From Atractiella rhizophila (lineage: Eukaryota), in assembly GCA_021432655.1 (NCBI GenBank), contig MU271185.1:62001-126000 (forward strand): DNA of 64,000 nt. The letters are read 5' to 3'. A model generated the notes under the pieces. The model made no database searches. It was not told the DNA's origin and saw only the letters and a program-made list of their open reading frames with translations. Position numbers and translations under genes: made by a program. Of this stretch, positions 1 to 64,000 are shown in pieces. Every line of letters begins with the position of its first letter. The stretch's first letter is position 1.

Positions 1-252
1 GTATTAACCGAAATGGACCTGAATTGAATGTGCCTACGAGTTAGATCACTCACTCTGTGTCATTCCCTTTGTCCTTCTGAGCTAAAACATGGCAGATGAC
101 GAAGCGCCGATTGAGTGGAGAAAATGGACGTTTGTTGACAGATTCTCAACAGAAGGAACTTTGCAAACTAACAAAAGTGACTTCTGCGGCAAGATTTATA
201 CCATCATGACGATAATATATCTGTTCACAGACATGAAACCCCTAACTCCACA

Positions 253-1958
253 TCAAGTCAGATAATAGCTCCACATTCCGTCCTGGAGTGGAAATGGTCC
301 CAACTTGGGGTCCCAGCGCTCTTTCTCCGATTTTAACCTCTGCATTGCATCTTCCCAACCTTCTGCAGCGACAATCCCATCTCCCTCGCATCCAATCCTA
401 TTGAGTAAACCATCAAGCTCTTGCTCGAACTCTTCATATCTCTTGAATGTTTCGACGTGGTCGTCCAATTCAGTTTCCGTGAATGGAAAAGGCGGTCGAG
501 GATCCTCTCTCCACATCTCCCAATTCTCCAAACACTTCAAAATCGCTTCTCGATACGGTGTAAGCCCATCGCTCCATGAGCGCAGAACAAGTTGAGGAAA
601 GTTCGCGAGCTCGCTAGCATTTGGAAAGCTAGCAGCGATTCTTCGCGTCGTGTTTGCCGCGCTAAGCACGCTTCTTGCCTGGTAAGCTTTCCATCGCATA
701 GCGAACTTGTGTTCCAGGCGAATAGCGTCTATTTCTTCTTGGGGAAGACCATCAAGGTCCGGCAGAGATGGCTTTTCAAGAACTCCTTCAGGAACTTCAA
801 TGCGGGAGCCGCGATAAGCTAGGGCTGGCGCCAGACTCGCTTGCATGAACAACGGTCCCACGCATGCATCTTGCCAATCGAGCAAGCCTGTGATTGTGGC
901 GTCTCCTGATTCGGAGACCATGATGTTGGCCAGTGAAAGCTCGGGATGCCAGAGTATGGGGCAGGTAATGTCAGGCAGGCTGGGGAGAAAATCAGGAAAG
1001 AACCTTTCAAATATGTCTTGCAAGTGTAAGGCTTCCGTTAGCGTCGCTCGCGGTTCTGGACCCTTGACTCGAAAGCTGTTAGACTCGCTTATCTGAGATC
1101 GAGTGGTGAGCCAAAAGCGTTGGACGGTCGACAAAGATCGAAACAAATCTTCTGTTGTTTTCCAAGGGCCTCGAGAAACTTTCAAATCAGCGTAATCATG
1201 GCGCCACCAGAGGTGATGGGCAATAGGTCCAATAGTGTACTTTGACGAATCTTCGGTTTCCTCTGGATAGAACCGAGAAGACTGTAAATCAACTGGAAGA
1301 TCATTTTTGAAATAAATACTTCCATGAGAAGAGAGGTGCGTGGTCTCGAATTTTTTCTCAATCGCTCGTAAATCGTTGAGGAATGCTACAACCTGACCTT
1401 TCTCGATATGTGCCCACCTTCCCACAATATTTCAACGCCTAGTAATTACCGTAGATAGAACGAAAAACAGGAGAACCTTTTGTACAGAGGAACACCCTGA
1501 ACCTTCTCCATCAAGATGAACTCACTCCCAACTGGCGTAGCATCAGCTCGAGCGCTCCAAGCGAAAACTTCTGGACAAGGGATAGAAAGCTCATTACGAA
1601 CAAAATCCATCGTCGCAACCTGGCTGGCGGTCGAGTAAAATGTCGGACGGTTCATGGAATAAGGCACTCTAGCGATGAGCTCCCGACCGTTATCGAACGT
1701 GAGCAAATAAGTCCTATTGTAGCCACCTTCCGCAAGTTTCTCAAACGACGTGCAAAATTTCGCGTTCATCGTCTTTATCCCGATTTCTGCAAGTGCATGG
1801 GGATTAAAGTTGGTATGGCGAGCTCGTAAAAGCTGCACTTCGTTATAGAGGGCTCTTTTTTCGGAGGCAAAGAAGATTGGTGACTTGACAAACAAGTCTG
1901 AATGAGGTCCTGAAGTAGATATCTTCTTGAGCAAATTATTTCCTATCCTGGCGAACAT
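253..1958 (-). CDS. Aminoglycoside phosphotransferase (APH)-family / Aim9-like protein kinase-like protein, 2 exons
   Basis: ORFs 1446-1958 and 253-1425 are joined by a ~59-nt intron (~1418-1476). Motifs EGGYNRTYLL, ELIARVP, ASQVATMDFVR, PVGSEFILMEKV, WHPELSLANIMV and LLDWQ are typical of fungal APH/Aim9-like proteins. Confidence 0.8.
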
Positions 1959-2748
1959 CTTGAAGTACGACTGAGATTAAAGCAGGCTAATTGCCCCAAA
2001 ATTCATAAATAGTTCTAAGGAAAGTTGAAGTGTAAATCTTCCTCCTTTCTCTGCTCGGATCCGGGACACAAGCGAAGGCTAGAAATCCGTCTCTGGAAGA
2101 TTCAGCAAAGTCCCTCACAAATACTGAGATTTCACTGGTAAGGCGTTTAACTTCGTTGAAGTGGAGAACTTTCCTGAGTTTCAGCCTTTCGAATTTCAAA
2201 CTTTCAACTTTATGACATGGCGACAAATTCTCTCAAACGAAGAGTTGACAGACTCAGAAAGAGTTGAGGTCGGTGTACGCTGAGGGTGCTGAAATTTATC
2301 GTAAATCACAATGACCTTTCGCTTTGTTCAATATTTCCAATGTCCCTATGTGCAAAGTACTTTTGACTCTACTACTTGACAGAGGAGAAGGCTGATGAAT
2401 ACTAGGACTAGAGGAAAAGTGAAACGAGCGGCACTGATAAGTAGAGAACAAGATAAGACGTCAGAAAGGTGACCCAGAGTAGAAAAGATCGAAACAACAC
2501 ATGCGAACAAAACAATCCTCGACATTCGAGAGAAGAATAAAAGCACAAGTAAAGCTCTTTGAACAACGAGAGTGGTTAATACTTTGAACGGGAAATCTAC
2601 GGATATCTTAGGCGGAATTACTATATCAATCAATAGATCGATAAAATTCACTGAACGCACTCATCAGACAAAAAATAAGGCCTGGGCAGCCCAAAAAAGG
2701 AATTGCGAATCCAAAACGACGGCATGCGAACGTTCGATGATTAACATC

Positions 2749-5700
2749 CTAATCATCTCCCGTCCTGCTGAGCCAGTGCTGGCTCTGTCCAACCATCCAA
2801 ATAGCATTCTCAGCGGTGAAGAACACCCTCTCGGTTCCACTTCTCGCTGTCCACGCCTTCTGATCCCTCAATACGACCGCTTGTTGCGCGGCATAATTCC
2901 TTTGTACGCAATCAAATTGCTCCCGGTTATGCGTTCCATCGAGGACAATGTCGATATCCTCAAGACAGGATACAAGGACGTTGTGGGCAATGTGATGTTG
3001 TGATGTTCGTCGATATTGACGGGGGGAGGCACTTGTCATCGGAGCGAGATTGGACATGATTGCGGTGACGATGCGTTTCGTCTCACTCAGCAATCGTTGG
3101 GCTTGAGCGTCATTGCGTCTCGACATGAGCAAGAGTGTACGAGTTAGCATATCGGCCACGAGAAGCTCAAGACGACGGCGGACGATGGCAGGGTCGCTGA
3201 CAAGAGGAGGAGAGCGAGTGCCCGGAGGAGCTGGAGGGGTGAGGGTGATGGTGAGAAGTGAGGGGTAAGGTAATCGTGAGACGTATTTCCCGACAGCAGG
3301 ATCTCGATAGGCAGCATTGACCTCGAAGAGGGGAACCTCATCGATCATTCCATCGAAAAGGTCGTCCTCATAGAAATTCGAACCTTGGAACTCATCCAAA
3401 GTTGCAGGATTGAGCCCAACCTTTTTAAGGAAGAACTCGTCGGTCGCAGTGTTGAAAGCTTGCTTCCCATTCGGGGTAGCGTGCGGTGACCCAGTCCCGT
3501 ACTCGCCGTTTCCATAGAAAGCCATTTCGACTTCGACCAGCATCTCCTTTTTCTCCCCATACCTCAACTCCCCAAGATCGATGTCCACGTCCTTCCCATC
3601 AGAAGAAACAATGGCTCCTTGCGTCCCGGCGACCTTTCGAATTCGGAACCACCGACGCTCGGGAACGTTCAGGTGTAGACGGAAGTTCGTTAGCGCGACG
3701 GAAAGCATGCCACCGATGCAACCGGCCAGACAATCTCGTAGGTGATACCATTCGCGAACGAAGGTGTATGTTCCGGCCGTGTGGTTCGACAATAGCCAAA
3801 GAGATGAGGGGTCATGCGATTTGCCCCAACCGAAAGCGTGAATCGGGACACTGTATAACTTGTCAGTAGGTGACCGAGAACAGGAAATGAATGACGGACT
3901 TCGCTGCCTCGGCTCGAGCCATGACGAGATCCATCTGCTGCTTTTGAGCCCCGTCCCTTCCATCATTCATGAGTATCATCCCAGTGAGAGCACTCTTCGC
4001 TTTCCTCTGCAAGACGATATCGAGGGCTGGTAGGTCAAACTATCAGTTCCACCGGAAAAAAAAACGGGGACGACGGAGAGACCAACCAAGGTTGACAGCT
4101 GTGACGACATTCACTCGATCCTCCTTGTGCTCAATCATGCCCAACATCTCTCCCGAACCCCCTTGGCTGTACTCCGAACCCAAATCATTGACAACAGCTT
4201 CAAGTCTCCTTCTTCCCTCTTCCTTCCCAACTGCCAAAAACGGCGTCTTCCTTAGAACACCTTTTGTGCCCTCCCCAGCCGAATAAGTGACAACGCTCAG
4301 CCTCGCTAGCGGTCCGATGATGTGAATGATAAAGTCCAGCGTCTGCTTGATGACTTTCAGCTTGAGTTGGAAGGAGGAAGGAGCAGTGCTAAAGGACGGG
4401 ACAGAAAGGATGATCATGAGATCGAGGGAGACGAAGGGTCTGGGAGGTGTGGCGGGTATGAGGGATGGAGGAGCGGTGGCGTAACCTTGGTTCGAGGGGG
4501 AGTGAGAAGGAGGAGGGTAAGGTTCTTCTTCCGGTATAGTCTTCGACGAAGATTGGTAAGAAGTGGGTATGGACGACATCGTTCCTCTGCTCGAATATCC
4601 GCTTCCGGCATTCGACATGTTGTTAGAGGAGTAATCGGTGCTCGTCGTTATTTGTGTTCGCTCTGAAATCATACTGTCCCTCTTCAACCCGGCGTTGCTT
4701 CCATCTCCTACAGGATTTGAGGACGAAGGGTGATTGTGTTCAAAGACAAGGGCCTCAATCTGCCGCTTCCAAGTATCGAGAGTCCCTAGGTCCTTGAATA
4801 TCATCACGAACTGGTCAAGATTGTTGTCCTCCATCGTGATAGTCAAACTGACATCCCCATTCTCCTTGGACGTGTCATCGATCCTCTTGATGTGGCGAAC
4901 GTAAACTCTTCCCTTGAGTCTGAGCTTGTCGCTCCCACGCTGAGATGAATCGACCATCTTCCCTCCCTTCCTCCTATCGTCCGTGACACAGAGCAACGCC
5001 TCCTCGAAAAGGTATACCAAAAACTGTTCCACATGAAAGGACAATCAGCACCGCAAGTCTAGAGCAGAAAGAAGTCCGTACCTCTCGCACGTTCCTCTCC
5101 TTCCTCACATGCAAAAAGTCATACATCTTCAAATCTCCAAAGTCTTCTGGACTATGACCCTTCCAATCCGCCATCCTCGAGTGCAAGTCCTCGACAAGTG
5201 CGGCGAACGGGCTATTACCCCCAACCTGAGAACTACCCGGCGTGGTATTAACCGGAGGCGTTGTACCGTAGGCATAAGCGGAATAAACGGATTGCTGGGG
5301 GGAGGGAGATCTAGTAGGTTGCGAAGGCGAGGAGAAAGTGGAAGAACTGGATGGAGGAGGCAAGGGATGATGATGATGACCGCCATGATGGGACTTGGAG
5401 AAATTGCTCGGCGTCGGCGTGCTCGAACTCGTCGTCGAGTCCGTCAACCTCGACTCTCTCTCCCTCCTCGTCCTCACGCTCGGTGGGTCCCTCATCCCGT
5501 GCCCATTATCGCTCTCCCTCTTCATACCCCTACTTCCTCCTCCATATCCGCTCCCGACAAAAGGATTGACCATCTTCCCACTGCTCGGAATTTCCACCGT
5601 GACCATACATGTCAAATGTTTCTTATCCCTCTCCGTGCTCCTCGCAATGCTCGCATGCTCCGCTCTAACAGTGATGATGGGCTGCACCGGTGGTCTCTCT

Positions 5701-7156
5701 AGCGTCACCGCCGCCGCCAACTGAGCATGAGCATGAGGATTCGTCTTTCCCCCCGAGCCTCCGGACCCGTTACTCCTCACGCTCGTGAGGTCCGAAGGGA
5801 TCTGTGCGCCACCGATGATGGCCGCAAGGGTTTCCTCGCTCCCCCTCTTCGGTCCTCTCTTGCCCATCCCGCCCCCTCCTCCAATAATGAGGTCGTCGTC
5901 TTCCTCGGGGTCGTGGAGCGATCCGATGGAGCCGTCCGGCATGATGGTCCTTTTGGAGATGGAACGCATCTTGTGCGAATCCATAGGTGCAGTCCCTGCC
6001 CTATTGGGGATTCCAAAGATGGCAGCTGACTCTGCAAACCCATACCTCATTCAATACCTAGAGCACTTCTTTCGATAAGGGGAGAGGGAGGACGCACTGT
6101 CTTTACCCTTGTTGGTATCCCCATCTCCCAACTTCATATCTCTCCTACAAACGCCGCACAGGCCCAACGCCTGCCCCGGCTTCGCTCTTGCTCTTGCCAC
6201 ACCACCATAAACCGCCTCAAAACATGCATCATCTTTCCCCACAATCGAATCAACATCCATCCACCATCCTAGAACTTCGAACTTCGAAGGGGATGCAATC
6301 AGAAGGGTGGGGAAGGGAAGGACGTACGAAGTCTATGACCGCACTGAGGCTTGATGTGCGGTCTCTCGCCCGCCAATCTCAACGACAGCGGTTCCAAGCA
6401 AACAGGACACTTTTCTTCCTCCATTCTTCCAGCTCTCTCTTCCACAAAATCCATAAAACCCTCTTCTTCCTCGCTCTTCTTCGTCTGCGCGGCGTACGGG
6501 TGCGAAGTCGAGAGATCGAACTTGACCGTGCGCGTCGTGGAGCTCGTTTGGTTCGAGAGCGCCGAGAGGGTGGAGAAGGCGGCGGAGGTGGTGGTCGAGG
6601 TCGAGGTCTTGGATAGTTTGGAGAAGGAGGAGGAGACTGTGCTCGACGGTGGTGGTGGATGGGGTCGATGTGGGTGGCGGTAGGAATGAGAAGGGGAGAG
6701 TGGCGAATTGAGGGTGGAGGGATTCGGAGAAAAATCTGAGAAGAGTGAACCGTAGGACGAATTGGTGGTTACTTGTGGCGGGAGGGGTGATCGTGGGCTG
6801 GAAGGGAGACGAAAATTTGGTTCTTCGAGGATGTTCTGGATGTTTTTCCTGTGTGTAATCGAGTTCTGGTTTGAAGTCGACGAGGATGAGGATGCGGGAG
6901 CTGAAGCGTTGTTCTTCGACTTCGATTTGTTCCTTCCCAACAGTGCGTTGAGAAATCTGGACCCGGTCGAGGAGGATACGGAGCTAGAAGTGTTTGTTGA
7001 GATGATCGAAGGTGCAGATTGTTTTGAACCTCCGGAGCGCTGCTTTGTGATTTTGCGATTCGACGAAGCCGATGAGATGAGGGTGGAGGTTGGGGAATCA
7101 GGCCTTGGTGGTGCTGGTGCTGGTCTATGATAGCTGGTGTGGGTGGCAGAGGACAT
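2749..7156 (-). CDS. FAR1: Far1/Ste5-like scaffold: Ser/Pro-rich N-terminus, RING finger, PH domain, vWA domain (multi-exon)
   Basis: RING: CPVCLEPL...CGHRLH..CFEAVY...CGVCRR. PH: FLVYLFEEALLCV...LRLKGRVYVRHI...LDTWKRQI. vWA: LDLMIILSVP...ARLSVVTYS...PIHAFGWG. This RING-PH-vWA order is that of fungal Far1/Ste5. Confidence 0.75.
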
Positions 7157-8901
7157 TGACCCTCATCAATACGAGTTTCTCATGTGGCCTCACAATGATC
7201 TGGTACAATCGAAGCTGGACGAAATGTTCGTCATTGGTCCATCCAGCATCTTCCCGTGCACTTCCAACGGCAAAAACTCACAGTCGATCTCGTTCTCAGC
7301 CGTTCCTTCTGACCTTCCTTAATGACCTTCTCGTCAATAGTGAAGATAAGGATGCCTTTCTCTCCGCGTAGTTGAATTGGCTTTAGAAAGAGATTGCGAC
7401 CGTTCCAGTTGGGACGTTGGCAGATGTTCTTGGAAGAATTTCTAAAGCAAGACACTCGTCAATTTGCGAATCGCGCCATCTCGATGCAACACAATAATAG
7501 TTAATGACCGCCCAACAAAACGACAAATTGGGGATGGAAACGGCGAAGAAGGACAAGGATGGCAGAAGCAGCTGCAAGTCGGTCTTCCCTTGCTAATTCC
7601 TCGCGAAGAACAACAACTGGCCGACACCCAGGACCAAACGCTCACCGGTATGGGATGGTATACACCCTCTGCGCTGCTGTTGGCGTTCAGATGAGGGCTG
7701 GGCGATGGTCGTTCCCTTTCTTTTGCTCGAAAGCACTCAAGGACGTCGCGCGAACATCGAAAGATGTTTAGGTTCTCAGACTATTTACGTACTCCGAACC
7801 TTGTTTGCTCCCATCAACTCCCAGAGGCCTTTTTCAGGATATTTCAGCCTCAAGAACGCAGCCAAAGTTGCTTACGCAGTGGCAAAGAAGCTTTAGTGAC
7901 TTCCTACGCCTATCGCTCTGCAGCAGGGAGCGTGTTATGAGCTCCAAAAACACTCTACTAACTGTACGCAAACTCTGCGGGAGCGTTCTCGCTTCCCTGT
8001 CCCTCTAACTTTCTCGCGTTAACGCCAACTAAGCACTTCTAAATCTTCATCAAGCTGCGCCCGATTCCGCGCCTTCTTCATTGCAAGATTGAGACTGCAT
8101 CCTCTTTTCACAAGCACAGGGCAGAGCACAAGTGGACAAGGCCAACGCCTACAGTAGTAATACTTGGCTAGTACGTATGTATGTGAGAGCTTGAGCTTGG
8201 ATGCGTTTGATTGCAATATTGGTGAGCGATAACAACCGAAATCACCGATTTCGAATTCGTCCTCTCGACCCTGGGAACGTTATGAACGATCATGAATCCA
8301 CAACCTGAGCGGAGCGTGTCGATCCAGCTTGATTGCCTTTAGCCCGACGCGTCCCGTCCACCTCCCGGCCGTCTCTGGTGCAAATATTCCGTCTCAGCTT
8401 CGTCTTCGCGCTGATTATGATTTCTTCACCACCATCGTTTATGTTTCTTCTCCTTCCCTCTTCCCTGCTCTTCCCTATCCCTCCTGCTGCGATGACGCGC
8501 AATACAATTGCTGCCTCCTGCCCGTATGTACTGGGATGTCCGTCCGTCCGCGTCTCACTTACAATATAACATAACCTCATTTGAACTGGAGGTTTGAATC
8601 GATGCCAGAGGTAAGATCAGAGGCAAGGACAAACGTCAGGGCGGTGGAAAATGTATCTCGTCCTCGTACTCTGGTGCGTACGTCTTTGGGCATGCTGCCA
8701 GTTCTATGTCCACTGCAAGTTGCAATTCGACCTGGTACCTTTTCACCGAATCATCATTGGTTTGCTTCACGATGTCAAGATTGTTGCTTGTTGTTGGAGC
8801 CATTCTCTATTGTATCTCTTTGTCAGTATCCAGGAGGTCAAGATTCTGGAAACCGACCTCGGGCAAGATGCCTGAATTCGAAGTAGCTGCCTGACCTGAA
8901 G

Positions 8902-10672
8902 ATGTCGAATTGCTTTCGTTGTAGATCTCTATTCCTAGCCTTCAATGCGTCTAACTTTTGCCTCATCTATGGCGCAACAGATATTTTGGCCATAATGTGG
9001 AGGGAACACTCAGCAATACTTGATCATACCCATACTGCTCAAAACCAAGGTACGAAATTCAGAGAACTTTTACGACGCCTGCAACTCGTCAAACCAAAAC
9101 CGACAAAGAAACTTGACCTGCCATCGTTACCTCCCGAACTTGTTGATTTGATCTTTCAACACGTCTTTATCATAGTGGGACATTCATCCTTCTCCCATCT
9201 GCTCACCCTTTCGAAGCGCCTTTATCCCATCTTGCTCGCAATCTTATTCTCCAAGGTAAACATATGGGCAGACAACTATCCACAATTTACTTCAATCCTC
9301 CAATCTAATCACTATCTCGCTTCTTCGCTGCGACATCTTACGGTTCGCCCTGCTCGAAAGTTTCTCAATATGGCTTCCAAAGGCGACCTCAGAGATTTAA
9401 ACGACCTTCCTCTATCTACCACCAAAGTGCTACGAACTCTTCTATGGCCAACCATCCACAATTCACACTTCTTCGTCGTAAATTGGTCCATACCCATCTT
9501 CCCAAGCCTTCGATTGCTAGGCATTTCCGGACTCGAACAAGGGAACATTCTCGACCTCGTCCCTTCGTTTTGGTCTGCCTTTCCAGCTCTGGAAACTCTG
9601 ATAGTAAAAAGTTCAGATCGCGGTCCGCTTTGGATTTCTTTCGACGAGCCAGACACTCCAAAATTGACAAAGCTCGTCCTTGACACGCAGGGGGGGCGTG
9701 AAGGCCGATTTTACTCTGTCCCGCGGTTGCAGCAATCGCTCCGATGTCTTTCCTTGCGAGAATCAACGATCTCAAACAGTGTCGATTTGGCGGCCGTCCT
9801 ACTCTCCCTCCCGTGCTTGAGGGAGCTTACGCTTCTTGATATTTCGAGACCCGTGTTGGCTGTATTGCCCAATTTGACTGAGCTCCGCCTTGAAGGCCCC
9901 GTGATGCCAGGCGAACTAGCCTTCAGGACGACATCACTCAGCCAATCGTTGTGTCACGTCTTTCCAAAGCTGTCGCAGTTTCGATCTCTCCAATCTCTCA
10001 CACTGCAGAGACTGTTTATAGACAGTGGTTCTCGATCTTACCCGTTCAGGTTCTCACTGGATCACTTGCACATATCCTACTGCCACATCGCTGACTCCTC
10101 TGACTTCCTCTTGGTGACGACGAGGGACCTCTATGTTCGCCCATACAACCTCTTGGCTCCCTTTTCTTTCTTCCTTCCTTTCCCTAGACTCGTCGCACTC
10201 GAGTACTGCGGTACACTCGAAGACTTGAAACCCTTCGAATCAGCAGCGATCGGCCTTCAAGCGCTTTCGTTCGTCCACGATGTCATCCCATCCAGGACCA
10301 CACATCCCGACTACTACACCGACGATCAGCTCCACCTCAACTTTCCCGCTCTGAAGAAACTGTCAGTGCGTGCGACGTGGGCCAAGAAACGATTCGACAT
10401 GCTCTGTGTTTTGGTGCGCGATGTCGAAATGCGGCGGTTGGACAAACTCGAGAACGTCGAGTTGCGGTTAAGCGATGTACGTCTCTCCTTTCCTGCAAGT
10501 CAGTGAGAAGCTAAGGAGTTGTTAGTATGAGTTCAAGCTGGTATCGTGGAGACGCAATGATTTGGTGAACAGGCTCAAGAAAGCTGGTTTGACCGTGGTT
10601 GTTTGCAACGACGATATGCACGATGAGTCTAGTAGATGGAACGCTTGGAAAGAAGATGTTCTTCGAAATTGA
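8902..10672 (+). CDS. F-box / leucine-rich-repeat (RNI-like) protein
   Basis: 534-aa ORF with F-box LPSLPPELVDLIFQH and repeated LxxLxL units (FPSLRLLGI, FPALETLIV, LPCLRELTL, FPALKKLSV). A probable intron from ~10477 (GTACGT) leads to a last exon LVSWRR...VLRN* ending at 10672. The true start is uncertain. Confidence 0.7.
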
Positions 10673-11339
10673 AGCTGTCAGTGTGTGCAAGAACATTTTT
10701 CTTGAATTGTTCAACACAACGATTCAACAGTTTCTCGCTCCAAAAGCTCTGCCGTACCGACTCTCCTATCAGCCAGCTACGAACCTCCACCCTTCCACAA
10801 GTCTGCAGGTCCCACCCTTCGATTTCGATTTCATCATCACCTCCCAAGAGTACCATGTTTCAACTAGCACGCGAACAACGTCAAGTTCGCTGTACTTTCA
10901 TCCTCCATAATTGAAATATCCCAGCAGTACTTGAATTCTTCCTCTCAGGCCATGCCGCCTGCCACCTCCTGGAATGAATAATCTACGACTGCTAGGTTCT
11001 AACGCTCCCCAAGGTGTCTAACTCCTTCAACCAATCCTACCTACCATCCAAGGGCTTGCCAGACGCGGATTTATTTTTGCTGAAAGATAATAGCTCTATG
11101 ACGTTGAATCAATGAGGATTTAAACGGGGCTCGAGTCTTCAATGAATGAATAAAGTTCCATGCACCACTGGTTAATTATGATACTTGCTTATTTCAGTTT
11201 TTTAGCCCGTACCGCGAAGAACGTCGAGCTTTATGTGCAGGTTTCGTATTGCTAACATCAAGGCAATTCACATTGCAAGAGTATTAATACGGAAAAGAAA
11301 GGACTGAGGACGGTGCGTCTTGCGTTGCAAGAGTAAGCG

Positions 11340-11655
11340 CGATGCGCAGATATAATGCCAGATTGCCAAATGAAAACGAAGACAGAACCAGTGACTGAAG
11401 AAATAATGAGTTGAAGTAAAAGCAACCTGTTGCAAAACACCAGCAGATAACATTGTAAGAAACGGAGCAGGCATTCGATACTCCGTGAAAGTAAAGACCC
11501 TAGAAGAGAAAGAGTGTGTCAGGCGCCGATCGAATTATATGCCAGATTGAAAATGGAAACAGAACCAGCAGCGGATGAAACGATGAGATCAAATAAAAGA
11601 AACCTGCTGTAAAACATTCAGGAGGTAAGACATAAGAAACGGAGCAGGCATTGAT
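11340..11655. repeat. Diverged direct repeat, copies spaced ~180 bp apart, downstream of gene A1
   Basis: The blocks atgccagattg, acagaacca, aacctg and taagaaacggagcaggcatt occur in the same order at ~11355-11476 and ~11539-11652. Confidence 0.75.
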
Positions 11656-11749
11656 GATCGTGCGGTTTGATAGACAACAAGTCGGAGAAGGCAAAATATT
11701 TGAAGGGCTCGGCATGCTTTGTCTTGCTTCCCACACATGTTATCCGTTC

Positions 11750-12100
11750 AACCGTTATTGAAAGGACGTCCAACTTCTGGATCCTGTATCATGATCGGAG
11801 TTCAGTTGGCAGTGGTCTCTGAGGTAGCTAGATACTTGCCATCAGAGAGTGTGAACATTGAAGAAGCGGACGGGACCTACGGTTGCTGTGGGCAGTCTCA
11901 TTCATTACTGCTTGAAATGCCATGGCAAGTGGACTTTCTGGAATGTAGATGAGAGACTGCCGAAGGGCTTGAGCTACTTCGTCTGGAGAGAGCCGAGAAA
12001 GCTGAATGGCTGCACTGATGTCTCGATCTGTCGATAACCCTTCACCTATGAGTGACATAACCGTCGTGTAGGATGGCGTCGATGGATCCTGATGAGACAT
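11750..12100 (-). CDS. Orphan small protein A1 (cassette 1)
   Basis: MSHQDPSTPSY...SPLAMAFQAVMNETAHSN, then a phase-1 GTAGGT intron at the same position as in A2 and A3. The last exon may be frameshifted. Confidence 0.55.
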
Positions 12101-13369
12101 GCTTTAGGTTCAGCGAGGTGAACTTCTATCAAGAAATGGTTAGCTCTCTTAACGAAGTTCACAATTTTTACTAAGTTCTTGCCAGCACCAACGGGAGGTT
12201 AAACTGTGGTGGGGCGGATAGCTTTTTTTTGAAAAGGAGACAATCGTATATATCGTAAAGGTGGTCAGGCGAAGTAGGCGTGACCGAAGGTGAAGCACTG
12301 CTGGGTTAAGAATGTGGGTGGAAGTTGAATAAATGATACCAATGCTGCGAATTAAGGGAGCCGAGAAGTTTTGGAAAGTTCTTTTTACGAGTGGATTGGT
12401 TTTATGGACATGGTGAGGACGAGGAGGACGTCATTGACGCGAGTCGTGTCTCACAAGTCGCACGCTTGTTTGTACGTTTGTACATAACGACCTCTGCGTT
12501 CGACTCAGACGTTGAATACGAGTAAATAAGTAAATACGTCCTAGACATCCGTACCAAGGTGCACGACGCTGGAGTACTTGATTATTCTTACTGGCAGTGC
12601 TAAACCTGTCTGTCTGTACCATTACAGTATACAGTACTGGCTGGCCAGTCAGTCTTCTCTCTCAAATCGCGATGTAGCACTGAGAATAACAGATTAGGTA
12701 ATACCGCAAACAAATGATGAATATTGCGCTGAATGCCAGCTGTTCCTAATAAACTTTGACAAGTGACTCTTGGGTGACTTTTCAGTTTGACAGCTTACAG
12801 TAACTTTGAGGTAACAAATCTCCAAAACTGTGCAGGTTCTAATTGACGAAGCTACAACCTTTCAACGCTATAAGTGTCAAAGCAACGCGGAGGTATGAAG
12901 GAACGTCCAGTGAGTAAAACTTTTTTATTAAGCGCGCATTTTGATAGGTAATAATCAAGCCAGCATGAAATGGAGGACATAAATGTCGTCTTGCTTCATA
13001 ACTAGAGAAAGGAAACTGAATGGTCTCGAAATTGAATGAGAAGAAACAGAGCCATCTGAGAGGGGAGAAACAGACCGAGACAAGTATAGCAAGAGGAGAC
13101 GCAGGGCAGCCCAAAGATGGAGCATAGATGACAACGAAACACGAAACCAACACATGAACGAATGTCGGAAGTGCGGAGTCTCAGTTGAATATCACATACT
13201 ACATTGAAGACCCTTGAGAGTTCGAAGGAAGACTAGGAGAAAAGTGATAATAGTTAGTCCTGGAATTCACGGTACTGTTGAGCCTCGACGCAATTTTAAC
13301 GTTTTTTGTGGGCATGTTCGAAGTTTTACTGTATCAAAGCCAGTCCAGTCGATTCTACACTACCGTGAT

Positions 13370-14114
13370 TCAGGCATGGTAGAGCTGTTCAACTCCTTCG
13401 ATACAAGTGTAAATACTAGAGAAGGTGACAACATTATGAGCGACATCACCACTGTTCCTCTCTGCTAGTGCCTCATAGAATGCCGTCCCCAAAGCATCCA
13501 AGGCTTGCGCTGATGGACCTCCAGGATCAGGGGAGGTGGTGTATTCGAACACATCAACTCCGCCGTCGAGAACCTGGCGACGATGCTGGCAAGCGTTTGA
13601 GCTGACCCCGAACCGAGTATCGAGTATCTGCCTCAAATTTTGAAATGCTTCCGCTTACGAGGCACAATCTCCATGTCAGACAAACTTAGACCTCTTAGGA
13701 CTTGAAGTTTTCTAGACGCCTGCATGAGATATGTGATATGTTAGGGGCTGCGGGCTTATTGCGGCGATGGGTTCCTTAAAAACGTCTAGAGGCTGTGCTG
13801 TGAACGGAACCGAATGAAAGGAGATTGTGAACGAGAAGAACGAAACAGTGATCAATTGATAGAGGTCCCTCGATGTTACGTCTAAGACGCGTAGGACGAA
13901 TTGAGCAAGAGCTGAAAATTCCCCACGTTCCACAAATTTTCTGTAAGCTGTGGGTCTCGGACAGCACGTCTGCAATGATCAGGTTTAGAACGAAATCTTG
14001 CGTACATCGCGGTTGCACGAGGCTCCTTTTCTTGTTGAAAAATCTGGAATTACATAACGCTGCGCCAGTCTTCCACTCTGAGTACATTGGCATGTCGTGA
14101 GGTGAGAGGGACAT
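13370..14114 (-). CDS. Orphan protein B1 (cassette 1)
   Basis: Core DPGGPSAQALDALGTAFYEALAERN, last exon GVEQLYHA*, upstream segment QFVLRVLDV. Homologous to segments at 17.3-18.0 kb and 27.9-28.7 kb. The 5' end is uncertain. Confidence 0.5.
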
Positions 14115-14201
14115 AAAAGCCGCGAAGGTCTAATCCATCCCACATTGGGGCAACATTATCATCATCACTCTCGACAGTTACTTCATCAGCATCTTCCCGT
14201 G

Positions 14202-14801
14202 ATGCTCCCCCAGCAACCCATAAGAAGGAGATTAATGTCTAGCGGAAAATTGGTAAGTTCCTCTGCTCTCCTCCAATGAGACCTAACGCGAGCGTAGTTT
14301 GTCGACAAAGTCAAAGAAACGTTTTGGGTGAATGGCTTCAGCGCTTTAGGCAAGAAACAGCAACGACTAAAGGAGTCTATTGACGGGACGAGCCATGGGC
14401 ATTCATTCATGTGTAATCCTGATAGCATCTTCGTTGGACGATCGCTGTCAGATTCCACTCTTTTCACCTCATCTGAAAGCCCTCGCCCTTCTCCAACAAT
14501 CTCAGCCAGAGGGGTGCTTCCCCCATCAACCAGCAGTCTGATTTCGAGTTCTCCGCTCACCGCTGCGAAAAGAGAGGCGGACGATGGGATCGCCGATAGC
14601 GAAACCCCGGTGGCGCATAATCTGCGAGTCGATAGCCTGGGAATTTATGTCGAAATCGAGCACAGAGACCACTTTTTTACGTGGGACCAGTTTGAACAAT
14701 TTTTGCTGGACGAAAGAAATACGGCGCACCTTCCAGCCGACGATGTTGTACGTCGCACCGCTGACATTCTGCGAGGTGATTCTCTCCTCCCCACATTGTA
14801 A
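14202..14801 (+). CDS. Orphan protein C1 (cassette 1), 2 exons
   Basis: Exon 1 MLPQQPIRRRLMSSGKL|GTAAGT. Exon 2 FVDKVKETFW...ETPVAHNLRVDSLGIYVEIEHRDHFFTWDQFEQFLLDERNTAHLPADDVVRRTADILRG. Confidence 0.7.
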
Positions 14802-15319
14802 TATCGCTGATGAAAGAAAAAGAGAACAAGAAGGTTTAACACCAACAATGTGTTACAAAATCCACGATGTTACTTGATATCCCAAGACTATCCAAGATTC
14901 ACGCTGTAACTTCTGGCTGACTCTCGGCCCTTGTTGTTTCCTTTCATATTCAAGCGCCCCCCTGGGCGTTGTAACTAGAGCGAATTTGTTCTATGCGTGT
15001 TCATCCGCAAACACAGGGGTCGGAGGGAAAGTCTTAACCGGATCTCAACGTTATAGAAGTATCAAATGCCATGTCCAAAAACTATACAAAAAACGTTGAG
15101 ATGGGTGGACAGGTGCCTCAGTAACAGATCAAGGGCTTATCGAACTGCTTTTGCTGCCGCTGAGCCCACTCTGAGATCTCGTCTGCCCGCGTAAGAGACA
15201 GCAACGAGCTCTTCCTTCCCACCTCACTCAATCACAAAGAACAATTGGATTCTTTTTCTGTTTCTAACCACCTTTGAGTTTATCATACTGTTTATGACTT
15301 GTCGACGGACGGAGAAGAC

Positions 15320-15520
15320 GAGTTGACTGTGATTGTGTGGTCATCGGCCCTACTCAGCATCACTCTTTGCTCTTTCACAGCCTGCACAGTGGACTGGTTA
15401 TTCCAGACTTTCCATTAGAACGGTAATACATTATTTCTCCATATATCCGGAAGATAGCAGAGAGTACCAGCGAAAGTCTGTCAACTCTCCAATGCTCCGA
15501 CGCAGATAAGTTTCAAAGCA
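15320..15520 (-). pseudogene. Remnant of the 3' end of PLP1/TXNDC9 (cassette 1)
   Basis: gtgattgtgtggtcatcggccctactcagcatcact aligns with gtgattgtgcggtcatagatcccattcgtcgtcact at ~32133-32168. It translates KSDAE*GR* versus the intact DSDDEWDL*. Confidence 0.55.
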
Positions 15521-15848
15521 GCTTAGGGAGGCTGCCATCGGTTGCAACGTCCGTACGTCGATTTTGCAACTTGCCTTGATGAACGTTGCTCAGAGCACTT
15601 CAGGCTCCGTTAATCATTATCGCGGGAGGATTTATTCAGTCGCTGAAGCGCTTGAACGGCGTTATCGAGCATTGGAATGAGGTTTTTGTGATACTCACCA
15701 ATGGCGGCTTTATAATTTGCCTTAAAATCATTATGACGATGTCGTCAATGTGCAGGTACTATTGCAGGCTGTTGCACATACAGTTTTCGGGAAAGTGTGG
15801 ATCGACTATCGAGTACGATGAATGAAACATTCCCCATCAGCACAGCAT

Positions 15849-16214
15849 TCAAAAGTCGGTTCTATCTTGGTTCGTGTGATCGAGGTTCAGGGCAGGATTT
15901 GGCTCCTGATCTGTTGCTGTTGAGTTAGCTGGTTCGTCAAAATCATTTAAACAGTGTGCAAGCTTCCAAGATGGCGAGAAAGACATACGATAGCTCTGAG
16001 CGGTCCTGTAGGTCACTTCGTGAATGGCAGCGGCAATTGAGCTTCCAGCAGGGGCACGGTGAAGCGCCTCAGTCAGTAATTCCCAAGGAATAGCCCTGAT
16101 TAGTCGGGTGATGCTTCCATCTATCCCACTCAGCATTTCCTCTGGAATAGGGTCATTTGCTAGTGAAAAGAGAGGCCTGTGGATTAACGTCGGAGTATTC
16201 TGATCTTGACACAT
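15849..16214 (-). CDS. Orphan small protein A2 (cassette 2)
   Basis: MCQDQNTPTL...SSIAAAIHEVTYRTAQSY, a phase-1 GTATGT intron, then last exon PNSTATDQEPNPALNLDHTNQDRTDF*. Confidence 0.6.
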   Translation of the reverse strand: MCQDQNTPTLIHRPLFSLANDPIPEEMLSGIDGSITRLIRAIPWELLTEALHRAPAGSSIAAAIHEVTYRTAQSYRMSFSPSWKLAHCLNDFDEPANSTATDQEPNPALNLDHTNQDRTDF

Positions 16215-17261
16215 TTCTACGTTCCGAGACGGGACACTTCGCTTTACGAACGGTAAAGGTCAGATACTGAGTTGATGACAGAGATTAAACTGCGAAAATC
16301 GGTCGGGGGGAGTCTTCGAGAACCTACGGTGGGGTATTGATTTCTAAAGGTCGTGAGTCCTGCCTAGTTGAATTTGAGTGTTGAGTGGAGTTGCGACTTT
16401 GATCCAAATTATTCATTTTTTAAAGGGTAAGGTCTCAATGTGTCACCTCACGATCAGGCTCGTCTTGCGTTTGTGCGTACCTGCGACCTGTTCAACGACG
16501 GCTTTGAGAACGACCCTATCAAACTTCAATGGAAACTTGCACCATCTTGACACGCTTTGGCGCGGGAATACTTGCTGAGGACTGTTTCCTCATCAACAAC
16601 CAGGCGAGGCGGAGCCATTACCTTCGAAATTACGGCAACTTAGGTTGAAAGGCTCTTCCCAAAACATGTGCACAAGAGTGCAGTGTAGTCCTCCGTGGGA
16701 CCATTCATCATCAAAGCCAAGTTTTTTTCTTTTTTGGTCAGCATTCCAGCTCCAACCGTGAGACGTCAAGTATCACAAACGAATTAGTGCTTACTGCAAA
16801 TTCTTAACCATAAGTGATTATTGCCACAAAGTTCATCTGACATGAAACGGTAATATGTTCGGGTCAAAAATTGGAGGATACTGAATGTCTTCTTGTTCTG
16901 CAGAGAGAAACCAAACCGAAGGTTTCAAGATCGAATGAGAGGACACGCACACACACAGAGCCATCCGAGAGAAATGAGACACGCCGAAACTATTGTGAAG
17001 AGTCAGGAAAGAGAGCAGCCGAAGACGCATGGACGCAGTAATGAGTGACGGTTGAACGGCAGCGGGGTGACAGTTGAATGTCGGAGGGTTGAGCGTCGGA
17101 ACGAAAGAGACAAACAGACTAGTGGAGAAATGGTACAGATGATCGTTAACCCTAGAATCGATGGTAAAAGATCGAACTCACTTGTTTTTTGAGATTTATT
17201 CACAAGATTATTCAGATTTTTTTGATCTTTTATCAAGGAAGTATTGTCTTCATTTTGATGT

Positions 17262-17990
17262 TTCAAGGATGCCCTCCTGACCAAGGGTAAGCGATGGGGC
17301 AGTCAAGGCAAAGCAGCGAACATACCATCGTCCCTTTCAGTAAGAACCCTGTTAAATGCCCTCCCTAAAGCGCTCATGGCTTCCGCAGAAAGACCTCCAG
17401 CATCGGACGCAGTATTAGAAGCGGCGTATGTGAATATCCTGCTCAAGTCCTCCCTTGAGAAGCTAGTGACTATGCCAGCCAGGCTTTGAGCTAGTTTGTA
17501 ACTTGAGACGTCCGTCCCCTGTTGTGTAAAACTTCACTTACGAACTGTCGTAGACAGATTGCTAGTGTTCGCGTTACGCTCGGAGAAAATTCGCCTTCGA
17601 CCGCGACGTTGACGGCGAAGGTTTCTATGATTAGCTCGAGACGCTGGCATGTTTAGGTAACTGTTGACGGCGACTGGTGAATGCTGAGCGCCGAGCACTG
17701 GACTGCGATTGAAACGTGCACACGGAGTTTCAGACTGACGCAGGGGGTACGAGGACAGCAGGACGGTCTAGAGAACCCTCGTTGGTTTAGTTACGTCTGG
17801 TTTTTACCGCAAGGTGATGGAAGTAGGAGCAACTGCAAGCTTCAGGCTCCGGATATGGGCATTACCAAGGCTTGATGATGTTTATACTTTATAAGGAACA
17901 AGAAGAACGAATGGAACGTTGATCGAGGTTCCTTCACACGTCCAGAACGAGTTGAACGAATTGTCGTTCCGCATTTTCGTACGTTCGTTC
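17262..17990 (-). CDS. Orphan protein B2 (cassette 2), possibly damaged
   Basis: Manual translation of ~17325-17518 gives LAGIVTSFSREDLSRIFTYAASNTASDAGGLSAEAMSALGRAFNRVLTERDD|GTATGT. Upstream, QFVQLVLDV is followed by TGA (~17934). Confidence 0.5.
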
Positions 17991-18207
17991 GTGCGTCTCG
18001 TCCCACCTGTGCTACAGTACCAATTGAATCAGTCAGGGCTAAAGTGATTCGGACATTCGGAAGGAGACGAGGAATGAGACGAGGAATGAGACGTCTTCTA
18101 CGTCCGTTTTCGCATACTTAAAACTCCTGCACCATTACCCGAAATCTCTCAAGAAACTACTTCTCAATATCACATTATCACATCTAGGAAGAGAACTGTG
18201 GAAGAAA

Positions 18208-18766
18208 ATGCCAGATGTCAGACCGTGGTACATCCAGCGAGTCCACCAACCATTGAAAAGTGCCATTTTTTTCGGTGGGAAAATATTGGTGTGTTTTCCC
18301 CATCCGCTCTAGCACGCTGATGAGAATGCAGGTACTCGTGCCTTACGCTAAAGTCAAAGAAACGGTGAAGGACATCGCGCCCAGAGGGAGGAAGCAAAGC
18401 CAAACAAAGAATTCGGGAGAGGCGAGTGATGGATATCCGATCACTGCTACGGCTGCCTCCACGTCAGTTTCTAACGCCTACAACGCGACCGACAGCAGCT
18501 CCTTACCCGAGTCTGAAATTAACGTCGACGTCAGCAATCATCCCCCTGCCAGCGATACTCCAGTTGCACGCAATCTGCGTGTTGACGAACGGGGGATTTA
18601 TGTTGATATCGAGGGCCGAGAGCACTTTTTTACTTGGGATCAGTTCGAACAATTTTTGCTTGATCCAAGGAATACAGAGCATCTCCCTGCGGACGACGTT
18701 GTCCGTCGCACCGCCGATATTCTGCGAGGTAAATCTGCTCTCCCTCTTGATAGGACTGTTGGCTGA
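18208..18766 (+). CDS. Orphan protein C2 (cassette 2), 2 exons
   Basis: Exon 1 MPDVRPWYIQRVHQPLKSAIFFGGKIL|GTGTGT. Exon 2 VLVPYAKVKE...DTPVARNLRVDERGIYVDIEGREHFFTWDQFEQFLLDPRNTEHLPADDVVRRTADILRG. Confidence 0.75.
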
Positions 18767-19599
18767 TGTATGGAGCAGAAAATAAGAAAGCCAAGGCGTG
18801 AGCAAAGAAAGTTTGTCTATCGGCAAAGCGCTACACTACTGCCCCAGCTCCCTAAGTACCATATGTGTTCTGCGACTTTCTTATCGCAGAAGATTGTCAT
18901 GCTCCTGTGTACTTTCCATACCTCAGATGATCCACTGAAGTATGCATGGTCCTCATGGGATTCTAGAACCCGAGTTTTGTTCGTCGTTAACGATATTACA
19001 GTAAGTGTGACGCATGAGACAACCCTTCGTTATTTCTGGATATTATGTCAGAGTATTTTAAACAGCATTCTTCTAATAGATATGCGACGACCTCGTAATA
19101 TGAGAGTAAGAAGAAACAAGAAGAGAAATAGATGATGGGGTCAACAAGAATAGTGGGAGTGACGAACGCCGCATCTACAGGTATCGACCACTACGACGAG
19201 CAGTTTGCGATTCATGGAATGGCAGCTGTCTAGAATAAGAGTAAGAATACGTTTCGAGTGCTGAGCTGCAGCACCCTAAAGTAGAGGATGTTGCAACGAA
19301 GCACTCTACGATCAAGGCGACAGATCTGGGAACCATCAGGTGATATCGAATTGACGGTTCTCATCTCCCTGACTTGAACGTAGCGTAGGAAATAAGTAGT
19401 GTCCACCTACTACCATGAAAGCCCTCAACCTCAGCAGCACACCCCACTACACCATTTCGACCTCCTGTCAGGTAACTGCACTGCGTGTCGACCGTTGAGA
19501 AAGTGAGTTGACAAGAGAGTTAACTAGTTAGTCAACGAAACCATTCAGGATAATTATCGCTTTTCCTTATATCCTTCCTCAACCTTGACCTCTCCATTT

Positions 19600-20560
19600 G
19601 TGAGGCAGTCGTCCAGACACCAGGAGACTCCTATACATCGAGGGGGGATGCAAGAACTGAGGGAGAGGGCAGAGAGAAGGAAAGCCGTACCAACCTCTGC
19701 CCAACCTCGAACCTAGAGCTTCGGTCGTAAAGTTATGTTCCCAGGCAATCCCCTCTAACCCCAAGATTCTGCTCCGAAGTTATTCTCAGAGTCCACCATA
19801 TTTACTTCGTGAAAGGGGTAACTGAACAACATACTTATCCTTTGGCACTCCATCGATGAAGGTCGTGACGCATGGCGGCACTTCGATAAAGAGTTTTGTG
19901 ACAAGGAAAGGGGTATGCAGGACGTTGATTTTGAGAAACAGAGTGCGGGCTTGCTTTTGAGCTAGTTTCTGGTCCTGCCTTTTAATAGCTGAGCAACTGA
20001 GCATACGTAGACAAAATGAGGCGTACTCGTAGTGCATATCCACAACATTACACCGCCAAAGATCGTCTTGACAAAAGTGTACGACGCAGAGAGGCGCTTT
20101 TCCTCCTTCCGTCACTCCCGTCAGCAACGTTTACAGACCAGCGTAGGCGAGGAGCAAATTACACAGATCGTTCCTTCTCCTGTTTCTCCTCCTTCATCTC
20201 AAAACGCCGGATGACTCGATGACTCCTCTCCTTCACAGCTTCAGCTTCATCCGTCTCAATCCACCCATGCTTTAAACCATTACATAACCCAATCATCAGA
20301 CGTCTGGATACGAAGTTCGAGGGAATAGTACCCACATCTCGATTCATTGCTCCCGAGTCCACGCTCGCATTCTCCCACCATCATGTGCATGCATATCATA
20401 TGCTTCTTCATCTATTTCCTTTTCCTGCTCTTCTGGAGCCCATGGTCGTCCTTGAGTTGCGGCCGTGAGCATTACTTGGTCGTTCGACATGCTTCGCGCG
20501 CAAGCAATCAGCTATGGTATCTCATTTAAAGTGTGATTTCCAACCATATAGGTAGTCATA
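19600..20560 (-). pseudogene. Degenerate copy of phosducin-like PLP1/TXNDC9 (cassette 2)
   Basis: KAPLCVVHFCQDDLWRCNVVDMH, KLAQKQARTLFLKINVLHTPFLVTKL and NFTTEALGSRL are collinear with the gene at 32145-33123. There are frameshifts near the N-terminus and the first donor site is lost. Confidence 0.75.
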
Positions 20561-20699
20561 TCTCTCTCAAGTTCTTACACATTCTCGAGTTTTGGACAGG
20601 CAGCCTGAACCTGGTCATGTCTCGTCATCCTTATCCTTATATATAAAGCACGACGGGTTTTGACCATGACTCACACATGTACTTTTGAGCCCTTATATC

Positions 20700-20970
20700 A
20701 CCGCCCACAACAGTCCTTTCAAAATTCTGAGCATACAGCAAGAATACGCGTGTCGGCGCCCTTCGAACCGTATACAGCAAAGCCCATTTGAAAGACGAAA
20801 AAAAAATTGTTTACCCCAACTGACTCATGTGACTTCTTGGTCCACAACAACACCCTCAAAATTCTGAGCATACCACCAGAATACGCGTATCAGCGCCTTT
20901 CCAACCATATACAATAAAGCTTATTTAAAGGACAAAAAATAGTTGTTTTCCATGACTGAGTCAAGTGACC
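20700..20970. repeat. Two tandem ~135-bp subterminal repeats in the Helitron left end (third copy at ~24325-24458)
   Basis: ccacaaca...aattctgag...agaatacgcgt..c.gcgcc.tt..aacc.t...ctga.tca.gtgac recurs at ~20706, ~20842 and ~24329. Confidence 0.85.
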
Positions 20971-21039
20971 GACTTCGGCACTTTGACAAAAATTTCCTTA
21001 CCTACTCAAATAAGGCAACAAGGTACAGAGTTTGCGCGA

Positions 21040-21104
21040 TGGTGTAGTTGGTGTATGGTTGGGTAGTTGAGTCTTGACTGTAGTGTTGGTGCGGGTTCGA
21101 TTCT
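21040..21104 (+). promoter_or_regulatory. tRNA-type RNA polymerase III internal promoter (A box + B box) inside the Helitron
   Basis: TGGTGTAGTTGG at 21040-21051 fits the A-box consensus. GGTTCGATTCT at 21094-21104 fits the B-box consensus. Spacing is tRNA-like. Confidence 0.5.
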
Positions 21105-21434
21105 CAGTCATGTCACATTTTGTCACTGCCAAATCCTATTGTGTTTGCAAACTGCGTGCCCGCAATTTCTAATTCCTACAGAGCTTTCTGAGACTTCTCA
21201 TCTCATGTCATGTGCCAAAAACTGTTCTTTGCCAACTAGGAGGGAAAGTGAGCAAGCATTCATGCAAGTGAAACAGTTTCTTTCACCATGAATATGCTTC
21301 CTAACAATCTACCATAGTATCCCTCAGCCTGTTAGCATCAAATCAAATCAAGCAAAAAAAGCATAGGTGTGTGGACTCTGGCTTATATATTCTTCACTCA
21401 TATCATTTTGTTATGTGCAGCAAGCTACACTCTC

Positions 21435-23999
21435 ATGCCACGTGCAATTCAGAGAAATCAAACAAGAAATCGAGAGCGTCGATCCAAACGGCATCAATGT
21501 CTGCAGCAGGAGGCACCACTATACCAGGGTCGACCTGTAAGAGAGAGGCAACGCCCTGCACATTTTAATCCTACTCCACCTACTCCATCTCAACATGAGA
21601 CAAGATCAACTAGGGCTCCACGTCAGTGTCAGCAGCACTGTCGAAGCTCTTCACTATCTATATCTTCACGACCAGCTCGACGACATTGGAGACAGCATTC
21701 ACCCTCCGCTAAGGAGTACAGTGAAGAAGAAACCCGATCATACCCATCCTCTCCTGATCCTGATGGTGTGGACAGTGATGAGGATAGGGCATTAATCCCA
21801 TTGTTGCGAGGCGAAATAAGGCAACATCACTATCCTGCATTCAACTACTCACCTGATATGGATCTTGAGGCACACCACCTCTCTACTTGGGGATTACTTT
21901 GTACACATTGCAAAGCCTTTGATTGGATGGAAGAGAAGATCGTTAACAGCCCACAACGAAATCCAAAGTTTACATTGTGCTTCTCCACAGCAAGGTGCTG
22001 CTACCTGTTCCTCTGCCTCCACTTGAAGAGCTACGAAAGCTTTTTACACATGACAATACAACAGGTAAGTATTTCTATTCAATTTTTTTGCATATACATA
22101 TCTGAGAGGAACAATCATTATAGAGTCAATGGCATTTCGAGAGCATATCAGGATATTCAATAATGCTTTTGCATTTACATCCTTAGGCGTCCGCCACGTA
22201 TCAATTCCTGGACATGGTCCCTACTCCTTCAAAATTCAGGGAGAGCTCTGTCACCTTATTGGCACTCTTTTACCACAACAAGAAGGGTGTGAAACATTTG
22301 CACAGGTCTACATTACAGATTCAGCTGTACAGACTGAACAAAGAGTTGGCAACACTTCAATATCACTGAATCGTAGGACGCTTGAAGACCTTCAGGCTAT
22401 ACTCTTCCATGTCAACCCATATCCCAGGATCTACAAATTTGTAAAAGAAAGAATGGAACAGGATCCCACTACAACACTACATCTTCGCACAGTCGCCCCA
22501 CGAGATAGGGACCCAAGACGCTACAACATTCCTGTAGCCAGTGAAGTTGCTGTAGTGAGGTAGGAGATGGTAACAGAGAAGAATATGGAGTGGCCAGAGA
22601 TATTGTCATCCAGCTCAGGGCAACCAGGACCGGTAGCAACTTACAGCATGTGAATGAGCTCAACTCAAATTATCTTCCACTTTGTTTTCCTCTTCTGTTT
22701 CCATATGGGGACCAAGGATGGCATCCGCAGATTCCGTATCGAGACCTGCCTGCAGATCTTCCTCCTCGCGAGCGAGAGCACTTCAATGATGACGGCATGC
22801 AAGTTGGTAATTCTGGGGTTCGACAATGTGTCAAGCCAAATGGAGTTCTATTCTTACATGTCGCATCAACGAAATGATATATTCTCACTCCCTCTCTACG
22901 GTGGTCGGCTACTGCAAGAAATGGTAGTCGATGCTTATGCTCAAATTGAGGCGAATCGACTCCGCTATCTGCTGTTCAATCAAGTCTATTCTTCGAGCCG
23001 AGTGTATCAAGGTCTTACGGATGCCCTTGCAGAAGGCTATTCTTCAGAAGATATCGGGAGGCGGACTATATTACCATCAAGTTTCACTGGCAGTCCATGT
23101 TCAATGAATCAGCTGTTCCAGGATGCAATGACTATAGTTGGTGCCAAAGGACCCCCAAATATCTTTACAACCTTCACTTGCAACCCACACTGGGCGGAGA
23201 TCACGGAAGCCGTCCTACCAGGACAAAAAACCAGAGGATCGACCAGATTTGGTTTCAAGGGTTTTTCGACTGAAGGCTCTGGAGTACATCAAGGATTTAG
23301 TGGTACGACAGATCTTTGAAAGGGTTATCAGATATGTCTGGGTCATTGAATGTCAGAAGATAGGTCTACCACATGCCCACATCATGTGGATGGCATCAAC
23401 GATCACTTGATTCAGTGGTTCGAATCCATAGGAGATCGGGTATATTATAGTACAGATCAAATTATAGATGACGAGGGAGATCTCAGAAATCGCTTCTCTG
23501 TCGAGTACCTGAATACCCTGGAGATCTCTGTATTCCCTCCGCATTGTTTACACCTCAAGACCGGTGTACCCATCATTCTTCTGCGAAATCTCAATCCATC
23601 TGCTGGCCTGTGCAACGGCACGCGGCTCATTGTCACCAGCTTCTCCGACGAGTCATCGAAGCAACCATCATTACAGGTACACACAGTGGCGAATCAGTTC
23701 TCATTCCTTGAATTGGCATTGACAGTGCAGTATCAAACCAGCTTCCTTTTCAATTCCGGTGCTTTTAATTCCCTGTGCGCTTAGCGTTTGCCTTAACTCT
23801 GAATAAAGTGCAAGGACAATCTGTTGGACATGTGGGTTTGTACTTAGAGTCTTCTCCTTTCTCTCATGGGCAGCTTTATGTTGGTCTTTCACGGGTTTCA
23901 AACGCAAACAATTTACGAGTATTGGTCAAAACAAAGCAAGGAGAAGAAAACAAGCAAACAGATAATGTAGTTTACAATGAAGTGTTACTCAATCACTGA
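21435..23999 (+). pseudogene. Helitron RepHel (HUH endonuclease + PIF1 helicase), disrupted
   Basis: Motifs are spread over several frames (ORFs 21369-22163, 22129-22563, 22590-22877, 22654-23319, 23138-23410, 23350-23784, 23775-23999). The HUH motif is joined almost directly to the helicase C-terminus at ~23390. Confidence 0.85.
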
Positions 24000-24257
24000 T
24001 CATCTCTCAGCATGTTCCTAACAGTATAGTCAAAAGCTGAAGTGGTTCTCCGAGGTACGAGGAGACCACTCAGCTTTCATTGTTTTTTGAAGACAGTAGA
24101 GTACATATGGTGAGTCTGTGCTCGCCGAAGGCGAGGCCCCACGCAGTGGCTGCCAGAGGCAAGAGCTCCACGCAGTGGCTGCCGGAGGCTGGGGTCCAAG
24201 GGGCGAAGCCCCTGGCGGGGGGGGGATGCCATAGGGACGAGGGCACTGACACACTTG

Positions 24258-24605
24258 TCCTTATATAAAAAGCACGACGGGTTTTGACCATGACTCACAC
24301 ATGTACTTTTGAGCCCTTATATCACCGCCCACAACAACCCTTTCAGAATTCTGAGTAGACCGCCAGAATACGCGTGTCGGCGCCTTTCGAACCGTGTGCA
24401 GCAAAGACTATTTGAAACACGAAAAAAAATGTTTTCACGACTGAGTCAGGTGACTTCTCCGCGAGAGATGAGGGCCACTCAGCTTGTGCCAGATAAACAT
24501 CCGATCGGAACGTCGGAAGCGAACAGCTTAGTTGCAGTTGCAGACTCTCACACCACCTCTCCCAACTGCACAATACGAGGGACTAGAAGCAGCCGCCCTG
24601 GCTAG
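24258..24605 (+). mobile_element. Short non-autonomous Helitron-like unit (second copy of the left end plus the CTAG terminus)
   Basis: TCCTTATATAAAAAGCACGACGGGTTTTGACCATGACTCACACATGTAC... is near-identical to 20634 onward for ~80 bp and clearly homologous for ~200 bp. It ends at CTAG|T. Confidence 0.75.
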
Positions 24606-24749
24606 TGCCATAAAATAACATACCGCTACCATGTATGGCGAGACGTCATGAGTTCGACTCCAAAGACGGTGAACAGTTTCCCTGGCTAGCCCAAACTTTG
24701 GATAGAGGAGGGTGGAGTGGTTTCTCGTGGGTCGTCAGGGGCTGAGAGG

Positions 24750-25960
24750 AGAGAGCGAAATACAATCGTTACCAAATTGTACGCTGACTTGAATGGCGAT
24801 TGTGTGCCACATCCGCGCCAGCTCTATTCTGGCTTTCTCATCCTCAAATGATGGCTTCGTACATGTAGGGAATGAAGTTCTGTGTAGGGGATGAAATCCT
24901 GAGCACTCTCCTTAGTAGTATACTCATCGATGTCTCAGGACAGGTCAGCAGCAGAGGAAGTTTTGTTGGAAGGAGTGTGCTAGCCGACGATTTTCGTGCA
25001 GTTTCTCTGATTTCGTGGCAGATGCCTCTACCCGTAAAGCATCGAATTTGGTGCATTGCAGCATTACGTGTTGAATGGTTTCAATCACAGAATATGTTTG
25101 GTTATTGGTGGGCGTAAAGCATTCTCCCCCATCGAACCGCGCGCGTGTCGTTCGTCCCCAGGGAGATACCTCTTATTTGGATTGCACTTTAGCAGCATCC
25201 GCAGAGAGCGAGTAAAGATAAGGGGTAGGCAACGGGATCGAATCCTGACTAGCATGGGTCCCTTTTCGCTCTCCTCCCCTCGTCTAACTCTCGACGTTCC
25301 GCCGTGCTTGGTTGGTGAGGGATTTGGCCAAACTGTCTCCAAATAGAGTACGATCATTCATTAGCAGTCCATACTTATCAGCGAACAAAGAGGGGGAACT
25401 GAAGAGTTGTTCTTTTGTGCGTCGCTTTTCCTAGTTGATGATTCAAGTGAGGAGCTTCATCCTCCCCTTCCGTGTGTGCGTTGACATGGTGGACGCCGGC
25501 ACCGTATTGTTGGCAAATCGGGAAAGACGTCCAACACCCATCGGTATGATGATCGTGCTAGGTAGTATTCGAGAGTTGCCGTTTACTGCCTTCAATCTCT
25601 CAACCAGCTTGTCGAAATTGAGATGGGGGATATAGATAGTCACACGCGTGGAACTTCCTCCTTGTAGTTTCCCTGGGAGCGCGATGACGATAGCTCCTTG
25701 CTGCGTTGTGGACGAGCTTGAGGCAAGGCGAAAAGCAGACTGAGGTACACCGGACGTGCTGGTGGTGACAACACTCGTCACTCGGAAGGTTCCCTGATCA
25801 AACCGCAGGCTCAGCTCCTCAACCTGGTGCAACTCTCGTCATACCGTTCCACATGGAAATTGCCCTAACGTGTAGACAGAAGATCCCACAACAACGCTTG
25901 GTAATTGATGATACGGGACTGCAGCGAGGGAAAGTAGTACGGATTGTAGCCAGCATTTGG
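24750..25960 (-). mobile_element. Degenerate 3' fragment of a non-LTR retrotransposon (LINE ORF2 C-terminus)
   Basis: Minus-strand translation gives MLVRIRSRCLPL (similar to LxxLRTGHxPL) and C...IETIQHVMLQCTKFDALR, matching the ETxxHxxxxCxxF/YxxxR zinc knuckle of LINE ORF2. Multiple stops and frameshifts. Confidence 0.5.
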
Positions 25961-26498
25961 ATTGCGATAAACAGAAGAAAGCAATAGTCATTATCTAATC
26001 AGAGTGACCAGAACGATGTAGAGAACACTTTCTCATCATGCGGCGTAAGCGCGACGGACATGGCTGGACCGCATCAGTAATAGTAATCCAAAATATCTGA
26101 CACTGAAGCTGTTTATTAATCCTCCACTTGGAGAGTCTGAAGCTTAATCGCAATACTTTTAATACACAATCGTGACGGTGACAGTGCAGTAGATACAAAT
26201 TTCGTGAAAACATCGATACGGTAATGCGTCTCGTTTTGCAAGCAAACTTGCGCAGATCTGCTGAATTTCAGACACAACAGCGCATCAAATGATGCTGTGG
26301 ATTGTGAAACAAAATTTAAAAGCAACCTGTTTCCAAATTCAAAGAGGTTTACAGACAAAACTACTCATTTGGTCGGTCTGATCTCGTTAGAAATGAGGTT
26401 GGAAAGAAAGGACCTCGATTAAGGTGAGGAGAGGGTCATGGCTCGACATTTGATCTCTCTGTCCATTCATATAGTCAACCTTGGTCTTCTGTGCGAAT

Positions 26499-26860
26499 TT
26501 AAAGGATGTAGAGATAGTACCAACATTGGTAAGGCGTGTCTGGATCGTTCGGCTGATCACTGTGTGGTTTTGCGGTGTGAGTAGGAGGAAGAGGATCATT
26601 GGCTGGCTCCCGGCATTTTTAGTCAGTATGCAAGGAGGTGAGAAAGACTCACAATTTTTGTTGGCGTCCTCGATAGTTAATGCCCGTACGGCAGTGGCGA
26701 TTGGCCTTCCAGCGGCGTATGTGAGGGTAAGCTGAAGGATCTGAGCTAGAGGAAGTGACCCCATGATGGCATTGTCATCATAGCCTCTGAGTCTGAATTG
26801 ACCGTTGATCGGTGTAGGGAGCGTTCTGTAGGCTGGCCTAGTATCGTGACCTTGACCCAT
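26499..26860 (-). CDS. Orphan small protein A3 (cassette 3)
   Basis: MGQGHDTRPAY...LTLTYAAGRPIATAVRALTIEDANKN, then a phase-1 GTGAGT intron at the position homologous to A1/A2. Confidence 0.5.
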
Positions 26861-27940
26861 TCTGTCTGTTGAATGTCCTGAACCTTCAGCATGTCAGTGC
26901 CTGGGATAAAGACGATCATAAACGTCCTACGAAAATGAAATGGGAGATACGAGCGAGAGATTGGTATTTCTGAGATAATGAGATCTTTAAAAAATACGCG
27001 GATTGAAACGTATGTGAAGTTTGTGAACGATAGTGAATAGCTAACTGATGGACAAAGGTGTGAGTGAACGTTTCAAAAGCTGGATTTACTACTAATCCAA
27101 GCCAAAAAAAAAACTAATTCTGAAATAGCAGGGTCAGGATGCAACGTGCGGTTGATGGGAAGTCGTGAATTCGTGGGATTAAGTACATAAGAAGGGGTTT
27201 ACCTTGAGGACGTGAGTTACGTCTCATGCAATGTTCGTGTGTATGTCGCAGCTTACAAGTTGAACGAGAGCTTGTGGGTAAAGAATACGCAACCCATGTC
27301 CATGAATGAACGAACGGACCACTGAAGCCCGGCATGATGATTTGACGCACCTAATGTACGCAACAGCGCATTACTAACTTTGTGACAATGAGAACTATTT
27401 GTCTGCGACATCGTGGCATGTCACTAGTGACTAGGTGCACGAAATGACTGCAGTGTCTTCGAAGGAAAAACTGGGCAACTCACAACCAACTGAAACAGAT
27501 CAGATAAGCCGATGTATCGAAATCTGTCTCAGAGTTGACCAATTCACAGGAGTAAAGAGGCTAGCTTTAAGACTGTCTGTACTTTGCCTGCTTTCCACAA
27601 ATGCCACAAACTAATAAATTTGTGCTGTAATTACTATGTACGGTTTTGTTCATGGAACGAGAGGGAACTACTGTGACGATATAAAACAAAGGTAACCCAA
27701 GGTAACAATAAACTCTGAGGAGAACTGGCTGATGATTGAAGATTGAACGTAATTGATTAATTGACTAGTTGACGAACTAAATTTGTGTTGAGGGGGCGTC
27801 GGAACCAAGTGCAAAACGGACTGTGGAGAGGTCATTAATTTTGAAAGGGCCAGGAAGCAATTAAACTCACATCTTTTTGACATGAGGTACATATTTTTCG
27901 ATTTTTGTGTCAATTTTTGCCAAGAAAATAGTACGTTGGT

Positions 27941-28676
27941 TTAAGCTTCAGGGACAAGATGTTCAATGTCTTGACAAACTTATCAGCGCCTAAGCAAATG
28001 AACCTGAACCACTCACCATACTAGTTCCTTTCCGCATTAGCTTGATTGAATGCCGCTCCCAAATCGCTCATCGCCTGTGCTGAAGGACCCTCAGGATTGG
28101 AGGAGGCGGCAAATACGAGGCACCTAATCAACTCTCCAGTCGATAGGGCAGTGACTGGCCGATTTCGACGGTGAGAAATCCCCATCAGAATAGCTTGAAC
28201 GACTTACAAGACGCGGCGGAGTGATTGCTTGCGTTTACGTTACGCTCAGATAACGCTTGAGGTCCGCGAACTCGACGTCGCCTACTCTGGCTTCTGCCCT
28301 GACGTCTGCTGTTCTGCATGGTTATCCGCCAAACGTGCTTGGGAAAATGTGGACACGTAATTTCAGGCTATTTGAAGAACTCGGAGTGTGTCTCGACGCG
28401 AGAGGGCTTATATAGCAGAAAACAAGAAGTACGAAGGTGTTCGACATATACGTCAAAGACGAGCCGACTTTGGTGGTTCCACATATGAGTGGCCTTTGTG
28501 CGACTCGTTCGCAACGTGAGAAGCTGATCACATACTCCCATATTCCGGACCGGACGGTGGACACCATCAACGTTTTTTGCGAGTCCAATGATCTGTCTGT
28601 CGTTGCAGATTGGTTCATTTGATTGGGGTGGGATCAGCAATGGCATAGTTGCAAGTGGGTTGGCGGAATCAGGCAA
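27941..28676 (-). CDS. Orphan protein B3 (cassette 3), possibly truncated by a nonsense codon
   Basis: Manual translation of ~28022-28165 gives VTALSTGELIRCLVFAASSNPEGPSAQAMSDLGAAFNQANAERN*Y|GTGAGT. Last exon DIEHLVPEA* (compare B1 GVEQLYHA*). Upstream RLVFDV. Confidence 0.5.
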
Positions 28677-30593
28677 TATTTAGAAAGCGGCAAGCGTTCG
28701 GGACATACGATTGTTCTCAGCTGCCCAGTTCACCATCTCTTGACGAACATCCGGCTGGAGCAAGCTGAAACGCGTCTGCTCATAGTTTCATAGGAATGGC
28801 CCAGGTTCCTCGCCAATTGCGCCACTGGTAAAGAGAGAACCAAAGAGAACGGTCTGGTGGCTCGGTCTGCAAAGGCATCGATATTGGCATATTCATGTTT
28901 CTTGTCAAGGCGATAAATTCAAGTAGAGGTCAGTATCCGAAATTATGAACATAAGCATCGTCTGGTTAAGTATTCTGCGGAAGCGGATTTGCAAGATACC
29001 TCAGTTGATACTTTTGATTCCTGCAAGTTGAGAGCCAAAGCTGTAGAAATGGATGGAGCGTATCCGTCACCAGACAAATTCATAATTTTAACGCCATCAG
29101 ACCTTTCTGATTGCGGAAAGCCATGAGAACAAGGTATTTATCCAAGATTGGATGAGGAAGAAGTGAGGCTCGTCTGGGTTTGTGCATACCCGCCGCCTCG
29201 TTATCAATGAATAAGAGTAGGTTTGAGTTGTGGATACCGTAATCCTCGTCCTTTTGGGAACGGAAAATTGAAACTTGACCACTTTCACGCGCTGCACGCA
29301 CTCCATTCTCCATGGAATGTAAGGTACTCATTTAGTCCCTTCGAAACTACAATGCGATCAGGACGGACTGAGGGATTGAAACGAAGTTTTTCAATGAGAA
29401 ATTCCAGGTCCCTCCACGATTTCCAGCCGTCTGGCATACTTGAAGCATGGACATTCCACCATCTTAATTATTTATAATCGGGGCTAAGTACTGCTGTGCG
29501 GTGTGCAGGAGTTGAGGATGCACAATGACATTGGGAGCAAACCTTATAAATCTAAAACTCTTGACGTAACATATTTCTCCGGAAGTGAATATTGTTCGCA
29601 TGCGACATGGACCTTTTGGGGCAAGAGCTGAATGTCTTCTGTATCCATCCGATAGAGGGTAGGCGGTGTGAAAACGATAGTGACGAGAGAGAGCATTCGA
29701 ATGATGAACCGAAGGCAGGATGCAGTCCGAGTGACATCGAACGTACGTTGGATATTGGATATTGGACCTGGAACCCCAGTTGAATGAACAGCGAAGAAGA
29801 AATATGAACGAGGGAATGAGATGGCAACAGACTGGTGTTGGCCGTGGAAAGGACTTGTTCCGCAAATTCGGCTTTCTTTTAGAAATTTCCTCAAAGATAT
29901 TGTCCGTTGAACACAGTCCATGCCCCTTGAACCATACACTGACTCACGTAAGGGTTCGGGTCGCAAAACACTTTTTTTGACCTCTCCAGAATAAAAATCT
30001 TCGCGGATTCAGAAAGCTCAAGCATATGAAATAAGATGGTAATAATCATTTCATTTTAACGTGCTACTGAGGGAGGTATGAACGGTGCGTTTTCTGACTC
30101 ATGCCAAGAATGGATGGGCTTTTAGACGTAAGGAAAGCTTTTGACGACGTGAAAGAGTAGCACATATCATAGTTTGTTTCTGTAGCCGGAGCCCCTAAAG
30201 CGCTTCGTTGCGCCAGATGCTGTGGACGGGTTACTTACATCCCTCTTAGGGATAAAACTCATGGTTTTCCGGACTAAAGAAATTGGCTGCATTGCTAGAT
30301 TGGGAGGTCATGTTCAGGACGTTGATGCGATTCGAAAGATAGTACGTACGGCCCCTCGTTTTCAGAAAGCAAGCTCAAAGATAAGAACTAGGAAACTGAT
30401 ATACAAGAAGCACGAATTCGAGTAATGAATGATGATGTTCTCCGAGACGTGATCAATGTTGTTGAACGTCTTTCTAATATGTGCTGCTTTCGCAATCACG
30501 TGAATTTGTGTGTAATATGGGTTCCGAACCAAACGACGCTCTGAGACGTGGTAGACGGCAAACAAGGGGTAGAAGGTCGCGAACAGACCAAAG

Positions 30594-31379
30594 ATGCATT
30601 CAGTTCCGCAGTATAAATTCAGCCGATACCCATCCTGGTGTCCATCATCCCCTGCACACGCCGCTGTATTCATCCACATCCTATCTGGGATTCAACCAGA
30701 GCCTTTCAAGAAAGCGCCGTATAACGATGCCTCTCCACATACCTCGTCGGTACCGCATCCAAGTACCCTTGATAAACTCTGTCACCTTTACAGTAACAAC
30801 ACTTGTGCGTCCTCCGTCTTCCCTTCAACCAGCTAATGGCAGGTGCAGGTGGTCCAACCTTACATTAAAGTGAAAGAAGCAGAGTGGCTGAAAGGCATTG
30901 CGACAATTGTGATGAAGCGTAAAGGAGGAGCAGGCACGAGCGAGAGTGCCTCCGTTATTGAGTCTAGGCACAAAGTCTTTGCCACCTCATGGGCAGCAGA
31001 TTCCTATCTCTTCACTTCATCAGACTGTTCTCGTCCTTCTCCGAAAATCTCAACCGGGACGGTTCCTTGCAACACGACCACCGAAAAGTTCATGTCATCC
31101 TGTCCAACGCCATCTGAATGCGATACCAGTCATAGCGATGTCGACCATAACGGCAACAAGAGCGAAACTCCCATTGCGCGCAATCTCCGAGTTGATAACT
31201 CGGGCATTTACGTCGACGTCGAGAGCCGAGAGCATTTTTTTACTTGGGCCCAGTTCGAGCAGTTTTTGCTGGACGAAAACAATACTGCGCATCTCCCCTT
31301 GGATGATGTTGTCCGTCGCACCGCCGACATTCTGCGAGGTGAATCTTTCTCTCTCCGTCATTTTGGGACAGTTGGCTGA
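30594..31379 (+). CDS. Orphan protein C3 (cassette 3), 2 exons
   Basis: Exon 1 ...IQPEPFKK...LDKL. Exon 2 VVQPYIKVKE...ETPIARNLRVDNSGIYVDVESREHFFTWAQFEQFLLDENNTAHLPLDDVVRRTADILRG. The donor position is uncertain. Confidence 0.7.
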
Positions 31380-32144
31380 TGCAAGAAGTAGAGAACAAAA
31401 AGGCTCAGGCATGATTGAAGAAATTGTTCCCACTGTTGTAACGTGGACAAGATATATCCGTACTGTAAGAATTGTATACCTTCCTTTCTGGTCTATGCAG
31501 AATCCCTATGCTCCTATATTACTTCCATACGCTAGAACGCGGTTTGAAGAATGGTTCTTATCGGACTCTTTCAAGACCAAATCTGTTTCTTTATCATATG
31601 CAGCGCGGGAATGCGCGTGGGCTCCTATCTCTCGAAACTAAAATTGATATCTTTTCCGAATTGACTGCTAAAATGGAGAAAAGTGAGGTCCGAGTGATAT
31701 GCTATGGGACTTAAAGAAACATGAGGCTGGTCGACCCAGCAGCAAGAACGCGGGAGATCGACAATCGCCGCATCCATTTGTCATGGACGCCAAGAGCAGC
31801 TTGCACTCAATGGAACTGGTAGTTGTACAATTAAGTATACGGGGTACCTTGCAGCAAAGCCATTAGCAGAAGAGATGGAGTGCGGAAACAAAATAACCAG
31901 GATCAAGATGTCCGGGATGAGAATCTTCGAGCCAACGAAGTGGCATCGAAATCGGCTCCAAGATTCTCATCTCCGCGACCAGAATGTGGCATAGGAGACA
32001 GGCAGTGAGGCACTGACTTCGCTCAATCACGCACACCCAATGGCATGATTTTTCTGCTTCTAACCTCCTCTCAATGCACTTGCGCTTGATTCCTTTCAAC
32101 GGATGGAGCAGACGAGTAGACGAAAAGCTTGAGTGATTGTGCGG

Positions 32145-33123
32145 TCATAGATCCCATTCGTCGTCACTGTCTGGGTTCTTCACATCCTTCTTCAATGTAG
32201 ACCTCTCTACTTGCAAAACACCTGACCATCATCCACGTTTATCAGATCCTCGTGATGGCGGAATGAAGATGTAGGTAGAGCGGAAGAAAGGAAGTCGCAC
32301 CAGCCTCTGCCAACCTCCACTCCAAGGCCTCAGTAGTAAAATTGTCTCCGCCCGGCAATCCCTCAAAACCTACAATTCTGCAGCATTGTCAGCGTCCATT
32401 ATCAACGTCCACATTCATAGCACCGTGAGAAGGGAGCGGGAACGGCCTACCGATCCTTTGACACTCCATCGATGAAAATCATCACGCATGGAAGCACTTG
32501 AATGGAGAGTTTGGTGACAAGGAAGGGGGAATTCAGCACGTTGATTTTGAGGAACAGGGTACGGAAGTGTTTTTGAGCCAGTTTCTAGTCCACCTTTTCT
32601 GTTAGGAGGATTCATCATGGATAGGAAAGGAGTCCCACTTGGAGATGCATGTCCACGATTTTACACCGCTTAAAATCGTCGTGATAAAAGTGGACGACGC
32701 AAAGTGGCGCTTTTCTTCCTTCCATCGCTGTCGTCAGCCTTGTTCACACATCAATAGCGACGACGAAGGACGTACACAGATCGTTCCATCACCTCTTTCT
32801 CCTCTTTTATCTCGAGGTATTGCCCATGACTTCCCTCCTTCATCTCTCTTAGTCGCCCCATCCTTTAAATCATCGACACAATGATCAGTCGTCGTTAAAC
32901 GCGGTTGGAGATAAGAAACTCACTCTCGATTCATTGCTTCGAGACGACGTTCACGTTCTCCTGCCATATCATATGCGCCTTCATCTATTTCCCTCTCCAA
33001 CTCCTCGAGCAGCCCATCATCGTCCTCTTGAGTTGCTGCCGTGAGAATCGCTTGGTCCTTGGATATGCTTCGCGCACGATCGGCCACCGCATCAGTTGAA
33101 TGAGCGAACACCTACCTAGCCAT
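32145..33123 (-). CDS. PLP1: Phosducin-like thioredoxin-fold protein (Plp1/TXNDC9 type), multi-exon, apparently intact
   Basis: ATG at 33123. EDDDGLLEELERE...RERRLEAM; CVVHFYHDDFKRCKIVDMHLQ; KLAQKHFRTLFLKINVLNSPFLVTKLSIQVLPCV; GFEGLPGGDNFTTEALEWRL; ends DSDDEWDL*. Confidence 0.85.
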
Positions 33124-33297
33124 CTCTTTCTCCTCTCACTTCCTACGCAATGTGCTCACTTTCCTCGTCCTGGTCGCCCAACAATAAGAGTGTGTCCACT
33201 GCGTTCTTGTGAAAGTCAACATCCGGCCGGACTTTCCAGGGCATTCCGCTTCGTGTCACGCGTCTGTGTAAAACCATAAAACGACTCCCCGCGATCG

Positions 33298-36200
33298 ATG
33301 AGAGCTTTCCCCAGGCTCTCTCAGATCCACCACCACCTCCACACCTCCAACTTCTCCAGCGTCAAGCTCACGAGAACAGGGATCACTCCAGCGCTGCAAC
33401 AGCGACTCAGATATCGAACAATATCCTCAAAGATGGTCAACCAAGCCCAATACTTCGCAGACCTTGAGCCACCCTTCTGCTCCTTGGCGGTCAAGAAGAG
33501 TTTTGACGGATTGACGAAGGAGGAAAAGCTTTACGCGCATTGGATTTGTTAGTCCACCTTTACCCTCTAGATCCTTTCTTTCCATAAGATACTCATTTAT
33601 GCTTCCTTGTGGACAGCTAAAGCGAGCTGGGCTGGTGCACGTGTGATAATGGTCTGGTTCTCTCTCTTGCGGCATTCCTCTTGAGAAGGAGCTAAATGAA
33701 TATGGCGAATAGGAGCAATGGGCTCCTCACGCGAACTCCCTATACGACTTCCTGATCTTGCTCTTCACCGATCCTTCTACTGGCACCATCTTCGCAGACC
33801 TGGAGGAGGTCAGAACGAAGGCAGGTGTGGAGCAAGATGAGTTCAAATATTTCGTTGGATACACCGCGCAGGTTGGTCCTCACCTTCTTTGTTGTTCACG
33901 AGGCACGTACTGACAACGACGTGTGGTTGATAGTCCCTTTCCAACCTCGTTAATTACAAAAATTTTGGCAACACCAAATTCATTCCTCGCAGTTCACCCT
34001 CCACAATCGACAAACTTATCTCCTCCCATCCTGCAAGCTCCAAACTTTCCGAATACTGGCCGAAGGTATTCATCTTCTCCTCTGAATTGTCGTTTTCTCA
34101 ATTTGATATTCTCAAACCCAGCTCAAGGAAGCAATTTACTCCCTTGATCCAGAACCCATTCTTCAAATCGGAAAACCATCGTCTGGACACCTCTCCAACC
34201 TTTATCCTGACTCTCCAAGCATCAGTGATGCAGAAGTGGAACAAGTCTCCGAGCTGATGCGAAAAGAGGGAATCGAGCCACAGAACACTCGGTACGCTCA
34301 TCGTGCTCTCTTCTGCTCTTCGCCTCCTTTCGGTGGTTTTGGGATAAATAATGACTGACTGAGCCGTTCCAGGTTGAGGAAGGAGGGGAACGGAAAATTC
34401 ACTCTTCTGATCGCAAGTTCAGAGGAGGGAGAACACGAGAAGAGCCCTCTGAAAGGAGATGGGGTGGAAGTGAAGATTCAACTCGGTTCGTATTTTCCTC
34501 TACCTCACCTCACTCGGGTGACACTGATGATTTGAGATGAGCAGGAGACTACAAGGACGCAATGGCAAAGGTAGTCTCCTCCCTCGAGGAAGCGGTAAAA
34601 TGGGCTCGTGCGTCTTCTCCCTCCATCCACCGAAAATTCCAATTTATCCCAACTCACAGAGGATGAGAACCGCGCCGGGATGCTGAAGGACTACATCACC
34701 TCCTTCCGTACCGGTTCCGTCATCGCCCATCGTGAGGGATCGAAGAAATGGGTTAAGGATGTGGGGCCAGTCGTCGAGAGCTACATTGGGTTTATCGAGG
34801 ATTATTTGGACCCTTATGGCTCAAGGGCGGAGTGGGAAGGTTTTGTGGCTGTCGTTGACGTATGCATTACTCTCTCTTCTGAGTTGTGAGTTAGACGGAG
34901 ACTGATTGGCTTCTTGACTTACCGATTGGATTGGGTTCGGTGGAAATAGAAAGAGCAAAGCAAGCTCTTCAAGCAGATGGTCGATCAGGCACCGGAGTTG
35001 ATTCAGGTTCTTCCTTGGGGGAAGGATTTTGAAGTAGACGAATTCAAAAAGCCAGACTTTACCTCGTTGGAGATTCTCTCTTTCGCTACCGGTGGAATAC
35101 CAGCTGGAATCAGTTCGTTTCCTCCTTTCGCTGAAAGAAGGCTTTGTGACGAAAGATGTGATGCCTCCCAGATATCCCCAACTACCACGACATCCGTGAG
35201 AATTTCGGATTCAAGAACGTCTCCCTCGGGAACGTGATTGGCGCCTCTGCACCAACCGAACCCAATACTTTCATTGCTCCTGAAGATGATGCCATTTATA
35301 CTCAGTGGAAGAAGAAGTCGTGGGCCATGCAGGTGGCTTGCCACGAGCTTCTGGGTAAGTAGCTTACGTCCATCTCACTCTACTTGTCTACTTCCGGAAA
35401 CTCATGTCGATTGTACACAGGCCATGGAACTGGAAAGCTCCTGACAGAGGACAGGGACGGAAACCTCAACTTCGACAAGGAGAAGGTCATCAATCCAATC
35501 ACCAAAGGCAAGGTCAAGACTTGGTACAAGCCAGGCGAAACTTGGAGCACTTTCGGTGGAGAGATCAGCTCGAGCTTTGAAGAGTGCCGAGCGGAGGTAG
35601 TTGCTCTTTTCCGTTCGTCACTCAACCCCTACCCACAGCCCAACAAGGGAGCTGACCTCAGTTCCGTCTGGCAGTGGCGAACGATAAACGTATCGCGAAG
35701 ATCTTTGGTGTCGAGACGGAGGAAGACGTGGATCTCATGCAGTATACCACCTTTTTAGAGATGTGCCGTGCTGGTGTCCGAGGCTTGGAGTGGTTCGACC
35801 CGAAGACGAAGAAACATGGGCAGGCGCACATGCAGGCCAGATGCGGTATCTTTGTTCGTCAACCCTCCAACCTTTCAACGGGTGCAGGCTAATGGAGCCG
35901 GATGCAGAAATGGCTCCACTCTAAGGACATTGTCACTCTAGAGGAAAAGCGGGATGAAACCGGAACCCTTGTAGATGCTCACATCAAGATCGATAGAGAA
36001 AACCTGAAGAAGAACGGTCAAAAAGTCGCTGGCGATCTCCTGCTCCTTCTTGGAATCTACAAGTCGACAGCAGACCCCACGGCGAAGAGCTTCTACCATG
36101 ATCTGACCACTCCTCATCAGAAATGGCAGACAGAGCTGAGGGACCTTGTTGTACGTCCAATTCCTTGCCCCTCTAATTTTTTGGCTGCGATTTAAATGCT

Positions 36201-36354
36201 GATGGTTTGACTCCTTTTGCAGTTCAAGAAAAAGCTTCCGAGGAAGATTTTCGTGCAGGACAATACATTCGTGAAAGATGACGAAGCAATCCTTAAGGAA
36301 TACGAGCTCTCGACTAAAGGTGCTATTCAAAGTTTTATCGAAAGGGATCTTTAA
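33298..36354 (+). CDS. DPP3: Dipeptidyl peptidase III (peptidase M49), copy 1, with an upstream in-frame N-terminal extension
   Basis: HELLGH (split by an intron at ~35355), EECRAE, GFIEDY, IPAGINIPNY, GFKNVSLGNV, HMQAR, SFIERDL*. ATGs at 33298 and 33433 are in frame. Confidence 0.93.
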
Positions 36355-37797
36355 TTTAAAGATCTGTATTTATTGCACGAATCAACTCAATCTACTGAAA
36401 TGTATCACACCGTCTTGAATCTGAATTGTCGAAGTGTGCACCAAAGCTTTACAGTCTCGATTTCGTTGTCCAAGCGAGCTCCAAGATGGATGTGGTACGT
36501 GTTTCATTAGTCCGCTCGAGAGCCATAAGCTTGAATGATGATACTTATCAGAAAGCCAGCAAGGAAGGTCCCGTTAATATGCCAACAACCACAGGCAGTG
36601 ATAAAGTTGTAAAGTGCTCAATAAATCAACTCCTTGTACAGAGGTGCCGGTGACTGTTTCCTTCTCGTGAAAGCTCTAGAGAGGGGGTGGATGCTCGCGG
36701 TACCAGATACCACTGACATAAAACCAAAACGATCTTCGGGCTCATTAGCTCATTCCCGGTTCAAGTTACATAAAATTTGTATAACTTGATTGGCCCGAGG
36801 AAACATACGTAATACTTAAATGCCCCAGCATCTGCCCATATACAATCTTAAGCGCTAAGCAAAAGACGTGGATTCCTGGCGGTGAAGCACTTGGATGAAG
36901 CAACTTTGATGATGGTAACGACCTTTCCAGACTTCAGAGCTATTTGAACAGGATCTGGAGTTATATATCACTCTACCGACGACTTCTAGTGCACCTTTGT
37001 AGTGGCTGGAGGGGTAGAGCGAAATCTCATTTATTTATTCTATATACGCAGTGGATGGATGGATGACTGACCAAAGCACGTGACAGGGTCCGTCAAATTA
37101 GATGGGCTGAGGATGACAGAGGCTACTGAAGTGGGCCGTGTTGCGGTGAGGTGGTGCGTTGTTCCTTTCATTATTTTCAGTCCATCGCAGACCACCAATG
37201 CTGTCTCAGAAACCGAAGTATGTGTACTTCCTGTGTCTTCAATACGCTACCTTTATTCCCACAGGGTCTCCTTGGCACTAAAGCTGCCAGTGCGGTCCTG
37301 CATACCACCCATAAGTATTCTCGTTGAAGAGGACGTGGCTAATTGCGTTGCGTGCTGAGCATAGCGAAACGACACTTACAGCTACGAGTTAAAAGTCAAA
37401 AGGACAACTATAACCTGTCTTCTGCAAAAATTTGCACGCTGTCATAGCGGCTGACATTTTGCCTCTTAATTTTAGTTGGAAGGGTACCTGGTGATATACC
37501 TTTCTCTTCCTCCTTTCTATGTGCTGACCCTTGCTCATCCTGTCAGCATCGCCAGCAATGCCTTCTTATGTAAGGAAATATTCCACCGGAGTTTCTCTAT
37601 ATATTCATGGCATTCCGGCTTTCTGTCCCGCTTCTCGAAATAAAACAAATGACATTAATGACTCCTCACGATCTATAAGACCTTTCGCCAGGCTATCTCA
37701 GAGGTCCATACCCTGATCGGCTTCAGCTTCAGCTTCAAGCCAACAAGAACAGGGATTCCTTCAGCCCAAAAGCCAGGGAAAGGAAGAATCTTCGAAA

Positions 37798-40701
37798 ATG
37801 GTCAACAAATCCCAGTACATAGCAGACCTCGAACCGCCATTCTGCTCCTTGGCAGTCAAGAAGAGCTTCGATGGGTTGACCAGAGAGGAAAAGCTGTATG
37901 CGCATTGGATTTGTTAGTCCTGCCTTCCCTTCTAAATCCTTCGCGTTTATGAGTGTTTCCGGTATACTTATTCGTGCTCATGGACAGCCAAAGCGAGTTG
38001 GGCTGGTGCACGTGTGATAATGGTCCGATTCTCTCTCTATTGGCAATCCTTTCAGAAGGAGCTGGATGAATACAATAGGAACAATGGGCGCCTCACGCCA
38101 ACTCGCTGTACGACTTCCTGATCTTGTTCTTCACCGATCCTTCTACTGGCACCATCTTCGCAGACATGGAGGAAGTTAGAAAAAAGGCTGGCGTGGAGGA
38201 GGACGAGTTCAGGTATTTCGTTGGATGGACAGCGCAGGCTCGTCTTTATCTCCTGCTTGGCGTTCTACAGGCATGCTGATAACACTATGTGGTTCACAGG
38301 TCCTTTCTAATCTCGTGAACTACAAATGTTTTGGCAACACCAAGTTCATTCCTCGCAGTTCACCAACCACAATTGACAAATTGGTCGTCTCTCATCCTGC
38401 AGGCCCCAAACTTTCCGAATACTGGCCAAAGGTACGCAGGCACCATCTTGCTTGCTCAGACATTACCTATCTCTTAGAACTGAAACTCATAATTTTCCAA
38501 ACCAGCTCAAAGAAGTAATTTACTCGCTCGACCCAGAACCAATTCTCCAAATTGGAAAACCATCATCTGGACACCTTTCCAACCTTTATCCCGACTCTCC
38601 AAGCATCAGTGATGCAGAAGTGGAACAAGTTTCTGAACTGATGCGAAAAGAGGGAATTGAGCCACAGAACACTCGGTAGGCACTTTCTCTACTATTCTCT
38701 TGCTCACTTTGGGATAAATGATGACCGATGGGTGTGTCTCAGCTTGAGGAAGGACGGTAATGGACAATTTACCGTTCTGGTTGCTAGTGTAGAGGATGGG
38801 GAACACGAAAAAAGTCCCCTGAAAGGGGAATCCCTGGAAGTAAAAGTCCAACTGGGTTCGCTATTCTACTCCTTTCATCTCACCTCATGCAGACAATGCT
38901 CATAAATAGGTGTGAATAGGTGATTACAAGGACTCAATGGCCAAGGTCGTCTCCTTCCTCGAAGAGGCAGTCAAATGGGCCAGTACGTCTCCCTCCCTTG
39001 ACCACGAACTTTGATTCATCCCAAATCACAGAGGATGAGAATCAGGCTAGGATGTTGAAAGACTACATCACCTCCTTCCGAACGGGTTCTATGTCGGCCC
39101 ATCGTGAAGGCTCCAAGAAATGGGTCACAGACATCGGCCCAGTCGTGGAGAGCTATATCGGGTTTGTCGAGAAATATTTAGACCCGTACGGCACGAGGGC
39201 AGAGTGGGAAGGCTTCGTAGCTGTCGTCGATGTATGCATCACCTCTCCTTTAAAACACATGATGGCAACTCATTGGGAAATAGAAAGAGCAAAGCAAGCT
39301 CTTCAAGCAAATGGTCGATGAGGCACCTGAATTGATTCAGGTCCTTCCTTGGGGAAAAGATTTCGAAGTGGACGAATTCAAAAAGCCTGATTTCACCTCT
39401 TTAGAGATACTCTCTTTCGCAACTGGCGACATCCCAGCAGGAATTAGTCCGTCTTCTCTCTTCATCTCGAAAGCCATTGTGAGAGAGTATGTAACGCGGA
39501 GCAGACATCCCCAACTACCCCGACATCCGTCAGAGTCTAGGATTCAAAAACGTCTCCTTGGGGAACGTGACTGGCGCTTCTGCACCGACCGAACCCAACA
39601 CCTTCATTGCCCCAGAAGACGATGCGCTGTTTAACGAATGGAAGAAAAAGTCATGGGCAATGCAGGTTGCATGCCATGAGCTTTTGGGTATGTCAATGAT
39701 GTCCAACCTTCTGGTCCCCATAAACCACACATGTGATGGTGGTCACAGGTCATGGAACTGGCAAACTCTTAACAGAAGACAAGGATGGGACCCTCAACTT
39801 CGACGTAGAGAATGTGCTCAATCCGATCACGAAAGGAAAAGTTAAGACGTGGTATAAATTCGGCGAAACATGGAGTACCTTTGGAGGAGAAATCAGCTCG
39901 AGTTTCGAAGAGTGTCGGGCTGAGGCCGTGGCGCTTTTCTGTTCGTCATACCCGTCTATGCTTTTCCTCAAAACGAACGAGAGAACTTACGGCCTGTCCC
40001 GGGATAGTGGCGAATGATAAACGCATTGCAAAGATATTTGGTCTTGCGACTGAAGAAGAGGTGGAACTGATGCAGTATACGACCTTCTTGGGAATGTGTC
40101 GTTCTGGCCTCCGTGCCCTCCAGTGGTATGATACCAAGACAAAGAAACATGGTCAAGCGCACATGCAAGCCAGATGCGGGATCTTAGTTCGTCTTTCCCG
40201 TCCTGGACCTTGGCCTTCTCTACCCTTGTATGGATGCAGGCTAAACAAGCGGGATGCAGAAATGGATGCACTCGAAGGGCATTGTCACTCTGGAGGAGAA
40301 GCATGATGCGGATGGCACCTTGATAGATGTTTACCTCAGGATCGATCGAGAAAATTTGAAGAAGAATGGCCAAAAAGTAGCTGGAGATCTCTTGCTCCTC
40401 CTTGGAATCTACAAGTCGACTGCAGATCCCACGGCGAAGAGCTTTTACCAAGATCTAACGACCCCTCACGAGAAATGGCAAACCGAGCTAAGGGACCTTG
40501 TTGTACGCCGCCTCGCTAGCTATTTTGGTGATCCGCGAAGTCAATGCTAACTTTTTGATTCTCATCTAGTTGAAGAAAAAGGTTCCGAGGAAGATTTTTG
40601 TGCAGGATAATACGTTCGTCAAGCATGGTGAGGCAATTCTAAAGGAATACGAACTCTCTGCCAAAGGGGCTATTCAAAGTTTTATTGAAAGGGGTCTTTA
40701 A
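37798..40701 (+). CDS. DPP3: Dipeptidyl peptidase III, copy 2
   Basis: Collinear with copy 1 with the same intron positions. HELLGH, EECRAE and HMQAR are retained. One donor is GC instead of GT (38238). Confidence 0.88.
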
Positions 40702-40759
40702 ACAAATGTCCGGTTTTTTTGCATCAATTAACTGAAATACAAGGCGCAATTTTGAAATG

Positions 40760-41764
40760 GCATTATCAAAGTAAAGTTCAAGGGAACTTTCAGAACAGCA
40801 AGGCCAAAGCACAGCAGGACTCTTGACAGTCGTAGTCAAGTTGAAAGCGGTTAATGTCTCAGTCTTGTCAAGGGCCGTAGTGCTGGCGATTGTCAGCGAA
40901 ACAGGTTGATCAGTAACGAAGGTGCTCTTACAATGTAGTCGAAAGTTCCAATTCCTTTTTCTTCCTTTCCCCCCACTTCGCCACCAACTACCTTCGCTGA
41001 ATATCTAGCGTAGGGCACGTCGTTTCCGCCTGCATTCGCCAGCAGAGCACTAAGCTTCACTAAGCGTGTGTATCATCTTCAAGTAGTCAAACCTACCTCT
41101 TTGCTTCGAAGTGCCACGTTTTTCCTTCTTCCGAGATAGTTATCTTCATTCCATGCTCCGCTTTTGTTCCATTGTCCGTCGGGAACCCTGTTTCGTGGGG
41201 TTTCGTCTTCCATATGTCCCCAACGAGTTCAAGTTGAAATTTCAACTTGCTCGAACCATTAGAGGAGCAATAGTTGATGAGATCTTCGTTTGGTCTGGCA
41301 AGGTACACGTAAACGTGGTAATCGCTCGGATCCATTGATGTCGTCGTATCCTCTTTCTCGAGGTGACTGAAAACGATGACCGTGTAAGAGGGGAGGGCAA
41401 AGCGTCCCCAAATCCATCTATTGACAAAGGTAGGAACGGGCTTAAGCCCAAAAATGAGATCATGATAAGCTGAGCCGCTGAACTTTGCCAACCCAGTAAG
41501 CCCGTGAAACATTTGGTCTAAATAGCAACTTACGGCATAGGATCGTCCTCTGTAGCTCAACGATAATCTGCCTGGACCCCGAGGAAGAGGAGGAAACCAT
41601 CCCAAGTTCGGAGACATGAGGTTTATCGGCGGAGAAAACGACGGCTTCAAGGAACTGGAAATCTCTCAGCACAGGGTGACTGCCCAGAATGTCAGCAGGC
41701 ATACGGGTCCCTAGGCAGCCGTCCTGGCGCATTCACAGAAGTCGAGAATTCAAACTTTCCTTCA
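40760..41764 (-). pseudogene. 5'-truncated copy of the Diels-Alderase/AsqO-like gene
   Basis: ORF 41093-41650 is near-identical to 43482-44045, but everything upstream of the duplication junction is missing. Small indels occur near the 3' end. Confidence 0.8.
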
Positions 41765-41775
41765 AAAAAAAAAAA

Positions 41776-43092
41776 GACGAATTCAAAAAGCCTGATTTCA
41801 CGTCTTTAGAGATACTCTCTTTCGCAACTGGCGACATCCCAGCAGGAATTAGTCCGTCTTCTCTCTTCATCTCGCAAAGACATAGTGAGAGAGTATGTAA
41901 CACGGAGCAGACATCCCCAACTACCCCGACATCCGTCAGAGTCTAGGATTCAAAAACGTCTCCTTGGGGAACGTGACTGGCGCTTCTGCACCGACCGAAC
42001 CCAACACCTTCATTGCCCCAGAAGACGATGCGCTGTTCAACGAATGGAAGAAAAAGTCATGGGAAATGCAGGTTGCATGTCATGAGCTTTTGGGTATGTC
42101 AATGATGTCCAACTTTCTGCTCCCTATAAACCATACGTGATGGTCACAGGTCATGGAACTGGCAAACTCTTAACAGAAGACAAGGATGGGACCCTCAACT
42201 TCGACGTAGAGAACGTGCTCAATCCAATCACGAAAGGAAAAGTTAAGACGTGGTATAAGTCCGGCGAAACCTGGAGTACCTTTGGAGGAGAAATCAGCTC
42301 GAGTTTCGAAGAGTGTCGGGCTGAGGCCGTGGCTCTTTTCTGTCCGTCATCACCTATCTACGCTTTTCCTCAAAACCAACGAGAGAACTTACGGCCTGTC
42401 CCGGGGATAGTGGCGAATGATAAACGCATTGCAAAGATATTTGGTCTTGAGACTGAAGAAGAGGTGGAACTGATGCAGTATACGACCTTCTTGGGAATGT
42501 GTCGTTCTGGCCTCCGTGCCCTGCAGTGGTATGATACCAAGACAAAGAAACATGGACAAGCGCACATGCAAGCCAGATGCGGGATCTTGGTTCGTCGTTC
42601 CCGTCCTGGACCTTGGCCTCCTCTACCCTTGTATGGATGCAGGCTAACCAAGCGGGATGCAGAAATGGACGCACTCGAAGGGCATTGTCAATCTGGAGGA
42701 GAAGCATGATGCGGATGGCACCTTGATAGATGTTTACATCAAGATCGACCGAGAAAATTTGAAGAAGAATGGCCAAAAAGTAGCTGGAGATCTCTTGCTC
42801 CTCCTTGGAATCTACAAGTCGACTGCAGATCCCACAGCGAAGAGCTTTTACCAAAATCTAACGACCCCTCACGAGAAATGGCAAACCGAGCTAAGGGACC
42901 TTGTTGTACGCTATTTTGTTGATCCGCGAAGTCAATGCTAACTTTTTGATTCTCATCTAGTTGAAGAAAAAGGTTCCGAGGAAGATTTTTGTGCAGGATA
43001 ATACTTTCGTCCAGCATGGCGAGGCAATTCTTAAGGAATACGAACTCTCTGCCAAAGGGGCCATTCAAAGTTTTATTGAAAGGGGTCTTTAA
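41776..43092 (+). pseudogene. 5'-truncated dipeptidyl peptidase III, copy 3
   Basis: Starts abruptly at DEFKKPDFTSLE after a 12-A run, with no promoter or N-terminal half. Introns are retained. Confidence 0.85.
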
Positions 43093-43156
43093 ACAAATAT
43101 CCGGTTTTTTTGCATCAATTAACTGAAATACAAGGCGCAATTTTGAAATGGCATTA

Positions 43157-44760
43157 TCAAAGTAAAAGTTCAAGGGAACTTTCAGAACAGCAAGGCCAAA
43201 GCACAGCAGGACTCTTGACAGTCTTAGTCAAGCAGAAAGCTTTTAATGTCTCAGTCTTGTCAAGGACCGTAGTGCTGGCGATTATCAGCGAAACAAGGTT
43301 GATCAGCAACGAAAGTGCTCTTACGATGTAGTCAAAAGTTCCAATTCCTTTTTCTTCCTTTCCCCCCACTTCGCCACCAACTACCATCGCTGAATATCTA
43401 GCGTAGGGCACGTCGTTTCCGCCTGCATTCGCCAGCAGAGCACTAAGCCTCACTAAGCGTGTGTGTATCATCTTCAAGTAGTCAAACGTACCTCTTTGCT
43501 TCGAAGTGCCACGTTTTTCCTTCTTCCGAAATAGTTATCTTCATTCCATGCTCCCCTTTTGTTCCATCGTCCGTCGGGAACCCTGTTTCGTGGGGTTTCG
43601 TCTTCCATATGTCCCCAACGAGTTCAAGGTGAAATTTCAACTTGTTCGAACCATTAGAGAAGCAATAGTTGATGAGGTCTTCGTTTGGTCTGGCCAGGTA
43701 CACGTACACGTGGTAATCGCTCGGATCCATTGACGTCGTCGTGTCCTCCTTCTCGAGGTGACTGAAAACGATGACCGTATAAGAGGGGAGGGCAAAGCGT
43801 CCCCAAATCCATCTATTGACAAAGGTAGGAACGGGCTTAAGCCCGAAAATGAGATCATGATAAGCTGAGCCGCTGAACTTTGCCAACCCAGTGAGCCCGT
43901 GAAACATTTCGTCTAAGTAGCAACTTACAGCATAGGATCGTCCTCTGTAGCTCAACGATAATCTTCCTGGACCTCGAGGAAGAGGAGGAAACCATCCCAA
44001 GTTCGGAGACAGGAGGTTTATCGGCGGAGAAAACGACGGCTTCAAGGAACTGGAAATCTCTCAGCACAGGGTGACTGCCCAGGATGTCAGCATGCATACT
44101 GGTCCCTAGGAAGCCGTCCTGGCGCATTTACAGAAGTCGAGAATTCAAACTTTCCTTCAGCCAGAGGGGTTGTAAATCTAATAATGAGTTAGCTGCAAGA
44201 GAGTTTTCTAAGGAAAGACGGACGAGCCATTGTACTGATTATTTAGAGACCTTGTCCAGCGTCCAGCTCCTTTCCAAACTGCGTTGTTACTGGTGATGGT
44301 TGGTGGATCAGTAGATGGTTGGAACTCGTTAAACCGCGTGCCATCAGAGAATGTGCCAGTCACCCCTACAAAATACGCCGGAGGAAGACCTGCAGCGGGA
44401 GGGTAGCTAGCGAAATATACCACTAGTCGCCATTAGCAAGAAAAAAATGGGAATGACTGCAGTTGCCTTGGAATGTGTTAACAGGGTCATCACCAATCAA
44501 CTATGAACGTTGTTAGACGCCGAACAGGGTGAGGTAAGTGCAGTTACTTCAAAGTACCAACCGCTGAAAGGACCTAGCTTGACATCGTCCAGACTTGCAG
44601 GAGGTAAAGGAACAAAAGGTCCATCAAGAGAAAACGGAAAGTCGCCCATCTTGGCTGGCTACCACGATGAAAGAAACCGTTACCTCTGGCTTTTATACAG
44701 AGGGCTTTAGATGGATGTGGCTGTCTCGATTCTCCGATTTGATTGGATTCTAGACACCCA
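43157..44760 (-). CDS. Lipocalin-like double beta-barrel protein (Diels-Alderase-N / AsqO-PenF / CrtC-like)
   Basis: GPFSGWYFEVTA (compare xWWYFD), FSGSAYHD, VNRWIWGRF, and C-terminal YARYSAMVVGGEVGG...GIGTFDY. The 5' exons are uncertain. Confidence 0.55.
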
Positions 44761-45649
44761 AGCATCTTGTAGGACCGCAAGCTTCCGTAGAGAGTGCCGC
44801 AAAATCACCATCAATCAACCGGGAGCCCTCACGCACCTTCAGGAGTTTCGGAAAGAAAGGAGACGATGTGCCTGCAACTTCGCCCTAAATTCGGGCTCGC
44901 GTAGAGGTCAAAACCTTTGTTCTATCAGCTCCATCTTTGAGGCAAATAATGCCATCAAAACTTATGAGTGCGCCACCATCCGAGTTAGTTCGCGACCTGG
45001 GGAGTCGAGAATGCCGATGGTAAAGCTGTCTTTATCAAATCCGAAGTTATAACGAAAATCTCAAGAGCCACGGGTCGCCTTCGTTCCCTTTATTGGGTGT
45101 GCTCGTTCTTGCCATGCCCACTTGAGACTCATGTGAACAATTTGAAGGTTTCAACATGAGGACTTGATATTCGTAGTAGTGAGTCTATGGGTAGGATAGC
45201 AGAGGACAGGCCACTTACATCGTTGTGCATCGTTCAACGTCAGTGCAGGATAATTTACATCCCAACTTTCATGTTCCTTGATGAATACATATAAATATGA
45301 CTTCAAGAACATTTCCACATCATGACTGATAGCGGTATGCAAGAATCAGGACGAAGAAAAATGGAAGCTTTACCCATTTGATATAGTTTGCTGGTGCATA
45401 CACATCGTTTGCGTCAACTCGATGTTTTTCATTAGAACTAGTTGACTGTAGAGCAAGATTGGAAAGAGGAGTTTAGAATCCAGGTTTCATTCGGCAAACT
45501 GATCCAGGGGCATTGGTTTTTACCTAGAGTGCAGGAATTCGTTGCAAATCGTACGGATGCGAGGGTACAGATCATGCGAAATATAAATAATGCAAGGACA
45601 GCTTCGACCGAAGTGTGTGTGGCTGAAGTGATCGAGGTTGGCTAGGAGA

Positions 45650-48600
45650 TCAATACGGAGTATCAATACTCTCAGCGTCGCTTTCCTCGTCAGCGAAGAG
45701 CGGTCTTGCTTCTGCTTCGTATCTCGATGAGATTTCCCGCGACATCCAATCCTGGTCTTCATTTTCAATGCTGAAACCCTGACTGCCTTGAAAGCTAAGT
45801 GCGACGGGCAAAAACACGAGACCATGAAGAGCCCCCGAGATGATGAGAGTGAGCCACATACGAACATAATAGACCTGTAGTCAGGTTCAAACGAGGGGAG
45901 GAAGCGGGATAACGTTACATACTTGGAGCAACTGTGACTTCGTTAACGAGAGGATGGCAATGCCAACTAGTTTCGTAAGAGTGATTCCAGAGAACACCTA
46001 TCATCCTGTCAGTGGATTACCATCGGGCAAGCAGCACCTACGGAAGGACCAACGTCAATCAGAGCAATGTATGCTCTTTCATCTCGATCCCTTTCAGCCG
46101 AGGGATGTCCAAAGGGGAGACCACCTCCCAAAGCCCCCATAAAAGCTCTTGCAATGTGACAGCAGAACTCGAAGGCGATTCCAACAGAGATGACAAGATT
46201 GACCAAGCTGATACCATTCAAGCTGACGCCCCACACACCCATTACTCCTAGAATATTTACCACCGTCATGAGAACAGTAATGCAGATTACCGCTGACGTT
46301 CTCCAGGATCCAAGAAGAACGCTTGAAACAATGAGAATGCTGAGGAGGGCGAAAGCCAGGACTTGGCGTGTCGTGGGAAGAATGTACGAATATTGATCGA
46401 AGAAGACGTAGAAGAGGGAGTAGGGAAAGACATGAGCGCCAATCTGCTCAGAGAGATCTTCGGAAATGCGTTGTGACGCGGCCATAGCGTTTATAAAATC
46501 GTCTTGGGTCTTCAGCGAAGAGTGGTAAGTGCGAAAGTGTGACAGAGCGACTTCGCCTTCGCTAGTTAGCTTAACTGAAGTTGAATACGACGCTCTTCCT
46601 CCAAGAGGACAATCGGCATCAGTAGGTGAAGTGATCCATTGTTGTATGAAGGAGGAGAACTCAGCTCCAACTGGCAAGCCCTCCATCGTAATGTTCCAGC
46701 CTGGCTCTCTATCCTCGTAGCAAGGCTTGCAAGTAAATGGAGAGTCACGCGGAGTACAGAATTGATTGGGATTCCGCTTTTTGATCCTGCAGCAAGTATC
46801 TATAGCCGGGTTTAGCCACTGAAAGAAGTCGTCGACCCATACAGCTGGCGGTTCGACGATAAAAGAAGACTCTGGTCGTTTTCTCTCCGCCTCTAGCACA
46901 TTCGCCACTGAAAACTCGTCGCATGTTGAAAATCGGCCACACAGGGATTGCTGTCCTTGGCGCGTGGTAGTGTCCACACCTTCGACCACAAAGTAAACGG
47001 GCGGCCCGACGTCAAGATACGTATCAACCGCATTGAAGTAATCGATGAGGTAAGATTCTCGGGGAAGTGGCAGCCTTTGGTCTGTACTCCTCGAATTAGT
47101 GCAAGCCGAACTCGACTTTAAGTAGCATACCTAGACCCAAAGTGATGTGTCTCGCTCCAATCCAAGAAAGGACGAAGAGGCCGCTGAAGATTATCAACAC
47201 AAAGTATTTGACTTGACGAATCAGCAGGGCTGGTGCGAAGACATTTTTCATGATCCAAGTCAGGACGCTGTCACCGGATCCCGAGAGCATTTCAGCAGGT
47301 GAGAGCGAGGGCAATTTCAAGAATGGCAAGACATCAAGTCTGTTAGCCTGCCAGCTATTCAGATCGAATGAAACTAGGGGAGGAAGTGTGACATACTTCG
47401 ATCCTCTTCAAATCGAGGGCCATCACGGCAACAAAAACAGTGATCTGGAGAATAGTGTTGATGGCCACAGCACCTGCTGCATAAATGGCGAAGTTTCGAA
47501 CGGCGGGCATACCAACGAGGACGCCTAAACTAAAAGCAATGGTCTCGCACGCTGCTCCCAAAAGGATCGAAGGTCCCATCCGAGCTAGTGATCTTGCCAC
47601 CCGTTCCTCCGCTGACGGTAATCCTTCCAGCTCGTCGTCATCCTCATCTCCGTCCATAGCCGTTGGAACCATGCCCTGTCTAGCGATGGCGGCGTAAGCT
47701 TTCGCATTCTGGCGCTCGAGCTCATGAACCAAAATAAAGACATTGTCCACGCCGATTGCAAGCACGAGGAAGGGAATCACCTCGGCGATGATGAGAGTGA
47801 CTTTGACTCCAATCAGAGAGAACACAGCTACTGAAGTTGAAACGGAAAGAAGAACAATGACGATGCCCCAAAGACCAAGGCTAAGCTTTGACTCCACGAG
47901 TAGGCGACGCCGTAGCCATTTCCCACTGAATCCACGAAGCGATCCCACAACGGAGCGGGTGATGGAGCCTGAACGGTTTCGTCCTCGAGCGTCGTTGCCG
48001 GAACTGGGAAGGAGGGACCGAGCTCCGTCGTAGAATGCCCTTAAAATTGCCCCACCTGTTCCTCCAAGGCTGAAAGAAACATATAAGAACATAACCACAT
48101 AACTGAGAACGACGATGGGGACATCCGTGTTGCTGGATTTATTGAGCTCCTCCTCCAAAGAGATCTCGGTGGAGAACGCAATAGCTAATCCGACATCTTT
48201 CGCCTTATATTCAGATAGCTCCTCTAGATAAGTCCTCAAGACGGTTTCCCATTCCTCCGCTTTCGCAATTTGATCAGGATCGAGTGAGTTGTTGAGAATG
48301 AACGAGACGATCAAAGCTCTAGCCTCTGTCGCCTTCAACAATCCGGTTGACGTATCTCGTGGGATATCTCCCATGACGAGTTTCGGGATTAACGGTGCTC
48401 CACTGGGAGCCAGGCAGTCGACATCTCCAGGCATGTTAGCGCAGTCATTTAGCTTTTCGCTCCATCCTTCCTCCCCAACAGTCTCCACGCTTCCACCAAA
48501 GAAGCCCAAAATCGACTGTACGACGCATGGGTCAGAGTCCATTGGAGCATCTGGATAGGTCGAAGGGGAGAAGCAGACGTCGTTGAGAGAAATGCCGGAT

Positions 48601-51214
48601 TCAGTTCGCAGATCTCGAATGTGTCTTTCGACGCTTTCAAGCCATTTCAGCCTGTCCCAAGTAAGAACTGGGCGATCAACGGGTTCCCAGTGATCAGAAT
48701 CGGAATCAAGAGTGATGATGAACTGCTGGGTACGATAGAAAGGTCCGAAAGCTTCGTCAAACGTAGACTTCGCTCTGGCACTGTCACTTCCTTTCGCTAC
48801 CCACAGACGCACAGGATTCCTTTCCACCTCAAAACGGCTCCAACCGGCATTCAGCAGTCCACAAATGACAAGGCCAATCGTGATGGTGAGATAGGCCCTC
48901 TTCGCACACCAAAACCCAAGATGGTAGAAACCGGAGGAGATAAAAGTGTTGATGGGATATGCTTTAGGTTGAGTATAATAGGAACCGACTGCTCCCACAT
49001 CTGAGGAATTGCGTGCACGGTTATTAGGCGACGGGGAGGAATCGAAGCCTGAGGAACCGGAAGGTGGACGAGCTGCGTTGCTCTGTTTGGGAGCGTCGAC
49101 CGGAACGATGCGTTGTGGAGCTGGCACAGGAGACCTCGAATGATCTCTGTTATCTTCCGAACCAGGAGCAGATGGATCTTCCATTGGAAGGCGATCGTAT
49201 CGATACCCATCAGAGATCGGCCGACTGCTGAAATCTGAACTCCAGCCACGACCCTTTCTTGCCGTCGCGGGATTTTCATTTCTCCACCGCTTCCATCCTT
49301 CAGTAATGGCGGCGCCTGCAAGGAAGCTGACCAATCCAACCGCGTAGATAATTACTAAAAAGAAGGCGAAACACGACATCTTCCCAACTCGACAAGTAGG
49401 TCCATCATCCGGTGCTGGTACTGGTGGCAGCGTGATGCAGACTTCTGGACAGTCGAGGCAGGAGCAACGAGCGTACAGCTCTGGTGCAGAACAAGAAAGT
49501 GCACCAGCGTCTAGTGGAATACTAGAGTTGACAGGGGGAGGGAAAGGCTGCTGAGGCGAGTCCGGTGGTGCAGGACGAACATCTGGAAATGAGATCTGAA
49601 ATGGTGATCCGAGCCCAGGCGATTCCTTTCCCAGAAAGCGAAACCATTCTTTGTAATTTCTTGCCCCAGGTCCAAGCACGTCCATGGCGTAGCCATTAGT
49701 TGCACCAAACTTGACATTCTTACAGCTGTCAAAAAATTTTGTTCCATAATTTGGATCGACGGTAAACGAGACCTCCTTCACGGCAAGCCCTTGTTTTCCT
49801 TCTGAAAGATCTTGTGTTCGGACGGCATCGAGGAAGAGAGATTGGTCCGGTGAACAAGTGAAGGAGCAGAAAAAGTTTCTGAAGTTGTTGAGGCAACCAG
49901 GACAAGTTCCCAGAATGAGTTCTGGAGTCGCAAAGTTGCTGGCTAATGTGTCGAGTTGAGATTCTGAACAGCATACTGAACTTGGTACAGAGAATGCTGG
50001 TCCACATATCCGACGCAATGACTCCTGGAATTCTGTGGAGGCCTACACCGCTTGGTTAGTAACCCGTTAGGACAGCTGAGAATAGTAAGGAGAGTTGGAG
50101 TTCTCTCTCTGGAAGCAGGACAACCATATTGTTACCGTCCATTGAAGTAGAATAACAACAACTGCGCGAGAAATAAAAGCAGCAGGCGGAAATTTCGCTT
50201 TATTGCAATCGAAAAAATCATGCCTGTTCAAGAGCGTAGACTCTCCGCACAAGCGTTCAAGACGTGAATGCTCAATCTTGAAAGACAGGCACAACGATAA
50301 TTCCGGTGTCCATAATTTGAACAAACGTCAATCGGCTAAAACCCTTAACAGAGCCAATACAATGCCCTCAGGACTTCGCGATCTTATCTCCTCCCGTTGA
50401 TCTGATTAACTGGGAAGGCTCGTTAGAACAAAAGCTAAATTTCAAATCCAAGGTAGTTGTGAAGCAACGAGACAGGACTGCCCCATTCCTTCGTTCTCCA
50501 CCGACAATAGTTCCTGCCTCCTACGACACCTGGCTTACGCTGACGATAGTTATACGGATAGGCAGAAATGGAGCGGCCCAAAGTAGGCTTGTCCTGAGAC
50601 TATCCCGGGAGCTTTTTATGCACTCCCTTCGCCATCTTTTCGTCCCCATACTTCTCGCCTTTCTCTTCTTCGAACATGCTGCGAATTGCGCTTGAGTATG
50701 AAGAAGTTATTGACAGTACGTTTGAGGACTGAGACTATTGGCAGTGTCGAGCGGGGAGAAAAGTAGTTCGAAGAAGTGGAGGAAGCCTTAAACATCGCTC
50801 TGTCTACTTTCAGGCATTGAAGTTGGAGGAAGCACATCTTTGAACGGTTGTTCCCTCCTCATCCTCTCCAGAACCTACTGCATCTTGCCACATTGGTGTT
50901 GACACATTCTACCTCTACGTTCGAATGTGACAAGACTTCACAGTGGACAGGACCTCCTCCAGCCCCATGACCCGTGGCTCATAAAAAGAATCTCTCCCAT
51001 TTCACATAAAAGAACGCACCTCTCTTGCCCTGCCATTATCCACGCAGGGTACACTAGCTCCGCTCCATCCCACCGTTCCGCAAGAATCGTACATCGCACA
51101 TCTTCCCTTCTCCTTCACAGCATCCCCCATCCTGCCCATCTCCACCGCTCCAACCGCTGCCAACATCCCAAAACTGACCCAACTGCCCAACCCCAAACTG
51201 TTCACACCAAACAT
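45650..51214 (-). CDS. NCR1: Niemann-Pick type C1 sterol transport protein (Ncr1/NPC1)
   Basis: Cys-rich N-terminal domain (CAMYDSCG, CPGCLNNFRNFFCSFTCSPDQS). Sterol-sensing domain (IAEVIPFLVLAIGVDNVFIL, MPAVRNFAIYA). C-terminal FPYSLFYVFFDQY and VGIAFEFCCHIARAF. Confidence 0.95.
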
Positions 51215-51519
51215 TCTTCCTTCAATCGGCGCTTGCAAAGTCGTAAAGCACGCGTTATGCGATGCAATATGCAATATGAAGACGTTGACTTTGACCGTTC
51301 TCTCCGAATCGTGTAATGCGTCGGAGGGGTGAACTTGGCTGTTGTCTGCTCGTCGTAATTATTGCATTGTAGTCGGGTCCTCCCTTCCCGAATCCGAAAC
51401 CGGCAGGTACACTGACGAAGTGGATCCTCTCCTATAAACAGATGACGAGTTCCAAAGCAACCGCCAACATTCCCTTCTCTCCCAAGCAGCAATAACACCA
51501 CCACGAGATACTCGAGATA

Positions 51520-54199
51520 ATGGCAGTTGACGAGGCAGAGAAGCCACGTCCCGTTCACTTGGTCGTAATCCTTCATGGTCTGCCTTTCTTTTCCTGGTCT
51601 CCTTTCCTGCATCAGAAGCAGCTAAGAGATGCAACAGGCCTCTGGGGAACAAGAGACCACATAGCCTACATTTCCCGAAGCGTCAAACGTGCTGCAGAGG
51701 ACAGATTAGCAAAAGAGGAGGAAGCAGCGGCAGCTCAAGAGGTCGGAGGGGAAGGGAGTAGTGTGAAGAGGAAGAAGGGGAAAGTCATCGTGCTGGAGGC
51801 AGCTGGTAATGAATGGACGAATACTTATGATGGTCCGTCATTTCTTCCTTCAGCTAGTGAAGATGAAGGAGTGCGAGCTGTTTTCGAGCTTGATAAGCCT
51901 TGATATCGAGAGAAAGGCCGCGTCACATTAGGGTCTAATGATGCCAGCCTCTCATTGAAGTTATCTTCTGGTATCCGTGTCAATAAATTGCCTAGGAGCG
52001 ATACGACAAAACAATTTGTTCAGTCTTCATATTCTCTCTAGTTTGCCGTTCCGACCGTTGATGAGCCAGAGACAGAAGTGTTTCTTCCGTCTGACTGCTT
52101 CGTTCCCAAATGAACTACCATTCTGACGATATCTCGACAGGCATCGACTTCTGCGCGCACCGTGTGCAGGAAGAGATCATATCCACAATTTCCGCCTTAC
52201 ACTCGCCCTCTCCACTTACCGAGCTCTCGGCATCAGCCGTGCCTCCAAACCCAAACGTCAAGGGTTACTCGACAGCTTTGCCGCCGTTCGACATGATGAA
52301 GGAGCAGCTAGAAGGAGAGGAAGATGGCCCATGGCGTGTTGAGAAGTTCACTCTGGTAGGTTACAGTCTCGGTGGACTCAGTGAGCAACCTTTGTCGTTC
52401 GTTCGTCAAATTCCTTATCGTAGGTCGATGCAGTCGCGCGTTACGTTTTGGGCATTTTGGAAAACGAATCGATCACCTCTCTCTTTCCCAATGGCAAACT
52501 GCCTGAAGATTTGGAAGGAAAGGAAAAGGACCATTTCTTTGATTTGGTCAAACCGCTCAACTTCGCGACGTTTGCCACACCACATATCGGTATGTGCAAC
52601 GCATTCCTTGTCCTTCCTCCTAGGTTGATAGAACCCGACAACAGGAATTCCTCGCTACAAAGGATTCGGATCCCGGTTCTTCACCTTCTTTGGCGCGAGA
52701 TTATTGTCTCGCACAGGTCCTCAGCTATACGCTCAAGACAACTTTGGACCGACCGCAAAATCGGAGGGGAAATCGTTGCCTCTCCTTGAGGTCATGTCTG
52801 AACCTGGCACCTCTTTCCACACCGCCTTGAGCAGATTTAGACATATTAGCATTTATGCCAATGCTGTCAATGACATGACAGGTCAATCCTCTCAGTTATC
52901 CTTTCCTGCCTACGCAGCTCATAGAAACGTCGCAGTTACATTCCCAACAGGATCCATAGAGGAAACGGATTGGTTCGCCGCTGCAGGATGGAAGAGTCGG
53001 TCAGTTGACTTTCTGCTCGCAGCGCCTCAAGATTAATACCTCTCGCATTCGTTGATGCAGAAAGGCACGACGGGAACGATTGAAAGCAGTAGGACGGGAC
53101 TCGGCAGAAGGAGAGGGTGTCGCCGGACCAGAAGAAGGTGAAAAAACGGCTGAGCGATATCGCTGGGGATGGGGTAACCTAGAATGGGGAGGAGTCGCCG
53201 TGTTCGTCGTTCTCCCTTTCTTTCTTCTAGCTAACAGAGAACAGAGAGGAGGATCCAGTCTACGCCCCGCTCCTGAAATCGTACAGTATCATTGAGCCGT
53301 CTATCCCTCCTTTCGAGAAATTAAGTGAAGAAGAGGAAGGAAAATGTCGTAGGAAGAATAAAGGGAAGTGGAAGCGGTTCATCCCTCGTCCTCCTGGACT
53401 TCTGCGTCCCAGTAGCTATCCCTTCCGAGCACCGCTAAACTATCTCGTCGTAATCTTCCTGCCAGTAGTGTTTCCTGGATTTTTGCTCTGCACGTCATCC
53501 CTTCGTTCATAGAAAACCTTTTGACACGAATTCTAGACCTCATAGGGCAGTTCCTATTGCAGGGAAGGCAGTCTCGTGGTCGCATTAGAGAATTGAAGAC
53601 ACTAGATCACCTGTCGACGGAAGAGAAGAGGTTGACACGCGTCGGCGTAGTTCTGTCTCAAATCTCTGACAACGCGAAGCAAGCTGTCGCAGGAGTGATA
53701 GACGCTCTCCAGCCCGCTGCGGTTGCCGAATCAGACGAAACACTCGCTTCTCCAAAGCCCTCCTCCGCTCCTCTTCGTCGGCGCAGCACTGTTACCTCAC
53801 GGAACATCGATCTCTCTGGTTTCGATGTTGGTGGCACGTCTGGTTATGAGACCCCTCCACTAAGCACCGGTGGAGGAGGGACCGAGGAAGACGGCAACTG
53901 GAGTCCAATACTCTCGGAATGTCAGAAAAGGATCGTGACTAACATGAACGGGAGCCTGAAGCAATTGAAGAAGTTTTATGCTTACTTTCCGTATATTCGC
54001 AATGCCCAGTGAGTCGTCTCTCTTAGGGTCACTCATATCGTTCAATCTTAATTAACAGTGGAGCTATCATTTGCCGAGATGAAAAGTTTGAATGGCATCA
54101 GGCTGGAAAACGGGTCGTTGACCATTTTGTGAGCATTTCTTCTTGTGGCGGAAGAATATTATGATGACACAACTTCAGACGGATCATTTAGAATTGTGA
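51520..54199 (+). CDS. DUF676 putative serine esterase/lipase (Rog1/Lpl1-like)
   Basis: VHLVVILHGLWG, NTYDGID, nucleophile elbow GYSLGGL, FATFATPHIG, LSRTGPQL, YANAVNDMTV. Multi-exon. Confidence 0.85.
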
Positions 54200-54779
54200 T
54201 CTCAATGGACTTAACTTTAATGCTCACATGTTGATACAGTTACTCTCGGCATATAGCTCACACAGGTAATTATATATGAAGTTTTGTGGCCAGACCTTTT
54301 GCACCGACATCCAAATTCAGCTCGCCCCAGGGCAATTGATTGGCCTGTGTTCGTAGTCTGATCCAACAAATGCCACAAGTGGCCAACGAGCACCAACAAC
54401 CAATAAACGAAACGAAAGCTGTCATATAATCCTGGCTTACCCAGTGAGTACACCTTGTCTCGGAAGCATCAGTTCGCTTAATAAGTAGCCAGGACGCTAT
54501 ATATTAGCAGTTTAGTTTCCCCAGATATTGGAGCCATGTTCGGTATCGTTCTTCCCCGCCCAGAACGTCCTCATTGTCGCCGCGATGGATACGAACCTTT
54601 CTTCAACTGATCCCAGTGGGGCAAGCTCCACGAAAACTTGAAGATTGGTTCCTCTCCCTATATAATTGCGGCTCGCTAGGATGGTGTGCCAAGCTGAGGA
54701 GCATATAAAAGCAAGCAACTTGAGTTCAAAGTAACAAATATTTTTCCATTCTCTCCTTCACACCATTTTCTGCTTTATT

Positions 54780-56040
54780 ATGATTCAGGCTAACGAGCAG
54801 CTAAGCTTTGCCGTAGACGATGATACTGCGAAGAAGCTTACCACACTTACTCAAACAGAACTTCAGGCAGCAGGTCGCCACTTCTACATCGATTACCGGG
54901 ATAAAGGAGAGCAAGTCCTCACGGCAGGACGGTACGGAGGTGCTTGCGATGCTTATTTCTATATTGACCCTCCGTCTGGGGACTTCCTCCCTTGGCCATC
55001 CGACCTAATAATGATAGCCCTCTGGTCTACACTCCTCTCGACCCTGCCAAAGAATGGCAGTTGGCCAAGATGCTTTCGAACTGAACGATTTCTGGTGGGG
55101 ACAATGGTGCATGAGAATTCTCAGACGTAAATATAAGTTGATCGAGGTTTAGGTACCACTTGGTTTCTACACACGAGGTCGTAGACTTGGTTTACGAGGT
55201 TGCTGTTAGGTCATTCAGCGTTGACCATCCTCTTTTCGCAGTCATGACACGTCGTACGTCTTCTCGCGCTGCCCATGTCTTGTATCCTCATTTCCTTAAA
55301 TAGCATACCAGACCTTCGCTTCCCACGTCAGTGCGATCAACACCCTCATTAACGTGGGTGGTCCGTCGATAACCATTTTGCTTGGAACGGGTCGACTGCT
55401 GGGTCATACGCAACGAAGCTTTATTGGAATCAGGCTGCACCGTGGAAGTCAAACTACTTCGCTACACACCTCGCAAACCGCGGTCTCATCCACAGTAAAT
55501 TCGGGCCGGAACTCAAGAGCTTTCCTTTCTTTGACGACGACTCTGTGATCCACAAGAGCATCAGTTATTCTTCACCTAATTCCTTGCTTCCTACTACGCC
55601 AACGATAGCGTCCTCCTCGACGATGACGAGCTCCAGACCTTTGTTTTCGAAGGAGCAACGGCGAATATTGTCGACTTTCCTACCGAGTTTACCTCGCGTT
55701 CCGAGCTTGTCGACACGCTCACCCACTTCGCCTACCTCGCATCCGTCCTCCACGGCACTCTCAACGGGAACGTTCCCGTGCACTCCACCGCTTCTCTGCC
55801 TCTCCATCCTTCTGCTTTTTACTCCGCTCTGCCTTCCGAAAGGGGGTCGCGGACCTCACCCCTTTCATGCCCAACCTCACTCAGGCTATCGGACAGATCG
55901 TCCTCCTCTCCGCTTTTAATCGTTCCTTCTTAGAAAACGGAAACAGGACCCTCAGCCAGATGTTCAATGATGACCAGCTGTTAGATCGGTCGAACCAGCA
56001 CGTTCGATATGCTGCTCAGACCTTCAACAATGAGATGAGA
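54780..56040 (+). pseudogene. Fungal (Mn-type) lipoxygenase fragment, frameshifted and truncated at both ends
   Basis: GRYGGACDAYFYI, FLPLAIRPN (frameshifted), YTPLDPAKEWQLAKM, WYHLVSTHEV, HGTLNG, LPLHP, QIVLLSAFNR, RTLSQMF. No N-terminus and no C-terminal metal-ligand tail. Confidence 0.75.
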
Positions 56041-56057
56041 ATAGGGTAGATACGAAC

Positions 56058-56732
56058 CATGGTGCCTATCCACTCCCTGGCATGAACAGTACCGTGCCAA
56101 ACAACAGCGGGCTTCACTCCGGCACCGCTAGACCCAAAGATCTGAACGCCAGTGATGTTCCTTCCTTGTAAAGAGGTGCCGGTAGACACCAGCCTAGCAT
56201 TGTTAGGATATGTGCGGACGAGGTCGGAGAGGAAGGTAAGATGGTCAGCGTAAGAGTGATAGGAGGTGAACCAGGTGGGACTGGCCAACCCAACTGTCCA
56301 TTCAGTTATTAGTTTCAACTTTGGATGAGGAAGAGAATCTAACGCACCTCTAGCGTTAGACACGGGTCTATCAGACCCCTCACTCTCCTTCCTTATGCTC
56401 TCGCCCAGATCCTCGTGCATCGTCAGAATCCCCGCCTTCCTGTTTCCAGTTCCATATCCGCTGCTAGAAAGCAGCGCATTGACCTCTCCTACGAACGCGT
56501 CGTACTTCTCTGGTGAAACCTGGACGTCGACATTGGAGTTAGGAGCGAAGTGGTGCGTCCACAGCTCCACGCCATGTTTGTCGACGATGGCAGAGAGCGA
56601 GTCGGCGAAGGCTTGGGTGGACGTCGGTATGCGGAGGACCTTCACTCCGTCGTATTGAGCGGTTGGATCAGAGGTCGTGGTGGGGGCCGCGAGGGCGAAG
56701 GCGAATAGGGACAGGAGTGAGAGGAGATGCAT
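56058..56732 (-). pseudogene. Secreted zinc carboxypeptidase A (M14), 3'-truncated
   Basis: Signal peptide MHLLSLLSLFAFALA, prodomain YDGVKVLRI, WFTSYHSYADH, GTSLQGRNI, VVWHGTVHAREWI. The next intron runs straight into the lipoxygenase relic. Confidence 0.8.
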
Positions 56733-57287
56733 CGCGGCGAGCCCTTTTGCGATTGATTCCCAGACGACGTTACAAGTTCGAAGTGGAAACTTGCAAGGAT
56801 GGTGCTAAGAGACCAGCCCTTTTATGTGTGCAGCCTGAATTACAACGTGAGGATTAACCTGATGGTGAGACGACAGGAGCGCAAGGCGAATGCTTGGTGG
56901 TTGTCGTTTGGCGCAAAGCGGGAACGCTAGCGCTGTACAAAGTGATCCCTGCAATTTGATCGGAGACAACGAGCATCGCGCTATTGTTGCAACAGCACAC
57001 AACAAACTGATAGTGCTTGAGTGATTTATCAGGTAGTCAATTGATTGGTGGTAGACGAAACCTGGAGACACGAGTTTGGGATTGCTGATTGAGTTCAATC
57101 ATTATATTGCGAAATTCTGCTGCGGATAAGGCATATTCGGGATAACCAGTTATGATTATGACTCCGGGATGCCTACAGGCGAAAATAATCCTTCAATTAT
57201 CATTCTGTGGAAACTCTGACAGCATAGCGATTGCATATTGCACACTTGTTACGTATTCTTACTTTACATAGGCACCTTCTTCAGCGC

Positions 57288-58741
57288 TCAGCTCTTCGTC
57301 AAGTATGTACCTTCGTTTTGACCCTTCAGAACGTTCGTGTAGCTACCATCGTAATTTGTCTTCCTCTGCATCCAACTTTCAGCTTCTACAGGAGGTTGAG
57401 GGAAGGACACACCATCCATTCCTCGACAGACTTGACCCTGTTGGGATGTATCCTATCCATGAGTTCATAGTCCCTCACAGATCCATCCATCCTCCTGGTC
57501 ACCATACAATTCAGTCAAGCCCGCGAGAGAAGGAAAAAAGCTGACCACCATGTCCACCATCCGTCAAAATTCTGTCGCCATGTCATGCCAGTGTTGGTAG
57601 CCTGCCCCTTTCCCACCTGTTATGGAATCAGTAATCAGTCAAATAGCTAACAAATTGCAGTATGTAGAAGCCACCCACTTTAATATCCGCAAAGTTCGCG
57701 GTCCTGGAACTGTTCGCGGGATCCTCCTCGACATAAACTGCAGGCTTGCCCGTCACCTAATATCCATCGACGTCAACAACTGACTTTGCGTTGGAATTGA
57801 ACAAAAAGGCGCACCTTTGTGAAGGCTTTAGCGATATCTTCACCAGTTGCATGGCAGGTTGCAGTCCGAATGTGCTTGTACGAGCTTTCCTTCGGGTTAT
57901 CTAAGATCCATTTGGCATAGAAACCCTAAGAACCACGTCAGAAAGGTTAATGCGGGATGAGAGGACGCTGCTCGTACCAGATCCTCAACATAGATGAAGG
58001 GAAGTGTTCCCGTTTTGCCGAGTGGATACGCAAATTCGTACGTGCCGTCTTCTCTCCTGGTGGGTAACAATCCCTCAGTGAGCATATCAATGTATGGTCT
58101 GTCAACACAGAAGGCTCGTCAGTGTTGGATAGCAGGATTGAATAAATCGAGAATAGTTTACCCAGAACCTAAGACTGTCCAGTATCGGTCCCCAATGTCT
58201 TCAGGGCTGAAACTCTTAAGGAACTGGGTCACGCGTCCCTTCCCATCCATGTGTCCGGAAGCCGCCTCCTTCTTCCACCCGCTCAACAAGGAATTATAAT
58301 CGATAGCGGACCAGACGAAGTGTTGGACTCCCGCACGCTGCGCGAGCTGTTCCAAACCGGATCAATACTTACAACGTGAGCAGGAAGGAAATTACCTCGA
58401 AGATCCTGATACCGAAATACACCTCATGCATTTCTCCCAACACGAAGCCATCCAGGTTGACCACTGCTCCGTACGCTCCTTCGAGAGCTTTCTCTAACAA
58501 ACTTTCGTCTCCCACGTCCCCTTGGATGAGTTCCACGTTCGGACCGTAAGCGAGGAGGGATTGTGCTTGTGTTGAGGTTGTTGAACGCGTCAGGACGCGA
58601 ACGTGGTAGGAAGTGGCGAGGTGTTTGACCATGGGTCGTCCCTGTGCTCCTAAACTCCAAACGCTTAGTGTTATCAACTAACTTCAGGAGGAGTTGCATA
58701 CCTGTGCCACCAATGACGAGGACTGTCTTGAGGTTCGACAT
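57288..58741 (-). CDS. NmrA-like NAD(P)-binding protein
   Basis: KTVLVIGGTGAQG, HVRVLTRS, LEGAYGAVVNLDGF, GVQHFVWS, GHMDGKGRV, LPFIYVEDL, IHPNRVKSVEEWM. Confidence 0.88.
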
Positions 58742-60129
58742 GTTGATTGCTTGGATTCGATTGCTTTCTTGTTGGTGAGCTCCTTGGGAACTCTTCCCTT
58801 TTATACTGGGACTAGAGTCTTGCAAGTCCAGCTCCCAACATCGATCTGCAACTGCTGAAGTCTGACAGCCTTCAGAAGCCGCGCACCGCCAGGTACTCGT
58901 AATACTATGCAATCTTCACTTTGTTCATCCAAGTTGAAGGCCTCTCCTCACTTCACTACTTGGCCGCACGCCGCGCACCGAAATTGAGGACTTTGATTGG
59001 CTTATGAATTGATCAGCCGCGGGAAACCTCCTCCTAACCTCGCACCTCGATGCAAGCTTTGAAGGCAGCGGTAGCAAGTGCCGCAACATGACGTGCGTGT
59101 GTATGGCAGACTCCGTTCTTGAGAAGCGCCGTGTGCTCTGGACGGGGAGGGATGCCACGGCTTCGAAGTAATGCATTATAGCAGGGGACTGATGCGTCCC
59201 TTCTCTTGCTCCCCGCTTCGGCCATCAATGAGATCGCCAGTCTCCGAGACAACACAAGACAACTGGTAGAATTCGATAGGAAGACAAATTTGTCAATGAT
59301 GCTCACAGAGCGTGAGTGAGAGTGAGAGTGAGTTAAGGTGAACTCGTTCCTTTCACATGACCCGCGGTGGTCATTCCCCTCATCCTCATTCTGTGTCACG
59401 GCCTGTGGCAAGACAAAGAGAGCATGAGTTACATGCCATTACAACTGCAATATTCAGGTAACGAGAATGAATAGGCCGCTGTAAGAATGATGACATAAAC
59501 GAACAGTGTTACACACTTCGGTAATAATGCAACAGGATGTTCCGAGGATGCCCTACAGACATACTATGGACTTGTCCGCGTCAACAGGATACAATGTCCT
59601 TCAGCTGCCATCATGCGAATTCCTTCAACTTTAGCTGCCATACAAGCCTGACCACTCCGTAGGGCACTCACCTGGGATAGATACGAATAGACCGCAAACA
59701 GCTACCCTTTACAACCCCATTTCCTTGTGATGGAACAGATCCCACACTCAAATATTGGTACTTGTAGTTCCAGAAGTAGTTCCCGTACTTTGCTATTAGA
59801 GAGATCGGTATTGCGGATGTACACGGTATTACATCACGTCCAAGGCGGGATCACGCTGGCACTGAACCCTCGACATTCAGCTCAAGAACAACGCGGCTGA
59901 AAATCGCTGGGCAAGAGTTACTGATCGAGAATTTGAGGAGAGTCTAAAACATGCTAACCATTTGGGAAAGGAGGAGGCAGCCATGGAGCGAAATTTCACC
60001 AGTCGAACGCAGCCAAGGTCTCACTCGAAGCTTTGCTCGAAGGCTCCACCCTTACGGACGATTGGACAACAGATGCCGCCAGCAGTATTATAGGTCACGT
60101 CGTCCTATCCCCTATCTTAGAGTTCAGTG

Positions 60130-60555
60130 TTGGTGATGGCGACCATATTGAGGACTGGTCCATCGTGGAGATCGACTCTGCGAGCGTCGATTGGACCAAC
60201 GTGTAGGGAACGTCATCGACCTCGGTCCTCACATCCGTCATAGACATGACTTACGATGGAGCGATCCTCTTTCCGGTATCCCACGGACCGCCTCGTCGCC
60301 TTCCAAGGCATCCTCAACGATGAGGAGATGAGGAGTCCCAACCCCAAGACTGACGAGGACAGAAGGAGAACGATCCTGCCGTGATTCATATCAAGCGTGA
60401 CAACAAGACGGTTTCACCGTTGGACGTCTCAACACCATCCGGTCCGTCATGCGATACAACTTCGAGGGAAACTCTGACAGTCCAGTCGAGAAGTCTCCAT
60501 CTTGCCTCACTACTCAAAGTCTGGCCTCTGTTCCTTCTCTGAACCTGGGGATCCC
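60130..60555 (+). pseudogene. Fragment of a basidiomycete trypsin-like peptidase-fold family protein
   Basis: Across frameshifts: EDWSIVEID, GNVIDLG, FRYPTDRL..QGILNDEEMRSP, TVGRLNTIRS, SILPHYSKSG..FSEPGD. This resembles the DWALIE/GNVIDLG/FSxxGDSG family. Confidence 0.5.
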
Positions 60556-61289
60556 AATATTCAGTATGTGCATCCAGCTGAAATATTGGAAAGAGCCGAT
60601 AACCATGGCGATCATGATGGTTATGCTATTACGTGGATTATACAAGGTCCTGGTCAGTATTTGCCACATTTGGTGAACTCATCCTTCTTCTTATTACAAA
60701 GTGGTGAGCATCATTTCTCAACAAATGGGAAGATGTGGACGATTTCTGCTCCACATCTTCAGAGTCTTCAACTTTTGCCCTCAACTGTGTGTCATTAGTG
60801 ACCAGTTGCAAGCCACCCGAGTCAGACTCAAGTGGATTATATGCGAATGTCCAGTGGGGAGTCATTTCTTACACCTTGTTGTTGGATCTCCTGGTCGTTT
60901 TAATTGACCCAAAACAAAATGTGGCATGGGACCTCCTTTGTTGATGTTTCCATACGAGAGGCAGAAACTTTTAATGCATGCTCTTCGATTTCCCATCTGG
61001 TGAGGTGTAAAGAGATGCCACATGCCACACTTTTTGATTAATCCCTGCTAAGTGTCTTGCTCTTCTGACCTGCGGCGAGGATGTTGTTTGGCGACATGAA
61101 ATGTGGTACAGTAGAGGATATGATCAAAGACGGTTCTAGTTTACCCAAAGCGCTTGACTCCTTAGCCTGACACCTGCTTGTCTGTTTTCTGTCCCTCGAA
61201 TTCAGTTGCAAGCCGCACACAGCGACCATTCCTCCGCTTTCCCTCCTCATCCGCAAGATATTCGTGATGAGCCGTCTCCCCACTCCATC

Positions 61290-61298
61290 TATAAAAAG
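61290..61298 (+). promoter_or_regulatory. Probable TATA box of the small secreted peptide gene
   Basis: CTATAAAAA lies ~80 bp upstream of the ATG at 61374. Confidence 0.45.
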
Positions 61299-61373
61299 CT
61301 CCTTTCCGGCCATAAAAGCGGATTTCTGTGGCCTTCTCCTTCCCAAGAAAAGCAAGAAACAAGAATCACAATC

Positions 61374-61620
61374 ATGAAGTTCTTGATCCCTCTCGCTAGC
61401 GTCTTTGTAACCCTACTCTCTATGGTTGCTGCCAACCCCGGCATGGAACTCCTTGAACACGGAGGCAAAAACGTCTGGGTCAAGAAAGAGTTGTTGGAGA
61501 AACGTTGCACTAAATGTGATCACGGTACCTGTGCACCTAGTTGCACCATTGTACGTGACTTCTTGCATATCATTCGACAGCCACGAATCTGAATGGGTAT
61601 CGTAGTGCATCGAGTGTTAG
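61374..61620 (+). CDS. Small secreted prepropeptide with a Kex2 site and a 19-aa, 6-Cys mature peptide
   Basis: Signal MKFLIPLASVFVTLLSMVAA, propeptide ending LEKR, then CTKCDHGTCAPSCTI, a 55-nt intron (61551-61605, GTACGT..TAG), then CIEC*. Confidence 0.75.
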
Positions 61621-62597
61621 ACGTCAGGGCGCCAACGTTGATCACCACCCAAAGGACGTGCAGCAAGGACAAGATGTTCATCCACGTAACTTCTCACGAC
61701 AGAGACAAATACTTATCCTATTGCATGCTGCTTGCTAAAATATGTAAAACATTCAAGAAACTCATCGGTGTAACCCACCTCTTGTTATGAAGTCGGTTCA
61801 AGCGAGCTTGTTACCTTAACATATGCATTCAGAGAGCTCACATTGACGCGAGGCGGGCTTCGTTGCCCAGGCGGCAGAGCACTTGTAAACAGTTACTAAT
61901 ATCACTACCCCAATCTACCCGCGGTTTCTTCCCCGTGCTGTTTTGAAATGGTAAGGCAGCTGCGTGATCGACGAGGAAACAGGACAACGTCGTGTCAGTT
62001 TATGCAAACGCCTAGGGAGGCAAATCTTTGGTCGATTGGAGGAGGAAGACGACTTGGTCCAAATCAGTTCTGATTTCATTGTCGAACAGTTTCGCTGATG
62101 TGGAATGACTTGCTCCGATCTGCTTCCTCCACATCTTTCAACTCCTTAACCACCTCACCCGTCGAAGTTGTTTCCTGTACTTACAAGCTCCACTATCGTC
62201 ATTCTCTTTCCCCTCGGGTCAACCAAGCAGTTGCAGTTCATGTGCCATGGCACAGACGTTGAGTTGGTGGCAAAGTCTGAAGCATCAGTGCTCCACTCCA
62301 CTCATTGTATGGACTTGCTTGACCGAGTGCCAGTCAATTGTCCAAGCCATTGCTCTCGGTTCGATCAAGAACCCCGCTCAGCTCTCCGACATTGCATTGA
62401 AGGGAGTGAGTTAGACGCAGCCTCGGAAGGGTAGATCTCGCGGGAAAGGAAAACAAACGAAAGCGAAGACACGATGCCCATTGGCAGCTTGGGTTTGATA
62501 GAACGAAGAAAAGATATAAAGCCCAACATCTCTCTCATTTCCCTCATCGTAAATTACTTGGATGTCCTCTCTCTCTTCCATAAGAGCACATAACAAA

Positions 62598-64000
62598 ATG
62601 TCCCCTCCAACAGTCAATCTCAGCTTTCACGGTGGCGCCGTCAAGTCTAGCACATTTTCAGGAGGTATGGTTCCTAACATTCGTGTAAGGTCTTGCCTCA
62701 TTTGCATATTACAGGACTTTTCATAAATAATGAATTTGTCTCATCCGAGAGTGGTAAAACGTTCCAAGTCGCCAACCCTTCCACAGGAAAGCCTATCGCT
62801 GAGGTATCTGAAGCATCTGGTAGGGCATTATAAGCTCTCAGTGAGCTTATCACACAATGCGGTACTAAAGCCACATTTCATGTAGCGAAAGATGTCGATA
62901 CTGCCGTCGACGCTGCTGAATATGCATTTAAGAATGTCTGGGGAGAAAAAGTACCGGGATATGAAAGAGGCAAGATGCTCTTTGCTCTCGCTGAGGCATT
63001 GGAAAAGAATGCGGACGAATTGGCAGCTATTGAGGTCAGTTGATTGTGAGAGCAAAAGAGCAAGAGTATCTGACGAACAAAACAGAGTCTTGACAATGGC
63101 AAAGCTATTGTATTCGCCAAATATGTCGATATTACAGAAGCTGCATCCGTATTTCGATATTACGGAGGATGGGCAGACAAGAATCATGGTCAAGTTATCG
63201 AGGTAAATGACCAGAAGCTGGCTTACACTCGACACGAGCCTATCGGAGTCTGCGGTCAGATTATTCCTTGGAACTTCCCTGTACGTTGTGCTCACAGGTC
63301 CATCTCCCTATCTGACGATACGATAGATTCTTATGTTTAGCTGGAAACTGGCTCCTGCTTTGGCTACTGGGAATACCGTGGTCCTCAAAACCGCAGGTAA
63401 TTGTCTTTCCTACAACTCCCTTTTAACAAGCAAAAGTTGACGCAAGAGCGTACCAGAGCAAACCCCTCTCTCGGCTCTCAAGATTTGTGAATACATTGCC
63501 CAAATCTTCCCTCCGGGAGTCGTCAACGTTCTCTCTGGATTTGGACCAGTGGCAGGAGCGGCAATTGCCTCGCACATGAAAATCGAGGTTTGTCTCTCGC
63601 TGCACCTTTCATTCAGCAGAAGAAAGTGACAATATATTCGATGGAACAGAAAGTCGCTTTCACTGGTTCGACTCTTACTGGACGGACAATCATGAAAGCT
63701 GCGGCAGCGTCAAATCTGAAGAAAGTAACACTTGAGCTGGGCGGAAAGTCTCCAAACATCATCTTTGACGATGCGGATCTCGACCAAGCTGTTAAATGGT
63801 CTTCCTTCGGGCTGTTCTTCAACGGAGGCCAATGTTGTCGTGCGTATTATATCTCGTCCTGAACGGATACAATGACTTATTGCGGGGCTGGCTGCAGATG
63901 CTGGTTCCAGAGTCTACGTCCAAGAGACGATTTATGACAAGTTCATGGAAAAGTTCGTAGCACATGTCAAGAGTCTGAAAGTCGGAGATCCATTCCAACA
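62598..64000 (+). CDS. NAD-dependent aldehyde dehydrogenase (runs off the window end)
   Basis: [85 protein letters not shown]. Confidence 0.95.

Follow-up and report, generated by a model that had tools for sequence, protein, structure and literature searches.

Organization of the Triplicated Region

Within the window, i.e., the whole stretch of 64,000 nt of Atractiella rhizophila DNA that was analysed, three colinear units lie in a common orientation at ~11.3–15.5, 15.6–20.6 and 26.2–33.1 kb. Each of them features, in the same order, two genes on the minus strand (A and B), one gene on the plus strand (C) and a PLP1-like thioredoxin-fold gene, again on the minus strand, while a dead Helitron separates the second unit from the third. 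The features are given below with their coordinates, strand and basis.

11250..15500, no strand assigned: unit 1 (A1, B1, C1, PLP1 remnant); blastn and tblastx matches, colinear with units 2 and 3
11802..12100, minus: A1, acidic ORF of 81 aa, predicted intron 11828–11880; start codon and intron position as in A2 and A3
13465..13725, minus: B1, broken, start and intron 13602–13658 kept; alignment to B2/B3
14202..14839, plus: C1, annotated protein P0005 of 181 aa, introns 14253–14297 and 14776–14822; exact protein mapping
15221..15383, minus: PLP1-1, remnant of the 3' end, ~170 nt; 71% identity to 32016–32188
15600..20620, no strand assigned: unit 2 (A2, B2, C2, PLP1-2); colinear blastn/tblastx matches and X9 cDNA-like contig
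15849..16214, minus: A2, acidic ORF of 101 aa, intron 15929–15988; CT..AC joint in run X9
17263..17650, minus: B2, basic ORF of 95 aa, introns 17491–17541 (RNA) and 17277–17325 (inferred); RNA and ORF model
18208..18801, plus: C2, annotated protein P0001 of 166 aa, introns 18289–18331 and 18729–18778; exact protein mapping and RNA joints
19342..20499, minus: PLP1-2, transcribed pseudogene with several frame-breaking indels; alignment to PLP1-3 and spliced contigs
20630..24458, plus: dead Helitron between units 2 and 3; Pfam domains and flanking repeats
26200..33120, no strand assigned: unit 3 (A3, B3, ~1.9 kb of extra DNA, C3, PLP1-3); colinear blastn/tblastx matches
26499..26860, minus: A3, ORF of 103 aa, predicted intron 26603–26652; intron and start conserved with A1 and A2
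28021..28319, minus: B3, basic ORF of 81 aa, predicted intron 28155–28207; alignment, intron conserved
30727..31414, plus: C3, annotated protein P0004 of 196 aa, introns 30805–30848 and 31339–31391; exact protein mapping
31948..33111, minus: PLP1-3, intact thioredoxin-fold gene with a putative start codon; open reading across exons and RNA introns

The recurrence of the same four elements in the same order and orientation was the starting point of the original prediction, and a sensitive blastn search between the segments (E < 0.01) bears it out: there were five matches between units 1 and 2, six between units 1 and 3 and six between units 2 and 3, all of them same-strand and colinear, vs. 0, 0 and 0 in the reversed-subject control. 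In units 1, 2 and 3, respectively, the elements are anchored at 11874, 15967 and 26631 (A), at 13454, 17330 and 28024 (B), at 14598, 18551 and 31161 (C), and at 15221 (remnant), 19342–20499 and 31948–33075 (PLP1). Intron positions are also common to the units, as had been claimed: both C introns in the three annotated models, the B donor in 3/3 copies and the A intron in 3/3. Beyond the A, B, C and PLP1 blocks, the sequence of one unit does not align to that of another, which, along with the dS of C (0.95–2.2), indicates that the copies are indeed old. Their preservation is uneven, since C is intact and A open in three units out of three, B in two and PLP1 in a single one. A literature search on the A. 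rhizophila genome gave no paper on this locus, going by titles and abstracts.

Transcription of the Units

The RNA evidence consists of contigs from four runs over a 20-kb stretch, with A1 and the 5' end of PLP1-3 lying outside of it. A single cDNA-like contig from run X9 covers positions 15743–18661 with its introns removed, and passes through B2, a multi-intron spacer and A2. The A2 intron was recovered in one run and the intron of the B2 transcript in two, an X1 contig having its loose end at 17490 mapping to 17542–17551. As for C2, its first intron appears as a GT..AG joint in three of the four runs and its second intron in all of them. Spliced transcripts are documented for A2, B2 and C2. 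Moreover, the spliced C2 and B2 transcripts are present in two root metatranscriptomes and are therefore not restricted to sexual stages. In the other units, X9 contig pieces match the second exon of C1 (14297–14773, within 2 nt of the exon ends at 14298 and 14775) and of C3 (30849–31336, beginning at the first base of the exon and ending 2 nt short). Two segments have zero depth in every run, 22188–23521 (Helitron interior) and 27524–28190 (which includes the second exon of B3), which is not evidence of silence; the rest of B3 (28191–28319) falls in a bin where X6 alone shows depth (0.23). The splice-aware ORF finder was used only with RNA-supported introns, since on its own it over-spliced and skipped one confirmed intron.

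Gene C and Its Family

Every unit holds an annotated C gene that is spliced. The N-terminal half of C is disordered and fast-changing (dN/dS 0.30–0.53), in front of a 65-residue C-terminal domain for which dN/dS amounts to 0.04, 0.13 and 0.10 at dS 0.95–2.2. The comparison of dN/dS among copies, proposed from the start as a check, yields values for this domain that are not near 1, and the domain is clearly under strong purifying rather than diversifying selection. Across six C paralogues, 46 of the 60 positions from 104 to 163 are invariant.

The family comprises at least ten A. rhizophila members on contigs of seven sizes, as well as two environmental sequences. Three further close paralogues lie on contigs of 123,509 and 27,560 nt, while the remote members amount to four more A. 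rhizophila proteins and the two environmental ones, with 11 invariant columns in common. A profile search retrieved nine proteins at E ≤ 0.001: three from the close C family, five remote domain matches and a repetitive protein aligned to the N-terminal part only. The shared module is ~50 residues long, and its invariant residues (G, V, W, L, T, LP, D, TA, L) occupy 11 columns across 12 aligned sequences. Neither the C proteins nor their remote relatives have Pfam matches above cut-offs, and in metagenomes neither the C alignment nor a degenerate DNA pattern gave any match. A conserved domain of 50–65 residues is thus absent from Pfam, and its description should be useful for annotation.

In the phylogenetic tree, C1 groups with a copy from the 27,560-nt contig (99/97), while the partner of C2 is the copy from the 123,509-nt contig (86/89). 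Blocks therefore reached other loci when the units were already divergent. Furthermore, C1 is nearer to C3 than to the neighbouring C2 (83/86), so the history of the locus is not one of simple stepwise tandem duplication.

The domain is predicted to fold as three strands followed by three helices (beta3-alpha3), with a pLDDT of 82–90 over residues 111–166. No fold was assigned by searches with two C models (best Foldseek E-values of 0.92 and 0.71; best VIA Z-scores of 3.2 and 2.8), and the Atlas scores on the domain were all 0.86, below the 0.9 bar.

Genes A and B

The three A proteins share 25–28% identity between units, with net charges of −6, −7 and −1. All three copies have kept the same start codon, frame and intron position, pN/pS ranges from 0.61 to 0.84, and dN/dS, where computable, is 0.32 and 0.67. 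B is a small arginine-rich protein of ~80–95 aa, of which B2 (98 aa if the last intron is not spliced) and B3 have net charges of +7 and +6. The B2–B3 core motif is 47% identical, with a dN/dS of 0.30; for A and B alike, dN/dS is unreliable because dS is saturated. The start and the intron of B are conserved in all three copies, including B1, which lacks the arginine-rich part and has its conserved motif shifted out of frame by a 4-nt deletion near 13560. The claim that A, B and C remain recognizable in every copy therefore stands for C and A in three units out of three, with the reservation that the A copies are highly divergent, and has to be amended for the frameshifted B1. The hhalign match between the A and B profiles (E 0.0046, probability 7.6% over 31 columns) is too weak for the two genes to be regarded as paralogues.

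Because neither A nor B was found among the annotated proteins searched, their status as coding genes depends on the conservation of starts and introns and on frames that stay open. This leaves room for the reading in which C alone codes for a protein and both A and B are chance ORFs in untranslated or non-coding spliced transcripts duplicated along with C. Consistent with it, the A2 ORF has no match among annotated proteins of 74–238 aa, the B exon profile has none among proteins of 166–2000 aa, A is poorly conserved by both identity and pN/pS, B1 is broken, and one X9 contig runs through both ORFs and the spacer between them. Yet, the range covered by the B profile lies above the ~80–95 aa of B itself, which would be expected among proteins of 52–166 aa. 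More importantly, the ORFs stay open over 81–103 codons at near-saturated divergence, with the conserved landmarks described above (start, frame and intron position for A; start and intron for B) and a B2–B3 core motif whose dN/dS is well below 1. Besides, third codon positions are the most divergent in every pair, both for A (0.63–0.74 vs. 0.47–0.55) and for B (0.53 vs. 0.33–0.38). On balance, we regard chance ORFs as an unlikely explanation.

B and C are divergently transcribed, with an interval of ~550 nt between them, and their products are predicted to be in contact: the B–C ipSAE is 0.41 (median of three runs) vs. 0.02 for the best of three controls, with agreement between runs over at least 91% of contacts and a partner pLDDT of at least 70. 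In the calibration of the ipSAE mark, 51 of the 78 solved complexes and 2 of the 108 mismatched pairs reach it. However, only 5 of the 78 solved complexes pass with scores of 0.60 or less, a zone that also holds all four passing mismatches (of 180). By this calibration, a pass in the zone of the B–C score is false more often than true, except where the pairing was probable beforehand. The prediction lends weak support to a B–C contact. As for function, our best guess, a tentative and on the whole rather doubtful one, is that the folded domain of C is a docking module for the conserved helix of B. In this scenario, B would be a small basic protein located in the nucleus or associated with nucleic acids, and A would be an acidic relative or counterpart from the same transcription unit.

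The PLP1-Like Gene and the Surrounding Sequences

PLP1-3 reads through all its exons and has four introns seen in RNA contigs. One of its exons (44 aa) gives weak thioredoxin matches (PDB, E 0.0083; Pfam Thioredoxin, E 0.15, below cut-off; Atlas 0.88, <0.9), and we tentatively take its product to be a Plp1/TXNDC9-like phosducin-like thioredoxin-fold protein. Its two counterparts have decayed, just as stated in the original prediction. PLP1-1 is reduced to its remnant, whereas PLP1-2 is still transcribed and spliced (introns 20106–20162 and 20270–20335) in spite of frame-breaking indels in three of its six exon alignments to PLP1-3 (net +11, +1/+5 and net +1) and of a 4-nt acceptor shift affecting one further exon. 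Contig depth is 330–430 for PLP1-3 and ~20 for PLP1-2, but such depths cannot rank expression.

From this decay, it had been argued that selection retained the trio of small genes and not the housekeeping gene. Part of the argument holds, as more copies of the trio are intact, the C domain is under purifying selection and the trio is transcribed and spliced. Redundant copies of a housekeeping gene are expected to decay after any segmental duplication.

The Helitron is bounded by 208-nt direct repeats (20630–20837 and 24254–24458) that are 89% identical, and its ORFs at 22654–23781 match Pfam Helitron_like_N (E 2.7e-30) and Pif1_2B (E 1.2e-23). When 191 six-frame ORFs of the 11.2–33.5 kb region were compared to Pfam, only Helitron pieces and one sub-threshold phage match emerged, and the Rep and helicase pieces are confined to 22.6–24.0 kb, between the units. 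On the other side of unit 3, an M49 peptidase gene is itself tandemly multiplied (33.3–36.4, 37.7–40.7 and 41.8–43.1 kb), its copies including a 2.4-kb repeat at 95.5%; the region therefore duplicates ordinary genes too.

The location of the Helitron, directly between units 2 and 3, raises the question of whether the cassette could be transposon cargo, i.e., host pieces (including PLP1 fragments) captured by a Helitron or another element, with the tandem units as rolling-circle by-products. The truncated and broken PLP1 copies do resemble captured gene fragments, and close C paralogues exist on two other contigs. Nevertheless, inverted repeats of at least 40 nt were not found in 9–36 kb, transposase, Rep and integrase domains are absent (Pfam) inside every unit, and the Helitron, having direct repeats of its own, reads as a later insertion. 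Given that the units, which have kept intact spliced genes, are far older (dS 1–2) than the flanking repeat pair (89%), we consider an origin as transposon cargo highly improbable.

Origin and Significance of the Triplication

According to our analyses, the locus is probably best explained by an old tandem segmental triplication in A. rhizophila, followed by the ordinary birth-and-death evolution of a lineage-specific cluster. What was duplicated would have been a piece of 4–5 kb with the Plp1/TXNDC9-like gene and three small genes specific to the lineage; in a region prone to duplication, either unequal crossing-over or slippage during replication would have multiplied it. As one PLP1 copy suffices, the redundant ones may then have decayed, and the small genes may persist because they are members of expanding species-specific families. 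Seen in this light, the locus shows how species-specific families of small genes grow by local duplication while spare housekeeping copies are lost. It is also of value for annotation, as the deposited proteome lacks A, and perhaps B too, and PLP1-2 is a transcribed pseudogene.

The original prediction had instead likened the trio to a selfish toxin-antidote or meiotic-drive cassette, or to an allorecognition locus, in which one product would harm cells lacking a linked protective or matching partner. Several traits are in line with such a system: the small genes form a linked, multiplied group restricted to the lineage, A and the N-terminal half of C change fast, A is acidic and B basic, B and C diverge from a common interval, their products may be in contact (the weakly supported prediction above), and the trio copies outlast those of PLP1. 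The keeping of three linked fast-evolving small genes would also be expected of a selfish or recognition system. On the other hand, the C domain is under purifying and not diversifying selection, no dN/dS > 1 was seen among the computed values, and A1 and C1 persist beside a dead B1, so that the three genes are not obligatorily retained together. In addition, spliced C2 and B2-transcript junctions occur in root metatranscriptomes, and an ordinary neighbour, the M49 peptidase gene, was multiplied as well. No similarity to known families was detected by Pfam, whether for the A/B exons (nothing above cut-offs) or for C, and neither HET, NACHT nor other known incompatibility domains were found among the 191 six-frame ORFs, the annotated C proteins and the A/B exons. 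A simple Kyte–Doolittle scan, not a dedicated predictor, of 11 proteins (six of the C family, three A, two B) revealed no transmembrane-like segments, the highest 19-residue mean being 1.30. Beyond the predicted B–C contact, nothing supports a toxin-antidote, drive or allorecognition function, and we hold such a function to be very improbable. To our knowledge, no such toxin-antidote or nonself-recognition system has been characterised in basidiomycetes. The most elaborate version, a co-inherited interacting module in which the conserved helix of basic B would dock on the constrained C domain and acidic A, from the same transcription unit as B, would counteract B, has equally slim chances; such a module would be selfish, serving as toxin and antidote or in nonself recognition, and would have spread by its own copying, both inside a locus and from one locus to another. 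Were B and C to bind each other and the trio to act in killing or recognition, the locus would gain much in importance, as a selfish cassette of several genes in a basidiomycete that diverged early.

Comparison with Known Systems

A, B and C are 81–196 aa long and devoid of recognized domains, unlike the large multi-domain products of Spok genes. The spore-killer Spok genes of Podospora, a single-gene system, are nonetheless, like the C family, found at several places in the genome of one fungus (PMC6660238). The wtf drivers of fission yeast are single-gene systems too, in which one gene produces both toxin and antidote from two transcription starts, and whose poison and antidote products are multi-transmembrane proteins (PMC10721834). 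As described there and in PMC5478263, wtf genes form a multi-copy, species-restricted and fast-evolving family, for which a contact between two products can be proposed as it is here; the present locus differs in having three separate genes, without hydrophobic segments and without sequence similarity to wtf.

Regarding the fold of C, the PqqD-like RiPP recognition elements are peptide-binding domains with three strands then three helices, an order similar to that predicted for the C domain. The N-terminal region of MbnC heads the VIA list, and an RRE domain is among the Foldseek matches, but neither score rises above noise (Z 2.8, with an rmsd of 2.1 over 48 residues; E 2.5) and there is no sequence similarity. 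We take this modelled resemblance as a lead only.

As in fungal Helitrons, the ORFs of our element (22654–23996) bear Helitron_like_N along with Pif1 2B/UvrD_C pieces. It differs from them in its Rep-helicase, which is without the ATPase part expected between Rep and 2B, and, lying between units as a broken insertion, it does not frame the cassette. PLP1-3, for its part, reads as an intact multi-exon gene with a weak thioredoxin signal from one exon, and is a candidate member of the Plp1/TXNDC9 subfamily.

Finally, the closest parallel is tandem duplication with birth-and-death evolution, given the head-to-tail units of common order and orientation and their old, unequal divergence. As expected of this process, some copies are pseudogenised (PLP1-1, PLP1-2 and B1) while C is kept under purifying selection, further copies of the block lie on other contigs, and the neighbouring M49 peptidase gene is multiplied likewise. 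The locus departs from it in that the retained genes belong to no recognizable family, that three different small genes are kept together and that C1 groups with C3 and not with its neighbour C2.

The Three-Unit Array

When the window was compared with itself, a weak yet consistent likeness appeared among three stretches, hereafter units 1 to 3 (about 11.3–15.5, 15.6–20.6 and 26.2–33.1 kb). Sensitive blastn at E < 0.01 returned five matches between units 1 and 2, six between units 1 and 3 and six between units 2 and 3, all with strand and order preserved, and the reversed-subject control gave no matches for any unit pair at this threshold. Each unit carries four colinear same-strand blocks, so the coordinates, order and orientations of the original prediction were right; in the DNA between the blocks, alignment of the three units is lost. 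Gene copies are named by letter and unit (e.g., A2), and X1, X2 and X9 denote RNA-derived contig sets (runs).

Features of the array and its surroundings (window coordinates)
11874 (unit 1), 15967 (unit 2), 26631 (unit 3), minus strand: anchors of block A (blastn)
13454 (unit 1), 17330 (unit 2), 28024 (unit 3), minus strand: anchors of block B (blastn)
14598 (unit 1), 18551 (unit 2), 31161 (unit 3), plus strand: anchors of block C (blastn)
15221–15383 (unit 1), 19342–20499 (unit 2), 31948–33075 (unit 3), minus strand: PLP1-like block (blastn)
16214–15849, minus strand: A2, 101-residue ORF; intron 15929–15988 spliced out in run X9
17650–17263, minus strand: B2, 95-residue ORF; first intron 17491–17541
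14202–14839, plus strand: C1, exact map of annotated protein P0005, three exons
18208–18801, plus strand: C2, exact map of annotated protein P0001, three exons
30727–31414, plus strand: C3, exact map of annotated protein P0004, three exons
20630–24458: broken Helitron between units 2 and 3, with Helitron_like_N and Pif1 2B pieces, ATPase part missing
33280–36390 and 37657–40736, plus strand: tandem copies of an M49 peptidase gene (dipeptidyl-peptidase III type), 75% alike; partial third copy at 41775–43127

The PLP1-like gene, which we take to be Plp1/TXNDC9-like, has a weak match to the thioredoxin fold, obtained from one exon. PLP1-3 reads open across its exons, with four introns visible in RNA contigs. 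PLP1-2 is transcribed and spliced; when its six exons are aligned with those of PLP1-3, three show frame-breaking indels and one more has a shifted acceptor. PLP1-1 consists of just some 170 nt of the 3′ end and was perhaps never complete.

Two local peculiarities were also observed. A stretch of 112–114 nt occurs twice at the left border of unit 1 (11364–11475 and 11540–11652, 77% alike, about 65 nt apart). In unit 3, about 1.9 kb of extra DNA separates B3 from C3; contig depth there (28400–30700) is 42 at 29525–30191 and two runs have loose ends at 30085 and 30117, a picture that suggests a repeat insertion, and the ORFs of 154–159 aa within it match no Pfam family.

Genes A, B and C

A1 (81 aa) and A3 (103 aa) have the start codon and intron position of A2; their splice signals are good and their frames open, and the three A proteins are just 25–28% identical to one another. 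The A2 ORF had no match among deposited proteins of 74–238 aa and therefore seems unannotated. The X9 and X2 contigs that map over the A3 region (26176–27062) reach an identity of only about 90% and skip 262 and 183 nt without intron ends; their probable source is an A3-like paralogue at another locus of the genome.

An X1 contig with a loose end that falls on 17542–17551 backs the first intron of B2. B3 (81 aa) has its start, intron and core motif in common with B2 (47% identity, dN/dS 0.30). B1 keeps the start and intron, but its arginine-rich part is gone and a 4-nt deletion shifts the frame of the conserved motif, so that this copy is probably dead. The B proteins are basic (+7, +6) and have a run of arginines close to the start; the A proteins are acidic (−6, −7, −1). 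A distant paralogy between A and B is possible, but the profile comparison is too weak to decide on it.

Homology searching with the C2 frame gave six hypothetical proteins as top matches, all from Atractiella rhizophila; besides the window copies, one lies on a 123,509-nt contig and two on a 27,560-nt contig. Across these six paralogues, the N-terminal half is divergent and of low confidence, and 46 of the 60 positions from 104 to 163, in the C-terminal domain, are invariant. Between window copies, pairwise dN/dS is 0.04, 0.13 and 0.10 for the domain (dS 0.95–2.2) and 0.30–0.53 for the N-terminal half. Among 1.84 billion representatives, profile searching retrieved nine proteins (E ≤ 0.001): three of the close family, five remote domain-only matches and a repetitive protein, taken as spurious, with a match confined to the N-terminal part. 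The remote proteins comprise three from A. rhizophila (plus a fourth from the same cluster) and two environmental sequences. The 12 aligned sequences have 11 invariant columns in common, so C is a member of a small-domain family that is undescribed and, to date, almost restricted to A. rhizophila. Its domain is predicted to form three strands followed by three helices (pLDDT 82–90 over residues 111–166); structure searches with the predicted models found no solved structure above noise, and Pfam and Atlas held nothing for it.

Transcription of the Array

The RNA evidence consists of assembled contigs, from which strand, transcript starts and levels cannot be read. Three of four runs show the joint of the first C2 intron and all four that of the second, two root metatranscriptome libraries included, and the B2-transcript junction 17119–17181 is present in two runs. 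For C1 and C3, contig pieces (14297–14773 and 30849–31336) end at most 2 nt from the exon 2 boundaries. With spliced contigs for A2, B2 and C2, the trio is not silent, a state that the original prediction had named as speaking against it.

A single X9 contig of 2,377 nt spans 15743–18661 minus introns and takes in A2, B2, the multi-intron spacer between them and the 5′ half of C2. Between 16267 and 18036 it is short of 439 nt, the summed length of seven placed candidate introns, which fits a seven-intron splice pattern without proving it. B and A may lie on one shared transcript; polycistronic transcripts have been reported in basidiomycetes (PMC4503453). A CT-rich block at 16869–17023 is conserved with 12968–13114 (64–74%); since its indels do not come in threes, it is probably non-coding.

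Duplication History and Surroundings

In the tree of all 12 C sequences, midpoint-rooted for drawing only, C1 groups with one copy of the 27,560-nt contig (99/97) and C3 joins these two as their sister (83/86); the partner of C2 is the copy of the 123,509-nt contig (86/89). The units were therefore already divergent when copies of blocks arose at other loci. Since unit 1 is nearer to unit 3 than to the adjacent unit 2, the history is also more complex than two stepwise tandem duplications.

The Helitron is flanked by 208-nt direct repeats (89%), with a third partial repeat at 20842–20969, and a contig depth of 215–500 at 20.85–21.5 kb suggests an element present in many copies. In one X9 contig, 20789 and 24433 are linked through six nucleotides of other sequence. 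In the gap before unit 3, a 131-aa ORF on the minus strand (25446–25981) matches no Pfam family, lies under two mismatch-free contigs of X1, a root metatranscriptome (25489–25639 and 25831–25981), and may be another orphan gene. Just to the left of the array, a 539-aa open frame (8887–10503, plus strand) matches no Pfam family and gave leucine-rich-repeat matches alone, far under cut-offs.

Directly after unit 3, the M49 array (33280–44159) holds two full-looking copies and a partial one, along with a young 2.4-kb tandem repeat (39371–41764 versus 41776–44159, 95.5% identity). The region therefore multiplies ordinary genes too, at several ages.

Interpretation of the Array

The reading with most support is an old tandem segmental duplication with subsequent birth-and-death evolution, in which redundant copies of a single-copy housekeeping gene would have decayed and small-gene members of expanding species-specific families would have been retained. 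That the trio rather than PLP1 was kept, as originally proposed, broadly holds (C in 3/3 units, A in 3/3, B in 2/3, PLP1 in 1/3), but such retention is not specific to a selfish or recognition system. Such a system would agree with A, B and C being linked, multiplied and fast-evolving, and with the opposite charges of A and B; yet selection on the C domain is purifying rather than diversifying, B is dead in one unit, root samples contain trio transcripts, and the proteins are without known domain or membrane segment (no hydrophobic segment above 1.30 in the 11 proteins scanned). It would also agree with a predicted contact between the conserved exon of B and the C domain (0.41 versus 0.02 in the best of three controls; at least 91% of contacts agreeing between runs, partner pLDDT of at least 70), rated weak support by the prediction tool. 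Of 78 solved complexes, 51 reach the contact mark, as do 2 of 108 mismatches; just 5 of these 78 complexes, however, and all 4 mismatches that passed, reach it with a score of 0.60 or less. We take the contact as a lead, at low confidence, that B and C may act together.

The array is thus real and was well described, but it is ordinary in nature: what is new here is an undescribed small-domain family and two seemingly unannotated small genes, not a new kind of system. Also against a selfish or recognition system, wtf (PMC10721834) and Spok (PMC6660238) are each described as working as a single gene, unlike a linked trio.

Follow-up and report, generated by a model that had tools for sequence, protein, structure and literature searches.

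A small domain under purifying selection in three tandemly repeated genes of Atractiella rhizophila, a candidate new protein family

In HP1-type adaptors a disordered arm bears a small domain at its end, and the HD1/HD2 mating-type loci of basidiomycetes are divergent pairs of homeodomain genes with multiple deep alleles between strains. Chromo and chromo-shadow domains (HP1) dimerise and bind methyl-lysine or PxVxL peptides, PC4-like proteins bind single-stranded nucleic acid as dimers, and small secreted effectors have a signal peptide and a Cys-rich mature part. Head-to-head pairs are described at somB of the Coprinopsis somA/somB loci, and an NLR-like incompatibility locus of this type contains NACHT, kinase and LRR genes, as far as the accessible part of the source goes (10.64898/2026.06.24.733965). 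The repeat topology of the PC4-like superfamily is given as beta-beta-beta-beta-alpha in the available portion of PMC7549692.

The locus studied here lies in a 64,000-nucleotide stretch of contig MU271185.1 (assembly GCA_021432655.1) of A. rhizophila, a fungus that lives in roots; we call this stretch the window. It holds three genes, C1 to C3, that share a conserved domain; each C faces a small orphan gene, B, with an orphan gene, A, behind it, i.e. the arrangement is an old tandem repeat of an A-B-C block (Table 1). The B-C pair resembles HD1/HD2 and, going by the same partly accessible source, somA/somB in its divergent orientation, tandem repetition, variable N-terminal parts and conserved domain. 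It differs in that the proteins are 80-200 aa long, that A, B and C have no homeodomain, NACHT, kinase, LRR or HET-type Pfam match, and that the C proteins and B cores have no Pfam match.

Table 1. Features of the three A-B-C units and their neighbours (window positions).
Feature	Position	Strand	Remarks
Gene A1	11881..12100	-	main exon, orphan
Gene B1	13451..13725	-	head-to-head with C1; small orphan
Gene C1	14202..14839	+	exons 14202-14252, 14298-14775, 14823-14839; 181 aa
Domain copy 1 (in C1)	14601-14774	+	58 codons; ENKKV next, on exon 3
Gene A2	15989..16214	-	main exon, orphan; several upstream introns
Gene B2	17263..17650	-	head-to-head with C2; about 95 aa
Gene C2	18208..18801	+	exons 18208-18288, 18332-18728, 18779-18801; 166 aa
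Domain copy 2 (in C2)	18554-18727	+	
Thioredoxin-fold gene behind C2	19675..20499	-	70% identical to 32285-33075
Gene A3	26653..26860	-	main exon, orphan
Gene B3	28021..28319	-	divergent from C3, 2.4 kb apart
Decayed fourth A-like segment	28701..28827	-	between B3 and C3; nhmmer with A profile, E 7e-4
Gene C3	30727..31414	+	exons 30727-30804, 30849-31338, 31392-31414; 196 aa
Domain copy 3 (in C3)	31164-31337	+	
Thioredoxin-fold gene behind C3	32285..33075	-	weak thioredoxin matches, E 0.007-0.018

C1, C2 and C3 are three-exon genes, and all match A. rhizophila records: the spliced models correspond to KAH8930237.1 (P0002), KAH8930238.1 (P0003) and KAH8930241.1 (P0001), respectively. In public contigs, intron 1 of C1 is skipped in run X1, and in C2 intron 1 is skipped in three of four runs and intron 2 in all four; C3 is covered by X8 contigs only, and its joints are absent among the rows shown. 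Searching the window in all six frames with a profile recovered the three domain copies at E <= 3e-28 and no further copy below E 1.2; all lie on the plus strand, where a preliminary description made from the sequence alone had placed them. That description let the domain run on to a G after ILR. This G and the genomic tail are in fact the start of intron 2, and the spliced protein ends in ILR-ENKK(AKA/AQA/V), an ending encoded on the short third exon. The N-terminal parts had been called divergent, Ser/Thr-rich and variable in length, which agrees with the exon-2 arms (74-107 aa, 24-27% Ser+Thr, 28-37% identical), but they are not wholly unrelated, as a phase-0 first intron and a KVKE motif are common to all three genes.

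The domain is under purifying selection. Over 194 nt the copies are 77-78% identical in DNA, and their pairwise amino-acid identity is 81-84%, with 44 of 58 residues invariant in all three. Codon positions 1-2 are 88-93% identical and third positions 50-60%, which points to selection, not recent conversion, behind the conservation. The count of synonymous versus non-synonymous differences likewise favours selection (dN/dS 0.07-0.16, dS 0.8-1.5, Fisher P <= 2.2e-6). In other words, the long invariant runs that had been noticed despite silent DNA changes are real, and the equal identity at third positions that had been named as a sign of conversion is not seen. The constraint resembles that of a housekeeping enzyme, i.e. 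of the neighbouring M49 peptidase duplicates (dN/dS 0.04, dS 1.8, 85% identity).

Judged by sequence comparison, the domain appears to be undescribed and to match no described family. Nothing scored above the cutoff in Pfam, PHROGs or NCBIfam; the first reading of the DNA had not recognised the domain and had left room for a strong hit to a known Pfam family, and no Pfam family matches. Rfam gave nothing in 11000-33500, and the main texts of the literature searched, mostly outside subscription journals, held nothing on these genes. The PDB sequence search returned no significant match, only MntR at E 0.06 and weaker rows. This local match to the metal-binding segment of MntR (PDB 1on1; NF003025) covers 25-28 residues and reaches E 0.006 in NCBIfam. 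Membership in MntR/DtxR was rejected: the score is 16.7 bits against a cutoff of 138, only two of nine members show it, and it is lost with a wider profile. The matched segment is helical in MntR, whereas it is predicted to be beta in our models.

Two models of the domain, with pLDDT 82 and 83 and pTM of only 0.59-0.60 from input alignments of 6-9 sequences, have nearly identical secondary-structure elements and predict a beta-beta-beta-alpha-alpha fold. Together with relatives in which the domain is N-terminal or alone, these confident models support the compactness claimed for it earlier. ESM Atlas yielded a poor model of P0013 (pTM 0.35), no usable match for P0010 and chance-level rows only for P0013. 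Foldseek found no match at E <= 0.001 in the PDB or BFVD, and VIA-align, whose stated chance level is a typical best Z of 7-8, scored no chain at Z 5 or higher, either in a set of 48,161 representative solved chains or in one of 996 (best Z 3.2); such a missing match does not show a new fold.

We regard the domain, at roughly even chance, as a non-catalytic intracellular module for protein binding or self-association with variable disordered arms. The 58-65 residues would form a real, independently folding, lineage-restricted domain in which a three-stranded beta-meander is followed by a helix, then a P-x-N-T-x-x-L-P loop and finally a long last helix. It would serve in docking or self-association inside the cell without a catalytic role, and its partner would be constant between paralogues, i.e. 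either a host protein that is itself conserved or another chain's copy of the domain. The Ser/Thr-rich arms, which are disordered and N- or C-terminal depending on the member, may provide variable regulation or targeting, and an old tandem duplication of the A-B-C block would have produced the three copies. The fold is a prediction, and the binding of a protein, the cellular location and any tie of C to A and B are inferred, whereas the genes, their splicing, the purifying selection, the range of the family and the changing place of the domain are shown.

It is unlikely, in our judgement, that the domain is instead a highly diverged PC4/PUR-like or chromo/chromo-shadow-like fold whose dimer binds nucleic acid or chromatin proteins. 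PC4-like type II domains (PC4, Magnaporthe Sub1 5zg9/4bhm, Pur-alpha repeat III 5fgo/8chw) are likewise a small beta-meander followed by a helix, and weak Sub1/PC4/PUR rows recur over model residues 1-49 (Z 2.0-2.5, rmsd 3.8-7.3 A, 44-49 residues). Chromo and chromo-shadow domains (SUV39H1 3mts, Rhino 4u68, HP1 9baq) likewise have three strands and C-terminal helices, with chromodomain or HP1 rows at Z 2.6-3.0 (rmsd 5.5-6.8 A, 48-51 aligned); moreover, the layout of HP1-type adaptors resembles that of the C proteins, and two relatives have a PY-NLS-like motif. However, all these rows are under the chance level, the top families differ between the two models, the chromo/HP1 rows being missing from the second model's list, and profiles of 6 and 9 members gave no Pfam match to either family at E <= 10. 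PC4-like units have four strands (PMC7549692, accessible part) and both our models three; the domain also has an extra conserved loop and a second helix, and its most conserved part, the helix-loop-helix, lies mostly outside the PC4 alignments. The C proteins, unlike HP1, lack a second folded domain. The net charge of the domain in C-type proteins is -5 to -6, which counts against nucleic-acid binding.

The divergent B(-)/C(+) pair is present in 3/3 units, and 477, 558 and 2408 nt separate the two starts. B cores are about 50% identical and are constrained but diverge faster (dN/dS 0.26-0.30); a low-sensitivity search with 52 aa found no B homologue. B2 has an Arg-rich N-terminus and a helical-looking core; a loose end in X1, at 17490, speaks for its intron 1, intron 2 is only predicted, and a 3' intron (17119-17181) is skipped in X8 and X1. 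In this assembly the frame of B1 departs from B2/B3 near 13555, and contigs of both X2 and X6 have a gap of 20 letters within 13509-13679; in B3 a TAG (28023) immediately precedes the shared second donor. The similarity between A genes was reached by shuffles in 0/2000 (A1-A3), 15/2000 (A2-A3) and 182/2000 (A1-A2) cases. An X8 contig ends at the A1 donor (11881), the A2 introns 15929-15988 and 16267-16327 are skipped in X8, and the decayed fourth A-like segment keeps the shared donor region (repeat family D12). Paralogy of A and B, hinted at by a common intron phase, was not supported (hhalign probability 2%, shuffles 115-1364 of 2000). The thioredoxin-fold gene behind C2, which we take to be phosducin-like and for which the PDB search was empty, is co-duplicated with C2, as the pair has a 12.6-kb spacing equal to that of C2 and C3. 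The M49 peptidase near the C units is triplicated. Units 2 and 3 have a Helitron remnant between them, which holds no C copy.

This layout could also be read as a self/non-self or poison-antidote cassette with the fixed C domain as effector, in which the facing gene supplies a cognate, fast-evolving B or A protein for the variable C arm to pair with. That the block is such an undescribed Atractiellomycetes system on a new fold seems to us rather improbable. We are just as doubtful that the variable arm lets the small protein of the facing gene control a 60-residue effector or dimerisation domain, and we give similarly little credence to the C1-like and C2-like genes on other contigs, such as those of KAH8915494/KAH8915496 and KAH8926426, being deeply diverged alleles under balancing selection. 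The consistent head-to-head orientation, known also from the accessible account of somB, fits a cassette, as do the faster divergence of the constrained B cores, the many differences of X8 contigs over A3, B3 and the C2 3' flank, and another contig with two C-type genes of near-adjacent accessions, one C1-like at 58% identity. Nevertheless, the Pfam matches expected of known systems are missing, and the unit also carried a housekeeping thioredoxin-fold gene next to a triplicated peptidase, so that generic tandem duplication explains the layout. In addition, the intact C1 and C3 face a B1 that looks frameshifted and a B3 with an early stop, and the domain is also present in proteins that are built differently.

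We count 13 proteins with the domain, 11 annotated in A. rhizophila and spread over at least 7 contigs told apart by length, and 2 from other contigs. The domain is C-terminal in six proteins and near the N-terminus in P0009, P0010 and P0012, and P0013 (77 aa) is the domain almost alone, so the module is movable. The match to distant members reaches only E 6e-6 to 2e-4. A comparison of nine diverse members leaves G, W, L, T, L, P, D, A and L as the only invariant residues, with no catalytic-looking set, and of the 46 columns that do not vary among the six C-type proteins, 24 hold polar or charged residues, a sign that the surface may be constrained. P0007 (1 of 10 matches) was dropped before the members were counted, being a pyrin-repeat protein of 1481 aa whose score was the sum over 13 stretches. 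In DNA scans the pattern matches came to 0/333 and 0/185 for metagenomes, 0/181 for viral contigs and 1/101 for prokaryote genomes (L001, 612 aa). We rejected L001 as a chance match picked by the pattern, with the strand part only and the helical motif absent; its sequence reads as a sensor histidine kinase.

The spread of 11 proteins over contigs of one species, and the Helitron remnant, would be consistent with a gene that is accessory to a mobile element or virus, or domesticated from one, and that the element carried between contigs. We consider this very unlikely, since there is no transposase or viral match, the C genes have two conserved introns, no terminal repeats bound the units among the largest repeat families listed, and the C copies were co-duplicated with host genes, the Helitron itself being without one. 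Less probable still is that gene conversion or recent domain copying accounts for the similarity, a reading largely refuted for the three window copies: the last 12 codons do have fewer silent changes (pS 0.29-0.39 vs 0.56-0.74), shuffles reach the similarity of intron 2 in just 0-1 of 300 cases, and the domains of P0003, P0004 and P0006 are 97% identical as proteins despite the unlike arm of P0006, but silent change is present in 27/43 degenerate invariant columns, the 3' deficit is not significant (5/12 vs 22/31, P 0.09), no long conversion tract was found between the copies, their longest identical runs (14-20 nt) are as in codon permutations, and domain dS is similar to that of the C arms and B cores.

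The domain is undescribed, expressed, constrained like a housekeeping enzyme and small enough to purify, and with no significant match among the solved chains it makes a good structural target and a candidate Pfam family. The surprise is limited, since the lineage is poorly sampled and orphan families are expected. If B and C do pair specifically, the domain would matter far more, because a compact non-homeodomain, non-NLR recognition system in Pucciniomycotina would follow.

As to location, the proposed effector module is unsupported in the secreted sense: no window in the six C-type proteins looks like a signal peptide or a membrane segment (best 19-residue hydropathy <= 1.3, used as a proxy), and each has 0-4 Cys. 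In four of the six the N-terminus is basic and acid-free for 17-39 residues, which is a trait of mitochondrial presequences and makes the location ambiguous. The PY-NLS pattern occurs often (Arabidopsis alone has 3,076 raw matches, according to the accessible part of 10.1101/2025.07.20.665762) and is absent from the tails of the window's genes. The R-x-E-P-Y that both P0010 and P0012 have in a basic tail fits this pattern, and a weak Pfam match to HnRNP_M_NLS was seen (E 0.075).

The roughly 60-residue domain carried by the three plus-strand C genes is a real, expressed and strongly selected domain of a lineage-restricted family, and it is its function that we infer. The window is fungal DNA rich in introns; each C gene is split into three exons by GT-AG introns of 43-53 nt, and after splicing all three genes match A. 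rhizophila records residue for residue. The spliced proteins end in ILR-ENKK(x), which replaces the final 'G' of the motif in the preliminary description, as that position is the second splice junction. Splicing was assessed on contigs of four of the eight public runs listed; X1 and X6 are root metatranscriptomes by record, and X8, the kind of which is unrecorded, behaves as cDNA. Intron 2 of C2 is skipped in all four runs, X1 and X6 among them, and intron 1 of C2 in three of the four. Intron 1 of C1 is skipped in X1 among the matches listed, and C3 is covered, of the four runs, by X8 contigs only. The paralogue P0004, an off-window copy, appears to be transcribed, because the letters in which one X8 contig differs read as its exon junction.

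Features of the window and their coordinates
Feature	Position	Remarks
Domain of C1	14601-14774	spliced protein KAH8930237.1
Domain of C2	18554-18727	spliced protein KAH8930238.1
Domain of C3	31164-31337	spliced protein KAH8930241.1
APH-family phosphotransferase gene	253-1958	
Intronless 534-aa ORF	8902-10506	weak LRR-like matches; presumably F-box-like
Diverged direct repeat	11364-11652	downstream of A1; ~113 nt, 77%
B1 frame-change region	13509-13679	20-letter gap, no mismatches, in X2 and X6 contigs (different studies)
X8 contig covering A2, B2, C2	15743-18661	introns on the minus strand, one near 16488-16540 probably GC-AG
X8 contig read as P0004 junction	18258-18344	depth 62
Broken Helitron remnant	20630-24458	Helitron_like_N, Pif1 2B; between 208-nt direct repeats, 89% identical
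Probable short repeated element	29610-30276	between B3 and C3; X8 depth 41; X8 and X2 both with loose ends at 30117
Peptidase M49 gene, three tandem copies	33280-44159	dipeptidyl-peptidase III type; copies 1 and 2 75% identical
Repeated 2.4-kb block in M49 zone	39371-41764, 41776-44159	95.5% identical
Orphan ORF duplicated with the block	41093-41650, 43482-44045	weak AsqO_C match
NPC1/NCR1-type sterol transporter gene	46009-50018	minus strand

Among C1-C3 the domain shows pairwise amino-acid identities of 81-84% with 44 of 58 residues invariant, whereas the exon-2 arms (74-107 aa, 24-27% Ser+Thr) are 28-37% identical; the contrast of a fixed domain with divergent, length-variable, Ser/Thr-rich arms, as first described, is thus borne out. 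The same description noted long invariant runs in the domain despite silent changes, and counting synonymous and non-synonymous differences agrees with selection: dS is 1.50, 0.96 and 0.80 for the three pairs, dN is 0.10-0.13 and dN/dS is 0.07-0.16 (P <= 2.2e-6). Equally high identity at third codon positions was also looked for, but position 3 is only 50-60% identical as against 88-93% at positions 1-2. The control, a duplicated M49 peptidase nearby (130 codons), has 85% identity, a dS of 1.82 and a dN/dS of 0.04. Purifying selection explains the conservation of the window copies.

Of the 8,000 candidates scored in the first search, six proteins emerged; they all come from A. rhizophila and lie on three contigs. 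HMMER returned 10 hits among 1.84 billion representatives, six of them new members (E 6e-6 to 2e-4; four are A. rhizophila proteins); one further hit was a pyrin-repeat artefact and was left out of the member count. With P0014, added by cluster look-up, the family totals 13 proteins, 11 of them named A. rhizophila. A nine-member profile, circular for the members used to build it, found no further member among 7,999 longer candidates, and no credible relative turned up when metagenome, viral and prokaryote DNA was scanned. The place of the domain varies: the six C-type proteins have it at the C-terminus, P0009, P0010 and P0012 have it close to the N-terminus (tails of 133-200 residues), and P0013 consists of little else. 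Nine diverse members share nine invariant columns (G, W, L, T, L, P, D, A, L).

Two AlphaFold2 models (pLDDT 82 and 83, pTM 0.60 and 0.59) show three strands followed by a helix, then a short helix with a loop, and end in a last helix of 16 residues. Foldseek gave no match to them at E 0.001. The best VIA-align row (Z 3.2) was to a helical fragment; chromo-type rows reached Z 2.6-3.0 with one model and PC4/Sub1/PUR rows 2.0-2.5, mainly with the other, all under the stated chance level. These searches neither assign the fold nor prove a new one. That the domain is a diverged PC4- or chromo-like binder is unlikely: such rows do appear, but PC4 is defined by four strands in the accessible part of the source (PMC7549692), and models with three fail that topology. 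There were no chromo, homeodomain or NLR-type matches, and the domain belongs to no family tested. Moreover, its acidity argues against nucleic-acid binding.

The most likely reading, held at about even odds, is that the domain serves as a binding module without catalytic activity. The kind of protein is a small putative binding domain on a disordered arm; the domain itself is undescribed, and a literature search found no paper on these genes. As a unit the domain shifts between architectures, and its flanks are always low-complexity sequence or short tails. To judge from the alignments, the family-wide invariants look structural; the C-type subfamily additionally fixes 24 polar residues, pointing to a single partner that does not change or to self-association. 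C-type proteins carry no secretion or membrane signals. Cues to location differ: several C-type N-termini are basic and acid-free, and two relatives have a PY-NLS-like motif, following the pattern in the consulted part of 10.1101/2025.07.20.665762.

Facing every C gene is a small gene, B, on the minus strand, and behind it comes gene A. HD pairs are likewise head-to-head. So are the genes of the somB locus, and on the available part of its description the B-C layout resembles both in gene orientation only (10.64898/2026.06.24.733965). It is rather unlikely that A-B-C is a recognition or poison-antidote cassette. A cognate partner would more probably touch the variable arm than the domain, since the latter stays fixed and A and B diverge. 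Homology of the B cores is clear (0/2000 shuffles), and they are under constraint (dN/dS 0.26-0.30); likeness among the A genes is only 25-29% (0, 15 and 182 of 2000 shuffles). Neither matched Pfam, and kinship between A and B was unsupported by comparison. X8 contigs show A2 and B2 to be spliced; both genes appear unannotated, as the C1 and C2 accession numbers are consecutive. Either UTRs that overlap or one transcript common to B2 and A2 would account for the X8 contig over A2-B2-C2. B1 has a frame change in this assembly, where it differs from B2 and B3; the gap there could be allelic, an assembly error or else a very short intron. In B3 a stop lies just 5' of the second donor. Because X8 also yields diverged contigs for A3, B3 and C2, there must be further copies or a second haplotype.

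C2 and C3 are each followed by a thioredoxin-fold gene, at the same 12.6-kb offset, and together with the triplicated peptidase this puts the A-B-C block in a region of old tandem duplication, so that its repetition needs no special mechanism. It is quite improbable that the domain family is a mobile-element gene. The Helitron remnant is situated between units 2 and 3, and the high depth of the X8 contigs that cover its ends points to a multicopy element.

Gene conversion as the source of the domain likeness is highly improbable: three domains from different contigs are 97% identical (protein comparison), intron 2 likeness among the C genes exceeds shuffles and silent changes are scarcer in the last 12 codons (5/12 vs 22/31, P 0.09), yet 27 of the 43 degenerate invariant columns carry a silent change and no stretch of identical DNA (longest 14-20 nt) outruns codon permutations. 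Purifying selection thus stands for the window copies; at the 3' end of the domain, the few silent changes and the intron 2 likeness could stem from constraint tied to splicing or from an old conversion there.
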